A program made the position numbers and the translations under genes. Below, piece after piece: positions 1 to 64,000 of a DNA stretch of 64,000 bases. How positions within the stretch are numbered: position 1 is the first letter of the stretch; each line of letters starts with the position of its first letter. The notes under the pieces were generated by a model that did no database searches, was not told the DNA's origin, and saw only the letters and a list, made by a program, of their open reading frames with translations. The stretch is from an uncultured Alphaproteobacteria bacterium (GTDB lineage: Bacteria > Pseudomonadota > Alphaproteobacteria > RF32 > CAG-239), in the NCBI GenBank assembly GCA_944392225.1, contig CALXWB010000003.1:8723-72722 (forward strand), read 5' to 3'.

Positions 1-52
1 TTGATAGAATCCAAAGTATATGGTATGTTATGTTTGAGGATTGAGAAACAAA

Positions 53-871
53 ATGGCAGAAAATAAGGAAAATCCTAATATTGAATGGAAAAACAATCCT
101 ATCGGAGAACAAGAAAAACTTTCTCTCAAAATCAATATCAAAGAAGCCGTGGCTTATGAAGCCAAAAAAGATAATGTTTTTAAATCTCCGCAAAACAAAG
201 CCGAAGCCCTGCCTCTCGGCTTGAAAAAAATCAGAAAAAAAATTCGCACAATCAATGATGAAGATGAAGATGAGGACGATTATCAAGTCGTTGCCGACTC
301 TTTGCTTATGGAACAAAACAACAGCTCTCTTTATAATGCTTTAAGCGAAGATGAAAAAAACACACTTAAACAACGTGAAGATTTTAATACCATTCAACAA
401 CAATTGCAGACGGAAAAAATCACCGCCATTGCCATTGCCAATGACAAAACTAAAAAAGCCGGCTTTAAGGGTTTGAAAAAAGAAACCGTGGCCAAAAGCA
501 TTAATGAAAATGCCATTTCCTCACAAAAAACCCAAGAAACACTCAAAGAAAATTTTAAAACCGAACTCAGTAAAACCGACAAAAAATGGCATAATCTCAG
601 TGATAAAGAGCTGCTCGATTTAATGAACGGTATTAATAAAATTGAAAAAGTGACCGGCATTGACGGGGTGGAAAACACCCTCCGCGAATTTGATGTCAAA
701 GAAATTGTGACCCTCGGCAAAGAAAAAGCCGATGCAAAAAAAATTGCTCAAACCATTTGTGAAAAAACCGGCCGTAACACAATCAAAAAAAATCCCAAAA
801 AAGATAAAAAGAACGAGAAAAAAATTTATATCAAAAACAATACGCTCATTCGTGACAGAGAACGCTCTTAA
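53..871 (+). CDS. Hypothetical Lys/Glu-rich low-complexity protein. The ORF track starts at TTG 41; the first ATG is at 53.
   Basis: Long ORF with K/E-rich composition and an acidic DEDEDEDD stretch. No recognisable catalytic motif. It may be truncated at the window edge upstream. Confidence 0.45.
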   Translation: MAENKENPNIEWKNNPIGEQEKLSLKINIKEAVAYEAKKDNVFKSPQNKAEALPLGLKKIRKKIRTINDEDEDEDDYQVVADSLLMEQNNSSLYNALSEDEKNTLKQREDFNTIQQQLQTEKITAIAIANDKTKKAGFKGLKKETVAKSINENAISSQKTQETLKENFKTELSKTDKKWHNLSDKELLDLMNGINKIEKVTGIDGVENTLREFDVKEIVTLGKEKADAKKIAQTICEKTGRNTIKKNPKKDKKNEKKIYIKNNTLIRDRERS

Positions 872-1425
872 GATCTGTTTATTTTGCTGAGCAAGGCTTT
901 ATATGCCGCGCCCAAAAGTTTGAACTTTTCTTCGGCCTGCGAATCTTCTCGGTTGACATCCGGGTGATATTTTTTGACCAGTTTCTTATATTGTTTTTTT
1001 ACCAGTTCAACCGTGATTTCTTCATCCGTATCCGCCAGCTCCATTATCTTTAAGTTCCTTCTGTCTTCTTCGCTGAAATAAACCTCGTTCATGGCAGAAA
1101 AATCGCTGGCATATTCTCTGAAAGCATTATATTCATCGGCAAACTCATCACCAAAGCTATATTTGACCTTGGCCCCGAACCAGCGGAAACGCATACGCGC
1201 ACGGCGGTTCTTTTCTTCTTCCTCCGCAGCGGCACCGTCATAATAGTTCCATTTTTTGTTATATTCTTGAACATGTTTTAGGCAAAACCAATAATACTCC
1301 TTAAGACGGCTGTCTTTGGGAGCGCGATATTCTCCTTTTTCTTTGCACCCGGGATAATCACAAATATGTTCTTTTCCCTCGTTTTGCGGGGCAAAATATT
1401 TTCTTGTTCTTGGTTTTTTGTTCAT
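868..1425 (-). CDS. J-domain (DnaJ-like) protein with a Cys/His-rich N-terminal region
   Basis: C-terminal J domain with KYHPD motif (…LVKKYHPDVNRED…EEKFKLLGAAYKALL). The N-terminus has a CxxC…C..H pattern. Confidence 0.6.
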   Translation of the reverse strand: MNKKPRTRKYFAPQNEGKEHICDYPGCKEKGEYRAPKDSRLKEYYWFCLKHVQEYNKKWNYYDGAAAEEEEKNRRARMRFRWFGAKVKYSFGDEFADEYNAFREYASDFSAMNEVYFSEEDRRNLKIMELADTDEEITVELVKKQYKKLVKKYHPDVNREDSQAEEKFKLLGAAYKALLSKINRS

Positions 1426-1483
1426 CTTTTTTGCTCTGATTAAAACTTATTAAGTTTATCTTATCCGCGCAAAACTGGCAAGC

Positions 1484-2578
1484 CTAAAAATTAAGACACA
1501 GCCAACAAGCCAACAAAAGCAACAAGGCATATAGTAAAGATGATTTTTTGAAGCGCGGGTCTTTCTTATGGCGAGAAGAATCGAGCAGATAGCGCAAAGA
1601 ATCGGCCTTGGGAAATGAAATATGGTTTTCTTTAGTGTATATCACGCCATGTTTTTTCAAGCTTGAAAGAAAAGAAGAATCGACGGCTTTGCTTTTTACA
1701 AAATTTTGTTTCAGGGTTTCGTCCCAAGCTTTGTTTAAGTCAACATCCGGGCAGGATTGCCGCAGTTTTTCAAGGCTATATATCATCTGGCTTTGCTTAA
1801 ACGTTGCCGGTTTTTGCTTTTTTTGCAAATAATTTTTGATAAAAAGCAAATCTTCCGATAAGAGAATCTGTATTGGGCTTATCTCCAACAAGGCAATGTC
1901 ATTTTTCTCAGAACACAATATGCTTTTCCAATCACTTATAAAAAGATGTTGTTCAAAGAACAACCGCGCAAAATAGGCAACCGTGTTTTTTTGTGCTTCC
2001 CCAGAAAGTTTGGCCAATGTGCGATATTTTTGCAAAAACGTTAACCTTAAGGACTCTTGCGTGGTTTGCGGCCAATTGATGTCATAGCTTTGCGGCAGGG
2101 CCTTTTTCAGTTCTTCCAAATCTGCCCCCCAAAGCCGAAAATCATAAATTATGTCTATGTGTTTTTTGAAGCAGATTTCTGCCCCTTTGGCTTGCGGAAA
2201 ATCTTTTTTAATCAGCTCTTTTAATAAGTTTAAATAGAATCCGTAAGAAGCAAAATCGGTTGTGTTTTTTAGGGTTATTTCTTTATCAAAATTTTGTTTT
2301 TTTAAATCTTTGATAAAATATAACGGAAGCCCAAACAGCGGTGCGGCAGAAAATATGGTGCCGGCAAAAGCACAAAAAACTTTATCTTGTTTGTGCTTTT
2401 GGCAAAACGAATCCAGACTTTTCTGCAAGCTCTCCTTTGAGGTGCGGCAAAAAAAGATAGCAAAAATTTTTGAGAATCGAAAAGTCTTCAAACTCTTTAT
2501 CAAAGGAAACAAGCCGGCACGTGCCAATTTTACGGCAAATTGTGTTTTTTTTATAAATTGTAAAATTTGTTTTATCAT
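1484..2578 (-). CDS. Hypothetical protein with a C-terminal hydrophobic anchor
   Basis: 364-aa ORF with coding-like composition. The C-terminus (LLYALLLLLACWLCLNF) is hydrophobic. No recognisable motif. Confidence 0.45.
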   Translation of the reverse strand: MIKQILQFIKKTQFAVKLARAGLFPLIKSLKTFRFSKIFAIFFCRTSKESLQKSLDSFCQKHKQDKVFCAFAGTIFSAAPLFGLPLYFIKDLKKQNFDKEITLKNTTDFASYGFYLNLLKELIKKDFPQAKGAEICFKKHIDIIYDFRLWGADLEELKKALPQSYDINWPQTTQESLRLTFLQKYRTLAKLSGEAQKNTVAYFARLFFEQHLFISDWKSILCSEKNDIALLEISPIQILLSEDLLFIKNYLQKKQKPATFKQSQMIYSLEKLRQSCPDVDLNKAWDETLKQNFVKSKAVDSSFLSSLKKHGVIYTKENHISFPKADSLRYLLDSSRHKKDPRFKKSSLLYALLLLLACWLCLNF

Positions 2579-2621
2579 ATATAATCATTCCGAATTTCAA
2601 ACTTTTTTGAGCAAAAAAATC

Positions 2622-3458
2622 ATGCCTGAATTACCCGAAGTTGAAACTATTAAAACCGCCCTTGAAAAATCTATCGGCAAGGCAACTATAACCAATGTTT
2701 TGATTTATAACAACTCTTTGCGCACAAAAATCCCCGATGATTTTACAAAAAGAATCGTCGGCGCAAAAATCTGTTCTTATCAAAGACGCGCTAAATATAT
2801 TCTTATTCATCTGAACAACGGGATTTGCATCATCTGGCATTTGGGCATGAGCGGCCGCGTTAAAATTTGTGATAATATGCCGGAAAAAGAAAAACACGAC
2901 CATGTGATTATTGAAACTTCTGCAGGAATCTTGGTTTATCACGATGCCAGGCGCTTTGGCTTAATTACCTATGAAAAAGAAGAGAATCTGCCGCAAAGTC
3001 CTTTCTTTGCACATCTGGGGCCAGAGCCTTTTGATGAAAAACTCGATGAAAAATATCTTTTGCAAAAATTTAAGCGGAAAAAAACACCCATCAAGGTTGC
3101 TTTGTTGGATCAATCTGTTATGGTAGGAGTAGGAAATATTTATGCTTCCGAGGCTCTGTTCCTTGCACGAATCCTACCGCAAAGAACTGCCGACAGCCTT
3201 TCAAAAAAAGAATGTGCTGCTTTGCTTGAGGCCGTTCGAATCGTGCTGAAAAAAGCCATTGCGGCCGGAGGTTCAACCCTGAAGGACTATCAAAAGCCCG
3301 ACGGAAGTTTGGGATATTTTCAAAATATGCATTGTGTTTACAATAAAACGGGGCAACCTTGTCCCGACTGCACTTGCAATATTAAAAAGACAGGAGGAAT
3401 CCAAAAGATTGTTTTGGGCGGACGCTCCACTTTCTTTTGTTCTTCCTTGCAAAAATAA
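2622..3458 (+). CDS. mutM: Formamidopyrimidine-DNA glycosylase (Fpg/MutM)
   Basis: N-terminus MPELPEVET (catalytic Pro2/Glu3) at the internal Met of track ORF 2262..3458. H2TH region and C-terminal CPDC zinc finger. The upstream 120 codons of the track ORF are a spurious extension. Confidence 0.85.
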   Translation: MPELPEVETIKTALEKSIGKATITNVLIYNNSLRTKIPDDFTKRIVGAKICSYQRRAKYILIHLNNGICIIWHLGMSGRVKICDNMPEKEKHDHVIIETSAGILVYHDARRFGLITYEKEENLPQSPFFAHLGPEPFDEKLDEKYLLQKFKRKKTPIKVALLDQSVMVGVGNIYASEALFLARILPQRTADSLSKKECAALLEAVRIVLKKAIAAGGSTLKDYQKPDGSLGYFQNMHCVYNKTGQPCPDCTCNIKKTGGIQKIVLGGRSTFFCSSLQK

Positions 3459-3470
3459 GACGAGGAAAAA

Positions 3471-3830
3471 ATGAAAAAATTTTTCACAATTTTGGCTGTG
3501 GCCGCTCTTTTTTCTTTTCAGACCGAAGCTGCTTTCATTGAAGGTTTGGAAGATGTGCCCTTGCTCAAAGGTTTGGAGCAAACACAAAAAGATAATATTT
3601 CTTTCGGAAATGAGGAAAGCCGCTTGGTTGAGGCTTATTTTACCAGCTCTAAAATCGGGTTTGCCAAGGTTGAAAAATTTTATATTGAAACGCTGCCGCA
3701 ACTCGGGTGGATTTATCAGGGCAAAAGAGATAATGCTCTTTTGTTTGATCGTGAGGGTGAAACTCTGGAAATCGTTAAAGAATCGGCCAAACCTTTGTTG
3801 GTTCGAATCACCGTTAAAAGTAAGCTCTAA
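3471..3830 (+). CDS. Small secreted hypothetical protein
   Basis: Signal-peptide-like N-terminus MKKFFTILAVAALFSFQTEAAF. RBS-like GAGGAAAAA upstream. Confidence 0.5.
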   Translation: MKKFFTILAVAALFSFQTEAAFIEGLEDVPLLKGLEQTQKDNISFGNEESRLVEAYFTSSKIGFAKVEKFYIETLPQLGWIYQGKRDNALLFDREGETLEIVKESAKPLLVRITVKSKL

Positions 3831-3836
3831 GGAAGT

Positions 3837-4607
3837 ATGAAAATGGAATTGCAAAATATTATATCTGAGATTGACGGCAATGTCGGCATTATCACACTTA
3901 ACCGTCCCAGAGCCTTAAATGCCGTTTGTGAAAAAATGTTGGAAGAACTTTCGGCAAAGCTTCTTGATTTTTCTCAAGATGATAAAATTGCCGTGATTGT
4001 CCTTAAGGGCAGTGATAAGGCTTTTGCCGCGGGAATCGATATGAACGAACTGCAGCTCAATGTCAGCTCTTATGGAATCAATGCCTTGGACAAGGCTTAT
4101 GAATGTTTTAAGCTCATCGAATCTTGCAAAAAACCCATCTTGGCTGCCGTGGCCGGCTATGCTTTGGGAATCGGCTGTGATTTGGCTCTGGCTTGCGATA
4201 TTATTTTTGCAGCAGATAATGCGCGTTTTGCGCAACCGGGCATCAGCCTGGGTTTAATCCCCGGTTTTGGCGCCTCTCAGCGTTTGGCTAAAACCATCGG
4301 CAAAGCTCAAACCATGGACATGCTTTTAACAGGGCGCGCACTCACCGCAGATGAAGCCCTTGTCTCCGGGCTTGTCAGCCGTATTGTGCCGCTGCCTGAT
4401 TTGTTTGATGAAGCTTTGAAAACCGCACAAAAAATTGCTTCTTTTCCGCAAGAATCGGTTGCCGCCGCTAAAGATGCCGTCAAATTTGCTTTCAACGCTT
4501 CTCTTGAATCGGGAATCGCTTATGAAAATAAAAATTGCAAAATTTGTTTGGACTCTGACAGCTTTAAGGAATCTTTGCTCAAATTTATGGAAAAGAACAA
4601 AAAATAA
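3837..4607 (+). CDS. Enoyl-CoA hydratase/isomerase (crotonase) family protein
   Basis: Crotonase-fold motifs (…AAVAGYALGIGCDLALACDIIFAADNARF…). Confidence 0.8.
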   Translation: MKMELQNIISEIDGNVGIITLNRPRALNAVCEKMLEELSAKLLDFSQDDKIAVIVLKGSDKAFAAGIDMNELQLNVSSYGINALDKAYECFKLIESCKKPILAAVAGYALGIGCDLALACDIIFAADNARFAQPGISLGLIPGFGASQRLAKTIGKAQTMDMLLTGRALTADEALVSGLVSRIVPLPDLFDEALKTAQKIASFPQESVAAAKDAVKFAFNASLESGIAYENKNCKICLDSDSFKESLLKFMEKNKK

Positions 4608-4719
4608 CAATATTTTAGGCCGAATCTGCAAAATAGTTATTGACTTATCGCGGGTTTAGAGTTTATAAAGCTTATCAAAAATATATTGTAATAACCTTTT
4701 TTATACAGGATTGAAGAAT

Positions 4720-4980
4720 ATGGCCAATCATAAATCGGCAAAAACCAGAATTAATCGTAACAACAAAAGAGCTATCATTAACGGCGCTCGCCGCAGCAGA
4801 GTTCGCACTTTTGTTAAAAAAGTTGATGCTTTAATTAATGCTAAAGAAAAAGACAAAGCTTTGGAAGCTTTGAAAGTGGCAGAATCTGAATTGATGATTT
4901 CTGTTCGCAAAGGTGTTTTCCACATCAATAAAGTGGCTCGCACCGTTTCTCGTCTTTCTAAAAAAATTAAAGCTCTCTAA
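4720..4980 (+). CDS. rpsT: 30S ribosomal protein S20
   Basis: MANHKSAKTRINRNNKR… is typical of S20. The track ORF starts 9 nt earlier, at 4711. Confidence 0.85.
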   Translation: MANHKSAKTRINRNNKRAIINGARRSRVRTFVKKVDALINAKEKDKALEALKVAESELMISVRKGVFHINKVARTVSRLSKKIKAL

Positions 4981-5003
4981 GTTTTATTTTTTATTGATCT
5001 TAA

Positions 5004-5052
5004 AGCACAAATCGATACCTCTTTTTAGAGGTTTTCGGTTTGTGCTTTTTTG
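5004..5052 (+). terminator. Rho-independent terminator after rpsT
   Basis: Stem agcacaa…ttgtgct with an inner hairpin cctctttttagagg, followed by TTTTTT. Confidence 0.6.
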
Positions 5053-5389
5053 TTATAAAACTGACAGAATCTGCGCGACTCTGTGAAAAATGCCTGTCAA
5101 GAAATATAATTGCAATGTTCTTAAAATGTTCTGTTGTATTTATGTTTTTTTGTCTTTAATATCCGAATTGCTTTCAGGAACAAACGTTAATGAAAAGCAA
5201 GAGCACCTTGGGTTTTAAGAGTGTCTCTGATAAAAAAACAATTATTAAGATAAACTTTGATAAAAAAGATAAATTCTAACAGATAAGACATTTATTATAT
5301 AAGGGAATATATATCGGCTTGTCTGGTTTGTTAGGGAAACAAATTAAACGAATGACATCTTTTATCAAGTTTGGCTTTATAATTTTGGG

Positions 5390-6868
5390 TTGCTAACTAT
5401 ATATATGAAAAAATGGGGAGATAAAATGGCTGAAGGAGCGATTGATAACAACACATCTGTTCAAGATCAATGGGGACAGATTTGCACTCAGTTAAAGTCT
5501 GAAGTTGGGGAAACTGCGTTTGACAGTTGGCTGAAACCTCTGACTTTGGGTTCTTTTAATGACGGGGTGATGAATATTTGCGTTCCGACACGCTTTATGA
5601 GAAACTGGGTTATCACCCATTATAGCGACCGAATCCACAAAATTTGGGAAAAGAAAAACCCGGCTATTAAATCCGTTAACTTTGTGGTGCAAGCCATGAA
5701 TGACGAATCTAAAGGTCTTTACAGTCCGACTTGTCGTTCTTTGCTCAAAAAAATTACATCCACACCGACACCGACAAAGTTTTATCAATCCGGCTCGGCT
5801 GCTTTATCGGCTAACGCCAATGAAACTTTCTCCAACACCGATCCGTTGTCTGTGCCTTTGAACCCGCAATATACTTTTGATAACTTTGTGGTGGGCAAAA
5901 CCAATGAGTTTGCTTATGCCGCCGCCAGAAAAGTTGCCGAATCCAGAAACGTTTCTTTTAACCCCTTGTTCTTATATTCCGGCGTCGGTCTTGGCAAAAC
6001 TCACCTCATGCACGCCATTGCTTGGCATATTAAACAACAAGACCCCACCAGAAATATTGTTTATCTTTCTGCCGAAAAATTCATGTATAAGTTTGTTCGC
6101 GCTCTGCGCTACAAAGACACCACCGCTTTCAAAGAACAGTTCCGCTCGGTTGATGTGTTGATGGTTGATGATGTGCAATTTATGGGCGGAAAAGATACCA
6201 CACAAGAAGAATTTTTCTACACTTTTAACTCTCTGATTGAAGAAGGAAGACAAATCATTATCTCTGCCGATAAATCTCCATCTGATTTGGAGGGAATCGA
6301 AAACAGACTGAAATCTCGTCTGGGCTGCGGTTTGGTTGCCGATATTCACCCCACGGATTTTGACTTGCGCATGGGAATTTTGGAAAACAAAGCCAAACAG
6401 CTCGGGGTTGAACTCCCCACAAAAGTGGCTGAGTTTTTGGCACAAAAAATTACATCAAATATCAGAGAATTGGAAGGTGCTTTGCGCCGCGTGATTGCTC
6501 ACTCTCAGCTTTTGAGCAACAAAGAAATCACCTTGGATATGACCCAAGATGTGTTGAAAGATATGCTGCGCTCTTATGACAGACGCACCACCATTGATGA
6601 AATTCAGAAGAAAGTGGCTGAACACTTCAATATTTCCGTCAAGGAAATGCAATCTTCCAGAAGAGCACGCACCGTTGCTCGTCCGCGCCAGATTGCTATG
6701 TATTTGGCAAAACAACTCACCTCTCGCTCGCTGCCGGAGATTGGCCGCAAGTTTGACCGTGACCACACCACCGTTATGCACGCCGTTAGAAAAGTGGAGG
6801 AACTCATTATGGAAGATGCCAGCTTGGCCGAAGATGTTGAAGCTTTAAGAAGAGTGCTTGAAGCCTGA
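5390..6868 (+). CDS. dnaA: Chromosomal replication initiator protein DnaA
   Basis: AAA+ Walker A GVGLGKTHL, sensor motifs, and C-terminal DNA-binding domain (…VARPRQIAMYLAKQLT…). Alternative starts at 5405 or 5426 are possible. Confidence 0.95.
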   Translation: MLTIYMKKWGDKMAEGAIDNNTSVQDQWGQICTQLKSEVGETAFDSWLKPLTLGSFNDGVMNICVPTRFMRNWVITHYSDRIHKIWEKKNPAIKSVNFVVQAMNDESKGLYSPTCRSLLKKITSTPTPTKFYQSGSAALSANANETFSNTDPLSVPLNPQYTFDNFVVGKTNEFAYAAARKVAESRNVSFNPLFLYSGVGLGKTHLMHAIAWHIKQQDPTRNIVYLSAEKFMYKFVRALRYKDTTAFKEQFRSVDVLMVDDVQFMGGKDTTQEEFFYTFNSLIEEGRQIIISADKSPSDLEGIENRLKSRLGCGLVADIHPTDFDLRMGILENKAKQLGVELPTKVAEFLAQKITSNIRELEGALRRVIAHSQLLSNKEITLDMTQDVLKDMLRSYDRRTTIDEIQKKVAEHFNISVKEMQSSRRARTVARPRQIAMYLAKQLTSRSLPEIGRKFDRDHTTVMHAVRKVEELIMEDASLAEDVEALRRVLEA

Positions 6869-6892
6869 TATAATCTGCATAATTAAAGAAAA

Positions 6893-6924
6893 CACCTCTT
6901 GAGAAAATAAGAGGTGTTTTTTTT
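6893..6924 (+). terminator. Rho-independent terminator after dnaA
   Basis: cacctctt-gagaaaat-aagaggtg hairpin followed by a T8 run. Confidence 0.7.
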
Positions 6925-7037
6925 GCTTTTCAAAACAGAAAAAGTTGTTGACGAATCGTTGTTTTTTCTTCTTGTTTGTCGCTTTTATGATAATATTTTT
7001 ATAAAATTTTTAGATCTAAAAAAACAGGTGAATTGAA

Positions 7038-8156
7038 ATGAAGTTTACAATTGAACGCGCTAATTTGTTGAAAACTCTGAGCCATGTTCAGAGTATTGTT
7101 GAAAAAAGAAACACTATCCCGGTGTTGTCTAATGTGAGAATCGAGGCTTTGGAAGACGGAATCAGCTTCAAAGCTACCGATATGGACACCGAAATTACGG
7201 AAATTGTTGATGCCAAAACAACTGAAACCGGCGCCACAACCGCTCCGGCTCATATGCTCTATGACATTGTCAGAAAACTTGCCGACGGCTCAGAAGTGGA
7301 AATCACTTTCCCGGATGAAAAAGGCCAACTGACCATTGCATCGGCTCGCTCCAAATTTTCTCTTTCCACCATCGGCGTGGAAGATTTTCCGGTTATTTCC
7401 GGCGACAAACTGCCCATCAACTTTACCATGGACAAAGAAGAGCTCAAAGATGTGATTGACCGCACCAAGTTTGCCGTTTCTACCGAAGAAACACGTTACT
7501 ACCTCAACGGTGTTTATATGCACGCCAAAAATGAAGGCAATGCCAAGGTTTTGCGTGTGGTGGCAACTGATGGTCACCGCTTGGCTTGTGTTGAGACTCC
7601 GTTGCCGCAAGGGGCCGAAAACTTGGCCGGTGTGATTGTGCCGAGAAAAACCATTACCGAAATCAGAAAGCTCCTGGATGACAACAATGCCGACCATATT
7701 ATGGTTTCCATGTCTGAGAACAAAGTTCGCTTTGCTTTTGAAGATATCACTTTGACATCTAAACTCATTGACGGCACATACCCTGACTATGAACGCGTTA
7801 TTCCGACCGACAATGACAAAAACTTGGAACTCTCCGTTAAAGATTTGTCTTCTGCCGTTGACCGCGTTTCCGTTGTGGCGGAAAGAACTCGCGCCATTAA
7901 GATGATTACCGCGCCTTCCAAAGTGACCATCACCACATCCAGCCCGGATTTGGGTTCGGCTCAAGAAGAATTGGAAGCAAAATATGAAGGCGAATCTGTT
8001 GAGATTGGCTATAACTTCCGCTATCTGTTGGATATTTTGGCTGAGGTTAAAGGTGAGGCCGTGCGCATTTCTTTTGCCGATGCTTCTTCTCCTTCGGTTA
8101 TTCATGATACCACAGACTCCAGCGCCATCTATGTTTTGATGCCGATGCGCGTCTAA
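7038..8156 (+). CDS. dnaN: DNA polymerase III beta sliding clamp
   Basis: 372 aa. Conserved dnaA-dnaN-recF order. Typical beta-clamp sequence. Confidence 0.93.
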   Translation: MKFTIERANLLKTLSHVQSIVEKRNTIPVLSNVRIEALEDGISFKATDMDTEITEIVDAKTTETGATTAPAHMLYDIVRKLADGSEVEITFPDEKGQLTIASARSKFSLSTIGVEDFPVISGDKLPINFTMDKEELKDVIDRTKFAVSTEETRYYLNGVYMHAKNEGNAKVLRVVATDGHRLACVETPLPQGAENLAGVIVPRKTITEIRKLLDDNNADHIMVSMSENKVRFAFEDITLTSKLIDGTYPDYERVIPTDNDKNLELSVKDLSSAVDRVSVVAERTRAIKMITAPSKVTITTSSPDLGSAQEELEAKYEGESVEIGYNFRYLLDILAEVKGEAVRISFADASSPSVIHDTTDSSAIYVLMPMRV

Positions 8157-8170
8157 CCCATAGGGGCAAA

Positions 8171-9397
8171 ATGGATAATTTGGCCTTAAATATTCAGGTT
8201 GATAATTCAGTAAAGTCAGGCGTTATGCGTCTGACTTTAACTGACTATAGAAACTATCCTTTTTTGCGCCTTAATACCGAGCTGTGCCCGATTGTCATCA
8301 CCGGGGAAAACGGCACCGGCAAGACCAATATTTTGGAGGCCGTGTCTTTCCTTACCCCCGGACGCGGTTTGCGCGGGGCAAGGCTGGCTGACATCAGGAG
8401 AATCCGTCCGGCGCTTGTGACCGATGAATATGCTCCAACCGAAATCAGCCCCACATCTTGGGCGGTTTCTTCCACGGTTATCAAAGGCGGCGAATCCTAT
8501 GAAATCGGCACCGCTGTTGAAAAAAATAGCAAAGAAAGCGATGATGAGTTGCGTTCTTTTGAACGTAGAATCGTTAAAATCGACGGCAACAAAATTTCTT
8601 CTCAAGCTGAGCTTGGAAAATATATTTCCGCCGTGTGGTTAACCCCGCAAATGGACAGACTTTTTCGCGGCGGTTCGCAACCCAGACGCAGTTTTCTTGA
8701 CCGCTTGGTTTATGCTTTTGATATGGAACACGCCAAACGCACGGCAAATTTTGAGCACTTATACAAAGAATGGTATCAGCTTTTGAAAAGCGGTTCTCAT
8801 GATAATCATTGGCTGTCAACCTTGGAAGAAAATATGGCCTCGCTCGGCGTGGCGATTGCAGCTGCCCGACGCGAGCAAACCGCCAAGCTCAACACCTTTA
8901 TTGAGCATGAGCCTGATGATATTTTTCCGAGCGTGCGTTTGGAGCTTGACGGCCTGATTGAAAAAATGCTCGATAAAATGCCGGCAATCGATGTGGAAGA
9001 TTTTTACAAAAACAAGCTTAAATCTCAGCGACAAAATGTTTTGTATAATGATACGTTTGATGGGGTGAACCGTACCGATTTTAAGGTTTATTATCGCAAA
9101 AAGCATATGCCGGCCGAGCTTTGTTCCACCGGCGAGCAAAAATCACTCCTCATCAGCATTATTTTGGCCCAAACAAAATCGCAAACTTTGCACCAGGGTT
9201 TTGCCCCCGTGATGCTCCTTGATGAGGTGGTGGCACATTTGGACGATGTGAAGCGCGAGGCTTTGCTCGAAAAAATTAAAGACCTCAAAGTTCAGGCTTG
9301 GATTACGTCAACGAATCCAGAGCTTTTTATGAGCTTGAAAAATGATGCCCTCTTTTTTGAGGTGGCCAACAACAAAATCACGCCAAAAGATTATTAA
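8171..9397 (+). CDS. recF: DNA replication and repair protein RecF
   Basis: Walker A GENGTGKTNILEA and signature LSTGEQK-like motif. The true start may be the internal Met at about 8225. Confidence 0.9.
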   Translation: MDNLALNIQVDNSVKSGVMRLTLTDYRNYPFLRLNTELCPIVITGENGTGKTNILEAVSFLTPGRGLRGARLADIRRIRPALVTDEYAPTEISPTSWAVSSTVIKGGESYEIGTAVEKNSKESDDELRSFERRIVKIDGNKISSQAELGKYISAVWLTPQMDRLFRGGSQPRRSFLDRLVYAFDMEHAKRTANFEHLYKEWYQLLKSGSHDNHWLSTLEENMASLGVAIAAARREQTAKLNTFIEHEPDDIFPSVRLELDGLIEKMLDKMPAIDVEDFYKNKLKSQRQNVLYNDTFDGVNRTDFKVYYRKKHMPAELCSTGEQKSLLISIILAQTKSQTLHQGFAPVMLLDEVVAHLDDVKREALLEKIKDLKVQAWITSTNPELFMSLKNDALFFEVANNKITPKDY

Positions 9398-9488
9398 TAT
9401 CGCGTGATGTGTTAACTCAAAATTGACACTCTTGTCTTATTGTAATATCATCTTTGACAATGAAATGATTTATTAAGGTTAAAAAACC

Positions 9489-9908
9489 ATGGAAACACAA
9501 TATTACACCCTGATTGAGAAACAAGATTTCTACGAGATTATTGAAAATAAATATGGCGAACTCGCTATTTTTATTGACGCACGCGAAGGTGCCCCGGTTA
9601 ATCCCGTGTTGCAATTTGACGGCAAAAAAACCGCTCTTTTGAAAAGAGATGAACACTTGGCCGTGAAACTTGATGATATTGACGAGGAAACCAGAGGTCC
9701 TTTGGCCGAAGCCGAGTTTTTGCTGATTGTGGAATTGCAAGGCAAAATGGTGGAACGCACCTATGCCGTGCCGGTGGAAAATGTGGAAGAGATTGTTTTG
9801 GAAGGCAAACAAACCCGCGCCGATGAATATGTCAAAGCCAAAACCAAAGAAGAAGTTTTGGCTAAGTTCGGCGCTGTTAAATGCTGGACAAACGGTCCTA
9901 AAAAATAA
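9489..9908 (+). CDS. Hypothetical acidic protein (139 aa)
   Basis: ORF with good coding potential located upstream of PTS EIIA/HPr. No recognisable motif. Confidence 0.5.
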   Translation: METQYYTLIEKQDFYEIIENKYGELAIFIDAREGAPVNPVLQFDGKKTALLKRDEHLAVKLDDIDEETRGPLAEAEFLLIVELQGKMVERTYAVPVENVEEIVLEGKQTRADEYVKAKTKEEVLAKFGAVKCWTNGPKK

Positions 9909-9930
9909 AAAAATTGAAGGATAAAAAAGA

Positions 9931-20289: not shown

Positions 20290-23046
20290 CTAGTGGGCTT
20301 GGGTCCAGTCATCACCGATACCGACTTCGGCAACGAAAGGCACGGCTAAATCCACCACGCTTTCCATAGTCTTTTTTATCATCGCGGCGGCTTTTTCCAC
20401 CTCATCTAACGGTGCTTCAAAAACCAACTCATCATGCACTTGCAAGAGCATCTTGGTTTTATATCCGCCCTCTTCCAGTTCTCTTTGCACAGCAATCATC
20501 GCGCGTTTGATGATATCTGCCGCACCGCCTTGAATCGGCGCATTGATGGCGGCTCTTTCAGCATTGGCAACAATGCGTTTGTTTTTATCATTAATGCCCA
20601 TAATCGAGCATTTGCGCCCAAATGGCGTCAGCACATAGCCGTATTGATGGGCAAACATGGTGGTTTGTTCCATATATTTTTTAATCTCGGGCATTTGGGC
20701 AAAATATGCATCAATATATCTCTTTGCTTCTTCATTGCTGACATCAATTTGTTTGGCCAAGCCATATTGCGAAATTCCGTAAACAATGCCAAAATTGATG
20801 GCCTTGGCATGGCGGCGCATATTGGCATCCACCTCGTCATAAGGCACGCCGAAAACTTTTGAAGCGGTGGCGGCGTGAATGTCTATGCCTTGCTCAAAAG
20901 CGTGTTTCAAGCCCTTAACATCAGCCACAGATGCCAGCAAGCGGAGCTCAACCTGCGAATAGTCGGAAGCAATTATCTTGCAGCCCTCTTTGGCGATAAA
21001 GCACTCACGAATTTTTTTGCCTTCTTCACTTCTAATCGGGATATTTTGCAAATTGGGGTTGGACGAAGCCAAACGACCGGTGTTGACCACGGTTTGGTTA
21101 AAAGTGGTATGCAAGCGACTATCTTTATCCAGCAAGTTAATCAAAGCATCGGTATAAGTGGATTTGAGCTTGCTAAAGCCGCGCCAATCTAAAATTTTGG
21201 CAGCCAGCAAATTGCCCTCGGCGGCCAGATTTTCCAGCACATCAGCCCCGGTTTGCCAAGCCCCGGTTGCGGTTTTCTTACCCTTGGCACCGAGTTTGCC
21301 AAACAAAATTTCGCCGATTTGTTTGGGTGAGCCAATGTTAAACTCTTCTCCGGCAAGTTTATAAATTTCTTGCTCGTATTCTTTCAATTTTTTATCAAAC
21401 TCTTGGCTCAGATTCATGAGTTTTTGTTTATCAACCATCACACCTTGTTTTTCCATTTTTTGCAAAATGGCAATCAACGGGCGGTCATAGTTCTCATAAA
21501 CGGCAATTTTTTTCTCTTTAACCAATCTTGGCTTCAAAACATGATACAAGCGCAAGGTGATATCGGCATCTTCGGCAGCATAGTCCAACGCCTTGTCCAA
21601 AGGCACATAGTCAAAGGTGATTTTATCTTTGCCGGTGCCGCAAACATCTTCATAATGAATGGTTTTATATGACAAAAACTTTTCTGCCAGCTCATCCATG
21701 CCGTGCCCATGCTCGGAGCTATCCAAGTCATAAGATAAAACAGCCGTGTCTTCTATTGGGAAAATCTCGTTTTCTTCGCCAATCACTTGGGCAAAGAAGT
21801 GCATATCAAATTTGATATTATGGCCGATTTTCAAAATGCTCTTATCGGTCATAATCGGGCTCAAATATTTGGCAACAGTAGCAAAATCAAGCTGTTTTAT
21901 CTCATAACTTTCCGAAGCAAACAAATCACGATTTTGGGATTTATGCTTCAAAGGCACATAACAAGCCACGCCCTCTTCCACCGCCATGGAAAAACCGACG
22001 ATTTTATCAAAAGTGGGATTGATGCCCGTGGTTTCGGTATCAAAAGCAAAGACGCCTTTATTTCTTATCGTATCTGCCCAGCGCTTTAAGCCTTGCTCAT
22101 CTTGCACCAGCTCATAGTGCTTTTCCACCTCTTTAAATACGGTGTTCAGGTCTTGATTTTCCTCATCTGGCAGGCTGTTGCATCTGACCTCTGCCCAGCG
22201 CTGGAGTCTTGGTTTTAAGCTCACAAAACCATATAAATCGACAAACTTTTCAATATCTTCAAACACCGGTTTGTGGCAAGCGTAAGCCTCAATTTGTTTT
22301 TCAACCGGGACATCTTTTTTCAAGGTGACAAGCTGCAAAGAAATGAGCGCATTTTCTTTATTTTCCAGCAAGGTCTCTCGTCTTTTGTTTTGCTTAATCT
22401 CACCGGCGCGGTCCAACACCTCTTGCAGGGAGCCAAACTCGTTCACCAACTGCGCCGCGGTTTTTAAACCAATACCGGGGACGCCGGGGACATTATCAAT
22501 GCTATCTCCCGCCAGAGCCTGAACATCGACCACTTTATCGGGATAAACGCCGAATTTTTCTTTCACATCTTCGGGAGAGAAAAACTTATCTTTCATCGGG
22601 TCATAAAAGCGGACGCCGGGGCGAATCAGCTGCATTAAATCTTTATCCGCCGAAACCACAACCACCTCATAGCCTTTATTCAAGGCTTGGTCGGCATAGG
22701 TGGCAATCAGGTCATCGGCCTCATAGCCTTCCATCTCCAGTTGGTTCAAGTTCAAAGCCTTAACAGCTTCTCTTATTATCGGAAATTGGGGAATCAGCTC
22801 TTCGGGAATCTCTTTTCGGGTGCCTTTATAGTCAGGAAAAAAATCGTTGCGGAAATTTTTTCTTTTCGCATCAAAAAGCACCAAAGAATAATCACAAGGG
22901 ATATTCTGCGTCAGCCGCAAAAACATATTGGTAAAGCCATAAACGGCATTGACCGGCGTGCCATCCGGCGCGGTTAAATTAGGAATCCCGTAAAAAGCTC
23001 TGAAAATATAGCCCGAGCCATCAACCAAACAGACCGTTTTTGTCAT
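20290..23046 (-). CDS. polA: DNA polymerase I
   Basis: 5'-3' exonuclease, 3'-5' exonuclease and polymerase motifs (…RRHAKAINFGIVYG…, …QVHDELVFE…). 918 aa. Confidence 0.95.
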   Translation of the reverse strand: MTKTVCLVDGSGYIFRAFYGIPNLTAPDGTPVNAVYGFTNMFLRLTQNIPCDYSLVLFDAKRKNFRNDFFPDYKGTRKEIPEELIPQFPIIREAVKALNLNQLEMEGYEADDLIATYADQALNKGYEVVVVSADKDLMQLIRPGVRFYDPMKDKFFSPEDVKEKFGVYPDKVVDVQALAGDSIDNVPGVPGIGLKTAAQLVNEFGSLQEVLDRAGEIKQNKRRETLLENKENALISLQLVTLKKDVPVEKQIEAYACHKPVFEDIEKFVDLYGFVSLKPRLQRWAEVRCNSLPDEENQDLNTVFKEVEKHYELVQDEQGLKRWADTIRNKGVFAFDTETTGINPTFDKIVGFSMAVEEGVACYVPLKHKSQNRDLFASESYEIKQLDFATVAKYLSPIMTDKSILKIGHNIKFDMHFFAQVIGEENEIFPIEDTAVLSYDLDSSEHGHGMDELAEKFLSYKTIHYEDVCGTGKDKITFDYVPLDKALDYAAEDADITLRLYHVLKPRLVKEKKIAVYENYDRPLIAILQKMEKQGVMVDKQKLMNLSQEFDKKLKEYEQEIYKLAGEEFNIGSPKQIGEILFGKLGAKGKKTATGAWQTGADVLENLAAEGNLLAAKILDWRGFSKLKSTYTDALINLLDKDSRLHTTFNQTVVNTGRLASSNPNLQNIPIRSEEGKKIRECFIAKEGCKIIASDYSQVELRLLASVADVKGLKHAFEQGIDIHAATASKVFGVPYDEVDANMRRHAKAINFGIVYGISQYGLAKQIDVSNEEAKRYIDAYFAQMPEIKKYMEQTTMFAHQYGYVLTPFGRKCSIMGINDKNKRIVANAERAAINAPIQGGAADIIKRAMIAVQRELEEGGYKTKMLLQVHDELVFEAPLDEVEKAAAMIKKTMESVVDLAVPFVAEVGIGDDWTQAH

Positions 23047-23080
23047 TTTTCCTCCTGCTTGTGCCAGTAGGATTTAAAAC

Positions 23081-23281
23081 TTATTCACCAATGGATAAAA
23101 AGAATGAGCGTTCCAAATTGTCTACCGAGCATAAATCGGTTTTATATACATCTTCATAATCTTCAACATATGCTGAAAGCGCCGATAAGGCAACATCATT
23201 TATGCTTTGACCGCTTTTCTCAGCAATTTTTGCCAGTTTTTGCATTAAATCTTCATCAATTTTAAGAGAAATGTCAGTCAT
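23081..23281 (-). CDS. Ribbon-helix-helix (CopG/ParD-like) small DNA-binding protein, orphan
   Basis: MTDISLKIDEDLMQKLAKIAEKSGQSINDVALSAL… beta-alpha-alpha RHH pattern. No adjacent toxin gene. Confidence 0.45.
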   Translation of the reverse strand: MTDISLKIDEDLMQKLAKIAEKSGQSINDVALSALSAYVEDYEDVYKTDLCSVDNLERSFFLSIGE

Positions 23282-23346
23282 AAAATGTTCCTTAATCTTT
23301 TGATGTTATAACTTTGTGTTATCTATGAACAATGTTTTAAAATATT

Positions 23347-25182
23347 TTGCGAATCGGCGCAAGAATAAAAAAGGGGCGAATCGTGGCAAAAGCTAAGAAA
23401 AAAACAACAAAAAGAAAAAAAAGAGAGTCAAAACAAAAACTTAAGAATCGGCATATTCTCTTAAAAATTTTTGCCGTCTTGGTGATAACTTTTTTTGCTT
23501 ATATCGGTTATTGTATCATCACCCTTCCTGATATTAACGAAGCTATTAATCGCACACGCCAGCCCTCCACCACCATCGCCGCCGAAAACGGCAATGAAGT
23601 CACCACTTTCGGCAGTGTTTATTCCGAGGTGATTACCGTGGACGAGCTGCCGCCTTATGTGGTTGACGCCATTCTCTCCACCGAAGACAGGCGCTTTTAT
23701 TATCATTTCGGCTTTGATGTCATTTCCTTTACCCGCGCCATGCTGACCAATATGTTTCTCGGGCGCTATGCGCAAGGCGGCAGCACCATCACACAGCAAG
23801 TGGCCAAAAACCTCTTTTTGACACCAAACAAAAATATCAAACGCAAAACTCAAGAATTGCTCCTGGCTTTCTGGCTCGAATATAAATTCACAAAAGACCA
23901 AATTTTGGCACTTTATCTCAACCGTGTTTATTTGGGCGCCGGAACTTACGGTATTGAAGCGGCCAGCCAAAAATATTTTCAAAAATCTTCTCGCGACCTT
24001 AACCTCAAAGAAGCCGCCGTGATTGCAGGTATGCTCAAAGCTCCTTCCCGCTATAACCCCATTGCCTCGGAAAAACGCGCGGTTGAGCGCGCCAAGGTGG
24101 TGCTCCAAAATATGGTGGATAATGACAAAATCACGCAAATGCAAGCGGACAACGCACTCAAAATGCGCCTTGGACCGGAAAAGAAATATAACGTGAAAGA
24201 TGCCATGCATTTTGCCGATTGGGTTTATAATGACGTTAACTCTTATATCGGCGAACGCACGAATGATATTTATGTTTTGACCACGCTTGACCAAGATTTG
24301 CAGCAAGCCGCATCGGATATTTTGGAAAGCACCATCAAAAAATATGCCGCCTCGCGCAATGTGCATCAAGGTGCAATTGTGGTGATGGACAAAAGCGGCG
24401 GGGTTAAAGCCATGGTCGGCGGCGTGGATTATGCCAAAAGCCAGTTCAACCGCGCCACACAAGCTTTGCGCCAACCGGGCTCATCTTTCAAGACTTTTGT
24501 TTATCTCACCGCTTTGCAAGAAGGATTTTCTCCCGATGACAAAATTATGGACTCTCCTCTTTCCATCGGCAAGTGGAAGCCGGAAAATGCTGACCGCAAA
24601 TATCACGGCGAAGTAACACTCACCCAAGCGTTGGCTCATTCTTACAACTTGGCCACAATTCATCTTTCGGAAATGCTTAACCGCAGCAACATCATTAAAA
24701 ACGCTCAGCGCATGGGTATTACCACCGAGATTGAAAATTCTCCGGCTTTGGCACTCGGCACCTCGGAGGTGAAAGTGATTGATATGGCCACGGCTTATAC
24801 TTCGCTTGCCAACGGCGGCTATGCGGTTATCCCTTATGCCATTAAGGAGATTTACAGCAAAGACGGATATCAGCTCTATCAACGTAATATCGATGATGAA
24901 AACCAAATTTTGGATGAGCGTGATGTGGAACAACTGACCCAAATGTTGCAAGAAGTTATAATGTCCGGCACGGGCAAACGCGCACGAATCAACGGATTTG
25001 CCGCCGGGAAAACCGGCACCAGCCAAGATAACCGCGATGCTTGGTTTGTGGGCTATACCGATAACCTTGTGGCTGCTGTTTGGCTCGGAAATGATGATAG
25101 CTCGCCGATGAAAAATGTTTCCGGCTCAAACCTGCCGGCTGAAATTTGGCAGAAAATCATGTCTGCGGCACAAAAAATTTAA
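23347..25182 (+). CDS. Class A penicillin-binding protein (GT51 transglycosylase plus transpeptidase)
   Basis: GT51 motifs (EDRRFYYHFG, GGSTITQQ) and transpeptidase motifs (SSFKTFVY, KTGTS). Lys-rich cytoplasmic N-tail followed by a TM segment. Confidence 0.9.
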   Translation: MRIGARIKKGRIVAKAKKKTTKRKKRESKQKLKNRHILLKIFAVLVITFFAYIGYCIITLPDINEAINRTRQPSTTIAAENGNEVTTFGSVYSEVITVDELPPYVVDAILSTEDRRFYYHFGFDVISFTRAMLTNMFLGRYAQGGSTITQQVAKNLFLTPNKNIKRKTQELLLAFWLEYKFTKDQILALYLNRVYLGAGTYGIEAASQKYFQKSSRDLNLKEAAVIAGMLKAPSRYNPIASEKRAVERAKVVLQNMVDNDKITQMQADNALKMRLGPEKKYNVKDAMHFADWVYNDVNSYIGERTNDIYVLTTLDQDLQQAASDILESTIKKYAASRNVHQGAIVVMDKSGGVKAMVGGVDYAKSQFNRATQALRQPGSSFKTFVYLTALQEGFSPDDKIMDSPLSIGKWKPENADRKYHGEVTLTQALAHSYNLATIHLSEMLNRSNIIKNAQRMGITTEIENSPALALGTSEVKVIDMATAYTSLANGGYAVIPYAIKEIYSKDGYQLYQRNIDDENQILDERDVEQLTQMLQEVIMSGTGKRARINGFAAGKTGTSQDNRDAWFVGYTDNLVAAVWLGNDDSSPMKNVSGSNLPAEIWQKIMSAAQKI

Positions 25183-25202
25183 CTTGTTAAAGGAAAATTA
25201 TC

Positions 25203-25340
25203 ATGAGAAAAATTCTTTGGGGCTTTGTGGTTATTTTTGTTTTCTTTGCCATTGTTTTTTCCGTTGCTTTTATCTTGGATGAAAAAAGCGATAATGTCAT
25301 TATTTCTGCCGAAGAAACACCACAAATTTTTAACAACTAA
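25203..25340 (+). CDS. Putative 45-aa small membrane protein
   Basis: ATG 7 nt after an aggaaa RBS-like sequence. Single hydrophobic helix (ILWGFVVIFVFFAIVFSVAFIL). Not in the ORF track (<60 aa). Confidence 0.3.
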   Translation: MRKILWGFVVIFVFFAIVFSVAFILDEKSDNVIISAEETPQIFNN

Positions 25341-25447
25341 AAAAGTTTGATTAAATGCAAAAAAAATAGTGCTTTTCTGTTCAAAATTATTATATATAAT
25401 GAGCAGAAATGTTTTGTTGATTTTTAGTTTATTTATAAGGAAAAATA

Positions 25448-26980
25448 ATGACTCAAAAACCTGTTATGTTGCTTGTCCTCGACGGATGGGGATATCGTGA
25501 AAAAATTACCAAAGATAACGCCATTGAAGAAGGTCATACTCCGAACTGGCACAATTTGTTGAAAACTTATCCGCATTGCTTTGTGGAAACTTCCGGGCTT
25601 TCTGTCGGCTTGCCCGAAGGTCAAATGGGAAACTCGGAAGTCGGCCATATGAACCTGGGCGCCGGCCGCGTCGTGATGCAAGAATTGCCGCGCATTGACC
25701 AAGCCATTAAAGACGGCTCTTTTGCCAAAAACCCGGTTTTGAATGAACTTATCAACACCCTTAAAGCCAACGGCAAGGTTTGTCATTTGATGGGCTTGAT
25801 GAGCTCCGGCGGCGTGCATGCCTCTCAAGACCATATTGTGGCTGCTTGCCAAGTTTTGAACAACAGTGGAATTACGACCTATGTTCACGCTTTTTTGGAC
25901 GGCCGCGACACACCGCCGCAATCTGCCGTTGATTTTTTGGCTGATTTTGAAAAAAGTATTGCAAATATGCCTCATGTTAAAATCGTTACCATTGAAGGTC
26001 GTTTTTATGCCATGGACAGAGATAAACGCTGGGACAGAATCGAACTTGCCTACAATAATATTGCTTTTGCCGAAGGTAAAAAATATGCTTCTGCCGATGA
26101 AGCCATCAAAGCCTCATATGCCGCAGGCGTGAATGATGAATTTGTGGTTCCTTGCGTGATTGGCGACTATCAAGGTATGCAAGACGGTGATGCCGTTTTG
26201 ATGATGAACTTTAGAGCCGACCGTGCCCGTGAAATTCTCTATGCTTTAGCTGACAAAGATTTCAACGGTTTTGCTCGCAAAAAAACCATTCAAACCTCCA
26301 TTAACGTTGGTTTGACAGAATATTCGGTTGATCACCAGCGCTTTATGAAAACCATGTTTGGTCCCGAATCTTTGAAAAATATTTTCGGTGAAGTGGTGGC
26401 CGACCATGGTTTGACCCAACTCCGCATCGCCGAAACCGAAAAATATGCCCATGTTACCTTCTTCTTTAACGGCGGTGAAGAACGCAAGTTCAAAGGTGAA
26501 GAACGAATCCTCGTTCCATCACCAAAAGTGGCCACTTATGACCTCAAACCCGAGATGAGTGTTTATGAAGTGACAGAAAAATTGGTTGATGCCATTGAAA
26601 ACCAACGTTTTGATGCCATTATCTGCAATTTTGCCAACGGCGATATGGTCGGGCATACCGGCATTATGGAAGCTGCCCTCAAGGCCGTTGCCGCCGTTGA
26701 TGAATGCTTGGGCAAAGTGGTTAATGCCATCAAGAAAGTGGGCGGCGTGCTCTTTGTGACCGCAGACCACGGCAATGTGGAAAAAATGGTTGATGAAAAA
26801 ACCGGTGCACCTTACACCGCACATACCGTCGGCAAAGTTCAAGGCGTGTTGGTCAACTGCCAAATGCCGATTAAAGGTTTGCATGACGGCAAACTTGCCG
26901 ATATTGCCCCGACTTTACTTGAGCTCCTTCATATTGAAAAACCTGCTGAAATGACGGGGCGTTCTTTGATTGAAAAATAA
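25448..26980 (+). CDS. gpmI: 2,3-bisphosphoglycerate-independent phosphoglycerate mutase
   Basis: 510 aa with typical iPGM sequence throughout. Confidence 0.93.
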   Translation: MTQKPVMLLVLDGWGYREKITKDNAIEEGHTPNWHNLLKTYPHCFVETSGLSVGLPEGQMGNSEVGHMNLGAGRVVMQELPRIDQAIKDGSFAKNPVLNELINTLKANGKVCHLMGLMSSGGVHASQDHIVAACQVLNNSGITTYVHAFLDGRDTPPQSAVDFLADFEKSIANMPHVKIVTIEGRFYAMDRDKRWDRIELAYNNIAFAEGKKYASADEAIKASYAAGVNDEFVVPCVIGDYQGMQDGDAVLMMNFRADRAREILYALADKDFNGFARKKTIQTSINVGLTEYSVDHQRFMKTMFGPESLKNIFGEVVADHGLTQLRIAETEKYAHVTFFFNGGEERKFKGEERILVPSPKVATYDLKPEMSVYEVTEKLVDAIENQRFDAIICNFANGDMVGHTGIMEAALKAVAAVDECLGKVVNAIKKVGGVLFVTADHGNVEKMVDEKTGAPYTAHTVGKVQGVLVNCQMPIKGLHDGKLADIAPTLLELLHIEKPAEMTGRSLIEK

Positions 26981-26994
26981 GTAAAGGAAAAATT

Positions 26995-28248
26995 TTGAAA
27001 ACAAAGGCGGTCATAACTCTTGCTTTTTCTTTGTTGTTTGCTTTTGCAAACACAACGCATGATGCTATGGCCGCCAAAGTTTCCAAGCAAGAGCTGGAGC
27101 GCATGGAAAAACAAGTGGAGCTCCAAAACAAAGAACACCAAAAACTCAAAGAACAGGCTTCAAAAATCAATCAAGAGCTCAACGAAGTCAGCCAAGAAAT
27201 GGTGCAAACCGCCAAAAAAATTCAAAATAACGAAGATAAAATTTCTTCTATGGAAAATCAGCTGAAAACACTGCAAGAACAGCTCAAAGAAGCTGAAACC
27301 GGCTTCCTCTCTCAAGACCAAAATCTCATTAAAACTCTTTCTGCTTTGCAAAACTTGGCCCTCAAACCAACCGAGGCACTTTTTGTGCAACCCTTGACCC
27401 CGGTGGAAACCATTCGCAGCGCAATTTTGCTTCGCGAATCCGTGCCTTATCTTGAGCAAAATGCAGCTCAAATCCGCATCAACCTTAAAAATATTACCAA
27501 GAAAAAAATTCAGATTGAAAAACAAGTGGCCAAAATTACGGCGCAGAAAAATATTTTGGAACAAGAACACGAAAAAATGAAGGCGCTGGTGCAGAAAAAA
27601 TCTAAAATCCGCAACAAAATCGTGATTGAAACAGCCAATGCCAAACGCAAGGTTGAAAAACTTGCCTCTCAGGCTAATGACCTGCGCGACCTTTTGAACA
27701 AACTTGAAAAAGAACGCCAGCTCAAAGCTAAAAAAGAAGCTCAACGTTTGGCAAAACTGCGTGCCGAAGAAGAAAAAAAATTGGCCGAACAGAAAAAACT
27801 TGAGCAAACTCAAAGTGCTGACTTGATTAAATATTCTTCCGATATTATAAAAGATTTAGGAAAAGCTTTTGTTAAGGCTAAGGGAAAATTGCCAATGCCT
27901 GCCAGAGGAACCATTCTGGCAACCTTTGGCGAGGAGAAAACCAAAGGCGTGGTTAATAAGGGAATCATTATTAAAACACGCAATATGGCTCAAGTTACCT
28001 CTCCTTTTGACGGCTCAGTCTTGTTTGCCGGCCCGTTCAGAGGTTATGGTAATATGATCATTATTGAGCATGGCGCCGGTTATCTAACCTTGCTTGCCGG
28101 GCTTGAAGATATTGACTGCGAGCTCGGACAGATGCTTCTGGCCGGTGAACCCGTCGGTCAAATGCCTGACAGCAAAAACGCCAAACTCTATGTTGAGCTC
28201 AGACATAATAACCAACCGATTGACCCGATGCCTTGGTATATGAATTGA
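26995..28248 (+). CDS. envC: EnvC-like murein hydrolase activator (coiled-coil plus LytM/M23 domain)
   Basis: Signal peptide, long coiled-coil, C-terminal M23/LytM domain. Conserved gpmI-envC-ctpA-yibQ synteny. Confidence 0.8.
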   Translation: MKTKAVITLAFSLLFAFANTTHDAMAAKVSKQELERMEKQVELQNKEHQKLKEQASKINQELNEVSQEMVQTAKKIQNNEDKISSMENQLKTLQEQLKEAETGFLSQDQNLIKTLSALQNLALKPTEALFVQPLTPVETIRSAILLRESVPYLEQNAAQIRINLKNITKKKIQIEKQVAKITAQKNILEQEHEKMKALVQKKSKIRNKIVIETANAKRKVEKLASQANDLRDLLNKLEKERQLKAKKEAQRLAKLRAEEEKKLAEQKKLEQTQSADLIKYSSDIIKDLGKAFVKAKGKLPMPARGTILATFGEEKTKGVVNKGIIIKTRNMAQVTSPFDGSVLFAGPFRGYGNMIIIEHGAGYLTLLAGLEDIDCELGQMLLAGEPVGQMPDSKNAKLYVELRHNNQPIDPMPWYMN

Positions 28249-28270
28249 TATAAATTATGGGAAAAAAAAC

Positions 28271-29563
28271 ATGAAGAACAAATGGTCCGTATTTACTGCT
28301 TCTCTCCTCACAATTGCTGTTTTGTCCACACCCGTTTGGGCCGCTGATAAAAAAACAGAAAAAGAAGATCCTGCCGATACATATGAAATGCTCAACCTTT
28401 TCGGTGAGGTTTTGGAAAGAACAAAAACTTCTTATGTGGAAGATGTGACAGATAAAAAACTCATCGAATCGGCCATTAACGGTATGCTCGTTTCTCTTGA
28501 CCCACACTCCAGCTATTTGGACGAACAAAGCTTTAAGTATATGAACGAACAAACTAAAGGCAAGTTCGGCGGCTTGGGAATCGAAGTGACCATGGAAAAC
28601 GGCGTGGTTAAGGTTGTGTCCCCGATTGATGATACGCCGGCCTCAAAAGCCGGTTTGAAACCCGGGGATTATATCACGCATATTGACGGCGAGCAGGTGG
28701 TGGGTATGAGCCTCAATGATGCCGTGGATAAAATGCGCGGCAAGGTCGGCACAAAAGTCAAATTGACCGTGCGTCGCGCCAACAACCCCAAACCCATTGA
28801 AGTAACCCTCAAACGTGAGGAAATTAAAATCCAATCGGTTAAATCTCAGATCAAAGAAGATGATGTGATTTATATCCGAATCACTTCTTTCTCCGAAGAT
28901 GTTGATAAAAATATTGAAAAAGACTTCAACAAGCTCAAAAAACAAATCAAAGGAAAACCGGCAGGTATTGTTTTGGACGTGCGCAACAACCCAGGCGGGT
29001 TGCTTGACCAGGCCGTTAATGTTTCTGACTTGTTCCTTGATAAAGGCGAAATTGTTTCCACCCGCTCAAAAAATGAGGAAGATACGGTAAAATATACCGC
29101 AACCGAAGGTGATATTGCTCAAGGCTTGCCGATTGTGGTGCTGGTCAATGACGGTTCCGCTTCAGCCTCAGAAATTGTGGCCGGCGCTCTGCAAGACCAT
29201 AAACGCGCCATTCTCATGGGTGAAAAAACCTTTGGCAAAGGCTCGGTTCAGACCGTTATTCCTTTGGGAAAACACGGCGCCATGCGTTTGACAACCGCTC
29301 GCTATTATACGCCTTCCGGCCGCTCCATCCAAGCCACAGGTATTGTGCCGGATGTGGAGGTTAAACCGGCGAAGGTGGAAGAAATTGATAAAGGTGTTAA
29401 CTTTAGCGAAGCTGAGTTTGGTAATGCTTTGAAAAATGAAAATCAAAAAGCAAATACCGGCAAAGCTAAAAAGCAAGATGATGAACTCAAGAAAGATTAT
29501 CAACTCTCACGTGCCGTGGATATGGTTAAGGCTTTGAGTATTTATGCGGCCGGCACTAAATAA
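28271..29563 (+). CDS. ctpA: Carboxyl-terminal processing protease (S41)
   Basis: PDZ domain plus S41 catalytic region (…GSASASEIVAGALQD…). Signal peptide. Confidence 0.9.
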   Translation: MKNKWSVFTASLLTIAVLSTPVWAADKKTEKEDPADTYEMLNLFGEVLERTKTSYVEDVTDKKLIESAINGMLVSLDPHSSYLDEQSFKYMNEQTKGKFGGLGIEVTMENGVVKVVSPIDDTPASKAGLKPGDYITHIDGEQVVGMSLNDAVDKMRGKVGTKVKLTVRRANNPKPIEVTLKREEIKIQSVKSQIKEDDVIYIRITSFSEDVDKNIEKDFNKLKKQIKGKPAGIVLDVRNNPGGLLDQAVNVSDLFLDKGEIVSTRSKNEEDTVKYTATEGDIAQGLPIVVLVNDGSASASEIVAGALQDHKRAILMGEKTFGKGSVQTVIPLGKHGAMRLTTARYYTPSGRSIQATGIVPDVEVKPAKVEEIDKGVNFSEAEFGNALKNENQKANTGKAKKQDDELKKDYQLSRAVDMVKALSIYAAGTK

Positions 29564-29581
29564 TATTTTGAGGAGCTTTTT

Positions 29582-30745
29582 ATGAGCGACAAACAAAAAA
29601 AATTTAAGTTCTTTATTCTGATTGTTCTTGCCCTGTTTGTGGTTGTTCTTTCGGGATATTTCTTTGCCGCTCAAAAAAGCACGCCTGAATATCGTTCCAA
29701 AATTGAGCGAATCATGTTTGAAAAAAAGAACAAAGCTCCCAAATATATTCTCACTCTGCCAGAAAAAGGTTCTCCTCAACCGCAAAAAACCGAACAAATT
29801 GCCCAAGAACCCATAAAAGAAGAGCCTCCGCAAAAGCTTGAAACCATGTCTGACTTTGTTAAAGCGGCACCACTTATCATGAAACTTAAAGCTGCGAATG
29901 GACAATATGCCCTGTCTGTGCTTGAAAATAATCCCGACCTGACAGAAAAACAAGGGAACCTCATCTTGCCCAAAATTTCTGATAAAAACAAAAAACCATG
30001 GATTGAATATGGCAAAAATGTTGATGTGGCTCCTAATTTTTACAAAATTGCCGTGGTTTTAAAAAATATCGGAATCGATCAGGCCGCTTTTCCAAATATT
30101 AATGCAGCCATGCCGTCAGAGGTTTCTTTTTCTTTCTCTCCTTATACGATTGATGCCGGAAAATTGATTGTTGATGCCAGAAAAAAAGGTCATGAAACCT
30201 ATGTTGATTTGCTCTTGGCTTCCAGGGATATTTTGAAAGCCGATAACGGACCGTTGTCCGTCGGTCTCACCACCTCAACCGAAGAAAACAAACAAAGACT
30301 GCTTAAAACCTTGTCGGTAAATGCCCCTATCGGCGGTATGGTTATTGCCGATGGCATGGTTGACAAAACAACCTCAGACTTGTTGACACAATATCTTAAA
30401 GAGCTTAAAAACCGCGGACTTTTGATGATTGATGCCACAACAGAAAAAGGTGTTGATGAGATCAAGACACCGCAACTGCCTCGAAGAAAGGCTGATATTG
30501 TTGTTGATGATGATTTTTCTTGGGAAAATATGAAAAACATCACCGCAAAAGCTGAAAAAATTGCTCAGGAAAAAGGCCAGGTTTTGATTGTGGCCACCCC
30601 AAAACCCATCGTGGTTACCGCTCTTAAAAATTGGTTTGAAACTTTTTCTCCGCAGCTTTCTTATGAACAAATGAAAGAGCAAAATATCACAACAATCGAA
30701 CATCCTTTTGCTTTGGTTCCCGTTTCTAACCTGGTGGTGGAATAA
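29582..30745 (+). CDS. Divergent polysaccharide deacetylase family protein (YibQ-like)
   Basis: N-terminal TM segment and YibQ-like C-terminal domain. Synteny downstream of envC-ctpA. Confidence 0.7.
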   Translation: MSDKQKKFKFFILIVLALFVVVLSGYFFAAQKSTPEYRSKIERIMFEKKNKAPKYILTLPEKGSPQPQKTEQIAQEPIKEEPPQKLETMSDFVKAAPLIMKLKAANGQYALSVLENNPDLTEKQGNLILPKISDKNKKPWIEYGKNVDVAPNFYKIAVVLKNIGIDQAAFPNINAAMPSEVSFSFSPYTIDAGKLIVDARKKGHETYVDLLLASRDILKADNGPLSVGLTTSTEENKQRLLKTLSVNAPIGGMVIADGMVDKTTSDLLTQYLKELKNRGLLMIDATTEKGVDEIKTPQLPRRKADIVVDDDFSWENMKNITAKAEKIAQEKGQVLIVATPKPIVVTALKNWFETFSPQLSYEQMKEQNITTIEHPFALVPVSNLVVE

Positions 30746-31236
30746 TGTCTGAATTATATCGCAAAAATGCCGGTATTGTCCTTTGCAATGCTCAAGGAAA
30801 GGTTCTTTCTTGCCAAAGGGTCGATAGCGCTGACAAGCTTAAATCATGGCAGTTTCCGCAAGGCGGTATTGAGATCGGAGAAACCCCTTTGGCGGCAGCT
30901 TATCGTGAGCTGAAAGAAGAAACCGGCGTTTCTCAGGTTAAGCTGATTGCACAATATCCCGAACCACTGAAATATCGTTTTATCCCCGAAATTATTGCAA
31001 AATTTCAAAAACTCGGTAGAAAAAATATTGGCCAAGAACAATATTGGTTTTTGTTCTTGCACTTGGGTTCTGATGATGAAATCAATTTCAAAACCAACCC
31101 ACAAGAAATTGAATTTCAAAATTATCAATGGATTGATATCTTGGACGCTCCTGCTCGCGTGGTTGAATTTAAGCGCAAGGTTTATGAAAAAGTGTGTGCT
31201 TATTTTGCGCCGATTATCCAAAAACAAATGAACTAA
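30745..31236 (+). CDS. rppH: RNA pyrophosphohydrolase (Nudix)
   Basis: Nudix box GGIEIGETPLAAAYRELKEETG. Confidence 0.85.
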   Translation: MSELYRKNAGIVLCNAQGKVLSCQRVDSADKLKSWQFPQGGIEIGETPLAAAYRELKEETGVSQVKLIAQYPEPLKYRFIPEIIAKFQKLGRKNIGQEQYWFLFLHLGSDDEINFKTNPQEIEFQNYQWIDILDAPARVVEFKRKVYEKVCAYFAPIIQKQMN

Positions 31237-31306
31237 ATTTTTTTCTTTTATCAATGGCTTTTTTGTGATATTATCTTTTTGTTGCAACGGATGAAAAGAT
31301 AATGCT

Positions 31307-31891
31307 ATGGATGAGATTCATAAATTTGAACAAGAAAGGCAAGAGATTTTAAAAGCCGTTAAAAACGGCATTGAAACCAATATTCCTATGCCCAAAACGC
31401 AGAAAAGATATTTGAAAAATCTTTTGCTGTTTTCTTTGATGCGCGCTTCTAAAAATCAAACCGTGACCAAACCAAACTTTATCAAACTCGTGGCTAAACA
31501 GTTCAAAAAATATATTGTCAAAATTATCCATGGTGCGGTGAAAAATATGCCCAACCACAATCCTTATGAAGATGAAGATTTTTATGATGAAAATTTGGAT
31601 GTGGAAATCAACCGCGTGATTGCCAATGAACAATTTTTGAATATGCAACTTATTCAACAAAGTCTGACACCTAAAAATATTATTGCTCAAATCAGAACCC
31701 TTGCCGATGGTTTGAGTGCGCAAGAGGTGATTAAGCGGATTACCGAGCTCAGAGAACTCAATTCCAATCATCGGGAAACACCCGATGAGGCCAAACAAAG
31801 AGAAAAGCGCATTAAAGAATATGAACGGCAAAGACAATTGCAGCATATGCGTTTTTTGGAGTTGGAACGCGGTTCTAGAGAAAGACATTAA
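31307..31891 (+). CDS. Hypothetical charged protein (194 aa)
   Basis: ORF with coding-like composition. No recognisable motif. Confidence 0.45.
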   Translation: MDEIHKFEQERQEILKAVKNGIETNIPMPKTQKRYLKNLLLFSLMRASKNQTVTKPNFIKLVAKQFKKYIVKIIHGAVKNMPNHNPYEDEDFYDENLDVEINRVIANEQFLNMQLIQQSLTPKNIIAQIRTLADGLSAQEVIKRITELRELNSNHRETPDEAKQREKRIKEYERQRQLQHMRFLELERGSRERH

Positions 31892-31893
31892 AA

Positions 31894-31925
31894 AAATCCC
31901 TTTCTTATTAAAGGGATTTTTTCTT
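31894..31925. terminator. Bidirectional terminator between the hypothetical CDS and rlmN
   Basis: atcccttt-cttatta-aagggat hairpin flanked by A-runs and T-runs. Confidence 0.65.
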
Positions 31926-33017
31926 TTATTTTTCTTGTTCTTTTTTAGATTTTAACTGTCCGCAGGCGGCTAAAATATCTTGCCCGCGCGCAACCCTTAT
32001 CGGGGCAGCATAGCCGAACTTGCCCAGCTCTTTGGAAAAAGCCATGGCTCGGTTTTTGGACGAGGGTTGATAATCGCACCCCGGCCATGGGTTGAACGGT
32101 ATCAGATTGAACTTGGCATCAATCTTATATTTTTTCATTAGCTCAACCAGTTCATGCGCATTTTCAAGCGAATCATTTAATCCGTTTAACAACAAATATT
32201 CAAAAGTGATATATTTGCAACTGCCGGCTCTTTTTTGAAACTCTTGGCAAGCTGTTAACACCTCTTCTATCGGATATTTCTTATTAATCGGCATAATTCT
32301 GGAGCGCAACTCATTATTGGAAGCATGCAGGCTCACGGCCAAACGGCAACCAAGCTCACTTGCCACATCGGCAATATGCGGAGCAATACCAGATGTTGAT
32401 AAGGTGATTTTGCGGCGCGAAATGGCTACGCCGTCACCGTCTGATAATATTTTCAAGGCCTTAAACGTATTTTCTTTATTATGCAGCGGCTCACCCATAC
32501 CCATGACCACGATATTGGATAAATATCTTGTTTCATCGGTCGGGGTCGGCCATTCATGATAGGCATCTCTTGCCACCAAAAACTGCGATACAATTTCTCC
32601 GGCCGTTAAATTACGCGTGATTTTTTGTGAGCCGGTATGACAAAAAGTACAACCAACGGCGCAGCCAACTTGGGTGGAAATGCAAACCGTGCCCCTATCC
32701 TCTTCCGGGATATATACGGTTTCAATCCGTTGACCATCGGCAAACTCCAACAACCATTTGTGCGTTTTATCGGAAGAGATTTGTTCGGCCACGATTTTTG
32801 GGCGGGTAATGGTAAATTTCTCTGCCAACTTGGCGCGCAGATCTTTGCTCAAATTGCTCATCTTGTCAAAATCGGTCACACCATGATGATACAACCACTG
32901 CCAAACTTGTTTGGCGCGAAACGATTTTTCGCCAATCTCGGCAATGGCCTCTGCCAATTCTTCTTTACTTAAGCCGATTAACTCTATTTTTTCGCTCATG
33001 ATTATCTCTTTTTGCAT
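31926..33017 (-). CDS. rlmN: 23S rRNA (adenine2503-C2)-methyltransferase, radical SAM
   Basis: CxxxCxxC radical-SAM motif (GCAVGCTFCHTG) and RlmN-like sequence. Confidence 0.9.
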   Translation of the reverse strand: MQKEIIMSEKIELIGLSKEELAEAIAEIGEKSFRAKQVWQWLYHHGVTDFDKMSNLSKDLRAKLAEKFTITRPKIVAEQISSDKTHKWLLEFADGQRIETVYIPEEDRGTVCISTQVGCAVGCTFCHTGSQKITRNLTAGEIVSQFLVARDAYHEWPTPTDETRYLSNIVVMGMGEPLHNKENTFKALKILSDGDGVAISRRKITLSTSGIAPHIADVASELGCRLAVSLHASNNELRSRIMPINKKYPIEEVLTACQEFQKRAGSCKYITFEYLLLNGLNDSLENAHELVELMKKYKIDAKFNLIPFNPWPGCDYQPSSKNRAMAFSKELGKFGYAAPIRVARGQDILAACGQLKSKKEQEK

Positions 33018-33520
33018 TTGGCACTGATGGCTTTATAAGCTTGAGAAAAACCGGCCAAAGAATAGGTATCTTTGGTTACCGTGCCTTTGGAAGAAACACC
33101 TTTAACAATCATGCGGGTGCCTCTTTTCATGGCGGCAACTATCTCTCTGTCGGTTTTATCACTGGTTGCCCAGGCTTTATCTCCGCTCACAAAAAGCTTA
33201 TCAAAAGTCTGGTTGCCGATTTTGATTTCAACTTTTGATTCCGGCTTATAGGTATAGCCTGCCGTGATGTTGACCACATCATAGCTTTTGTCTGACGGAC
33301 GATGCGTCACCACGGTATAAATATTGCCGCGTTTGGTATATTTGCCCTCATCTCTTTTCGGTGTGGAAGCCATATAACAAGTCAAGCCGGAAGAATCTTG
33401 ATAGTAATATGCAACCCAATCATCATATTCTCCAATCTGTTTGGGGGTTATGCTTGAGGCGGCCTGCACATTGCTGCTCAAAAAAAGGCTTGCAACCAAT
33501 ATTAATAGATATTTTTTCAT
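33002..33520 (-). CDS. Invasion-associated locus B (IalB) family protein
   Basis: Signal peptide plus IalB-like sequence. Confidence 0.7.
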   Translation of the reverse strand: MKKYLLILVASLFLSSNVQAASSITPKQIGEYDDWVAYYYQDSSGLTCYMASTPKRDEGKYTKRGNIYTVVTHRPSDKSYDVVNITAGYTYKPESKVEIKIGNQTFDKLFVSGDKAWATSDKTDREIVAAMKRGTRMIVKGVSSKGTVTKDTYSLAGFSQAYKAISAKCKKR

Positions 33521-33630
33521 GTTTACATTCTTTCAGATTAAAAAAAAATTTGCTCTTTATTTGACAATAGTATTTGAAATATATATAAAAACTGTTAATT
33601 TCTAGAAAAATTTTACGGAACAAAATCATC

Positions 33631-34869
33631 ATGATGCGCGACAATTATATTGATATCAACAAACTGATTAAAAGCAAAAATGTTTTAAACCTTTTTAACG
33701 TGGTGGAAAATCATGGCGGAGCTTTGCGTTTTGTCGGTGGTGCCGTGCGTGACACGCTGGCCGGGCTGGAAGGTTTTGACCTGGACTTGGCCACGGATTT
33801 GAGCCCGGATGAGCTGGTTGAAGCCTGCGAAGAAGAAGGTTTGAAGACCATCCCTTTGGGTATTAAATTTGGCACTGTCGGCGTTTTGATTGATGATAAG
33901 GTCTTGGAAGTCACCTCTTTGCGCAAAGATATCAAAACCGACGGGCGCCATGCCGAGGTGGAATTTACCACCGATTGGGAAACCGATGCCGGACGCCGCG
34001 ACTTGACCATTAATGCCGTCTATGCCGATGAAAAAGGCAATGTCTTTGACTATTATAACGGTATTGACGATCTGGAAAAAGGTGTGGTGCGCTTTATCGG
34101 CAACCCGACCCAGCGCATTAAGGAAGATTATCTCAGAATTTTGCGCTTTTTCCGATTTCATTCCATTTTTGCCAAAACACCCATCAACCAAAAGGCTTTG
34201 GAAGCTTGCAAAGAAAACTCCGAAGGATTGCAAAATCTTTCCATGGAAAGAATCCGCGATGAAATGTTCAAAATTTTGCTCACGCCTCATGCCGCTGAAA
34301 CTCTTAAAATTATGGCCGATAATGAAATTTTGAGCTATGTGCTGCCGGTGCCGAAAGCTGAAAATATTGCTTGTTTGGATTTTTTGGATAAAAAACTCAA
34401 CCAACACAAAATGCAAAAAAATGCTCTGGCGCGTTTGTTTATTTTATTTGCACCCGACGAGGCTTTTGCCAATAATATTGCCACGCGCATGAAGTTTAGC
34501 AAAAAAGAAAAACAAGATTTTGTTGATTTGGCTCGGATCAAGGTTGATTTATCTGACTTTGCCGATGAACAGAAACTCAAAAAACTTATCTATCTTTACG
34601 GACGTGATTTTGTGCGCAATAAGTTCATGATTGAGCAAGCTTTGCAACAGAAAATTTTGCCTGATTTTGATGCTATTCTCAATTGCATTTTGACGTTCAA
34701 TCCCCCTGCTTTTCCGCTACGCGGGCAAGATATTATCAACGCCGGCTTTAAGGGCAGTCCGCATATCGGCGATATTCTTGATAGCTTGGAAGAACTTTGG
34801 CTTGAAAGTAATTTTGCTCTTTCTAAAGAAGACTTACTTGCCCGTTTGCAACAGCTCAAAACAGCTTAG
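33631..34869 (+). CDS. cca: CCA tRNA nucleotidyltransferase / poly(A) polymerase family
   Basis: GGAVRD…DxD nucleotidyltransferase head motifs. Confidence 0.85.
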   Translation: MMRDNYIDINKLIKSKNVLNLFNVVENHGGALRFVGGAVRDTLAGLEGFDLDLATDLSPDELVEACEEEGLKTIPLGIKFGTVGVLIDDKVLEVTSLRKDIKTDGRHAEVEFTTDWETDAGRRDLTINAVYADEKGNVFDYYNGIDDLEKGVVRFIGNPTQRIKEDYLRILRFFRFHSIFAKTPINQKALEACKENSEGLQNLSMERIRDEMFKILLTPHAAETLKIMADNEILSYVLPVPKAENIACLDFLDKKLNQHKMQKNALARLFILFAPDEAFANNIATRMKFSKKEKQDFVDLARIKVDLSDFADEQKLKKLIYLYGRDFVRNKFMIEQALQQKILPDFDAILNCILTFNPPAFPLRGQDIINAGFKGSPHIGDILDSLEELWLESNFALSKEDLLARLQQLKTA

Positions 34870-35227
34870 GGGCTATCCACGCATTGCGCAAATGGCGGAT
34901 GCGGAACGGATATTCTACCAAGATGGCATCTATTCTGATATCAAAAGCATCATATTCTTTGTGCTTTTGCAAAAAGGCTTCGGCGCCTCTGATAATGCGT
35001 TCTTTTTGTTTTTCCGAAATGGCATAAGCGGCTTTTTCTATACTGCGGCGTTCTTTGACCTCCACAAAAACCAGCATTTTTCCTTTGCGCATTATCAAGT
35101 CAACTTCTCCGGCATGGGTGCCTCTGCCGGTGACATAATTTTTTGCAACCGGCCAATATCCCTTAAAAAGTAAATACACCAGAGCAATATATTCGGCCAT
35201 TTTGCCGTTATGATAGTTTGTTGCCAT
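34856..35227 (-). CDS. yraN: YraN-family (UPF0102) endonuclease
   Basis: …VARNYRCRGGEIDLI-like motif (GEVDLIMRKGKMLVFVEVK). Confidence 0.75.
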   Translation of the reverse strand: MATNYHNGKMAEYIALVYLLFKGYWPVAKNYVTGRGTHAGEVDLIMRKGKMLVFVEVKERRSIEKAAYAISEKQKERIIRGAEAFLQKHKEYDAFDIRIDAILVEYPFRIRHLRNAWIAPKLF

Positions 35228-36053
35228 TTTTTATCCTCAATGCTTTTTCATAAACCTCATTTTTGTTTAAATTATACGCATCTACCAGCTCTTTGACAAC
35301 TGTTTTGAGGCTTTGGGTTTTTAATTTTTCTTGCAATAGCGAATCCAAATCTAAATCTGTTTTTTCCTCCTCTGCTGACGGAGGAGATACCATAAAGACC
35401 ATTTCTCCTTTGGGCGGATTTTCCTTAAAATGCTCGATTAAATCTTTTGCTTTGGCGGTTAAACATTCTTCATAAACCTTGCTGATTTCACGCGCTACAG
35501 ACATTTCTCTATTGCCAAAAATTTCTTGCGCCGCCGCCAGTGTTTTGAGCAAACGCGGTGCCGTTTCATAAAAAATGAGCGTGGCATCAAGAGATTGATA
35601 TTTTTTGAACAAATCTGCTCTTGCTTTGTCTTTATTGGGAATAAAGCCCACAAACATAAAACGGTTGGTCGGCAAGCCCGATAATTGCAAGGCGGATATC
35701 AAGGCACAACACCCCGGCAAGGTGGTGATGAAAACCCCGGCCTCTCGGCACTGTTTTATCAACTTATAACCCGGGTCAGAAATCAGCGGAGAACCGGCAT
35801 CGCTCACTTGTGCCACGGCATGCCCTGCCAACACCTCATCAATAATTTTTTGTGCCTGCTCTTCTTCATTATGGTCATGCAAGGTGATAAATTTTTTTTG
35901 CAAGCTTATTCCCAGCAATGAAAAAAGCTTTTTCGTCACGCGGCTGTCTTCACAAGCAATGACATCTGCCTGCCGTAAGGTTTCTACCGCACGGGGCGAT
36001 ATATCTCCCAAATTGCCGATGGGGGTGGCCACAATATATAAACCGCTTTTCAT
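35208..36053 (-). CDS. rsmI: 16S rRNA (cytidine1402-2'-O)-methyltransferase
   Basis: MKSGLYIVATPIGNLGDIS… tetrapyrrole-methylase fold. Confidence 0.9.
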   Translation of the reverse strand: MKSGLYIVATPIGNLGDISPRAVETLRQADVIACEDSRVTKKLFSLLGISLQKKFITLHDHNEEEQAQKIIDEVLAGHAVAQVSDAGSPLISDPGYKLIKQCREAGVFITTLPGCCALISALQLSGLPTNRFMFVGFIPNKDKARADLFKKYQSLDATLIFYETAPRLLKTLAAAQEIFGNREMSVAREISKVYEECLTAKAKDLIEHFKENPPKGEMVFMVSPPSAEEEKTDLDLDSLLQEKLKTQSLKTVVKELVDAYNLNKNEVYEKALRIKNGNKLS

Positions 36054-36135
36054 TTCTCTCTCTTTACATTAGTTTTTTTTTAAGATAACTTGCATAATAT
36101 ACATTAAAACAATTATATTTTAGGGCAAAAATCAA

Positions 36136-37599
36136 GTGTTTAAAAAATTTTATTTCTTATTTTTAAGCGTTTTTCTTATCGGTTGTTCTTCTACCAAAGT
36201 TAACCAGCTCGGCGGGGCCGATGCTTCTTCCACCGATTATTCCGAGATAAACCTCGGTGATACCAGCTCCAATTTCAGAGTGGGTGTCTTGCTGCCACTT
36301 TCGGGCGAGGCTTCTCGCTATGGCAACGGCCTCAAAAATGCCACCATGCTTGCTCTTGATGATGTCAAAAACCCCAACCTCATCTTGCAATATTATGACA
36401 CAAAAGGTTCTGATGAAGGCGCCAGAATCGCCGTGGAAAACGCCATCAACCAAAATGTGCAAATGATTATCGGCCCTTTGAAAAGCTCTTCGGTTAAAGC
36501 CATTTCTCCGCAAACAACCCGAAAAAATATCCCGGTTATTGCTTTTTCCACCACCGAAGATGTTTTGCAGCCCAGTGTTTATACTTTAGGTCTTTTGGTT
36601 GATGAACAAGTGGACCGCATTGTCTCTTATGCCGTTAAACAAGGACGCTCGAAGCTTGCCCTCTTGGTGCCTGATAACGCTACGGGAATTGCCGTGGCTA
36701 AAGCTGCGGCCAAAGCGGCACAAAAAAACCATATCGTGATTACACGTATTGCTTTTTATCCGCCAAACACAACCGACTTTTCTGCCATTTTGAAAGAAAT
36801 GACAGATTATAATACGCGTTATAACCGCATGGAAAAGCTCAAAGCTTCTCTCAAAGCAAAAGCTGCTAACGGCGATGCCGAAGCTCAAAGAGCACTCAAA
36901 CGCGTTTCCACTCATGATACCTTAGGTGAAGTGGATTTTGATATGGTTCTCATCCCGGAAAAAGGAGCAAAGCTCAAATCTGCCGTTGCTATGTTTGGTT
37001 ATTATGACGTTTATGCCCCGGATGTGAAGTTTTTGGGAACATCCATTTGGGAAAATTCTACTTTGAACGGCGAATCGACCATCATCGGCAGTTGGTATCC
37101 CGTTATTTCTCGCAGCCACAGCAACTATTTTGTAAACAAATATAGCTATGTTTTTAATGAAAGACCGCAGGCTCTCTACTCTTTAGGCTATGATGCCGTG
37201 GCGCTGGCCAACGCCATTTCCAAGCAAGATACTTCAAATTATGGCGCCATTATCACCAATCCTGACGGCTATGTCGGCATAAACGGTATGTTCCGCCTGT
37301 TTGAAAACGGACGCAACCAACATAGTTTGGATATTGTTGAGGTGACTAAAGAGGGTGAAAAAGTGGTTGATCAGGCACCTGATCGTTTTACAGAAAATGA
37401 TAATGCTTTTGTGTTTGAAGAGGTTTCGCTTGATAATGTTTATCGTGCGCCGCTCATCTTCGGCAAAGATAATGCTTTGGCCCAAACCCTCATCTACGGA
37501 CACCGCATTTCTCCTTCCGACGGCTTTGATTTGCAACAAGAAGAAAGAGACAATATTCGCCGCAGTTTGCAAAAAATGAACATTATGGTCGGCGAGTGA
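36136..37599 (+). CDS. LpoA-like penicillin-binding protein activator lipoprotein (periplasmic-binding-protein fold)
   Basis: Lipoprotein signal FLSVFLIGCSS and PBP type-1 fold. Divergent from yraN-rsmI, as in the E. coli lpoA-yraN / rsmI arrangement. Confidence 0.7.
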   Translation: MFKKFYFLFLSVFLIGCSSTKVNQLGGADASSTDYSEINLGDTSSNFRVGVLLPLSGEASRYGNGLKNATMLALDDVKNPNLILQYYDTKGSDEGARIAVENAINQNVQMIIGPLKSSSVKAISPQTTRKNIPVIAFSTTEDVLQPSVYTLGLLVDEQVDRIVSYAVKQGRSKLALLVPDNATGIAVAKAAAKAAQKNHIVITRIAFYPPNTTDFSAILKEMTDYNTRYNRMEKLKASLKAKAANGDAEAQRALKRVSTHDTLGEVDFDMVLIPEKGAKLKSAVAMFGYYDVYAPDVKFLGTSIWENSTLNGESTIIGSWYPVISRSHSNYFVNKYSYVFNERPQALYSLGYDAVALANAISKQDTSNYGAIITNPDGYVGINGMFRLFENGRNQHSLDIVEVTKEGEKVVDQAPDRFTENDNAFVFEEVSLDNVYRAPLIFGKDNALAQTLIYGHRISPSDGFDLQQEERDNIRRSLQKMNIMVGE

Positions 37600-37659
37600 T
37601 AAATATTTTCATAAATCGGAAATATTACTTGAAATTTCTTTGAATTTCGGCAATATTAG

Positions 37660-37757
37660 GCAACGGAGGACGTTGGGTTGATTTGTCGCCAACCCGGTCA
37701 GGTCCGGAAGGAAGCAGCCGTAACGATCTTAATCAAGGCTATATGTCCTCCACCAGT
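37660..37757 (+). ncRNA. ffs: Signal recognition particle RNA (4.5S/ffs)
   Basis: Contains GGUCAGGUCCGGAAGGAAGCAGCC, identical to the E. coli 4.5S domain IV core. The 5' GGAGGAC pairs with the 3' GUCCUCC. Conserved position immediately upstream of dnaX. Confidence 0.8.
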
Positions 37758-37778
37758 TTGTTTGTAAAGTTTTTATCC

Positions 37779-39494
37779 ATGGCTGAAGAAGAAAAAAATA
37801 ATAATCAATATGTGGTGCTTGCCAGAAAATATCGTCCGCAGACTTTTGAAGATTTGCTCGGACAAGATGCTTTGGTGCAAACACTCACAAACGCCATTAA
37901 AAACAACCGTCTTCACCATGCCTATATCCTCACCGGAATCCGCGGTGTGGGCAAAACCACCACGGCACGTATCATTGCCAAAGCCTTAAACTGTATCGGT
38001 CCTGATGCTCATGACGGTCCGACTATCCACCCTTGCGGCGTTTGTGAAAATTGCCGTGCCATTGCTGAAGGCAGACATATTGATGTTTTGGAGCTCGATG
38101 CCGCTTCTCGCACCGGCGTGGATGATATTCGCGAAATTTTGGACGGCGTGCGCTATAAGCCAACAAATGCACGTTATAAAGTCTATATTATCGACGAAGT
38201 GCACATGCTCTCAAAAAGTGCGTTCAATGCTTTGCTTAAAACTTTGGAAGAGCCCCCTTCTCATGTGAAGTTTATTTTTGCCACAACCGAAATCAGAAAA
38301 GTGCCGGTTACCGTGCTTTCTCGCTGCCAGCGTTTTGATTTGCAGCGTCTGACCGTGGACACGCTTTTTAATCATTTCAAAAATATCATCGGCAAAGAAG
38401 GCTTGCAGGCCGAAGATGAGGCTTTGCAAATTATTGCCAAAGCCGCCGACGGTTCTTGCCGCGATGGACTCTCTCTTCTCGACCAAGCCATTTCTTTGAG
38501 CGATGGAATAATCAAAACCGAAACCGTGAAAAATATGATTGGTTTGGCTGACCGCAACCAAACTTTTGAGCTTTTTGAAAATTTGGTCGGCGGCAAAGTC
38601 GATACGGTTTTGCAAAATATTAAAGAACAATATAAAAACGGCGCTAACCCAACCACCCTCTTGCAAGATTTGGTTAATATCACGCATATGGTGGCCAAAG
38701 CTAAAATTGTGCCGGCTTCCTTGAATGATGACAGCCTGACCGAAGCTGAAAAAACTCTTTGCCAAAAAATTTCTGCCGGGGTTTCCATTGCCGTGCTTTC
38801 TAAAATTTGGCAAATGTTAATCAAGGGAATCAGCGAATTAGCCCTTGCTCCCGTGCAGATTGATGCTTTGGAGATGATCCTTATCCGCATTGCTTATTCT
38901 GCCTCACTGCCAACACCTTTTGAGATTTTGAACGACGTAAAAAAAAACTCTAATCTAGCTTTTACGCCCGAAAAAAAAAATGAACCAGCCCCTGCCCCGC
39001 TAATCAAATCTCACGCGGCGCAATTGGCTGAGCAAGAAAACGCTCAAGCCCCTCTCCAAAATTATCAGACTTTTTCTTCTCCCGAAGATATGGTCAAATA
39101 TTTTGAAGATAATCGCAAAATGCTTTTGGCCTATGCCCTCAAGAATGATGTGGCCGTATTGGAATTTGGAAGCGAATCCTTAAAACTCGGCATTTCTGAC
39201 AAAGTTTCTAATGATTTTCTTTTGAACCTTAATAAAGAATTGACCGCAGCCACCGGCAAAAACTGGAAAATTGAAACCGTTAAAGGACAAATGGGGCAAA
39301 CTTTGGCCGCTAAAGAACATGCTGCCGAAGAAGCCAACAAACGCAGCGTTTCCGAATATCCGTTAGTTAAAGCCATTTTGGCCGAATTTAAAGGCTCAAA
39401 AATAGATTTATTAACCCGTATTAAACAACTTGATGAAGAAGAAGGCGTTCAGCTTTCTGACGAATCTGAAACTTATTTTGATGAGGATATCTAA
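37779..39494 (+). CDS. dnaX: DNA polymerase III subunits gamma/tau
   Basis: Starts MAEEEK…YVVLARKYRPQTF. Walker A GIRGVGKTT. The track ORF start at 37683 is an artefact that overlaps ffs. Confidence 0.92.
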   Translation: MAEEEKNNNQYVVLARKYRPQTFEDLLGQDALVQTLTNAIKNNRLHHAYILTGIRGVGKTTTARIIAKALNCIGPDAHDGPTIHPCGVCENCRAIAEGRHIDVLELDAASRTGVDDIREILDGVRYKPTNARYKVYIIDEVHMLSKSAFNALLKTLEEPPSHVKFIFATTEIRKVPVTVLSRCQRFDLQRLTVDTLFNHFKNIIGKEGLQAEDEALQIIAKAADGSCRDGLSLLDQAISLSDGIIKTETVKNMIGLADRNQTFELFENLVGGKVDTVLQNIKEQYKNGANPTTLLQDLVNITHMVAKAKIVPASLNDDSLTEAEKTLCQKISAGVSIAVLSKIWQMLIKGISELALAPVQIDALEMILIRIAYSASLPTPFEILNDVKKNSNLAFTPEKKNEPAPAPLIKSHAAQLAEQENAQAPLQNYQTFSSPEDMVKYFEDNRKMLLAYALKNDVAVLEFGSESLKLGISDKVSNDFLLNLNKELTAATGKNWKIETVKGQMGQTLAAKEHAAEEANKRSVSEYPLVKAILAEFKGSKIDLLTRIKQLDEEEGVQLSDESETYFDEDI

Positions 39495-39496
39495 AA

Positions 39497-39817
39497 ATGA
39501 TGAATATTCAAGGCATTATGAAACAAGCTCAAATGATGCAGAAAAAAATGGAAGAAGCTCAAGAAAAAGCTGCCCAAGAAGAAGTGAGCGGCTCAAGCGG
39601 CGGCGGTATGGTCAATATCACCCTCAACGGCAAATTTGAGATGAAAAAAATTTCTCTTGATAAATCTCTCATCAATGCTGATGAGGTTGATATTTTGGAA
39701 GACCTGATTATGGCTGCCTATAATGATGCCAAAAACAAAGTTGATGAAAATTTGAACAAAACCATTTCTTCTGTCACCGGCGGTTTGAATATCCCCGGTT
39801 TGAAACTTCCGTTCTAA
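39497..39817 (+). CDS. ybaB: Nucleoid-associated protein YbaB/EbfC
   Basis: 106 aa. Conserved dnaX-ybaB-recR order. Confidence 0.85.
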   Translation: MMNIQGIMKQAQMMQKKMEEAQEKAAQEEVSGSSGGGMVNITLNGKFEMKKISLDKSLINADEVDILEDLIMAAYNDAKNKVDENLNKTISSVTGGLNIPGLKLPF

Positions 39818-39826
39818 GAGAGAAAA

Positions 39827-40420
39827 ATGGCCGGTCAGGATATTGAAAAACTCATAAAAGTGGTTGCCAAGCTGCCCTCTTTGGGCACACGCTCGGCAAG
39901 ACGCATTGTTTTGCAGCTCATAAAAAAGCGCGAAACTTTGCTTTTGCCTTTGATTGATGCTCTCTCCCAAGTGGCAGAGAACATCAAAACTTGCGAAATT
40001 TGCGGCAATTATGACACCTCTTCACCTTGCTCAATTTGCTCCTCGGCTCTCCGAGAATCGCATCTTCTCTGCGTGGTGCAAGATGTGGCCGACCTTTGGG
40101 CCATGGAGCGCGTCTCTCTTTTCAAAGGAAAATATCACGTTTTGGGCGGGGTTTTATCCGCGCTTGACGGTGTGGCTCCCGAAGATCTGAATATTGACTC
40201 TTTGGTCGAGCGAATCCACAAAGAAGGTATTACAGAGGTGATTTTAGCCTTGCCGGCAACGGTTGACGGACAAATCACTTCTCACTACCTGGTTTCTCGT
40301 CTTAAGGACTCTGGCGCCAAAATAACCACCCTAGCGCAGGGAATCCCGATGGGCGCTGAGCTTGACTATATGGATGAAGGCACTTTGCAACTCGCCCTTA
40401 ACTCTCGCAAACTCCTCTAA
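39827..40420 (+). CDS. recR: Recombination protein RecR
   Basis: C4 zinc finger (CEICGNY…CSIC) and Toprim region. Confidence 0.92.
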   Translation: MAGQDIEKLIKVVAKLPSLGTRSARRIVLQLIKKRETLLLPLIDALSQVAENIKTCEICGNYDTSSPCSICSSALRESHLLCVVQDVADLWAMERVSLFKGKYHVLGGVLSALDGVAPEDLNIDSLVERIHKEGITEVILALPATVDGQITSHYLVSRLKDSGAKITTLAQGIPMGAELDYMDEGTLQLALNSRKLL

Positions 40421-40424
40421 TAAA

Positions 40425-40635
40425 CGCAGCGCGTTTGATCGCATCAATTGACTGCCAAGCTAACTGGGGCTAGAAATCGCGATGCTGTCTATGTTCTTGG
40501 CGTGGTGAAAGTGCCTAGAACAAACGCAGCGCGTTTGACAAGCTGAAGCCAGCTTGACCGCATTGGTTTGATGGCTTGGCGAACGGTGCCACGAGGACCG
40601 CGATGCTCTTTATGTTCTTTGCGGAGCGAAAGTTC
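40425..40635. repeat. GC-rich imperfect tandem repeat (about 88- and 120-bp units), each beginning AAACGCAGCGCGTTTGA
   Basis: AAACGCAGCGCGTTTGA at 40425 and 40513. The unit ends (…cgcgatgctNtNtatgttcttNgcg…gaaagtNcctagaaca) copy the last codons and stop of the adjacent flagellin-like gene. Markedly GC-richer than its surroundings. Confidence 0.7.
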
Positions 40636-42387
40636 CTAGAACAGGCGGAGAACGGCTTGGCTTGCTTGTGAAGCGAGTGAGAGGGAGTTAATTGCCAATT
40701 GTTGTTGCGTTTGCAGGGAGAGCATGTTGGCGGACTCTTCATTCATATCAGCCAATGTTAATTTATCCGCACCTTCTTCCAGAACATTAATCAAATTATC
40801 GGTAAAAGTTTCGCGCTCGGTGATAATCGAATAATAGTTACCGAGTTTGGTTGAGGCCGAGCGCAAGGTGTTTTTTGCGTTAGATAATTGTTCTATGGTT
40901 TTTTGCACATCATCTGCCGTTAGCCAATCGGCCGTTATTAAACCGATTTTATCGGAGCTCAAATCCACACCCATCACATCCAAAGTGGCGCTGCGATTTT
41001 CATTAAAAATCACTTTCAAATCATCTGCTTGAAGAAGATTAACGCCCTTGTATGAACTGTCTTTAATCAAAGAATCATATTGCGACAAAGTTTTGTTGAA
41101 ACTTGAAGTATATTTATCTTCCACCTTGCCTCTTAGGCTATTATCTCCCTTGAAATCAAAATCTTCCCAGCTATATTCCGTTTCGGTAAAATCTGCAAGA
41201 TTTTTGCGAATGTAATCTGCCGTAATAAATATATGGGGATCTGGTTTAACATTTCCTGTTAATGTGATATCTTTTGAGGCAACAAAACTTCCTTGATCTT
41301 GATAATTCAACCTTGCGCCGGTTTCAAAAATCATTGCTCCGGGGGTTGAATCGCTTTGCAATATGGACATTATATTATACCCCATCATATTTACTTCTGA
41401 GCCGGATTTAAAAGTTATATTGCCTTTTTGGGTTGTTACATCAAAAGCAAAAGTTCCTTTCGTATAAATATTCAATTTTCCATAGATATTGGCATTGTTA
41501 CTAATTGCATAATTATATAATGAGCCCTCATTTCTAATGGTTGTTTCGCCATATATGTCAACGACCGAAGATGCAGATGAATCAATGGCATAGATATAAT
41601 CATTTTCGGAAAGATCAAAAAAGTTTTTGCCGTCTATTTTTGTATTGTTTGAACCTAAGGCATATAAACCTCTTATATTGGTTTTGATGTCAATATTTTG
41701 CGCAAGCGTATTATTCGCACTGTTCAAATAAATACATTGCCCTTCTCCGTTTGACTTAACATCAATTGACAGATCTGAAATGATATTATTATCAGCACTT
41801 GAGCTTATTGCAGAAAAAGATCCTGTCCCATCATATTCAAACTTAAGCGAGGAGAATTTGTCGGTGTCGGAGTCAAATTTGCCATAATAACCAATACCCA
41901 CCAGTTTTTGATTGTCTTTTAAGGTGATGTTTTGGTCGCCCATGTCAATCTCGCCATAAATGCAAATCTCTTCTTTGCCGGCCTTGACGGCATTAATTAA
42001 TTCTTCTTTGCTGCTGACAACCGCACCGTTTTCTCCGACCAGGCTTTCAAAATAGCTTTTTTCTGGGATTTTTAAGTCTTCCAAAGCCGAATTGGCCGTG
42101 GCTTGCGCAATGGCTAAAAGCTCTTCCGCTTTTTCTATCCCTTCAGTGGCGGCTTTGATTGTTTGCACCGATTGGCCCATCGAATCAAGCAATGCGGACA
42201 AATCCTCGGCTCGGTTATTAAGCGAGCTGGCGGTGTAATAGGAACTGGGGTTATCTATGGCGGAATTAACTTTTAAGCCGGTGGATAAGCGTAATTGCGT
42301 GCTGTCCTGCAACTTTGAGATTTGTTGCAAGCTTAACAAATTGCTGCGCATGGACGCTGTTAAACTTATTTCTGACATATCCACCAA
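40636..42387 (-). CDS. Giant flagellin-domain protein 1 (flagellin N- and C-terminal D0/D1 helices with a large beta-helix-like central insert)
   Basis: The N-terminus (…ISLTASMRSNLLSLQQ…QLRLSTGLKVNSAIDNPSSYY…) and C-terminus (…LADMNEESANMLSLQTQQQLAINSLSLASQ…LRLF) match flagellin termini. The central ~350 aa is N/S/T/G/I-rich and repeat-like. Confidence 0.8.
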   Translation of the reverse strand: MVDMSEISLTASMRSNLLSLQQISKLQDSTQLRLSTGLKVNSAIDNPSSYYTASSLNNRAEDLSALLDSMGQSVQTIKAATEGIEKAEELLAIAQATANSALEDLKIPEKSYFESLVGENGAVVSSKEELINAVKAGKEEICIYGEIDMGDQNITLKDNQKLVGIGYYGKFDSDTDKFSSLKFEYDGTGSFSAISSSADNNIISDLSIDVKSNGEGQCIYLNSANNTLAQNIDIKTNIRGLYALGSNNTKIDGKNFFDLSENDYIYAIDSSASSVVDIYGETTIRNEGSLYNYAISNNANIYGKLNIYTKGTFAFDVTTQKGNITFKSGSEVNMMGYNIMSILQSDSTPGAMIFETGARLNYQDQGSFVASKDITLTGNVKPDPHIFITADYIRKNLADFTETEYSWEDFDFKGDNSLRGKVEDKYTSSFNKTLSQYDSLIKDSSYKGVNLLQADDLKVIFNENRSATLDVMGVDLSSDKIGLITADWLTADDVQKTIEQLSNAKNTLRSASTKLGNYYSIITERETFTDNLINVLEEGADKLTLADMNEESANMLSLQTQQQLAINSLSLASQASQAVLRLF

Positions 42388-42510
42388 CTACTTTTGTATA
42401 TTGTTTTTTCTTTTGGATGAGGTTTATTTAATACTCAAAACCTTTTCATCCGCTTTTTACAGTATCATGCCTTGGGTTAATGTTTGGTTAATGCACAAGA
42501 AAAAAGCTCC
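42100..42510. repeat. Inverted repeat, left copy (promoter/5'UTR plus first ~95 codons of flagellin-like gene 1)
   Basis: About 95% identical to the reverse complement of 60811-61205. The antisense ORFs 42257..42586 and 60820..61050 give near-identical peptides (MAELTFKPVDKRNCVLSCNF…), confirming the repeat. Confidence 0.85.
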
Positions 42511-42530
42511 TTTGCAGGAGCTTTTTTCTT
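42499..42530. terminator. Terminator after cvpA (hairpin symmetric on both strands)
   Basis: aaaaaagctcc-tttgca-ggagctttttt. Confidence 0.65.
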
Positions 42531-43290
42531 ACTCTACCGTATTTTCTATCAGCCGATCCAAATTGCTACGTTCGCTCGCATTATAGCTCTTGGCTTTAGC
42601 GGCTTCTTCTTTTTTCTTCTTCTCTGCCTCAAGCTTTTGGTTGGCCTTGCTGTTGTCTATCACCTTTATCGGCTTTTTCTCGGCTTTTTTGCCAACTTTC
42701 GGCTGTGCCAACATCTCAAACAAAACATCTATATCCGTCTTATTTTTATCTTCTTCAATCTGCTCTTCTTCATCTTCTTTGCTGACAGAACGCGTTTTTT
42801 CTCTTATCTTGACCAAAGTTGATTCGGGAATCAAATCTTCTATCGGTTTGGCAAAAGAACCGGCAATATTGAAATATTTTGACTCTTGCATTACTTTGGC
42901 TTGGTTTTCTTTCGGAACCATCCAGTTTATCAAAATATAGCACAAAATAACCAGCAAAAATGCTCTGAATATACCAAAAAACAACCCCAAAACCCTGTCC
43001 AAACCGCTCAATTTGCTCTTTCTGATTGAGCCGATGATTTTTGCTGTCAGAATAATCCAAAATATAAAAAATATGATGACAATTCCCGATGCCGTGGCAA
43101 CAGCCGCAACCGAGCCGTTTTCTACATAATTGGCAACAATCGGCGTGAAAACCGGCATTAAATAAATCACTGCAGCAATGGCTAAAACCCAGCCGATTAT
43201 TGATAAAACTTCTTTTATCAGCCCGCGGCTTAAGGCTATTAAGGCCGATATGGCAACAACTATCAATATTGCAACATCTAAACTGTTCAC
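42529..43290 (-). CDS. cvpA: CvpA-family membrane protein with a charged C-terminal extension
   Basis: N-terminal TM helices typical of CvpA (MNSLDVAILIVVAISALIALSRG…). Conserved position upstream of radA. Confidence 0.75.
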   Translation of the reverse strand: MNSLDVAILIVVAISALIALSRGLIKEVLSIIGWVLAIAAVIYLMPVFTPIVANYVENGSVAAVATASGIVIIFFIFWIILTAKIIGSIRKSKLSGLDRVLGLFFGIFRAFLLVILCYILINWMVPKENQAKVMQESKYFNIAGSFAKPIEDLIPESTLVKIREKTRSVSKEDEEEQIEEDKNKTDIDVLFEMLAQPKVGKKAEKKPIKVIDNSKANQKLEAEKKKKEEAAKAKSYNASERSNLDRLIENTVE

Positions 43291-43302
43291 GGTTTTTTCC
43301 TC

Positions 43303-44676
43303 TTAGTTAAACCAATTTATCAATCTTTGGACATTGCCAATTTCATAAACATTCATATCTGTGTGCAAACCGGCTTTTTTGTCCTTGTTATGCGTGGGGG
43401 GAACTATGCAACTTGCAAAACCAAGCTTTTGCGCCTCTTTCAAACGCAATGAAGGCTGGCTAACCGCCCTTATCTCTCCAGACAAACCAATCTCGCCAAA
43501 AATGACCATATCCGGCGGCAACGGCTTGTTGGTCATGGATGATATCACCGCCATGGCAACTGCTAAATCTGCTGCAGGTTCGCTTATCTTCAGCCCGCCG
43601 GCAATGTTCAAATATACATCTTGTGCACTTAAGTTCATGCCGCAACGGGCTTCCAAAACAGCCAAAACCATGGCCAGCCGGTTTGAATCCCACCCGACAA
43701 CGGCTCGCTTGGGACTGGCATAACCCGTGGGACTCACAAGTGCTTGAATCTCGACCAAAACCGGTCTGGAACCCTCTATTCCGGCAAAAACACAAGAACC
43801 TGATATATTGCCTTGCCTTTCGGCCAAAAATAAGGCTGATGGATTTTCAACTTCTACCAAACCTCTGTCTTGCATCTCAAAAACGCCAATCTCGTCCGTG
43901 GCGCCAAAACGGTTCTTAACCGCCCGCAAAATGCGAAAATGATGCCCCCTCTCGCCCTCAAAATACAGCACCGTATCTACCATATGCTCCAAAACGCGCG
44001 GACCAGCAATCGAACCTTGCTTGGTTACGTGCCCAACCACAAACAACGTAAACCCTTTTCTCTTGGCAAGCTTTATCAACTCATAAGAGCAAGCCCTCAC
44101 CTGTGTGACACTGCCGGGCGTGGACTCTACATCTTCTAAATACATGGTTTGGATGGAATCAATAATCACCACATTGGCATTGGACCTTTCCAACGTGGCA
44201 ACAATATCTCTGATATCCGTGGCAGAAGCTAAATGAACCGGCGCTTTTTCCAAACCAAGCCTTTTGGCTCTTATGCGCACCTGGTCTATTGCCTCTTCTC
44301 CGGAAATGTAAAAAACTTCCGGCCGGCTCGGCAATTCTGCCACTTTGGCACAGGCTTGCAATAATAAGGTAGATTTTCCAATTCCCGGATCGCCGCCAAC
44401 CAAAATCACCGAACCGGCAACCAAACCGCCGCCGCAAACTCTGTCCAGCTCTTTAATCCCCGTGGTCATGCGCTCCAGGTTTTCTGCCGCACCTTCCAAT
44501 GGCACAAAGTCTATCATCTTGCCTTTTTGCTTGGGTTTTAAATTTGAAAAACCCTCACCGTGAACTTGCTCTTCCACAATGGTGTTCCACTCCCCGCAAG
44601 AATCACACTTGCCTTGCCATTTGGGATATACGGCTCCGCAATTTTGGCAAACAAAATCTATCCCTTTTTTGGACAA
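43303..44676 (-). CDS. radA: DNA repair protein RadA/Sms
   Basis: N-terminal C4 zinc finger (CQNCGAV…CDSCGEW), RecA-like Walker A GDPGIGKST, and Lon-like C-terminal domain. Confidence 0.93.
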   Translation of the reverse strand: MSKKGIDFVCQNCGAVYPKWQGKCDSCGEWNTIVEEQVHGEGFSNLKPKQKGKMIDFVPLEGAAENLERMTTGIKELDRVCGGGLVAGSVILVGGDPGIGKSTLLLQACAKVAELPSRPEVFYISGEEAIDQVRIRAKRLGLEKAPVHLASATDIRDIVATLERSNANVVIIDSIQTMYLEDVESTPGSVTQVRACSYELIKLAKRKGFTLFVVGHVTKQGSIAGPRVLEHMVDTVLYFEGERGHHFRILRAVKNRFGATDEIGVFEMQDRGLVEVENPSALFLAERQGNISGSCVFAGIEGSRPVLVEIQALVSPTGYASPKRAVVGWDSNRLAMVLAVLEARCGMNLSAQDVYLNIAGGLKISEPAADLAVAMAVISSMTNKPLPPDMVIFGEIGLSGEIRAVSQPSLRLKEAQKLGFASCIVPPTHNKDKKAGLHTDMNVYEIGNVQRLINWFN

Positions 44677-44677
44677 A

Positions 44678-45454
44678 CTATACCTCCACTTTTATCGGAC
44701 CTTCCGAACTGCCGTTGATAAACTGGCGAACATATTCATTATCCGTTTTATCCAGCTCTTTGACCGTGCCTTGCCAGATGATTTTTCCCTTATACAACAT
44801 GGCAATTTTATCGGCAATCTTTCTGGCTGAAGCCATATCATGCGTAATGGTTAGAGCCGTGGCTCCCAAACCTTTTACAGACTCATTAATCAAACCATTA
44901 ATTACATCTGACATTATGGGGTCCAAACCTGTGGTCGGCTCATCAAAAAAGATAATTTCCGGCCTGGTGGCAATGGCTCTGGCCAAACCTACACGCTTTT
45001 GCATACCGCCTGACAATTCTGACGGATATAAATCTGCCACATCCGGCGCCAGTCCGACTTGACGCAAAACTCTTATGGCTTCCATCTTGGCGTTCTTTTT
45101 ATCCATCTTTTGGTTTTCTATCAAACCAAAGGCCACGTTTTCCCACACGCTCAAACTATCAAACAAAGCGCCGCCTTGAAATAACATCCCCATTTTGGCA
45201 TGAAGTCTTTCTTTTTCTTTCTCAGAAACACCGACAACTTCTTCATCATCTATCAAAATGGAACCTTGCTCCGGCGTCAAAATGCCTTGAATGCACTTAA
45301 TCAACACAGATTTTCCCGTGCCGGAACCGCCTATCACTACTAAAGACTCACCCTTCTTGATTTCCAAATCCAAACCATCCAAAACAACTTTTCTACCAAA
45401 GGCCTTGTGAAGATTGGTTATTTTTATCTTTATATCACTCATGTTTTTCTCCAC
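44678..45454 (-). CDS. mlaF: ABC transporter ATP-binding protein (MlaF-like)
   Basis: Walker A GGSGTGKS, signature LSGGMQKR, Walker B IIFFDEPT. Confidence 0.85.
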   Translation of the reverse strand: MEKNMSDIKIKITNLHKAFGRKVVLDGLDLEIKKGESLVVIGGSGTGKSVLIKCIQGILTPEQGSILIDDEEVVGVSEKEKERLHAKMGMLFQGGALFDSLSVWENVAFGLIENQKMDKKNAKMEAIRVLRQVGLAPDVADLYPSELSGGMQKRVGLARAIATRPEIIFFDEPTTGLDPIMSDVINGLINESVKGLGATALTITHDMASARKIADKIAMLYKGKIIWQGTVKELDKTDNEYVRQFINGSSEGPIKVEV

Positions 45455-45461
45455 CTAAAGC

Positions 45462-46241
45462 TTATTTTGAAAAGAACATACCTGTTATGATGTAGTTGAA
45501 AATCAAAATCAAAATTGACGATGATACAACCGCATTGGTGGTGGCTTCACCAACACCTTGCGCGCCGCCTTTGGATTTGAAACCGTTATAACAACCCATT
45601 ATGGCTATGATAAATCCAAAGACTGCCGCTTTCACCACACCTGTTGTGATATCCAGTGTTTCTAAATTCTCTATTGTTGATTTTATATAATTGGCCGGGT
45701 TGAAACCTAATTGATAAACACCTACAACATAGCCGCCAAAAATTCCTATCACATCACCAATCAAAACTAATATCGGCAAAACAACAACTGCCGCAACAAC
45801 TCGCGGCGTGATTAAATATTTATACGGATTGGTTGACAATGTGGTCAGAGCATCTATTTGCTCGGTCACACGCATGGTGCCAATCTCGGCTGCCATGGCT
45901 GCACCTATACGCCCTGCCACCATTAAGGCAGACAAAACCGGCGCCAATTCTCTTGTTACCGAAATCAAAACAACCGAGGCCACCGCACTCTCGGCTCCAA
46001 AACGAGAAAATCCAGAATAACTCTGAATGGCAATCACCATACCGGCAAAAATGGTGGTCAAACCCACAACCGGCAATGAATAAAAACCTATATCCATGAC
46101 TTGACGCATCAAATTGCGACCATAAAACGGCGGAACAAAGCAATTGGCCACCGATCGCATGACAAATATGGATAACTCTCCCAAGCTTGAAAAAAACTTA
46201 ACCAAAGGCTGGCCAAGTCTGCGCAAAAATTTTTGGATCAT
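45462..46241 (-). CDS. mlaE: ABC transporter permease (MlaE-like)
   Basis: MlaE/YrbE-family permease with multiple TM helices. Directly upstream of mlaF. Confidence 0.8.
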   Translation of the reverse strand: MIQKFLRRLGQPLVKFFSSLGELSIFVMRSVANCFVPPFYGRNLMRQVMDIGFYSLPVVGLTTIFAGMVIAIQSYSGFSRFGAESAVASVVLISVTRELAPVLSALMVAGRIGAAMAAEIGTMRVTEQIDALTTLSTNPYKYLITPRVVAAVVVLPILVLIGDVIGIFGGYVVGVYQLGFNPANYIKSTIENLETLDITTGVVKAAVFGFIIAIMGCYNGFKSKGGAQGVGEATTNAVVSSSILILIFNYIITGMFFSK

Positions 46242-46322
46242 AACCTTACTCTTTCAAGTTAATTAACATGTTTAATCGTATATTATGACGCCAAATTTCA
46301 GAAATCAACTAACTTATGAATT

Positions 46323-46739
46323 TTATCTCAAAGATAATGCCAAAATTATCTTTTCGGCCGCTGATGCTTCAAACGGATGAACCCGAATCTTGGGGATTTT
46401 TACTCCTTCTATCTCTTCAAATTCTGCTTCGGGATAACGCTCTATCTTATTAAAATCATCTTCCAAATCAACAACCAAGTCTATAATTTCTGACCTTTTG
46501 GCCGGAAAATGCGCCAAACCAATCCCCCTTACCTCAAGCATGTTGGCAATGGTCTTGATGCCATAGGCTTTGAGTTTGCCTTTCTTTTCAAAAACATCAA
46601 GTCTGTCATCTCCAACCAAAAGACAGCCTTTGTTCATGATCAAACGCAAACACAAATCCGATTTGCCGGAACCCGATTTACCCCGAATCAAAATCCCTTT
46701 TCCATAATAGGAAACACATGATGCATATATATTGGCCAT
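46323..46739 (-). CDS. hprK: Truncated HPr kinase/phosphorylase (C-terminal kinase domain only; alphaproteobacterial type)
   Basis: P-loop GKSGSGKSDLCLRL plus HprK C-domain signature. About 138 aa, as in Rhizobiales. Confidence 0.8.
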   Translation of the reverse strand: MANIYASCVSYYGKGILIRGKSGSGKSDLCLRLIMNKGCLLVGDDRLDVFEKKGKLKAYGIKTIANMLEVRGIGLAHFPAKRSEIIDLVVDLEDDFNKIERYPEAEFEEIEGVKIPKIRVHPFEASAAEKIILALSLR

Positions 46740-47209
46740 TATCTTTTACCGTTTAGTTGATTGAAACGTTTTTTGTCTTCTTCTTGTGTGCAGAAAACCT
46801 CAAACAAGCGCCCTTCCGCCTGCGGCGTTATCTTTATGCTGATGGCTCTTCTGGGCAAATATCCCCCCATGTTTTCCGGCCACTCAATCAAACAAACACC
46901 TTGATACATGGCATCTTCCATCCCAAGCTCAAATATCTCTTCCGCCTCTTTTAACCGATATAGGTCAAAATGATATATATCAAAATTCGGCGTTTCATAA
47001 GTTTGCAGAAGCGTGAAGGTTGGGCTCGGAACATCCGTGTCTTTCAAAAAACTTTGAATAAATGCACGGCTGAAAACACTTTTGCCCATGCCAAGCGTGC
47101 CGAATAGTGCAAAAATATCTCCCTTTTGTGCTATTTTTGCCACGCGCCGACCAAAATCTTTTGTTTCTTCTTCCGTTTTGGAAAGATATTGATATACAGC
47201 ATCCGTCAT
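46739..47209 (-). CDS. tsaE: tRNA threonylcarbamoyladenosine biosynthesis protein TsaE
   Basis: Walker-A-like GTLGMGKS with TsaE/YjeE family architecture. 156 aa. Confidence 0.85.
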   Translation of the reverse strand: MTDAVYQYLSKTEEETKDFGRRVAKIAQKGDIFALFGTLGMGKSVFSRAFIQSFLKDTDVPSPTFTLLQTYETPNFDIYHFDLYRLKEAEEIFELGMEDAMYQGVCLIEWPENMGGYLPRRAISIKITPQAEGRLFEVFCTQEEDKKRFNQLNGKR

Positions 47210-47210
47210 T

Positions 47211-48164
47211 TTAAAAACCTAACATGCTTTTGCGTTCTTTTTTCGGTTGCGTTACCTTTATGTTTGGTTTTTGCGCTTTCATTTTGCGCCAATCTTCCGG
47301 GCTGTAAAATTTTCCTTGCCACAAACCGTCCCGTCTACTCATGGCTTGTTCTTGGTAGGGAACATAGATATCTGAATATTTGGTATAAGCCAAAGCCCAG
47401 CCTGCATTTACCAAAGCGGCACCAATATCATATTGCCCCAAAGAACAAACACCCGACATATTGCCGTTTTTGTCTTGCTGCATGATATGACATTCCACAG
47501 GGTTATCCATCAACCAATCTCTGAGCCAGGTGGCAGCAACTTTTCCGCAGTGATATGCACGACCCATTTTGTTGGCACAAGTTTGATCAATTTCCGGCGC
47601 ATCTATACCAAACAACCTGATATAATAACCGTCCATCATTAAGGTATCGGCATTTACAACTCTGACTTTTCCCACAATGGAGGGATAATCTTGCGGAGTC
47701 ATGGCTCCGCCTTGTTTTTGGCCAGATACTTTATTCAAGGCTCTTTTAAACGAACTCCCTTCTTTATTGTTATATGCCGAACCCCTAATTTGCGGCATGT
47801 CATCTACCGTTTGACTTTCTTCTATATCCTCTTTTTCCAAAATCATCATTGCCGGGTCATTTTGGGTTTGACCTTGACCCAAAAATGACTGCAGTGTCGG
47901 AATAACATTTCCAACACCGTTGTTAAACCCGCCGATGGCATAAATTATAAACGTTGTTATACCGGCAAAAACCAAAAACGAGGGCAAGCAACCCATGGCT
48001 CGCCAAGCCATTTTTAAAAATAAATATAAAACGACTAACCCGATTAAAAACAATATAAAGCCGCCGCCTTGAACAATCATGCTCTTGCTTTGCGTGCCGG
48101 CTCCTCCCCAAAATATTAAGAGGAAAGCACCCATTGCCGTTAAAATTCTTTTGAGAAAGCCCAT
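47211..48164 (-). CDS. Membrane-anchored staphylococcal-nuclease (SNase/thermonuclease) domain protein
   Basis: N-terminal multi-TM region. The C-terminus carries SNase motifs (…VVNADTLMMDGYYIRLFGIDAPE…). Confidence 0.7.
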   Translation of the reverse strand: MGFLKRILTAMGAFLLIFWGGAGTQSKSMIVQGGGFILFLIGLVVLYLFLKMAWRAMGCLPSFLVFAGITTFIIYAIGGFNNGVGNVIPTLQSFLGQGQTQNDPAMMILEKEDIEESQTVDDMPQIRGSAYNNKEGSSFKRALNKVSGQKQGGAMTPQDYPSIVGKVRVVNADTLMMDGYYIRLFGIDAPEIDQTCANKMGRAYHCGKVAATWLRDWLMDNPVECHIMQQDKNGNMSGVCSLGQYDIGAALVNAGWALAYTKYSDIYVPYQEQAMSRRDGLWQGKFYSPEDWRKMKAQKPNIKVTQPKKERKSMLGF

Positions 48165-48266
48165 GTCTTCACCATTTATGTTGTTTCAAATTTATTATAA
48201 TATCTTCTATTTTAGTAAATATATCGTTACTTTCAACAAAATAAAGGTCTTGTTTGACCAAGACCT

Positions 48267-48575
48267 TTATTTTATTAATTTTATTTCAGAAGTTGCTTTA
48301 TCATAAACCTTTTCCGTGGCGGTTTCTATTCCCGGCTTGCTAAACTCTATGATATCAAAGTAGCTTAACAAAAACACCAAAAAAGCTATCGTCAAAACAA
48401 AAATCAATATTCTCCAGGCAATTTTGGCAATTAAATACAAAATCATTATTCCGCCCGTTATTGCGGCAGCATAAGCCAGCTTTTTGACCAACTCCTCATC
48501 ATCAAAGCCAACCGATGCCACCAACAGCACGGCAACAATAAAAATCGTTATCAAAAATTTTTTTATATATTGCAT
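48267..48575 (-). CDS. Small hypothetical membrane protein
   Basis: 102 aa with three predicted hydrophobic helices. Confidence 0.45.
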   Translation of the reverse strand: MQYIKKFLITIFIVAVLLVASVGFDDEELVKKLAYAAAITGGIMILYLIAKIAWRILIFVLTIAFLVFLLSYFDIIEFSKPGIETATEKVYDKATSEIKLIK

Positions 48576-48576
48576 C

Positions 48577-49560
48577 TTAATCTACAACTTTTATTGAAAA
48601 TTTTTGATTGCTTGCTTCTGAATTTGTATTTTTAAATACAGTGTTTACGCTATTGTTTGTATTTTGTTTATTTTTGTTTTCCAAAATACTCAATATCATA
48701 TCCAATTCTGCTGCAGAAGCATATTGCAAAGTAACCTTACCGCCGCCTTGCTTGCTCGGCGTGATTTTGATTCTCAAGCCAAGCTCTTTTCTCAAATCAT
48801 TTTCAATTTCTTCAATATCTTCATCAATCGGCCTTGGATTCTTTGCTTTTTTAGGCTCTTTTTGTTTTGAGACCAAATCTTCTACCTGGCGCACGTTCAA
48901 ATCTTTGGCAATGATTTGCTTGGCCAAAGCCACAGCATTGTCCAACCCTACCAAGGCTCGCGCATGTCCGGCTGAGATTTTGTTTTCTTTTACCATCTCT
49001 TGAACTTCTGCCGGCAGACTCAACAATCTCAACGTGTTGGCAATTTGGCTTCTTGATTTTCCGACAACCTGGGCTAGTGCTTCCTGCGTGTGCGAAAATT
49101 CATCCATCAGTCTTTTATATCCTTCTGCCTCTTCTATGGCTGAAAGATTTTCTCTGAGCAGGTTCTCAATCAAGGCAACTTCCAAAGCCTCTTTGTCAGA
49201 AAAATCTTTCACTATTACAGGCACTTCTTTCAAACCGGCTTCTTTTGAAGCTCTCCAGCGTCGTTCTCCGGCAATAATCTCATATTTATCGCCTTGCTTT
49301 CTCACCAACAGCGGCTGCAAAACACCTTTTTCTTTTATTGATTCTACCAAAGAATCTAAGGCGGCTTTATCAAACTCGGTTCTTGGCTGATATTTTCCGG
49401 GAACAAGTTTATCAATATCCACCCTGTCACCGGTTTTTGCTTCTTTGCCGGCTTCATTTCTACCCGGCTTATCTGACAAAACATCTAAGCCCAAATCTTC
49501 TCCGCCCAAAAGAGCTCCTAAGCCACGACCCAAATTTTTTTTCTTGTTTTCTTCTAGCAT
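48577..49560 (-). CDS. parB: Chromosome partitioning protein ParB
   Basis: ParB box GERRWRA, HTH region, and C-terminal dimerisation domain. Confidence 0.93.
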   Translation of the reverse strand: MLEENKKKNLGRGLGALLGGEDLGLDVLSDKPGRNEAGKEAKTGDRVDIDKLVPGKYQPRTEFDKAALDSLVESIKEKGVLQPLLVRKQGDKYEIIAGERRWRASKEAGLKEVPVIVKDFSDKEALEVALIENLLRENLSAIEEAEGYKRLMDEFSHTQEALAQVVGKSRSQIANTLRLLSLPAEVQEMVKENKISAGHARALVGLDNAVALAKQIIAKDLNVRQVEDLVSKQKEPKKAKNPRPIDEDIEEIENDLRKELGLRIKITPSKQGGGKVTLQYASAAELDMILSILENKNKQNTNNSVNTVFKNTNSEASNQKFSIKVVD

Positions 49561-50333
49561 GCCAATAATTCCTTTTCTCTTTTCAAAACTTCACCCGTTA
49601 AACTGATATATGCTTGTGAGCCCGGACATTTAAAATCATATATTAAAACCGGCTTGCCATGTGACGGAGCTTCCGAGATTTTTACATTTCTCGGAATCAC
49701 GGTTTGATAAACCTTTTTGCCAAAGAAGTTGCGCACATCTTCTTCAACCTGTTGGGTTAAATTGTTTCTTCTGTCATACATGGTCAAAACAACGCCTTGC
49801 AGCTCTAAATCCGGATTAAATACTCTTTTGATTTGGTTAATGTTGCGAATCAAGTCTGTTATTCCCTCCAAAGCCAAAAATTCGCATTGCAGAGGAACAA
49901 TAACGGCATTGGCCGCAACCAAAGCATTGATTGTTATCAAGCTCAAAGACGGCGGACAATCTATCAATATATAATCATAATTAACAGCCTCTTCCTTCAG
50001 CGCATTTTTCAAGGCAAATTCTCTTTTCTCCACATCTACCAATTCTATTTCGGCACCCGCCAAGTCTTCTGACGACGGAACAATGGAAAAGTTCGGAATC
50101 TCTGTCCAAACCACAGCTTCAGACAATTTTGCTTCACCAATCAGCACCTCATAAGAAGATATCATTCTGCCTCTTTTATTCACACCCATTGAGGTTGAGG
50201 CATTGCCTTGCGGATCAAGGTCAATCAGCAGCACCTTTTTGCCGGCCGCAGCCATGGCTGTTGCCACATTGACCGTTGTTGTTGTTTTTCCAACACCACC
50301 CTTGCGATTTGCAATTGCTATGATTCTTGGCAT
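49554..50333 (-). CDS. parA: Chromosome partitioning ATPase ParA
   Basis: Deviant Walker A KGGVGKTTT. Confidence 0.93.
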   Translation of the reverse strand: MPRIIAIANRKGGVGKTTTTVNVATAMAAAGKKVLLIDLDPQGNASTSMGVNKRGRMISSYEVLIGEAKLSEAVVWTEIPNFSIVPSSEDLAGAEIELVDVEKREFALKNALKEEAVNYDYILIDCPPSLSLITINALVAANAVIVPLQCEFLALEGITDLIRNINQIKRVFNPDLELQGVVLTMYDRRNNLTQQVEEDVRNFFGKKVYQTVIPRNVKISEAPSHGKPVLIYDFKCPGSQAYISLTGEVLKREKELLAC

Positions 50334-50957
50334 TTATTTTTCTCCTTTTTTCAACAGATGACTGATGACTAAAATTTTTCCTTCTTCACTGGTTTCACTG
50401 TCAAAAATTTGACAATCAAAAGACCAATGTTTTTTTGCTTCTTCAATTTCTTCAGCATATTTTTTGCCTTTAGGAAAAATGCAGGTTGTTTTTGTTGAAG
50501 CAAAGTTTTTGGTATAATTAAACAGATTATCTAAAGAGGTCATGGCGCGTGACGTTATCACATCGACCTTTTCTTTTTTTATATTTTCGATTCTTTGATT
50601 GATGATTTCAACATCAACTTGGCAAATTTTTTTCACTTCGTTTAAATACAGTGTTTTTTTGGTTATACTTTCAATCAAGCTCACTTTTAAATACGGTGTT
50701 TTTTCTTTTGCCATTATGGCCAACACCATACCCGGAAAGCCTGCTCCAGAACCAAAGTCCACCAGGGTTTTGGCCTCTTTCGGAATGTATTTAAACAACT
50801 GTGCTGAGTCAACAAAATGTCTGTTCCAACAATCTTCCAAAGAAGAGTTGCTCACCAGATTAAACTTGTTTTGCCACTCTCTCAACAAAGATTCGTAGGT
50901 TTTTAATTGCTCAAATGTTTCACGTGAAACATTGTATTTTTCCATAAAATTTTTCAT
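50334..50957 (-). CDS. rsmG: 16S rRNA (guanine527-N7)-methyltransferase RsmG (GidB)
   Basis: SAM-binding motif DFGSGAGFPG. Conserved mnmG-rsmG-parA-parB order. Confidence 0.9.
   Translation of the reverse strand: MKNFMEKYNVSRETFEQLKTYESLLREWQNKFNLVSNSSLEDCWNRHFVDSAQLFKYIPKEAKTLVDFGSGAGFPGMVLAIMAKEKTPYLKVSLIESITKKTLYLNEVKKICQVDVEIINQRIENIKKEKVDVITSRAMTSLDNLFNYTKNFASTKTTCIFPKGKKYAEEIEEAKKHWSFDCQIFDSETSEEGKILVISHLLKKGEK
50916..50931. promoter_or_regulatory. parS: parS centromere site (perfect TGTTTCACGTGAAACA)
   Basis: 16-bp perfect palindrome inside the 5' end of rsmG, encoding VSRET. Confidence 0.85.
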
Positions 50958-51076
50958 AAATTATTTATAAAAAATTTTTATACTTTTTAAAATACAAAAA
51001 CTCGACTTATAAACACATATTTTATAAGAAAATAAAAAGAATCTAAAAACAAAGAGTTAAACCATATTTTTTGAAT

Positions 51077-51901
51077 CTATTTTTTAAGAATTTCCAAACC
51101 AACTCTGTTTTTACAGTTGAATGATTGCAACAAATTTTCTGTTTTTTCAAAATATTGCCCCAACATGGAAACAGAATGTGCATCGTCACTCAAAAGTGTG
51201 GGAACACCTCTGCGACAAAGCTCTTTTAACATCCAATCGCACGGATGCTGCATATTAATCCTATTAAAACCGCTCGTGTTAACCTCAAACGGCATTCTTG
51301 TTTCATCAAGAGCTTCAATAATTTTCCAGCGGCTCGCTTCCAGATTCGGAAATTCGGGAATTTTGATAACACAATAATCAGCATGTGCCAAAAAGTTGAA
51401 ATATCCGCTCTTTATGGTGTTGACAACATTGTCCCAGTGTTGCCGGACAAGCTTGTTAAAATCTTCTTTGCCTAAACTCGGCGGGAGCAAATCTAAGTGA
51501 TATATATTGCACAGATAACTTTCATCAGGCTTGAAAATGAAATGATTTGAACCAATAATATAGTCAAAATCCAGCTGTTTTAACATTCTTTCAAAGCCAT
51601 TTCTCCAGGCAGCCGAAGGAAAAAAATCGACTTCCGCACCAACATAAACTTTTATTTTGTGCTTTGCCGCCGCTGTTCTTATCTCTTCCAATATATACTT
51701 GAACATTGTTACGGTTTTTTGTTCATCGTTCATAAACATCGGATGACTATGCTGCATGTTTGGGTGCCAGCACAAATGATTGGATATACCTATGGCCTCA
51801 AAGCCTAGCTTTTCTGCTTGAGAAATCATTTCTTCCGCCGTGTTTTGACCGTCAAATATACCCAAGGCGTTGGTATGGCAATGTAATGTGAACTTTTGCA
51901 T
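51077..51901 (-). CDS. PHP-domain (histidinol-phosphatase-like) metal-dependent phosphoesterase
   Basis: MQKFTLHCHTNA… His-rich PHP motifs. Start overlaps the upstream murA stop in a TAATG arrangement. Confidence 0.7.
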   Translation of the reverse strand: MQKFTLHCHTNALGIFDGQNTAEEMISQAEKLGFEAIGISNHLCWHPNMQHSHPMFMNDEQKTVTMFKYILEEIRTAAAKHKIKVYVGAEVDFFPSAAWRNGFERMLKQLDFDYIIGSNHFIFKPDESYLCNIYHLDLLPPSLGKEDFNKLVRQHWDNVVNTIKSGYFNFLAHADYCVIKIPEFPNLEASRWKIIEALDETRMPFEVNTSGFNRINMQHPCDWMLKELCRRGVPTLLSDDAHSVSMLGQYFEKTENLLQSFNCKNRVGLEILKK

Positions 51902-53319
51902 TATAACTCCGCTATTGATTCTATTTCTCTTCCTTCTTTTGAATATGAGATATCTATGCCCAAATCTTGTAAATTTTTGATTAAGTTTGGATAGCCGCGC
52001 AAAGCAAAGCCTGGTTCTTGTATCAAGCTTTTTCCTTCTGCCGTTGCGGCTAAAATTATTGTGCCCATGGTGCCGCGCAAATCCGTGCCTTTGGCCTCTG
52101 CCGCATGAAATGTTGATGGCTTGATTGTTATATACAGATTTTTTATGGTTCCTTGCTGGCCGCTGTTCACATCAATCTGTTCATATTGGCTTTGCAGACC
52201 AAATTTTGCCATCTCCGGCAAATGAGCACTCCTTCCGGCCCATATTAAATCTGATATAACGGACGGGCTTTTGGCTTGAGCTAAAATAGGAGTCCATATC
52301 TGGTGCAAGTCTGTTTCAAAACCGGGGAAGGGTGTTACCTGCATGATGAATCCGTCATATGGTTTGATCTTTCTAAAATCTAAATATAGTTTTTTCTTAT
52401 CTGCCGAATAGTATATACCTCTGCAAAACATTCTTTCCAGCTGTTTCAGCCAAGGGGAACAATGCTCAAAATTTATTCCATCTAATTCAACAGCTCCTCT
52501 GGTTGACAAGGTGAGCAGGGCATAGGTTGCCGCTTCCAGCCTATCGGGAATCACTTCAAAATCAACACCTTTAAGCAAACTTCTGTTTTTGCCGTCATAA
52601 ATAAGGCCGGTTCTCTCGTTTCCGATTATTCCCAAACCCATTTTTTGCAACATGGCAATCAAGTTTGAAACTTCCGGCTCTAGGGAAGCATTATACATCA
52701 TCTTACATTCATTTGAGCCAACCACGGACAACAGCCAGTGAAATGTAGCGCCGTGCGAGGCTTTAAATGTGGTATACACAGGGCAGAAGTCTGACTTTTC
52801 TTTCTTTGGCAGTGTAAAACATAAATAAGAATATTTTTCGTTTTCTTTTGTTTCAATACTAATTGTGGCACCAAAAACGGTTTTTATCAGTTCTTCATGA
52901 AAATCTGTCGGGCGTTTTCCTCCAAAAGAACATCCTCCGGGCAGGCAAACTTTCAGACTATCAAACTCTTTGGTGCGTGAAAATCGGGCTAACAAGGAGC
53001 CCCAAAGATAATAGCTGGCTCTAAAATGTGCCGCTTGGTGAGAAATCTCGTTTTTAACAATTTTTGCGGCGTGTAGCTTCAATATTCTTTTTTGCGGATC
53101 ATATTTAACATCAACGCCAATATCTTTCATAATATGTCCCATTTCCAAAACATCGGTGATATATGGTACATTACGTAGCGTGACAACGTCATCTGTTAAA
53201 ACGGCAGCTGCCATTAAACCTAAAATGGCATTTTTTGCACCGCTTATCTTAATGTCTCCGGAAACGGAATTACCGCCATTGATTGTCAAACTATCGGGAA
53301 TAAAGAAATTTTCAGTCAT
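51901..53319 (-). CDS. murA: UDP-N-acetylglucosamine 1-carboxyvinyltransferase (MurA family; long form, 472 aa)
   Basis: ISGAKNAILG… and active-site LPGGCSFGGKRPTDFH (MurA Cys115 loop). Confidence 0.8.
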   Translation of the reverse strand: MTENFFIPDSLTINGGNSVSGDIKISGAKNAILGLMAAAVLTDDVVTLRNVPYITDVLEMGHIMKDIGVDVKYDPQKRILKLHAAKIVKNEISHQAAHFRASYYLWGSLLARFSRTKEFDSLKVCLPGGCSFGGKRPTDFHEELIKTVFGATISIETKENEKYSYLCFTLPKKEKSDFCPVYTTFKASHGATFHWLLSVVGSNECKMMYNASLEPEVSNLIAMLQKMGLGIIGNERTGLIYDGKNRSLLKGVDFEVIPDRLEAATYALLTLSTRGAVELDGINFEHCSPWLKQLERMFCRGIYYSADKKKLYLDFRKIKPYDGFIMQVTPFPGFETDLHQIWTPILAQAKSPSVISDLIWAGRSAHLPEMAKFGLQSQYEQIDVNSGQQGTIKNLYITIKPSTFHAAEAKGTDLRGTMGTIILAATAEGKSLIQEPGFALRGYPNLIKNLQDLGIDISYSKEGREIESIAEL

Positions 53320-53384
53320 TTTGCCCTCCTTGTTAGAAGAATAATCTATTATAGACGAGGGCTATTTAATTTTTGGTAAATCAG

Positions 53385-53420
53385 AAAAAGAAAAGAGGCG
53401 GAATTTTGTTTTCGCCTCTT
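53385..53420 (-). terminator. Rho-independent terminator after mnmG
   Basis: gaggcg…cgcctc hairpin followed by a T-run on the minus strand. Confidence 0.55.
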
Positions 53421-53431
53421 CAAATACAGTG

Positions 53432-55279
53432 TTATTTTTTAACATAACCCAAAATAGCCGTGATGGCGGCAGGGGTTACTCCCGGAATGCGTGAAGCCTC
53501 GCCGATGGTTGAAGGTTTGACCTTGCTCAATTTAGTAACCATCTCTCGCGATAAGCCGCCGATTTTGCCATAATCAATATCTTCACGCAATTTGAGGTTT
53601 TCATCTTTTTTGAAGACCTCAATATCAGCCATCTGGCGTTTGATATAACCCGAATAGCGTGCTTCAATCTCAATGGCTTCATAAACAACATTCGGCATAT
53701 CAACCAACTCGGGGAAGAGTTGATTGATTGTTTCACGTGAAACGTCTTCATAACTCATCAGATTAAAAGGTGTTCTCTTAGTGCCATCATGCTTGACGTT
53801 CAAGCCCAAAGCATCTATCTCTTTATAGCTGGTTTGCAGGGTGTTACAAAGCTCGGTATAATGCTTAATCTGCTCTTTTTTAGATTTAAATACACTGTAT
53901 CTATGTTCTCCGACACAACCAATGTCATGACCTTTTTCAGTCAGACGACGATCGGCATTATCCGCACGCAGGAATAAACGATATTCCGAGCGAGAGGTGA
54001 ACATACGGTAAGGTTCATCCACACCTTTGGTGATTAAATCATCAATCATCACACCGATATAAGCTTCACTTCTATCTACCACAAATTCTCGACCTTTACC
54101 TTCAGCATACAGAGCCGCATTAATACCGGCAACCAAACCTTGCGCGGCGGCTTCTTCATAGCCGGTGGTGCCGTTGATTTGTCCAGCCAAGAATAAGCCC
54201 GGGACTTTTTTCACCGCTAAACGGTTATCCAACTCTTGCGGATCAACATAGTCATATTCAATGGCATAGGCAAAGCGCAAAATTTCTACATCTTCCAAAC
54301 CTTCCATCGTGTGAATGAAAGCATCTTGCACATCTGCCGGCAAAGATGTGGAAATGCCGTTCGGATAAACCACATCAGTATTCAAACCTTCCGGTTCCAA
54401 GAAAATTTGATGACTGGTTCTATCGGCAAACTTGACCAACTTATCTTCAATGCTCGGGCAATATCTTGGCCCAACACCGGTAATCAAACCCGAAAACAAC
54501 GCACATTTATCAAAATTATCACGAATAATCTTATGCGTTCTTTCATTGGTATGAGTGATATAGCACTGAATCTGCGGGTTGGTGATTTTATCCGTCAAAT
54601 ATGAAAAAGGAACGGGCGGATTGTCGCCGTCTTGGGTGGCCAGTTTTTCCCAGTGGATGGTTTTGCCGTTCAGACGGGCAGGGGTGCCGGTTTTCAAACG
54701 GCCGACTTTTAAACCAAGTTGCTTTAAATACGGTGTTATACCAGTGCAGCTTTCTTCACCAATACGGCCTCCAACCGTGGCTTGGTGCCCTACAAACATA
54801 ACCCCGTTCAAAAATGTGCCGGAAGTTAAAACCGTGGCCTTGGCTCTGATTTCTTCTCCATTTGCCAAAATAACACCTTCAACCTGATTATCTTTAATAA
54901 TCAAACCTTCAACCGCGGCTTCAATAATATCCAAATTCTCTTGCTCACGTAGAGCCTCAAGCATATATTTTTTATACAGCTCTCTATCCGCCTGAGCGCG
55001 CGGACCTCTTACGGCCGGACCTTTGGAAGCATTGAGCATACGAAACTGAATGCCGGCTTTGTCAATCACACGACCCATCAAGCCGTCAAGCGCGTCCACC
55101 TCCCTGACCAAATGTCCTTTGCCCAAACCACCAATGGCCGGATTGCAAGACATGGCACCAATAGTATCAATATGGTGGGTCACCAAAGCGGTTTTGGCGC
55201 CGGTTCTCGCTGCTGCGGCACAAGCTTCACAGCCGGCGTGTCCTCCGCCAACCACAATTACATCGTAAATTTTATTCAT
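53432..55279 (-). CDS. mnmG: tRNA uridine-5-carboxymethylaminomethyl modification enzyme MnmG (GidA)
   Basis: FAD-binding GGGHAGCEA. 615 aa. Confidence 0.95.
53729..53744. promoter_or_regulatory. parS: parS centromere site (TGTTTCACGTGAAACg, 15/16)
   Basis: Near-perfect parS palindrome inside the 3' part of mnmG. It also encodes VSRET. Confidence 0.8.
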
Positions 55280-55359
55280 TATTTATAAGGCCTTAAAAAA
55301 TTTTTATTCAATCTTGCCGGCATTATAATCAAAAAAATTTAGAAATCAATAAAAGGCAT

Positions 55360-55386
55360 AAAAAAAAGAGCGCTTGAAACGCTCTT
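55360..55386 (-). terminator. Rho-independent terminator after mnmE
   Basis: agagcg-cttgaaa-cgctct hairpin with a T-run on the minus strand. Confidence 0.6.
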
Positions 55387-55408
55387 TCTTTAATTTTTGC
55401 TTCTACAT

Positions 55409-56752
55409 CTATTTGCCGATGCAAAAGTCGCCAAAGATTTTATCTAAAATCTCATCAACCTCAATTCGGCCGGTGATTTTACCTAAAGCGCGGGCGGCGA
55501 GGCGGATATCTTCCGCAGTCAGCTCAATTTCTTTATTAAAACCAAAATTTTGCAGATTTTCTAAAACATCTTGCAAAGCTTCACGATAGCGGCTTCTTGT
55601 AATCAAAAGGTTGGAGTTTGACGTAAAGCGCTCTTGTATATTTTTTGAAATGGCTTGCAAGAGTTTATCCACGCCTTGTTTTTGTTTGGCCGATATAACC
55701 AAACAGCCTGATTTTTCTAGCTGTGAACATTGTTCAGAAGTTAATTTATCACATTTATTTGCTACAAACAAGGCTTTGTTTTTTAAAGAATCTTTTATTT
55801 TATCAAAGACATGAACACTGTCTACCGAAGAATCAAACAAGCAAATGACCAAATCGGCATCATGAATTTTGCCATAAGCAATATCAATGCCTTTTTTCTC
55901 AATTTCTTCTTCGGTTTCACGCAGACCGGCGGTATCGGTAAACATAACAGGATAACCATTCAAATCCAAATGAACATCTATGGCATCACGCGTGGTTCCG
56001 GCAATGTCTGAGACAATCACGGCATCTCTTTTGACAATGGCATTAAGCAAACTTGACTTGCCGGCATTGGGCGCACCAACAATAGCTACCCTAAAACCTT
56101 CACGCAAACGCTCACCGATTGAATCACCGTTCAAGTGGTCTTTTATCTCGTTTTCAAGTTTAAATACAGTGTTCTGCATATTATCAATAACCGATGGCGG
56201 AATCTCCTCATCGGGAAAATCGATAAAAGCTTCTAAATGCGCCAAGATCTTAACCAACTCGGCACGCCAGCTCTCGTATAAATTCTTCAACCCGCCTTCC
56301 ATTTGGCGCATGGCATATTTTTGCTGCTCAGAGGTTTCGGAATCAATCAAATCAGCCAAACCCTCAGCTTCGGTCAAATCCATTTTGCCGTTATAAAAAG
56401 CGCGTTTGGAATATTCTCCAGGTTCGGCCATGCGAAAACCCTCAATTTGGCTTAAATTATTCATCACCGAAGCAATCACAGCTTTGGAACCATGGGTTTG
56501 AAACTCAACAATATCCTCCCCCGTGAAAGAATGCGGCGCCTTGAAATATAAAACCAAACTTTGATCCAAGCTCTCAGTCTTATCCAAATTGTGCAACTTG
56601 GCAAAATATGCATAACGCGGTTTGATGCTCTTGACATCAATATCGGTCATCAACTCAACGGCTTTTAAAGCCTCATTTCCCGAAACTCGAATCACGGCCA
56701 CGCCGGACTTTCCGTAAACGGTGGACAAGGCATATATGGTTTGGTTTGTCAT
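55409..56752 (-). CDS. mnmE: tRNA modification GTPase MnmE (TrmE)
   Basis: G-domain GAPNAGKSSLLN and C-terminal CIGK. Confidence 0.95.
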   Translation of the reverse strand: MTNQTIYALSTVYGKSGVAVIRVSGNEALKAVELMTDIDVKSIKPRYAYFAKLHNLDKTESLDQSLVLYFKAPHSFTGEDIVEFQTHGSKAVIASVMNNLSQIEGFRMAEPGEYSKRAFYNGKMDLTEAEGLADLIDSETSEQQKYAMRQMEGGLKNLYESWRAELVKILAHLEAFIDFPDEEIPPSVIDNMQNTVFKLENEIKDHLNGDSIGERLREGFRVAIVGAPNAGKSSLLNAIVKRDAVIVSDIAGTTRDAIDVHLDLNGYPVMFTDTAGLRETEEEIEKKGIDIAYGKIHDADLVICLFDSSVDSVHVFDKIKDSLKNKALFVANKCDKLTSEQCSQLEKSGCLVISAKQKQGVDKLLQAISKNIQERFTSNSNLLITRSRYREALQDVLENLQNFGFNKEIELTAEDIRLAARALGKITGRIEVDEILDKIFGDFCIGK

Positions 56753-56912
56753 TTTTTATCTCCTTATGCTGTTTTTATAGCGAGATTGAATCTTGAAAGC
56801 AAGTTTTAAAAAACGACTCTAAAAAAAAGCCCATTTTTTGACCATAGAGTGAGGGTTTATATTTTTTTAATCAATCTATCATAAAATATGCCAAAAATGC
56901 TTCTACGGGCTT

Positions 56913-57620
56913 TTGGCGGACTCAATTTTTTCTATCACTAATTGTAAAATGATTAAAACTTCTAATAAATTGATAATTTGGGATTTTGACGGCGTGATTG
57001 CCGATACAGAATGTTTGTGGATGGAAAATCGGCGAAAACTTCTTAAAAAATATTTTAACATTAATTGGGATTTAAAAACAACTAATCATATTCTCGGAGG
57101 TATGCATTGGACCACACGTTTGCAAACTTTGCAAAAAATGGGTCTCAATATTGATAAAAATTTTGAAGATGAAGCCACAAAACTCGATTGGCAAGTTTTG
57201 AATAAAGGAATTTCTCTTACCCCTCATATTGAAAAAATTTTTGCAAGAACAGATATCAAACAATGTATTGCTACCGGCGGCACCAAGGAAAAAACAGAAA
57301 AAAAACTCAAGGCCGTGGGTATTGATCGGATTTTTACACCAGATAAGGTTTTCTTGGCAGAAATGGTTGCTCATGGCAAACCGGCGCCGGATTTGTTTTT
57401 GCTCGCGGCTCAAAAAATGGGTGAAAAACCAGAGAATTGCCTTGTGATTGAAGACTCACCGGCCGGGCTTAAAGCCGGATTGGCCGCAAATATGACAACA
57501 TTGGCCTTTGTCGGCAGCAAAATGAACAACAATGATGAATATATTGCTCAAGTCAGAGATTTGGGCATAAAATATATTTTCAATAATATGAATGATATTT
57601 ATCATTTCATATTTGAATAA
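56913..57620 (+). CDS. HAD-superfamily hydrolase (beta-phosphoglucomutase-like)
   Basis: Motif I IIWDFDGVIADTE. The start may be the internal Met at 56949. Confidence 0.75.
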   Translation: MADSIFSITNCKMIKTSNKLIIWDFDGVIADTECLWMENRRKLLKKYFNINWDLKTTNHILGGMHWTTRLQTLQKMGLNIDKNFEDEATKLDWQVLNKGISLTPHIEKIFARTDIKQCIATGGTKEKTEKKLKAVGIDRIFTPDKVFLAEMVAHGKPAPDLFLLAAQKMGEKPENCLVIEDSPAGLKAGLAANMTTLAFVGSKMNNNDEYIAQVRDLGIKYIFNNMNDIYHFIFE

Positions 57621-57653
57621 AAAAAAGCTCCGTTTTCAGGAGCTCTTTTTTTC
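57621..57653. terminator. Bidirectional terminator between the HAD hydrolase and rho
   Basis: aaaaaaagctcc-gttttca-ggagctcttttttt. Confidence 0.7.
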
Positions 57654-58906
57654 TAAGAATTCATATGATCAAAGAAATCTTGGTTGTTTTTGCTTTGTCT
57701 GAGCTTATCAAGTAAAAACTCCATACCATCGGTCATGCCCATTTGCATCAACACGCGGCGCAAAACCCACATTTTGGACAAGGTGGCTTTGTCAACCAAA
57801 AGCTCTTCCTTACGGGTGCCGGAACGGGTGATATCAATGGTTGGGAAGAGGCGTTTATCGGTTAACTTTCTATCCAAAATGATTTCGGAGTTGCCTGTTC
57901 CTTTGAACTCTTCAAAAATAACCTCATCCATGCGTGAGCCGGTATCAATCAACGCGGTGGCAATGATGGTTAAGGAACCTCCTTCCTCCACATTGCGGGC
58001 AGCACCGAGCAGGCGTTTCGGGCGTTGCAAAGCATTGGCATCAACACCACCTGTTAAAACTTTGCCTGATGATGGAATAACCGTGTTATAAGCACGACCC
58101 AAACGGGTGATTGAGTCAAGCAAAATGACCACGTCTTTTTTGGTTTCAACCAATCTTTTGGCTTTTTCAATGACCATTTCGGCCACTTGAACATGGCGCG
58201 AGGCCGGCTCATCAAAGGTGGAAGATATTACCTCGCCTTTGACCGAGCGCATCATATCCGTTACCTCTTCCGGGCGCTCATCAATCAACAACACCATCAG
58301 ATAAACTTCCGGGTGATTGGTGGCTATGGCATGAGCAATATTTTGCAACATAACGGTTTTACCTGTGCGCGGCGGCGCCACAATCAAACCACGTTGGCCT
58401 TTGCCTTGCGGGGCAATTAGGTCAATCACACGGGTGGTATAGTCTTTATCACCGCAGATGATGTCAAAATTGAGTTTTTGTGTTGGATATAATGGCGTGA
58501 GATTGTCAAAATTTATTCTTAATTTGGAAAGTTCGGGGTCTGCAAAATTTATTCGGTTGACTTTGGTTAAAGCAAAATAGCGTTCATTGTCTTTGGGCGC
58601 TCTGATTTCTCCTTCAACCGTATCGCCGGTGCGCAAACCAAACTTTTTGACCTGAGAAGGTGAAACATATATATCATCCGGCCCGGCAAGGTAGTTTGAC
58701 TGGCTTGATCTTAAAAAACCAAAGCCGTCTTGCAAAACCTCAATGGTTCCTTCTCCATAGATGATATTGTCTTCACTGGCTACTTTTTTCAAAATTGCAA
58801 ACATCAGGTCTTGTTTGCGCATGGAAGAAGCATCTTCAATGCCTAGGTCCTCAGCCTCCGTTAAGAGTTCTTTCGGGGATTTTTGTTTTAAGTCTTTTAA
58901 ATTCAT
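57653..58906 (-). CDS. rho: Transcription termination factor Rho
   Basis: N-terminal RNA-binding domain and RecA-like ATPase (…[15 protein letters not shown]…). 417 aa. Confidence 0.95.
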
Positions 58907-58949
58907 GCTTACCTTAAATTTTTTGGGAATAAATTTCTGCAGTTAAGAT

Positions 58950-59450
58950 TATTTTAAATATTTCAATATTTATTTTGGTAGGTTGCTTTTTTATATATTC
59001 TTATATTTCTTTTTTGTCAATTGTTTTTGGCAAAAGGCCAGAATGTTAAAAATTTTGATAACATGCTTGGAATTATATTTATGTTTTGCGTTAAGATTTT
59101 ATTAACAGCCCCGCAGGGCAAATATAATATTTAAAAAAGTTTTGTTGTTATTTGTTTATCCCTGTGAGTTGTGTGGATAAGTTTTCTTTCACAGATTTGT
59201 CCACAAAAAGCTTTGTTAAAACGAATCGTTAACAAAAGATTAATAAAATTTGTCTTTTTAGATTCATTTTCAAACAACTAAACACCATAATCCGATTCAA
59301 AACTTTAATTTTTGAATTTTGATATATCCACAGGTGTGAATGCTTTTTTGTGCCTGTATATAACTCTGAGTTTGGGTTTTGCAAAATGCGGATTAAATTG
59401 TATAACTGTTGAAAAAGGGCAGAGTTATGCACAAAAGGTTAACGTTCTGT
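58950..59450. promoter_or_regulatory. oriC: Candidate chromosomal replication origin (oriC): AT-rich region with a DnaA-box cluster and CtrA-like TTAA-N7-TTAA sites
   Basis: Perfect DnaA box TGTGGATAA at 59172-59180. 8/9 boxes at 59197-59205 (TTGTCCACA), 59324-59332 (ATATCCACA) and 59425-59433 (TTATGCACA). TTAA-N7-TTAA at 59091-59105 and 59229-59243. AT-rich stretch at 58950-59030. Lies between rho and coaE/dnaQ, with parS sites 5-8 kb away. Confidence 0.6.
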
Positions 59451-59492
59451 TAATAACTCTGTTTTGTTTTTATATATCAACAGCTTAAGGCT

Positions 59493-60080
59493 ATGAACAT
59501 GATTTTGGCGGCGATTACCGGCTCAATTGGTTGCGGAAAAACCACTCTGGCTCAAGTTTTCAAAAAACTCGGATATCCTGTTTTTGATGCTGATGCTTGG
59601 GTCAGAAGGCTTTATGAAAAACCTGCTTTTATCAAGGTTGTTTTGCAAAATTTTCCGGGGGCTCAAACTAACGGTGCTTTTGATAAAAGAAAATTGCGCT
59701 TGCTTGTGTTTGATGATGCTCAAAAGTTGCAAAAGCTGGAATGTTTGATTCACCCTTTTTTAAAAGAACAACTCAAAACCGTTATTAGAAAAAATGCTAA
59801 AAAAGTAGGTTTGTTTTTTCTTGATGCGGCTTTGTTGTTTGAGCTTGGATGGGATAAATATTGCGATTTTGTGATTACCGTAAATGTGGATAAAAAAACA
59901 CAAAAACAACGCGTTATGCAAAGAGATAATGTTTCGGAAGCTCATGTTGAAAAAATTATTGAAAAGCAAATGAGCCAAAAAGAAAAGGTGAAAAGAGCCG
60001 ACTGGGTGGTGGAAACAAATGTGCCGCTTAATTTGCTCAAGGTTTTTGCTTTGGAAATTGTAAACGGATTGAAAGAATAG
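59493..60080 (+). CDS. coaE: Dephospho-CoA kinase
   Basis: P-loop GSIGCGKTT. 195 aa. Confidence 0.88.
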   Translation: MNMILAAITGSIGCGKTTLAQVFKKLGYPVFDADAWVRRLYEKPAFIKVVLQNFPGAQTNGAFDKRKLRLLVFDDAQKLQKLECLIHPFLKEQLKTVIRKNAKKVGLFFLDAALLFELGWDKYCDFVITVNVDKKTQKQRVMQRDNVSEAHVEKIIEKQMSQKEKVKRADWVVETNVPLNLLKVFALEIVNGLKE

Positions 60081-60087
60081 GTAAAAA

Positions 60088-60810
60088 ATGGTCAGAGAAA
60101 TTGTTTTTGATACGGAAACAACGGGTTTTTATGCCGATAAAGGTGATCGATTGGTGGAAATCGGCGCCATTGAGCTCATTAACCATATTCCAACGGGAAA
60201 AACTTTTCATCAATATATCAATCCGCAAAGAGAAGTGCCGGAAGAAGCTTTCAAAGTTCATGGTTTGTCTTATGAGTTTTTGAAAGATTTTCCTACCTTT
60301 GACCAAATTGTTGATGATTGGCTCAATTTTGTCGGTGATGACGGTATTTTGGTGGCTCATAATGCCAAGTTTGATATCACCTTTTGTAACTTTGAACAAA
60401 AAGCCTTGAATAAGCCCGAGTTTTCTTGGGACAGAGTGATTGATACGCTGGAAATTGCACGCAATATGTTTCCGGGAGCACGCGTCAATTTGGATGCTCT
60501 TTGCAAACGCTTTAATATTGATAACTCAAACCGCACCAAACACGGTGCTTTGCTTGATGCCGAGCTTTTGGCAGAAGTTTATCTGCAGCTCATCGGCGGT
60601 CAAGAACCGTCTATGATGTTTGATGAGAAGAAAAAATCAGCACAGCAGACAACGGATATTCAGTTCGGGGGAGAGGGAAAAACAAGACAAGAACGCCATT
60701 TTCCTTTGAGTGAAGAAGAGATAAAATTACATAATGAATTTTTGCAAAACAAAATAAAAAATGCCATATGGTTGGCTGAGCCTGAATTATCAGAAAAAAA
60801 TAGAATTTAA
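60088..60810 (+). CDS. dnaQ: DNA polymerase III epsilon subunit (3'-5' proofreading exonuclease)
   Basis: Exo I FDTETTG, Exo II and Exo III (HGALLDAELLAEVY) motifs. Confidence 0.9.
   Translation: MVREIVFDTETTGFYADKGDRLVEIGAIELINHIPTGKTFHQYINPQREVPEEAFKVHGLSYEFLKDFPTFDQIVDDWLNFVGDDGILVAHNAKFDITFCNFEQKALNKPEFSWDRVIDTLEIARNMFPGARVNLDALCKRFNIDNSNRTKHGALLDAELLAEVYLQLIGGQEPSMMFDEKKKSAQQTTDIQFGGEGKTRQERHFPLSEEEIKLHNEFLQNKIKNAIWLAEPELSEKNRI

Positions 60811-64000: not shown

Follow-up and report, generated by a model that had tools for sequence, protein, structure and literature searches.

Gene content and motif copies of the window

The window, i.e. the whole 64-kb stretch analysed here from an uncultured Alphaproteobacteria bacterium, carries a minus-strand gene block with parB, parA, rsmG, a PHP-domain gene, an EPSP-synthase-like gene, mnmG and mnmE, together with two parS sites and the probable oriC (Table 1). 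The block is composed of several transcription units, and terminator-like hairpins are located 3′ of mnmE and of mnmG. In six relatives, the GC-skew switch is found at the same rho/coaE spacer.

The motif TTTAAATACRGTGTT is present in the window in six exact copies and two near-copies, all of them on the + strand, and no exact copy was seen in 100 dinucleotide-preserving shuffles of the window. The eight same-strand copies claimed in a preliminary description are thus borne out, and its chance estimate for a 15-mer was of the right order of magnitude. Two additional two-mismatch matches at 15643 (+) and 47913 (−) were left out of the copy count, as they are at chance level (0.41 expected). Within the window, sub-words of at least 10 nt are confined to the full motif, and in an unbiased 13-mer count only the motif and parS stand out.

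The assignment of the copies to the minus-strand genes polA, parB, rsmG, mnmG and mnmE was confirmed by Pfam, and the peptides NTVFK, TPYLK and TLYLN result, as described before, from two reading frames; the third frame contains a TAA stop codon. Seven of the eight copies lie within 7.5 kb that also hold both parS sites, at a distance of 3–10.6 kb from oriC, and the oriC spacer itself contains none.

Table 1. Motif copies, parS sites, origin and host gene block in the window.
Feature	Position	Strand	Context
Exact copy, TTTAAATACGGTGTT	22132..22146	+	polA inter-domain linker, about codons 301-305; minus-strand NTVFK; 37 kb from oriC
Host gene block of the array	48577..56752	-	parB to mnmE
Exact copy	48631..48645	+	parB non-conserved C-terminal tail; NTVFK; species-specific position
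Exact copy	50641..50655	+	rsmG; TLYLN; origin-distal half of 45-bp-spaced pair
Exact copy	50686..50700	+	rsmG; TPYLK; second member of 45-bp pair
parS, exact TGTTTCACGTGAAACA palindrome	50916..50931	.	within rsmG 5′ end; position kept in relatives
One-mismatch copy, TTCAAATACAGTGTT	53419..53433	+	overlaps mnmG stop codon by its last two bases; adjoins mnmG terminator hairpin
Second parS, one mismatch	53729..53744	.	within 3′ part of mnmG
Two-mismatch variant, TTTAAATACACTGTA	53885..53899	+	mnmG; 156 bp from parS
Exact copy	54723..54737	+	mnmG codons 181-186; TPYLK; best-conserved site
Exact copy	56159..56173	+	mnmE codons 194-198; NTVFK
Probable oriC	58907..59492	.	AT-rich rho/coaE spacer; DnaA boxes, CtrA-type TTAA-N7-TTAA boxes, GC-skew minimum

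Conservation of the motif as DNA

A scan of a genome collection covering 185,579 species genomes gave at least 120 matching stretches, of which 120 served as a sample. About 17 of these 120 belong to uncultured Alphaproteobacteria from gut or rumen, in which the motif resides in the same genes; the motif is shown here to be restricted to one clade. Up to 18–19 related genomes (27–50% GC) carry the same 15-mer at orthologous positions in mnmE, mnmG, rsmG and polA, the mnmE site being orthologous in 19 species and the polA site identical in position in L035 and L105. The 45-bp pair in rsmG is kept in L067, L106, L128, L278, L279 and others, and the variant of the TTTAAATACACTGTA type is found at the orthologous position in L121, L127, L128, L130, L131 and L279, where parS is about 155 bp away. 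In parB, the copy of relatives lies either in the N-terminal region (L069, L113) or in the tail (L127, L130), and copies are located directly 3′ of the mnmG stop codon in L131 and at the mnmE stop codon in L127 and L130.

At orthologous sites all 15 nt are kept, and the codons and residues on either side vary. The share of the major codon is 96% (242 of 253) inside the motif vs. 63% (418 of 659) in the flanks. In the mnmG site, the codons ATA ACA CCG TAT TTA are essentially invariant across 18 species, whereas four to six synonyms are used for the flanking Gly, Arg and Leu codons; the Leu inside the motif is encoded by TTA in 18 of 18 species, compared to five different codons at flanking Leu positions. 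In several species, the seven mnmE codons preceding the site have been rewritten as a second in-frame copy, 21 bp apart. A metagenome scan for tandem pairs also recovered this 21-bp mnmE pair in relatives from the human gut; the other 12 matches of that scan are unrelated tandem-repeat or iteron families, which we regard as products of the search design and not as relatives; among them are sequences without long ORFs, a D5-primase virus and a locus that lacks homologs of the genes in the origin region of the window. Three loose matches at a Piscirickettsia locus, in unrelated contexts and on mixed strands, were attributed to chance.

The conserved block comprises 15–17 nt. Over 15 nt it is near-invariant with sharp edges, and the one position that is free to vary does so by transition (R/Y). 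The motif is conserved as DNA and not as a peptide, as had been proposed from the window sequence and is now strongly supported by the orthologs, in which the codons of the motif are frozen and those of the flanks drift. A peptide motif in a single frame, the alternative named in the preliminary description, is ruled out by the use of two frames. That the copies merely reflect chance or a conserved peptide is scarcely credible: nothing beyond the AT-richness of the word speaks for it, and against it stand the absence of copies from the shuffles, the two frames, the copies in spacers, the overlap with a stop codon and the synonymous sites frozen in 18–19 species. If the exact DNA word is needed for its proposed function, selection would have frozen it even in mnmE, mnmG, rsmG, parB and polA. 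In the L130 lineage, a T12 to C change is common to five of nine copies, and this concerted change implies a co-evolving, trans-acting reader.

Copy number, placement and orientation

With about 10 copies per genome, the copy number of the motif is low. In eight genomes, 46 of 49 copies are located within 3 kb of a parS (median distance 984 bp), so that the array is tied to parS more tightly than to oriC. Outside this zone, there is one exact copy in 48 kb of the window, and on the far side of oriC one in 85.5 kb. The clustering with parS and the origin noted previously is strongly supported by the cross-species data. The co-localisation with parS could in part be inherited, as the sites reside in the same conserved genes and may share their ancestry. 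Copies also occur in HD, PHP and GNAT genes that are variable insertions within the zone; the array is positional and not gene-specific. The spacing of the sites is mostly 0.3–2 kb, with occasional tight tandem pairs (mnmE 21 bp, rsmG 45 bp, L087 13–19 bp).

The low and local occurrence separates the motif from genome-wide signals of the uptake, Chi or KOPS type. An uptake, packaging or molecular-drive signal (USS/DUS-like or pac-like) spread by biased DNA transfer is very improbable and largely refuted. Like USS in Pasteurellaceae and DUS in Neisseriaceae, the motif is an exact word (10–15 nt in those systems) overprinted on coding regions in different frames and shaping the local peptide; USS and DUS, however, occur about once per kb genome-wide, i.e. 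in hundreds or thousands of copies instead of about 10 local ones. A dense motif would moreover give hundreds of bins per genome, whereas the clade makes up only about 15% of the sampled matches in the genome collection, and the motif is sparse outside the zone. No viral contig is enriched: all viral matches listed are single chance hits, with neither phage nor pac-like enrichment. The uptake or recognition signal considered in the preliminary description was accordingly dismissed.

The orientation is highly uniform: across nine species, the ratio on the parS side is 53:1. Past oriC, a second cluster of four copies at 9–11 kb in L281/L282 has the same absolute orientation, as have scattered copies in L129, L130 and L131; this far-side evidence comprises about 10 sites, and several loci (L047, L098) have no assigned orientation relative to oriC. 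On the parS side, the motif is carried by the lagging, C-rich strand, and in the far cluster of L281/L282 and in ddl of L129 by the leading, G-rich strand. The array is thus not mirrored at the origin, and a replichore-polar signal of the KOPS/Chi type for DNA tracking is rejected for this reason; the preliminary description had named the target of a DNA-tracking system as an option.

Relative to the host gene, about 90% of the copies share one sense, including those in a head-on GNAT-kinase gene across oriC; opposite-sense or spacer copies are found in L129 (ddl), L047, L098 and L087. This bias would be compatible with an RNA element, AACACYGUAUUUAAA, by which an sRNA or RNA-binding protein co-regulates mnmE, mnmG, rsmG, parB and polA, and an exact 15-nt block whose sole free position is R/Y would agree with wobble pairing. 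We consider this quite unlikely. Exact opposite-sense copies lie inside genes (ddl of L129, L047), others lie in spacers (L098), copies in unrelated inserted genes of one chromosomal zone indicate a positional logic, and the flanks show no conserved structure. As the sites extend across several transcription units and some are in opposite sense or in spacers, a DNA-level reading is favored over an RNA-level one. In the window, Rfam and tRNA scans yielded the SRP RNA as the only ncRNA, with none fit to act as a guide, and no complementary motif copy usable as a guide gene is present. A −1 frameshift site was discarded as a general explanation, since U_UUA_AAG is in frame in the TPYLK copies only.

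Comparison with known chromosomal sites

With parS, the motif shares the small number of copies, the proximity to oriC (within about 10 kb), the often intragenic location and the conservation as DNA inside conserved genes, and here the two kinds of site are interleaved, with a median separation of 1 kb. The parS site, however, is a 16-bp palindrome (TGTTNCACGTGAAACA) that is near-universal in bacteria, whereas the motif is asymmetric, co-oriented, of unrelated sequence and confined to one uncultured alphaproteobacterial clade. It is not itself a parS, being non-palindromic with at most TGTT(T) in common with the half-site, and true parS sites are present at 50916 and 53729.

Sites that define a chromosome domain are known from RacA-ram, Noc-NBS, MatP-matS, SlmA-SBS and MaoP-maoS. 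The ram, NBS, matS and SBS sites are palindromic, distributed over hundreds of kb and not co-oriented, and maoS is a single non-palindromic site that does not form an array. The concept of a modest number of specific sites marking one region for a dedicated DNA-binding protein is common to these systems and the motif, but the motif array spans only about 8–20 kb and is strictly polar. The analogy to ram, matS and NBS in the preliminary description therefore fits with respect to domain marking and fails with respect to asymmetry and co-orientation.

Plasmid iterons (15–22 bp) resemble the motif in being asymmetric, directly oriented, close to an origin and occasionally paired in tandem, but iterons are regularly and closely spaced in a non-coding origin with an adjacent rep gene, whereas the motif sites are intragenic and kb apart; a Rep-like gene is not evident. 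Ter (Tus/RTP), KOPS/SRS and Chi are likewise asymmetric sequences whose orientation clearly matters. They are mirrored between the replichores and occur genome-wide (KOPS, Chi) or in the terminus half (Ter), unlike the motif with its single orientation at the centromere, and words of the KOPS/SRS/Chi type have 5–8 nt compared to 15–17 nt here.

Sites for common regulators were considered as well. A CtrA box (TTAA-N7-TTAA) was rejected because the second half-site would be GTTH and the 'spacer' is invariant; the DnaA box (TTATCCACA) has no similarity to the motif, and genuine DnaA and CtrA boxes are present in the oriC spacer. To our knowledge, the consensus sequences of IHF, LexA (alpha type), ArcA/OmpR-type repeats, the marbox and the NrdR box do not fit either. 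Sigma-70 promoters were ruled out, with 27 matches vs. 21.8 expected in 48–57 kb and one overlapping a copy. Promoter and terminator predictions are not associated with the motif copies, the flanks of which lack conservation. A full-text literature search with 12-mers of the motif revealed no matching paper.

Proposed role in the ParB-parS zone

Sites that are under purifying selection at the DNA level, low in copy number, co-localised with parS, uniformly oriented, restricted to one clade and changed in concert point to a putative sequence-specific DNA-binding protein acting with the ParB-parS partition complex. This is our working interpretation, adopted tentatively and at slightly less than even probability. 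We infer a protein reader that targets duplex DNA and cooperates with ParB, parS or SMC. Of the options given in the preliminary description, a binding site for a protein organising the origin domain or centromere is the best fit, and as such it is adopted here conditionally.

The proposed cis-acting double-stranded DNA site, TTTAAATAC-R-GTGTT with any base but G at the next position and mostly T at the one after, would be read by a clade-specific, highly sequence-specific putative factor. This factor is most likely a protein making asymmetric contact over about 1.5 helical turns, e.g. a monomer with two domains or a dimer arranged head to tail. Up to roughly 3 kb away from the parS sites, about 8–10 co-oriented sites would form an accessory nucleoprotein array beside oriC, complemented in some lineages by a small cluster about 10 kb past oriC, and by one polA site. 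A probable task of the array is to help keep the centromere region confined, anchored or organised, and where the word is written into genes, it would dictate the local peptide.

Several observations stand against this interpretation. Protein sites do not usually take the form of a near-invariant, sharp-edged block of 15 nt, which would fit recognition by base pairing as well, the same-sense copies (about 90%) are compatible with an RNA-level or transcription-linked role, and the conserved polA site, 37 kb from oriC, lies beyond any plausible ParB zone. A candidate binder was not found in the window or in relatives, where no unexplained DNA-binding domain nearby tracks the motif. The SNase-like gene 3′ of parB was excluded due to its hydrophobic N-terminus, which appears membrane-spanning from its sequence, the wHTH protein encoded at 13899-14528 because it has no homolog near the arrays of relatives, and the PHP, HD, HAD and GNAT genes because they encode enzymes.

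Simple binding also leaves the uniform direction of the sites unexplained, for which an orientation-indifferent reader would have no need. The strong asymmetry, the orientation on the parS side and the same absolute orientation of the far-side copies in L281/L282, L129, L130 and L131 would suit a polar, orientation-dependent element that affects a DNA-tracking machine as a signal or as a barrier, where a bound protein acts like Tus-Ter or CTCF and slows or stops the replisome, the SMC complex or sliding ParB-CTP clamps from one side, making the behaviour of origin and centromere directional. In its asymmetric and co-oriented form, the motif would fit sites of the Tus-Ter/RTP type, which are asymmetric, about 20 bp long and work in one orientation; any barrier activity of the motif is putative. 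This alternative nevertheless appears rather unlikely. Given one absolute orientation, outward forks would face opposite sides of the sites and one of them would be impeded, yet the GC skew looks like that of normal bidirectional replication; no Tus- or RTP-like candidate was found; the Tus-Ter/RTP sites form two opposed groups flanking the terminus, and not a single orientation at the origin and centromere; and the far side is represented by the few sites mentioned above, with no orientation assigned to L047 and L098.

A further-reaching and unlikely version is a previously unknown system of orientation-dependent cis-elements, in which identical asymmetric sites, facing one direction across parS and oriC, impose directionality. 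By analogy to oriented CTCF-type boundaries, of which it would be a bacterial counterpart, the putative reader might steer the sliding of ParB-CTP clamps, loop extrusion by SMC or the progression of the fork.

Besides parS, we know of very few bacterial cis-elements that organise the origin or centromere, and of none that is both asymmetric and uniformly oriented. Since the motif dictates residues in essential housekeeping genes throughout an order-level gut clade, its reader must matter for fitness. The motif is a compact DNA signature of this clade and a clean case of coding sequence overprinted with non-coding information, and naming its reader could reveal a new accessory part of ParABS/SMC-driven segregation or of replication control.

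Copies of the motif in the window

The asymmetric 15-mer TTTAAATACRGTGTT was found in six exact copies and two near-copies in the 64-kb window, all in the same orientation, and no copy occurred in 100 dinucleotide-preserving shuffles. Two more loose matches with at most two mismatches, at 15643 (+) and 47913 (-), do not exceed the chance level of 0.41 per window. Sub-words of 10 nt or more were found nowhere in the window except within the full motif, and in an unbiased tally of repeated 13-mers the motif and parS alone were prominent. The host genes could be confirmed by Pfam. The coding-strand peptides are NTVFK or TPYLK/TLYLN, corresponding to two frames, and the third frame would hold a TAA stop. 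The preliminary description, which had claimed these copies, their single orientation, the minus-strand genes polA, parB, rsmG, mnmG and mnmE as hosts and translation in two frames, was correct in every checkable detail.

Features of the window and of related loci (L handles denote loci retrieved from relative genomes or metagenomes; positions without a handle refer to the window)
Feature	Position	Strand	Remark
Motif, exact copies	22132, 48631, 50641, 50686, 54723, 56159	+	
Motif, near-copy	53419	+	One mismatch
Motif, near-copy	53885	+	Two mismatches
polA	20290-23046	-	Pfam
parB	48577-49560	-	Pfam
parA		-	Pfam
rsmG	50334-50957	-	Pfam
mnmG	53432-55279	-	Pfam
mnmE	55409-56752	-	Pfam
parS	50916		Exact
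parS	53729		One mismatch
Probable oriC	58907-59492		587-bp rho/coaE spacer; GC-skew minimum, DnaA boxes, TTAA-N7-TTAA boxes
DnaA boxes	59172, 59197, 59324, 59425		rho/coaE spacer
TTAA-N7-TTAA CtrA-type boxes	near 59092, 59230, 59437		rho/coaE spacer
mnmE 21-bp motif pairs	L254 4875/4896; L128 13227/13248; L129 14304/14325; L269 70/91		
Motif copies with T12 to C	L130 14115, 15261, 16099, 19017, 21108		
PHP/HD paralog arrays	L125 17630-20951; L128 16504-18366; window 51077-53319		Also L127, L129, L130, L279, L280
Iteron-like repeats	L256 1433-1499, 4048-4092; L276 2914-2960; L263 11402-11620		Also L274, L252

Conservation at the DNA level

Orthologous motif sites were aligned codon by codon. 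At the mnmG site, ATA ACA CCG TAT TTA AAR is common to 18 species, with Leu as TTA, Pro as CCG and Tyr as TAT in 18/18 each; Gly, Arg and Leu residues a few codons off are conserved just as well and use four to six different codons. GTA TTT AAA is common to 19 species at the mnmE site, and the rsmG pair and the polA linker site showed the same behaviour. Pooled over every degenerate codon whose amino acid is conserved, the share of the most frequent codon was 242 of 253 (96%) inside the motif versus 418 of 659 (63%) outside. The two frames and these shares uphold the earlier claim of conservation at the DNA rather than the protein level, and in the orthologous genes of related species the motif is kept while flanking codons drift.

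Several human-gut relatives have a second motif copy in mnmE, made by recasting the seven codons upstream of the site with the length unchanged; the double site reads ..DTVFKLE-NTVFKL.., a spacing of 21 bp between copies. Because the 6 nt following the motif were duplicated as well, a templated conversion is suggested instead of independent point mutations. The frozen codons and the in-frame rewriting of mnmE indicate that the DNA word dictates the peptide and not the reverse. In a matrix built from 119 copies, positions 1-6, 8, 9, 13 and 14 are essentially invariant and position 10 is R. Some variation is seen at positions 7, 11, 12 and 15, G is nearly absent at position 16, and no conservation extends further out.

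Distribution among relatives

A collection in which each of 185,579 species is represented by a single genome yielded at least 120 stretches with matches. Among the matches listed, most are lone chance matches in unrelated phyla, and about 17 come from gut and rumen MAGs labelled as uncultured 'Alphaproteobacteria bacterium' or 'Rhodospirillaceae', whose GC content is 27-50%. In these MAGs, the motif again lies within mnmE, mnmG, rsmG, parB or polA, and one 8-kb stretch often holds several co-oriented copies. Proteins identical to those of the window are encoded on contigs of human and animal gut metagenome assemblies. Since no cultured alphaproteobacterium is among the matches listed, the motif seems specific to an uncultured gut and rumen clade.

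Location relative to parS and the probable origin

The rho/coaE spacer is regarded as the probable oriC because of its GC-skew minimum, DnaA boxes and several TTAA-N7-TTAA boxes. The order parB-parA-rsmG-...-mnmG-mnmE-rho, followed by oriC and coaE-dnaQ, is alphaproteobacterial. The array was mapped in 21-kb rho-centred loci from nine further species, in which the GC skew switches at the coaE/rho spacer. The mnmE-to-parB interval holds 3-9 copies (at most two mismatches) in each of the nine species. Of the 49 copies with no more than one mismatch in eight genomes, 46 have a parS site within 3 kb (median distance 984 bp), in agreement with the described clustering with parS next to the origin. 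Species-variable genes of the zone (tandem HD and PHP paralogs, a GNAT gene) bear copies too, and the rule is therefore positional and not gene-specific. The most conserved proteins of the zone, rho and parA, never bear a copy. Terminator-like hairpins 3′ of mnmE and 3′ of mnmG divide the zone into several transcription units.

Outside the parS zone, only one exact copy was found in 48 kb of the window, and one in 85.5 kb (summed over nine species) on the far side of oriC, the coaE flank. The clade supplies about 15% of the matches listed in the genome-collection scan, for which about 2,200 matches in 596 Gb are expected by chance according to our arithmetic; numbers like those of uptake signal sequences would make the clade dominate the scan. 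The motif is thus not genome-wide, which speaks against the uptake signal considered earlier.

Several features of the surrounding gene content were recorded. The dnaA-dnaN-recF genes lie at 5390-9397 (5390-6868 in particular), about 52 kb from the probable oriC, and replication and repair genes are unusually dense in the window (gyrB, polA, dnaX, recR, radA, dnaQ, fpg, a CcrM-like methyltransferase). Two flagellin-like genes of unusual length (583 and 687 aa) flank the origin region at 40636-42387 (-) and 60920-62983 (+). The SRP RNA gene (37662-37757) extends over the TTG predicted as the dnaX start (37683), and therefore the real start is probably further downstream. In relatives, the mnmG-rsmG interval contains variable tandem PHP-domain (up to four) and HD/HDOD-domain paralogs (up to three), often accompanied by an EPSP-synthase-like gene. 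Near the origin, the clade further has many genes for HAD, NUDIX, GNAT, zeta-toxin-like kinase, Fic and NERD proteins (locus L281), and the region looks like a hotspot of nucleotide-modifying accessory genes. In two relatives, a TraG/VirD4-type type IV secretion coupling-protein gene adjoining yacG, RNase G and maf is located 8-9 kb from oriC (L130 1-1041; L279 1-1616).

Orientation of the array

On the parS side, 53 copies from nine species share one orientation versus one in the other, a two-mismatch match at chance level. Coding constraint does not explain this ratio, since two open frames exist in either orientation. On the far side, five copies have the same absolute orientation and one the opposite, with about one in total expected by chance; they include an exact copy within ddl of the relative L129, sense-oriented with respect to ddl. 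At locus L096, five to six copies surround a GNAT-kinase gene, with the motif on the G-rich strand. A prediction was then tested in two loci, L281 and L282, in which a homolog search placed this gene on the far side at 9.4-10.8 kb from oriC. The four copies found there, two of them exact, have the absolute orientation of the parS-side array. The arrangement is thus not mirrored at oriC, by which a replichore-polar signal of the KOPS, Chi or Ter type, one form of the DNA-tracking option raised earlier, is ruled out. Nor is it mirrored at parS. One absolute orientation fits all placeable data; L047 and L098 are not placeable relative to oriC.

The copies are mostly antisense to their host gene. 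Exceptions are sense-oriented copies (exact in L129 ddl and L047, one mismatch in L130 rng) and copies in intergenic spacers (L098, L087). An RNA-level element is less likely in view of the exact sense-oriented or intergenic copies and the positional logic.

Putative recogniser

In the relative L130 (GCA_965646365.1), five of nine copies share the change T12 to C, giving TTTAAATACRGCGTT, and in L280 (GCA_965314855.1) all copies are degenerate and none is exact. Such concerted change at dispersed sites is expected if the sites co-evolve with one recogniser, here a putative trans-acting reader. Annotation of the whole window gave many enzymes besides dnaA, dnaN, recF and the replication and repair genes listed above, and no unexplained DNA-binding protein was found to track the arrays in the relatives. 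The SNase-like gene after parB has, from its sequence, a hydrophobic, apparently membrane-spanning N-terminus.

Other readings and side sequences

No sequence match to parS, DnaA or CtrA boxes was found for the motif, and promoter-like or terminator-like matches showed no association with its copies. An Rfam scan detected the SRP RNA alone, a tRNA scan none, and no viral contig was enriched for the motif. The motif belongs to no known site family among those tested. A full-text search with motif 12-mers returned no paper; within the limits of the literature library searched, it is undescribed.

A metagenome scan for closely spaced pairs recovered the mnmE pair of the gut relatives; a dozen other matches were unrelated tandem-repeat families merely containing the 13-mer. 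Tandem iteron-like repeats with periods of 15-42 bp and units beginning TTTAAATACAGTG are present on unrelated metagenome contigs and were judged a coincidental product of the pattern search. One such contig lacks long ORFs and has two arrays of 22-bp repeats separated by 2.6 kb, and in another a 16-17-bp array adjoins a D5-type primase-helicase gene.

Within the window, the 14-bp perfect palindrome TCTTTGCGCAAAGA occurs twice (10231-10244, 33916-33929) and may be a transcription-factor operator. The 13-mers CCATTTTTTGCAA and CATTTTTTGCAAA are likewise repeated, with three to four occurrences spread over both strands (21453, 52638 (+); 57129, 37566 (-)). A small cluster at 13040-15653 encodes a protein with a Bro-N domain, an OmpR-type winged-helix protein of 209 aa without a Pfam receiver-domain match in its N-terminal part, and a 371-aa protein without Pfam match, porin-like by eye; the two-mismatch match at 15643 lies across the start codon of this last gene, probably by chance.

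Interpretation

The motif array is a real and conserved feature with strong support. Most economically, the motif is read as the double-stranded DNA site of a putative, highly specific factor. About ten co-oriented copies decorate the ParB-parS partition zone adjoining oriC, and from this co-localisation we infer that the array works with the partition complex, which it might, for example, confine or anchor. What sets the array apart most is its single absolute orientation, which simple binding does not account for; on a more novel reading, the copies may be polar elements for a DNA-tracking process. In its mode of action, the array comes closest to the accessory site arrays of a centromere or origin domain, but its polarity is without clear precedent.

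Follow-up and report, generated by a model that had tools for sequence, protein, structure and literature searches.

In Caulobacter crescentus, the origin of replication (Cori) has been mapped experimentally between hemE and CCNA_00001/duf299, which corresponds to COG1806 (PMC6393856). Cori contains five TTAA-N7-TTAA sites and only moderate (G) and weak (W) DnaA boxes (PMC6393856). Origins have also been predicted in silico for Rickettsia, Wolbachia, Ehrlichia and Anaplasma (Brassinga et al.; Ioannidis et al., 2007, PMC1914354). The predicted Rickettsia origin is located in the same syntenic gap, and the number of CtrA sites in the predicted origins ranges from 0 to 7 between lineages (PMC1914354). 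In Azospirillum, oriC lies between yqfL (COG1806) and hemE and has six DnaA boxes, with parAB ~12 kb off and parS ~10–12 kb away (bioRxiv 10.64898/2026.09.14.751567).

We analysed a 64-kb stretch of DNA (hereafter, the window) from an uncultured alphaproteobacterium, for which an original prediction had proposed a candidate oriC in the intergenic region between rho and coaE rather than in the gap next to dnaA. Synteny, motif content and enrichment, conservation and the polarity of the strand-corrected skew support this proposal and disfavour the dnaA-proximal gap. Read from these features, the rho–coaE gap is very likely the chromosomal oriC and orthologous by position to the origins of Caulobacter, Rickettsia and Azospirillum.

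Gene order at the rho–coaE junction

The rho–coaE intergenic region (58907–59492) is the longest in the window (586 bp) and has an AT content of 72.4%, 14 points above the window-wide value of 58.4%, in keeping with the AT-rich 586-bp region originally described. It is bordered on the left by rho (57653–58906, minus strand, start at 58906; NCBIfam Rho, 690 bits) and on the right by coaE (59493–60080, plus strand, start at 59493), which is followed by dnaQ (60088–60810, plus strand). All three genes are transcribed away from the gap. A search for known RNAs (Rfam) returned nothing but sub-threshold noise for the gap, and the short open reading frames inside it all look spurious and were rejected.

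The identities of parB, parA, rsmG, mnmG, mnmE, rho, coaE, dnaQ, rpsT and dnaA were confirmed. Hence the members of the parB-parA-rsmG-mnmG-mnmE-rho array that had been read at this locus are genuine, but the array itself is interrupted by PHP/HisJ-like, murA-like and HAD hydrolase genes. The order in the window is parB-parA-rsmG-(PHP-like)-(murA-like)-mnmG-mnmE (minus strand), the HAD hydrolase gene (plus strand), rho (minus strand), the gap and coaE-dnaQ (plus strand). The PHP/HisJ-like phosphatase gene and the divergent murA-like gene, whose NCBIfam scores fall under the MurA cut-offs, split the usual mnmG-rsmG pair (51077–53319), and the HAD hydrolase gene (56913–57620, plus strand) separates mnmE from rho. 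Between 40.6 and 58.9 kb, 17 of 18 genes are directed away from the rho–coaE gap. Most genes at 23–40 kb lie on the plus strand and would meet a fork coming from 59 kb head-on, which counts against an origin at the gap. The two parS sites had been placed 5–8 kb away, and this is where we found them: a perfect site (TGTTTCACGTGAAACA) at 50916–50931, 8.0 kb from the gap, and a site with one mismatch at 53729–53744, 5.2 kb from it.

Neighbouring genes were mapped at 80 alphaproteobacterial rho loci. The canonical order among these loci is dnaQ, coaE, aroE, maf and COG1806 (PF03618) on one side of a divergent gap and hemE, hemH, hemJ, rho, mnmE and mnmG through to parB on the other, with both series transcribed outwards. 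Clusters of DnaA boxes (at most one mismatch) occupy that divergent gap regardless of which genes border it. For example, the borders are hemE and COG1806 in Sphingomonadales, Hyphomicrobiales and Rhodospirillales (e.g., loci L005, L012, L031, L039 and L051), hemJ and maf in Rhodobacterales (L064, L066 and L076), rho and COG1806 in Bartonella (L045), and rho and coaE in the window and in L001, the genome hit closest to it. No hemE, hemH, hemJ, COG1806, maf or aroE was detected with tblastn in the window or in 11 related metagenome loci. With these six gap-adjacent genes absent, rho and coaE border the gap directly. Judged by gene content and order, the rho–coaE gap is the canonical divergent junction minus its six nearest genes.

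The 11 metagenome loci were recovered with a single metagenome scan that used a block conserved between the window and L001 (59148–59168) as a DNA pattern, followed by a tblastn filter. The loci are alignable, have the rho|coaE junction and encode Rho proteins 81–90% identical; several, in a set of related loci that includes L107 and L123, come from human-gut metagenome assemblies. As the search pattern, the block is conserved in the metagenome loci by construction. L001 was found independently, through Rho, so that the conservation of 59148–59168 between the window and L001 does not depend on the search pattern; neither does the conservation of other blocks. In L001 (1–13251), the rho-gap-coaE-dnaQ unit is intact, yet mnmE-mnmG lie on the dnaQ side. 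A simple inversion was considered as the cause and was not confirmed: rho is followed in L001 by a dnaE-like gene (1156 amino acids; identified from its N-terminal sequence only) that has no counterpart in the window, which points to more than one rearrangement.

Compared to Cori, the window gap occupies the same junction, between the genes of the dnaQ-coaE-aroE-maf-COG1806 block and those of the hemE-hemH-rho-mnmE-mnmG-rsmG-parA-parB block. Both also have parS close by and contain multiple DnaA boxes, an AT-rich tract, GANTC sites, an IHF-like site and TTAA-N7-TTAA sites, of which Cori has five and the window gap four. Unlike Cori, the window locus is missing hemE, hemH, hemJ, COG1806, maf and aroE, has rho and coaE as borders and contains one perfect DnaA box of the E. 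coli type (TTATCCACA). Furthermore, dnaA belongs to a dnaA-dnaN-recF cluster at a distance of 54 kb, and any role of CtrA or CcrM here is putative. The description of the gap as lying just beyond the array, as in Caulobacter, is therefore right about the junction, which is orthologous, but not about the borders, which in Caulobacter are hemE and COG1806 instead of rho. If a Cori-type origin is defined by a hemE and/or COG1806 border, the window gap falls outside the definition; if it is defined by a position within the dnaQ-coaE ... rho-mnmE-mnmG-rsmG-parA-parB neighbourhood, the gap falls within it.

The comparison with the other alphaproteobacterial origins leads to a similar picture. The gap has three of the four attributes that Ioannidis et al. 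used to recognize origins, as it is longer than 300 bp with DnaA boxes, CtrA-type sites and a putative IHF site, is the only such gap in the window and has an AT content above the mean. Rickettsia-type origins differ in keeping the hemE border, and proximity to hemE or COG1806 applies to the window only via the next genes outward; a likeness is that CtrA site counts vary between lineages, as they do among the relatives studied here. With the origin of Azospirillum, a Rhodospirillales-type relative, the gap has in common a cluster of DnaA boxes in the same syntenic position and parS in the vicinity. Azospirillum differs in that its border genes are retained, its genome is high in GC and no CtrA sites are described. 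In E. coli, oriC lies between mnmG/gidA and mioC, apart from dnaA, and its box cluster sits beside an AT-rich unwinding element. The window gap resembles it in general architecture, in mnmG-rsmG linkage and in the separation from dnaA, and differs from it in having no sequence homology, no GATC/SeqA system and other border genes.

DnaA boxes, CtrA-type sites and the conserved core

The rho–coaE gap contains one perfect DnaA box (TTATCCACA, 59172–59180, minus strand) and three boxes matching at eight of nine positions, all on the plus strand: TTGTCCACA (59197–59205), ATATCCACA (59324–59332) and TTATGCACA (59425–59433). The four boxes span 262 bp, as anticipated (one perfect and three 8/9 boxes within 280 bp), and eight more sites in the gap match at seven of nine positions. 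Three of these box-like sites stand out, namely TTATTAACA at 59099–59107 (plus strand), TTATATACA at 59355–59363 (minus strand) and a second TTATTAACA at 59448–59456 (minus strand).

These numbers exceed those expected from the composition of the gap. Dinucleotide shuffles of the gap contain on average 0.19 boxes with at most one mismatch, compared to the four observed, and none of 5000 shuffles reached four. At up to two mismatches, there are 12 boxes versus 2.5 expected, a count that was again reached by none of 5000 local shuffles. Every other intergenic region of at least 120 bp in the window has zero boxes at up to one mismatch. With uniform placement of the 37 observed boxes along the window, the probability of four boxes within 300 bp is ~0.02, and one of 200 first-order Markov simulations produced such a cluster. 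The related loci show a similar density: ten distinct rho|coaE gaps besides that of the window (12 related loci, Rho 81–92% identical) have five boxes each at up to one mismatch versus ~0.2 expected, and five is also the number in the L001 gap. A box form shared by these gaps, TTATN[C/A]ACA, has 15 matches in the window, four of them in the gap, a count that is partly circular because the form was derived from these very gaps.

Boxes with at most one mismatch are also over-represented across the window as a whole (37 versus 15 ± 3.9). One of them is a third perfect TTATCCACA, within coaE (59885–59893), 393 bp from the gap. Three more lie within 590 bp (28322–28908) in the gene of a ctpA-like S41 peptidase.

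Five lineage representatives were aligned to rank the conservation of each box against same-length segments. The positions 59099, 59172, 59355, 59425 and 59448 fall within the top 0.7–5.8%. The most conserved is the box at 59425 (top 0.7%), which is part of an invariant block, AGTTAT[G/A]CACAA. The perfect box at 59172 (top 1.5%) reads TTATCAACA in the relatives. The site at 59099 (top 1.5%) is replaced in them by TTATAAACA, TTATCAACA or TTATGCACA, and the sites at 59355 (top 2.4%) and 59448 (top 5.8%; TTATACACA in the relatives) are conserved as well. The boxes at 59197 and 59324, which belong to the four best, do not keep their position among the relatives, which indicates box turnover: the former is moderately conserved at most, and in place of the latter the relatives carry GTTATCCACA ~20 nt upstream. 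The related gaps are otherwise poorly alignable across lineages.

The most conserved core of the gap (59148–59185), with the consensus AGTTATTTGTTTATnnCTGTGAGTTGTGTkGATAAG, contains the perfect box. It is abutted by an AT-rich tract (59119–59160) that ranks, by nearest-neighbour energy, among the two least stable 40-mers of the gap. The tract is conserved, unlike the other least stable 40-mer (58941–58981), and its instability and position make it the best candidate for the DNA-unwinding element. The published DnaA-trio (BUS) pattern, in which (NAN) recurs at least three times within 16 bp of a box, carries no information in DNA that is 72% AT. A GC-rich hairpin at 59107–59120 showed no consistent conservation among the aligned gaps. 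We also identified a single degenerate match, TATCAACAGCTTA (59475–59487, plus strand), to the IHF consensus WATCAANNNNTTR, which is weak evidence for an IHF site.

Two TTAA-N7-TTAA (CtrA-type) sites had been counted in the region, which proved too few, as there are four exact sites: TTAAGATTATTTTAA (58943–58957), TTAAGATTTTATTAA (59091–59105), TTAACAAAAGATTAA (59229–59243) and TTAACGTTCTGTTAA (59439–59453). The second and fourth overlap the box-like sites at 59099 and 59448, respectively. Of the seven exact sites in the whole window, four are in the gap, where dinucleotide shuffles predict 0.25; none of 5000 shuffles reached four, and a second run of 2000 shuffles yielded P = 0.001. The L001 gap likewise has four (P ≤ 0.001 versus local shuffles), and the gut-metagenome lineages have 0–2. 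The sites, including the one at 58943, are not conserved in position among the aligned lineages.

The several GANTC sites that had been noted are indeed present, at 59223, 59261 and 59294 (span 59223–59298), but they are not enriched, since the window density predicts ~1.5 in the gap; related gaps have one. Their positions are not conserved, except for 59261, which is common to L001. Across the window, GANTC is under-represented (166 versus 201 ± 12.5), and none of 100 shuffles has fewer sites.

The possibility that these motifs arose by chance in an AT-rich spacer, without function, must be weighed against these counts. In its favour, AT-rich DNA inflates TTAA-type motifs, and GANTC shows no enrichment. 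Yet the shuffles keep the local dinucleotide content and never reach the number of boxes or CtrA-type sites of the gap (0 of 5000), and the lineages retain both the number of boxes and five of their positions. We consider a chance origin of the motifs extremely unlikely.

The 64-kb window contains no ctrA that we could find, and the OmpR-type gene at 13899–14528 is not CtrA-like. Nor was ccrM found in the window: the methyltransferase gene at 10626–11555 is no close relative of CcrM. This gene, which encodes a beta-class N6/N4 DNA methyltransferase (PF01555) whose best PDB relatives are not CcrM, is located just downstream of dnaA-dnaN-recF and is flanked by open reading frames without a Pfam match (9489–9908, 9954–10571 and 11730–12617). 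The enzyme may be an orphan or belong to a restriction-modification system.

Two paralogous flagellin genes, at 40636–42387 (minus strand) and 60920–62983 (plus strand; true ATG probably at 60930), have an identical TTAACCAAACATTAAC ~95 bp before their ATG (42477–42491 and 60820–60834, respectively) in upstream regions that are otherwise diverged. Together with the four sites of the candidate origin, these two bring to six of seven the exact TTAA-N7-TTAA sites of the window that lie in candidate regulatory DNA. The sequence shared by the flagellin genes is an indirect hint that the TTAA-N7-TTAA motif may be used in this organism. Control of the candidate origin by a CtrA-type regulator is plausible, if unproven, and we rate it as slightly less likely than not. 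Control by CcrM is likewise unproven, and the GANTC sites lend it no support.

GC skew and the region around dnaA

The raw cumulative GC skew of the window has its minimum at 57–59 kb, where gene direction flips too. We corrected for coding strand by comparing the coding-strand skew of minus- and plus-strand genes between dnaA and rho. The GC3 skew is +0.019 for the minus-strand genes versus −0.127 for the plus-strand genes (Mann–Whitney p = 0.003), and the skew over all positions is 0.129 versus 0.010 (p = 5e-5). The higher values of the minus-strand genes mean that the minus strand is G-rich whichever strand codes. This is expected if forks run leftwards from a point to the right of 58.9 kb. 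A minus-strand run at 42529–50333 (cvpA, radA, mlaF/mlaE-like, HPr-kinase-like, tsaE, SNase-domain, parB and parA) has GC3 skews of +0.05 to +0.37, exceeding those of genes nearer the gap.

To the right of the gap there are four genes only. The skew is positive for coaE and dnaQ (both plus strand), negative for smr (minus strand) and slightly negative for the flagellin gene (plus strand); the GC3 skews of the last two are −0.20 for smr and −0.12 for flagellin. The skew switch is confounded with gene direction there and is sampled thinly, because the right side comprises 4.5 kb, plus ~1.6 kb in L081, a contig that ends at that point. The related loci extend the comparison. In L001, the skew forms a clean V at the gap of that locus and is positive for 7 kb past it. 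In nine of nine related loci with flanks the sign changes at the gap, with values of −0.02 to −0.14 next to rho and +0.19 to +0.41 next to coaE. Gene direction confounds these comparisons.

Many bacteria outside the Alphaproteobacteria have oriC next to dnaA. In the window, dnaA (5390–6868) is 54 kb from the gap and clustered as dnaA-dnaN-recF, the arrangement found where oriC is dnaA-linked. This raises the alternative that oriC is in the rpsT-dnaA gap (4981–5389) or the dnaA-dnaN gap and that the rho–coaE cluster is incidental. In the rpsT-dnaA gap, the AT content is 71% and GATAA elements recur. This gap was predicted to have no strong DnaA box and only such repeats, and this description stands: it has no box at up to one mismatch and one at two mismatches. 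The five GATAA repeats (~5229–5290, spacings of 9–22 bp) are upstream of dnaA and are not DnaA boxes; a regulator of dnaA expression may have its sites there. The dnaA-dnaN gap also lacks boxes at up to one mismatch. Furthermore, the skew has the wrong polarity for this alternative. Over the 53 kb to the right of dnaA, the G-rich strand is the minus strand, whereas an origin at dnaA would entail the reverse, and plus-strand genes are equally negative to the left and right of dnaA, so that there is no skew switch at dnaA. With no boxes at up to one mismatch and the wrong polarity, we rejected an origin next to dnaA as highly improbable.

The window also has the gene order ffs-dnaX-ybaB-recR. 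The start of dnaX as called mechanically (37683) falls within the SRP RNA (RF00169, 65.7 bits; 37662–37757), and the true start of dnaX is therefore probably downstream.

A second alternative is that the rho–coaE gap binds DnaA without being an origin, either as a DnaA-regulated rho/coaE promoter or as a datA/DARS-like site of titration or reactivation, and that the true oriC is outside the 64-kb window. Clusters of DnaA boxes do occur off-origin in E. coli, at datA and DARS. The gap must also house the promoters of rho and coaE. Indeed, there is a minus-strand TTGACA at 59017–59022, ~110 nt upstream of rho, and the left end of the gap, which is AT-rich and less conserved, probably holds the rho promoter and leader. 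This alternative also gains from the short stretch available on the right of the gap. Against it, the position of the gap is orthologous to mapped and predicted alphaproteobacterial origins, and a change of skew sign coincides with the gap both in the window and in each of the nine related loci. Genes on its two sides point outwards, parS is within 8 kb, and a conserved AT-rich tract adjoins the boxes. These observations make a DnaA-binding locus that is not an origin unlikely, and they favour the reading of the gap as oriC.

Proposed initiation at the gap and its possible evolution in the clade

The established DnaA/oriC model provides a mechanism for initiation at the rho–coaE gap. DnaA would bind the perfect box at 59172 and the box and box-like sites at 59099, 59355, 59425 and 59448, which have the TTATN[C/A]ACA form. 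Its oligomerization would then open the adjacent AT-rich tract (~59119–59160). If the origin fires in this manner, forks would leave the gap outwards, codirectionally with the diverging rho and coaE-dnaQ units, and the parS sites 5–8 kb away would load ParB for segregation of the new origins. A CtrA-type regulator may act through the four TTAA-N7-TTAA sites, two of them overlapping box-like sites, to block initiation in the manner of Caulobacter. By its sequence features, the gap would work like Cori and other alphaproteobacterial origins, and a specialist would not be surprised by it. It changes nothing in what is known about the initiation of replication; the loss of marker genes is its sole mildly unusual feature.

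This loss has practical consequences. The conserved origin junction outlives the textbook markers hemE and COG1806, so that origin finders keyed on these genes would miss the gap. The coordinate of the probable origin is useful for the orientation of assemblies, for annotation and for peak-to-trough estimates of growth rate from metagenomes. Tentatively, we suggest that in this uncultured clade the ancestral origin lost all six gap-adjacent genes and survives as a minimal rho|coaE unit built around a conserved box core, and that the CtrA-type sites are lineage-specific, four in the window and L001 and 0–2 in the gut lineages. If this is true, the clade would offer orthologous origins with CtrA sites and others that have none, a natural series in which the lability of CtrA control could be tested.
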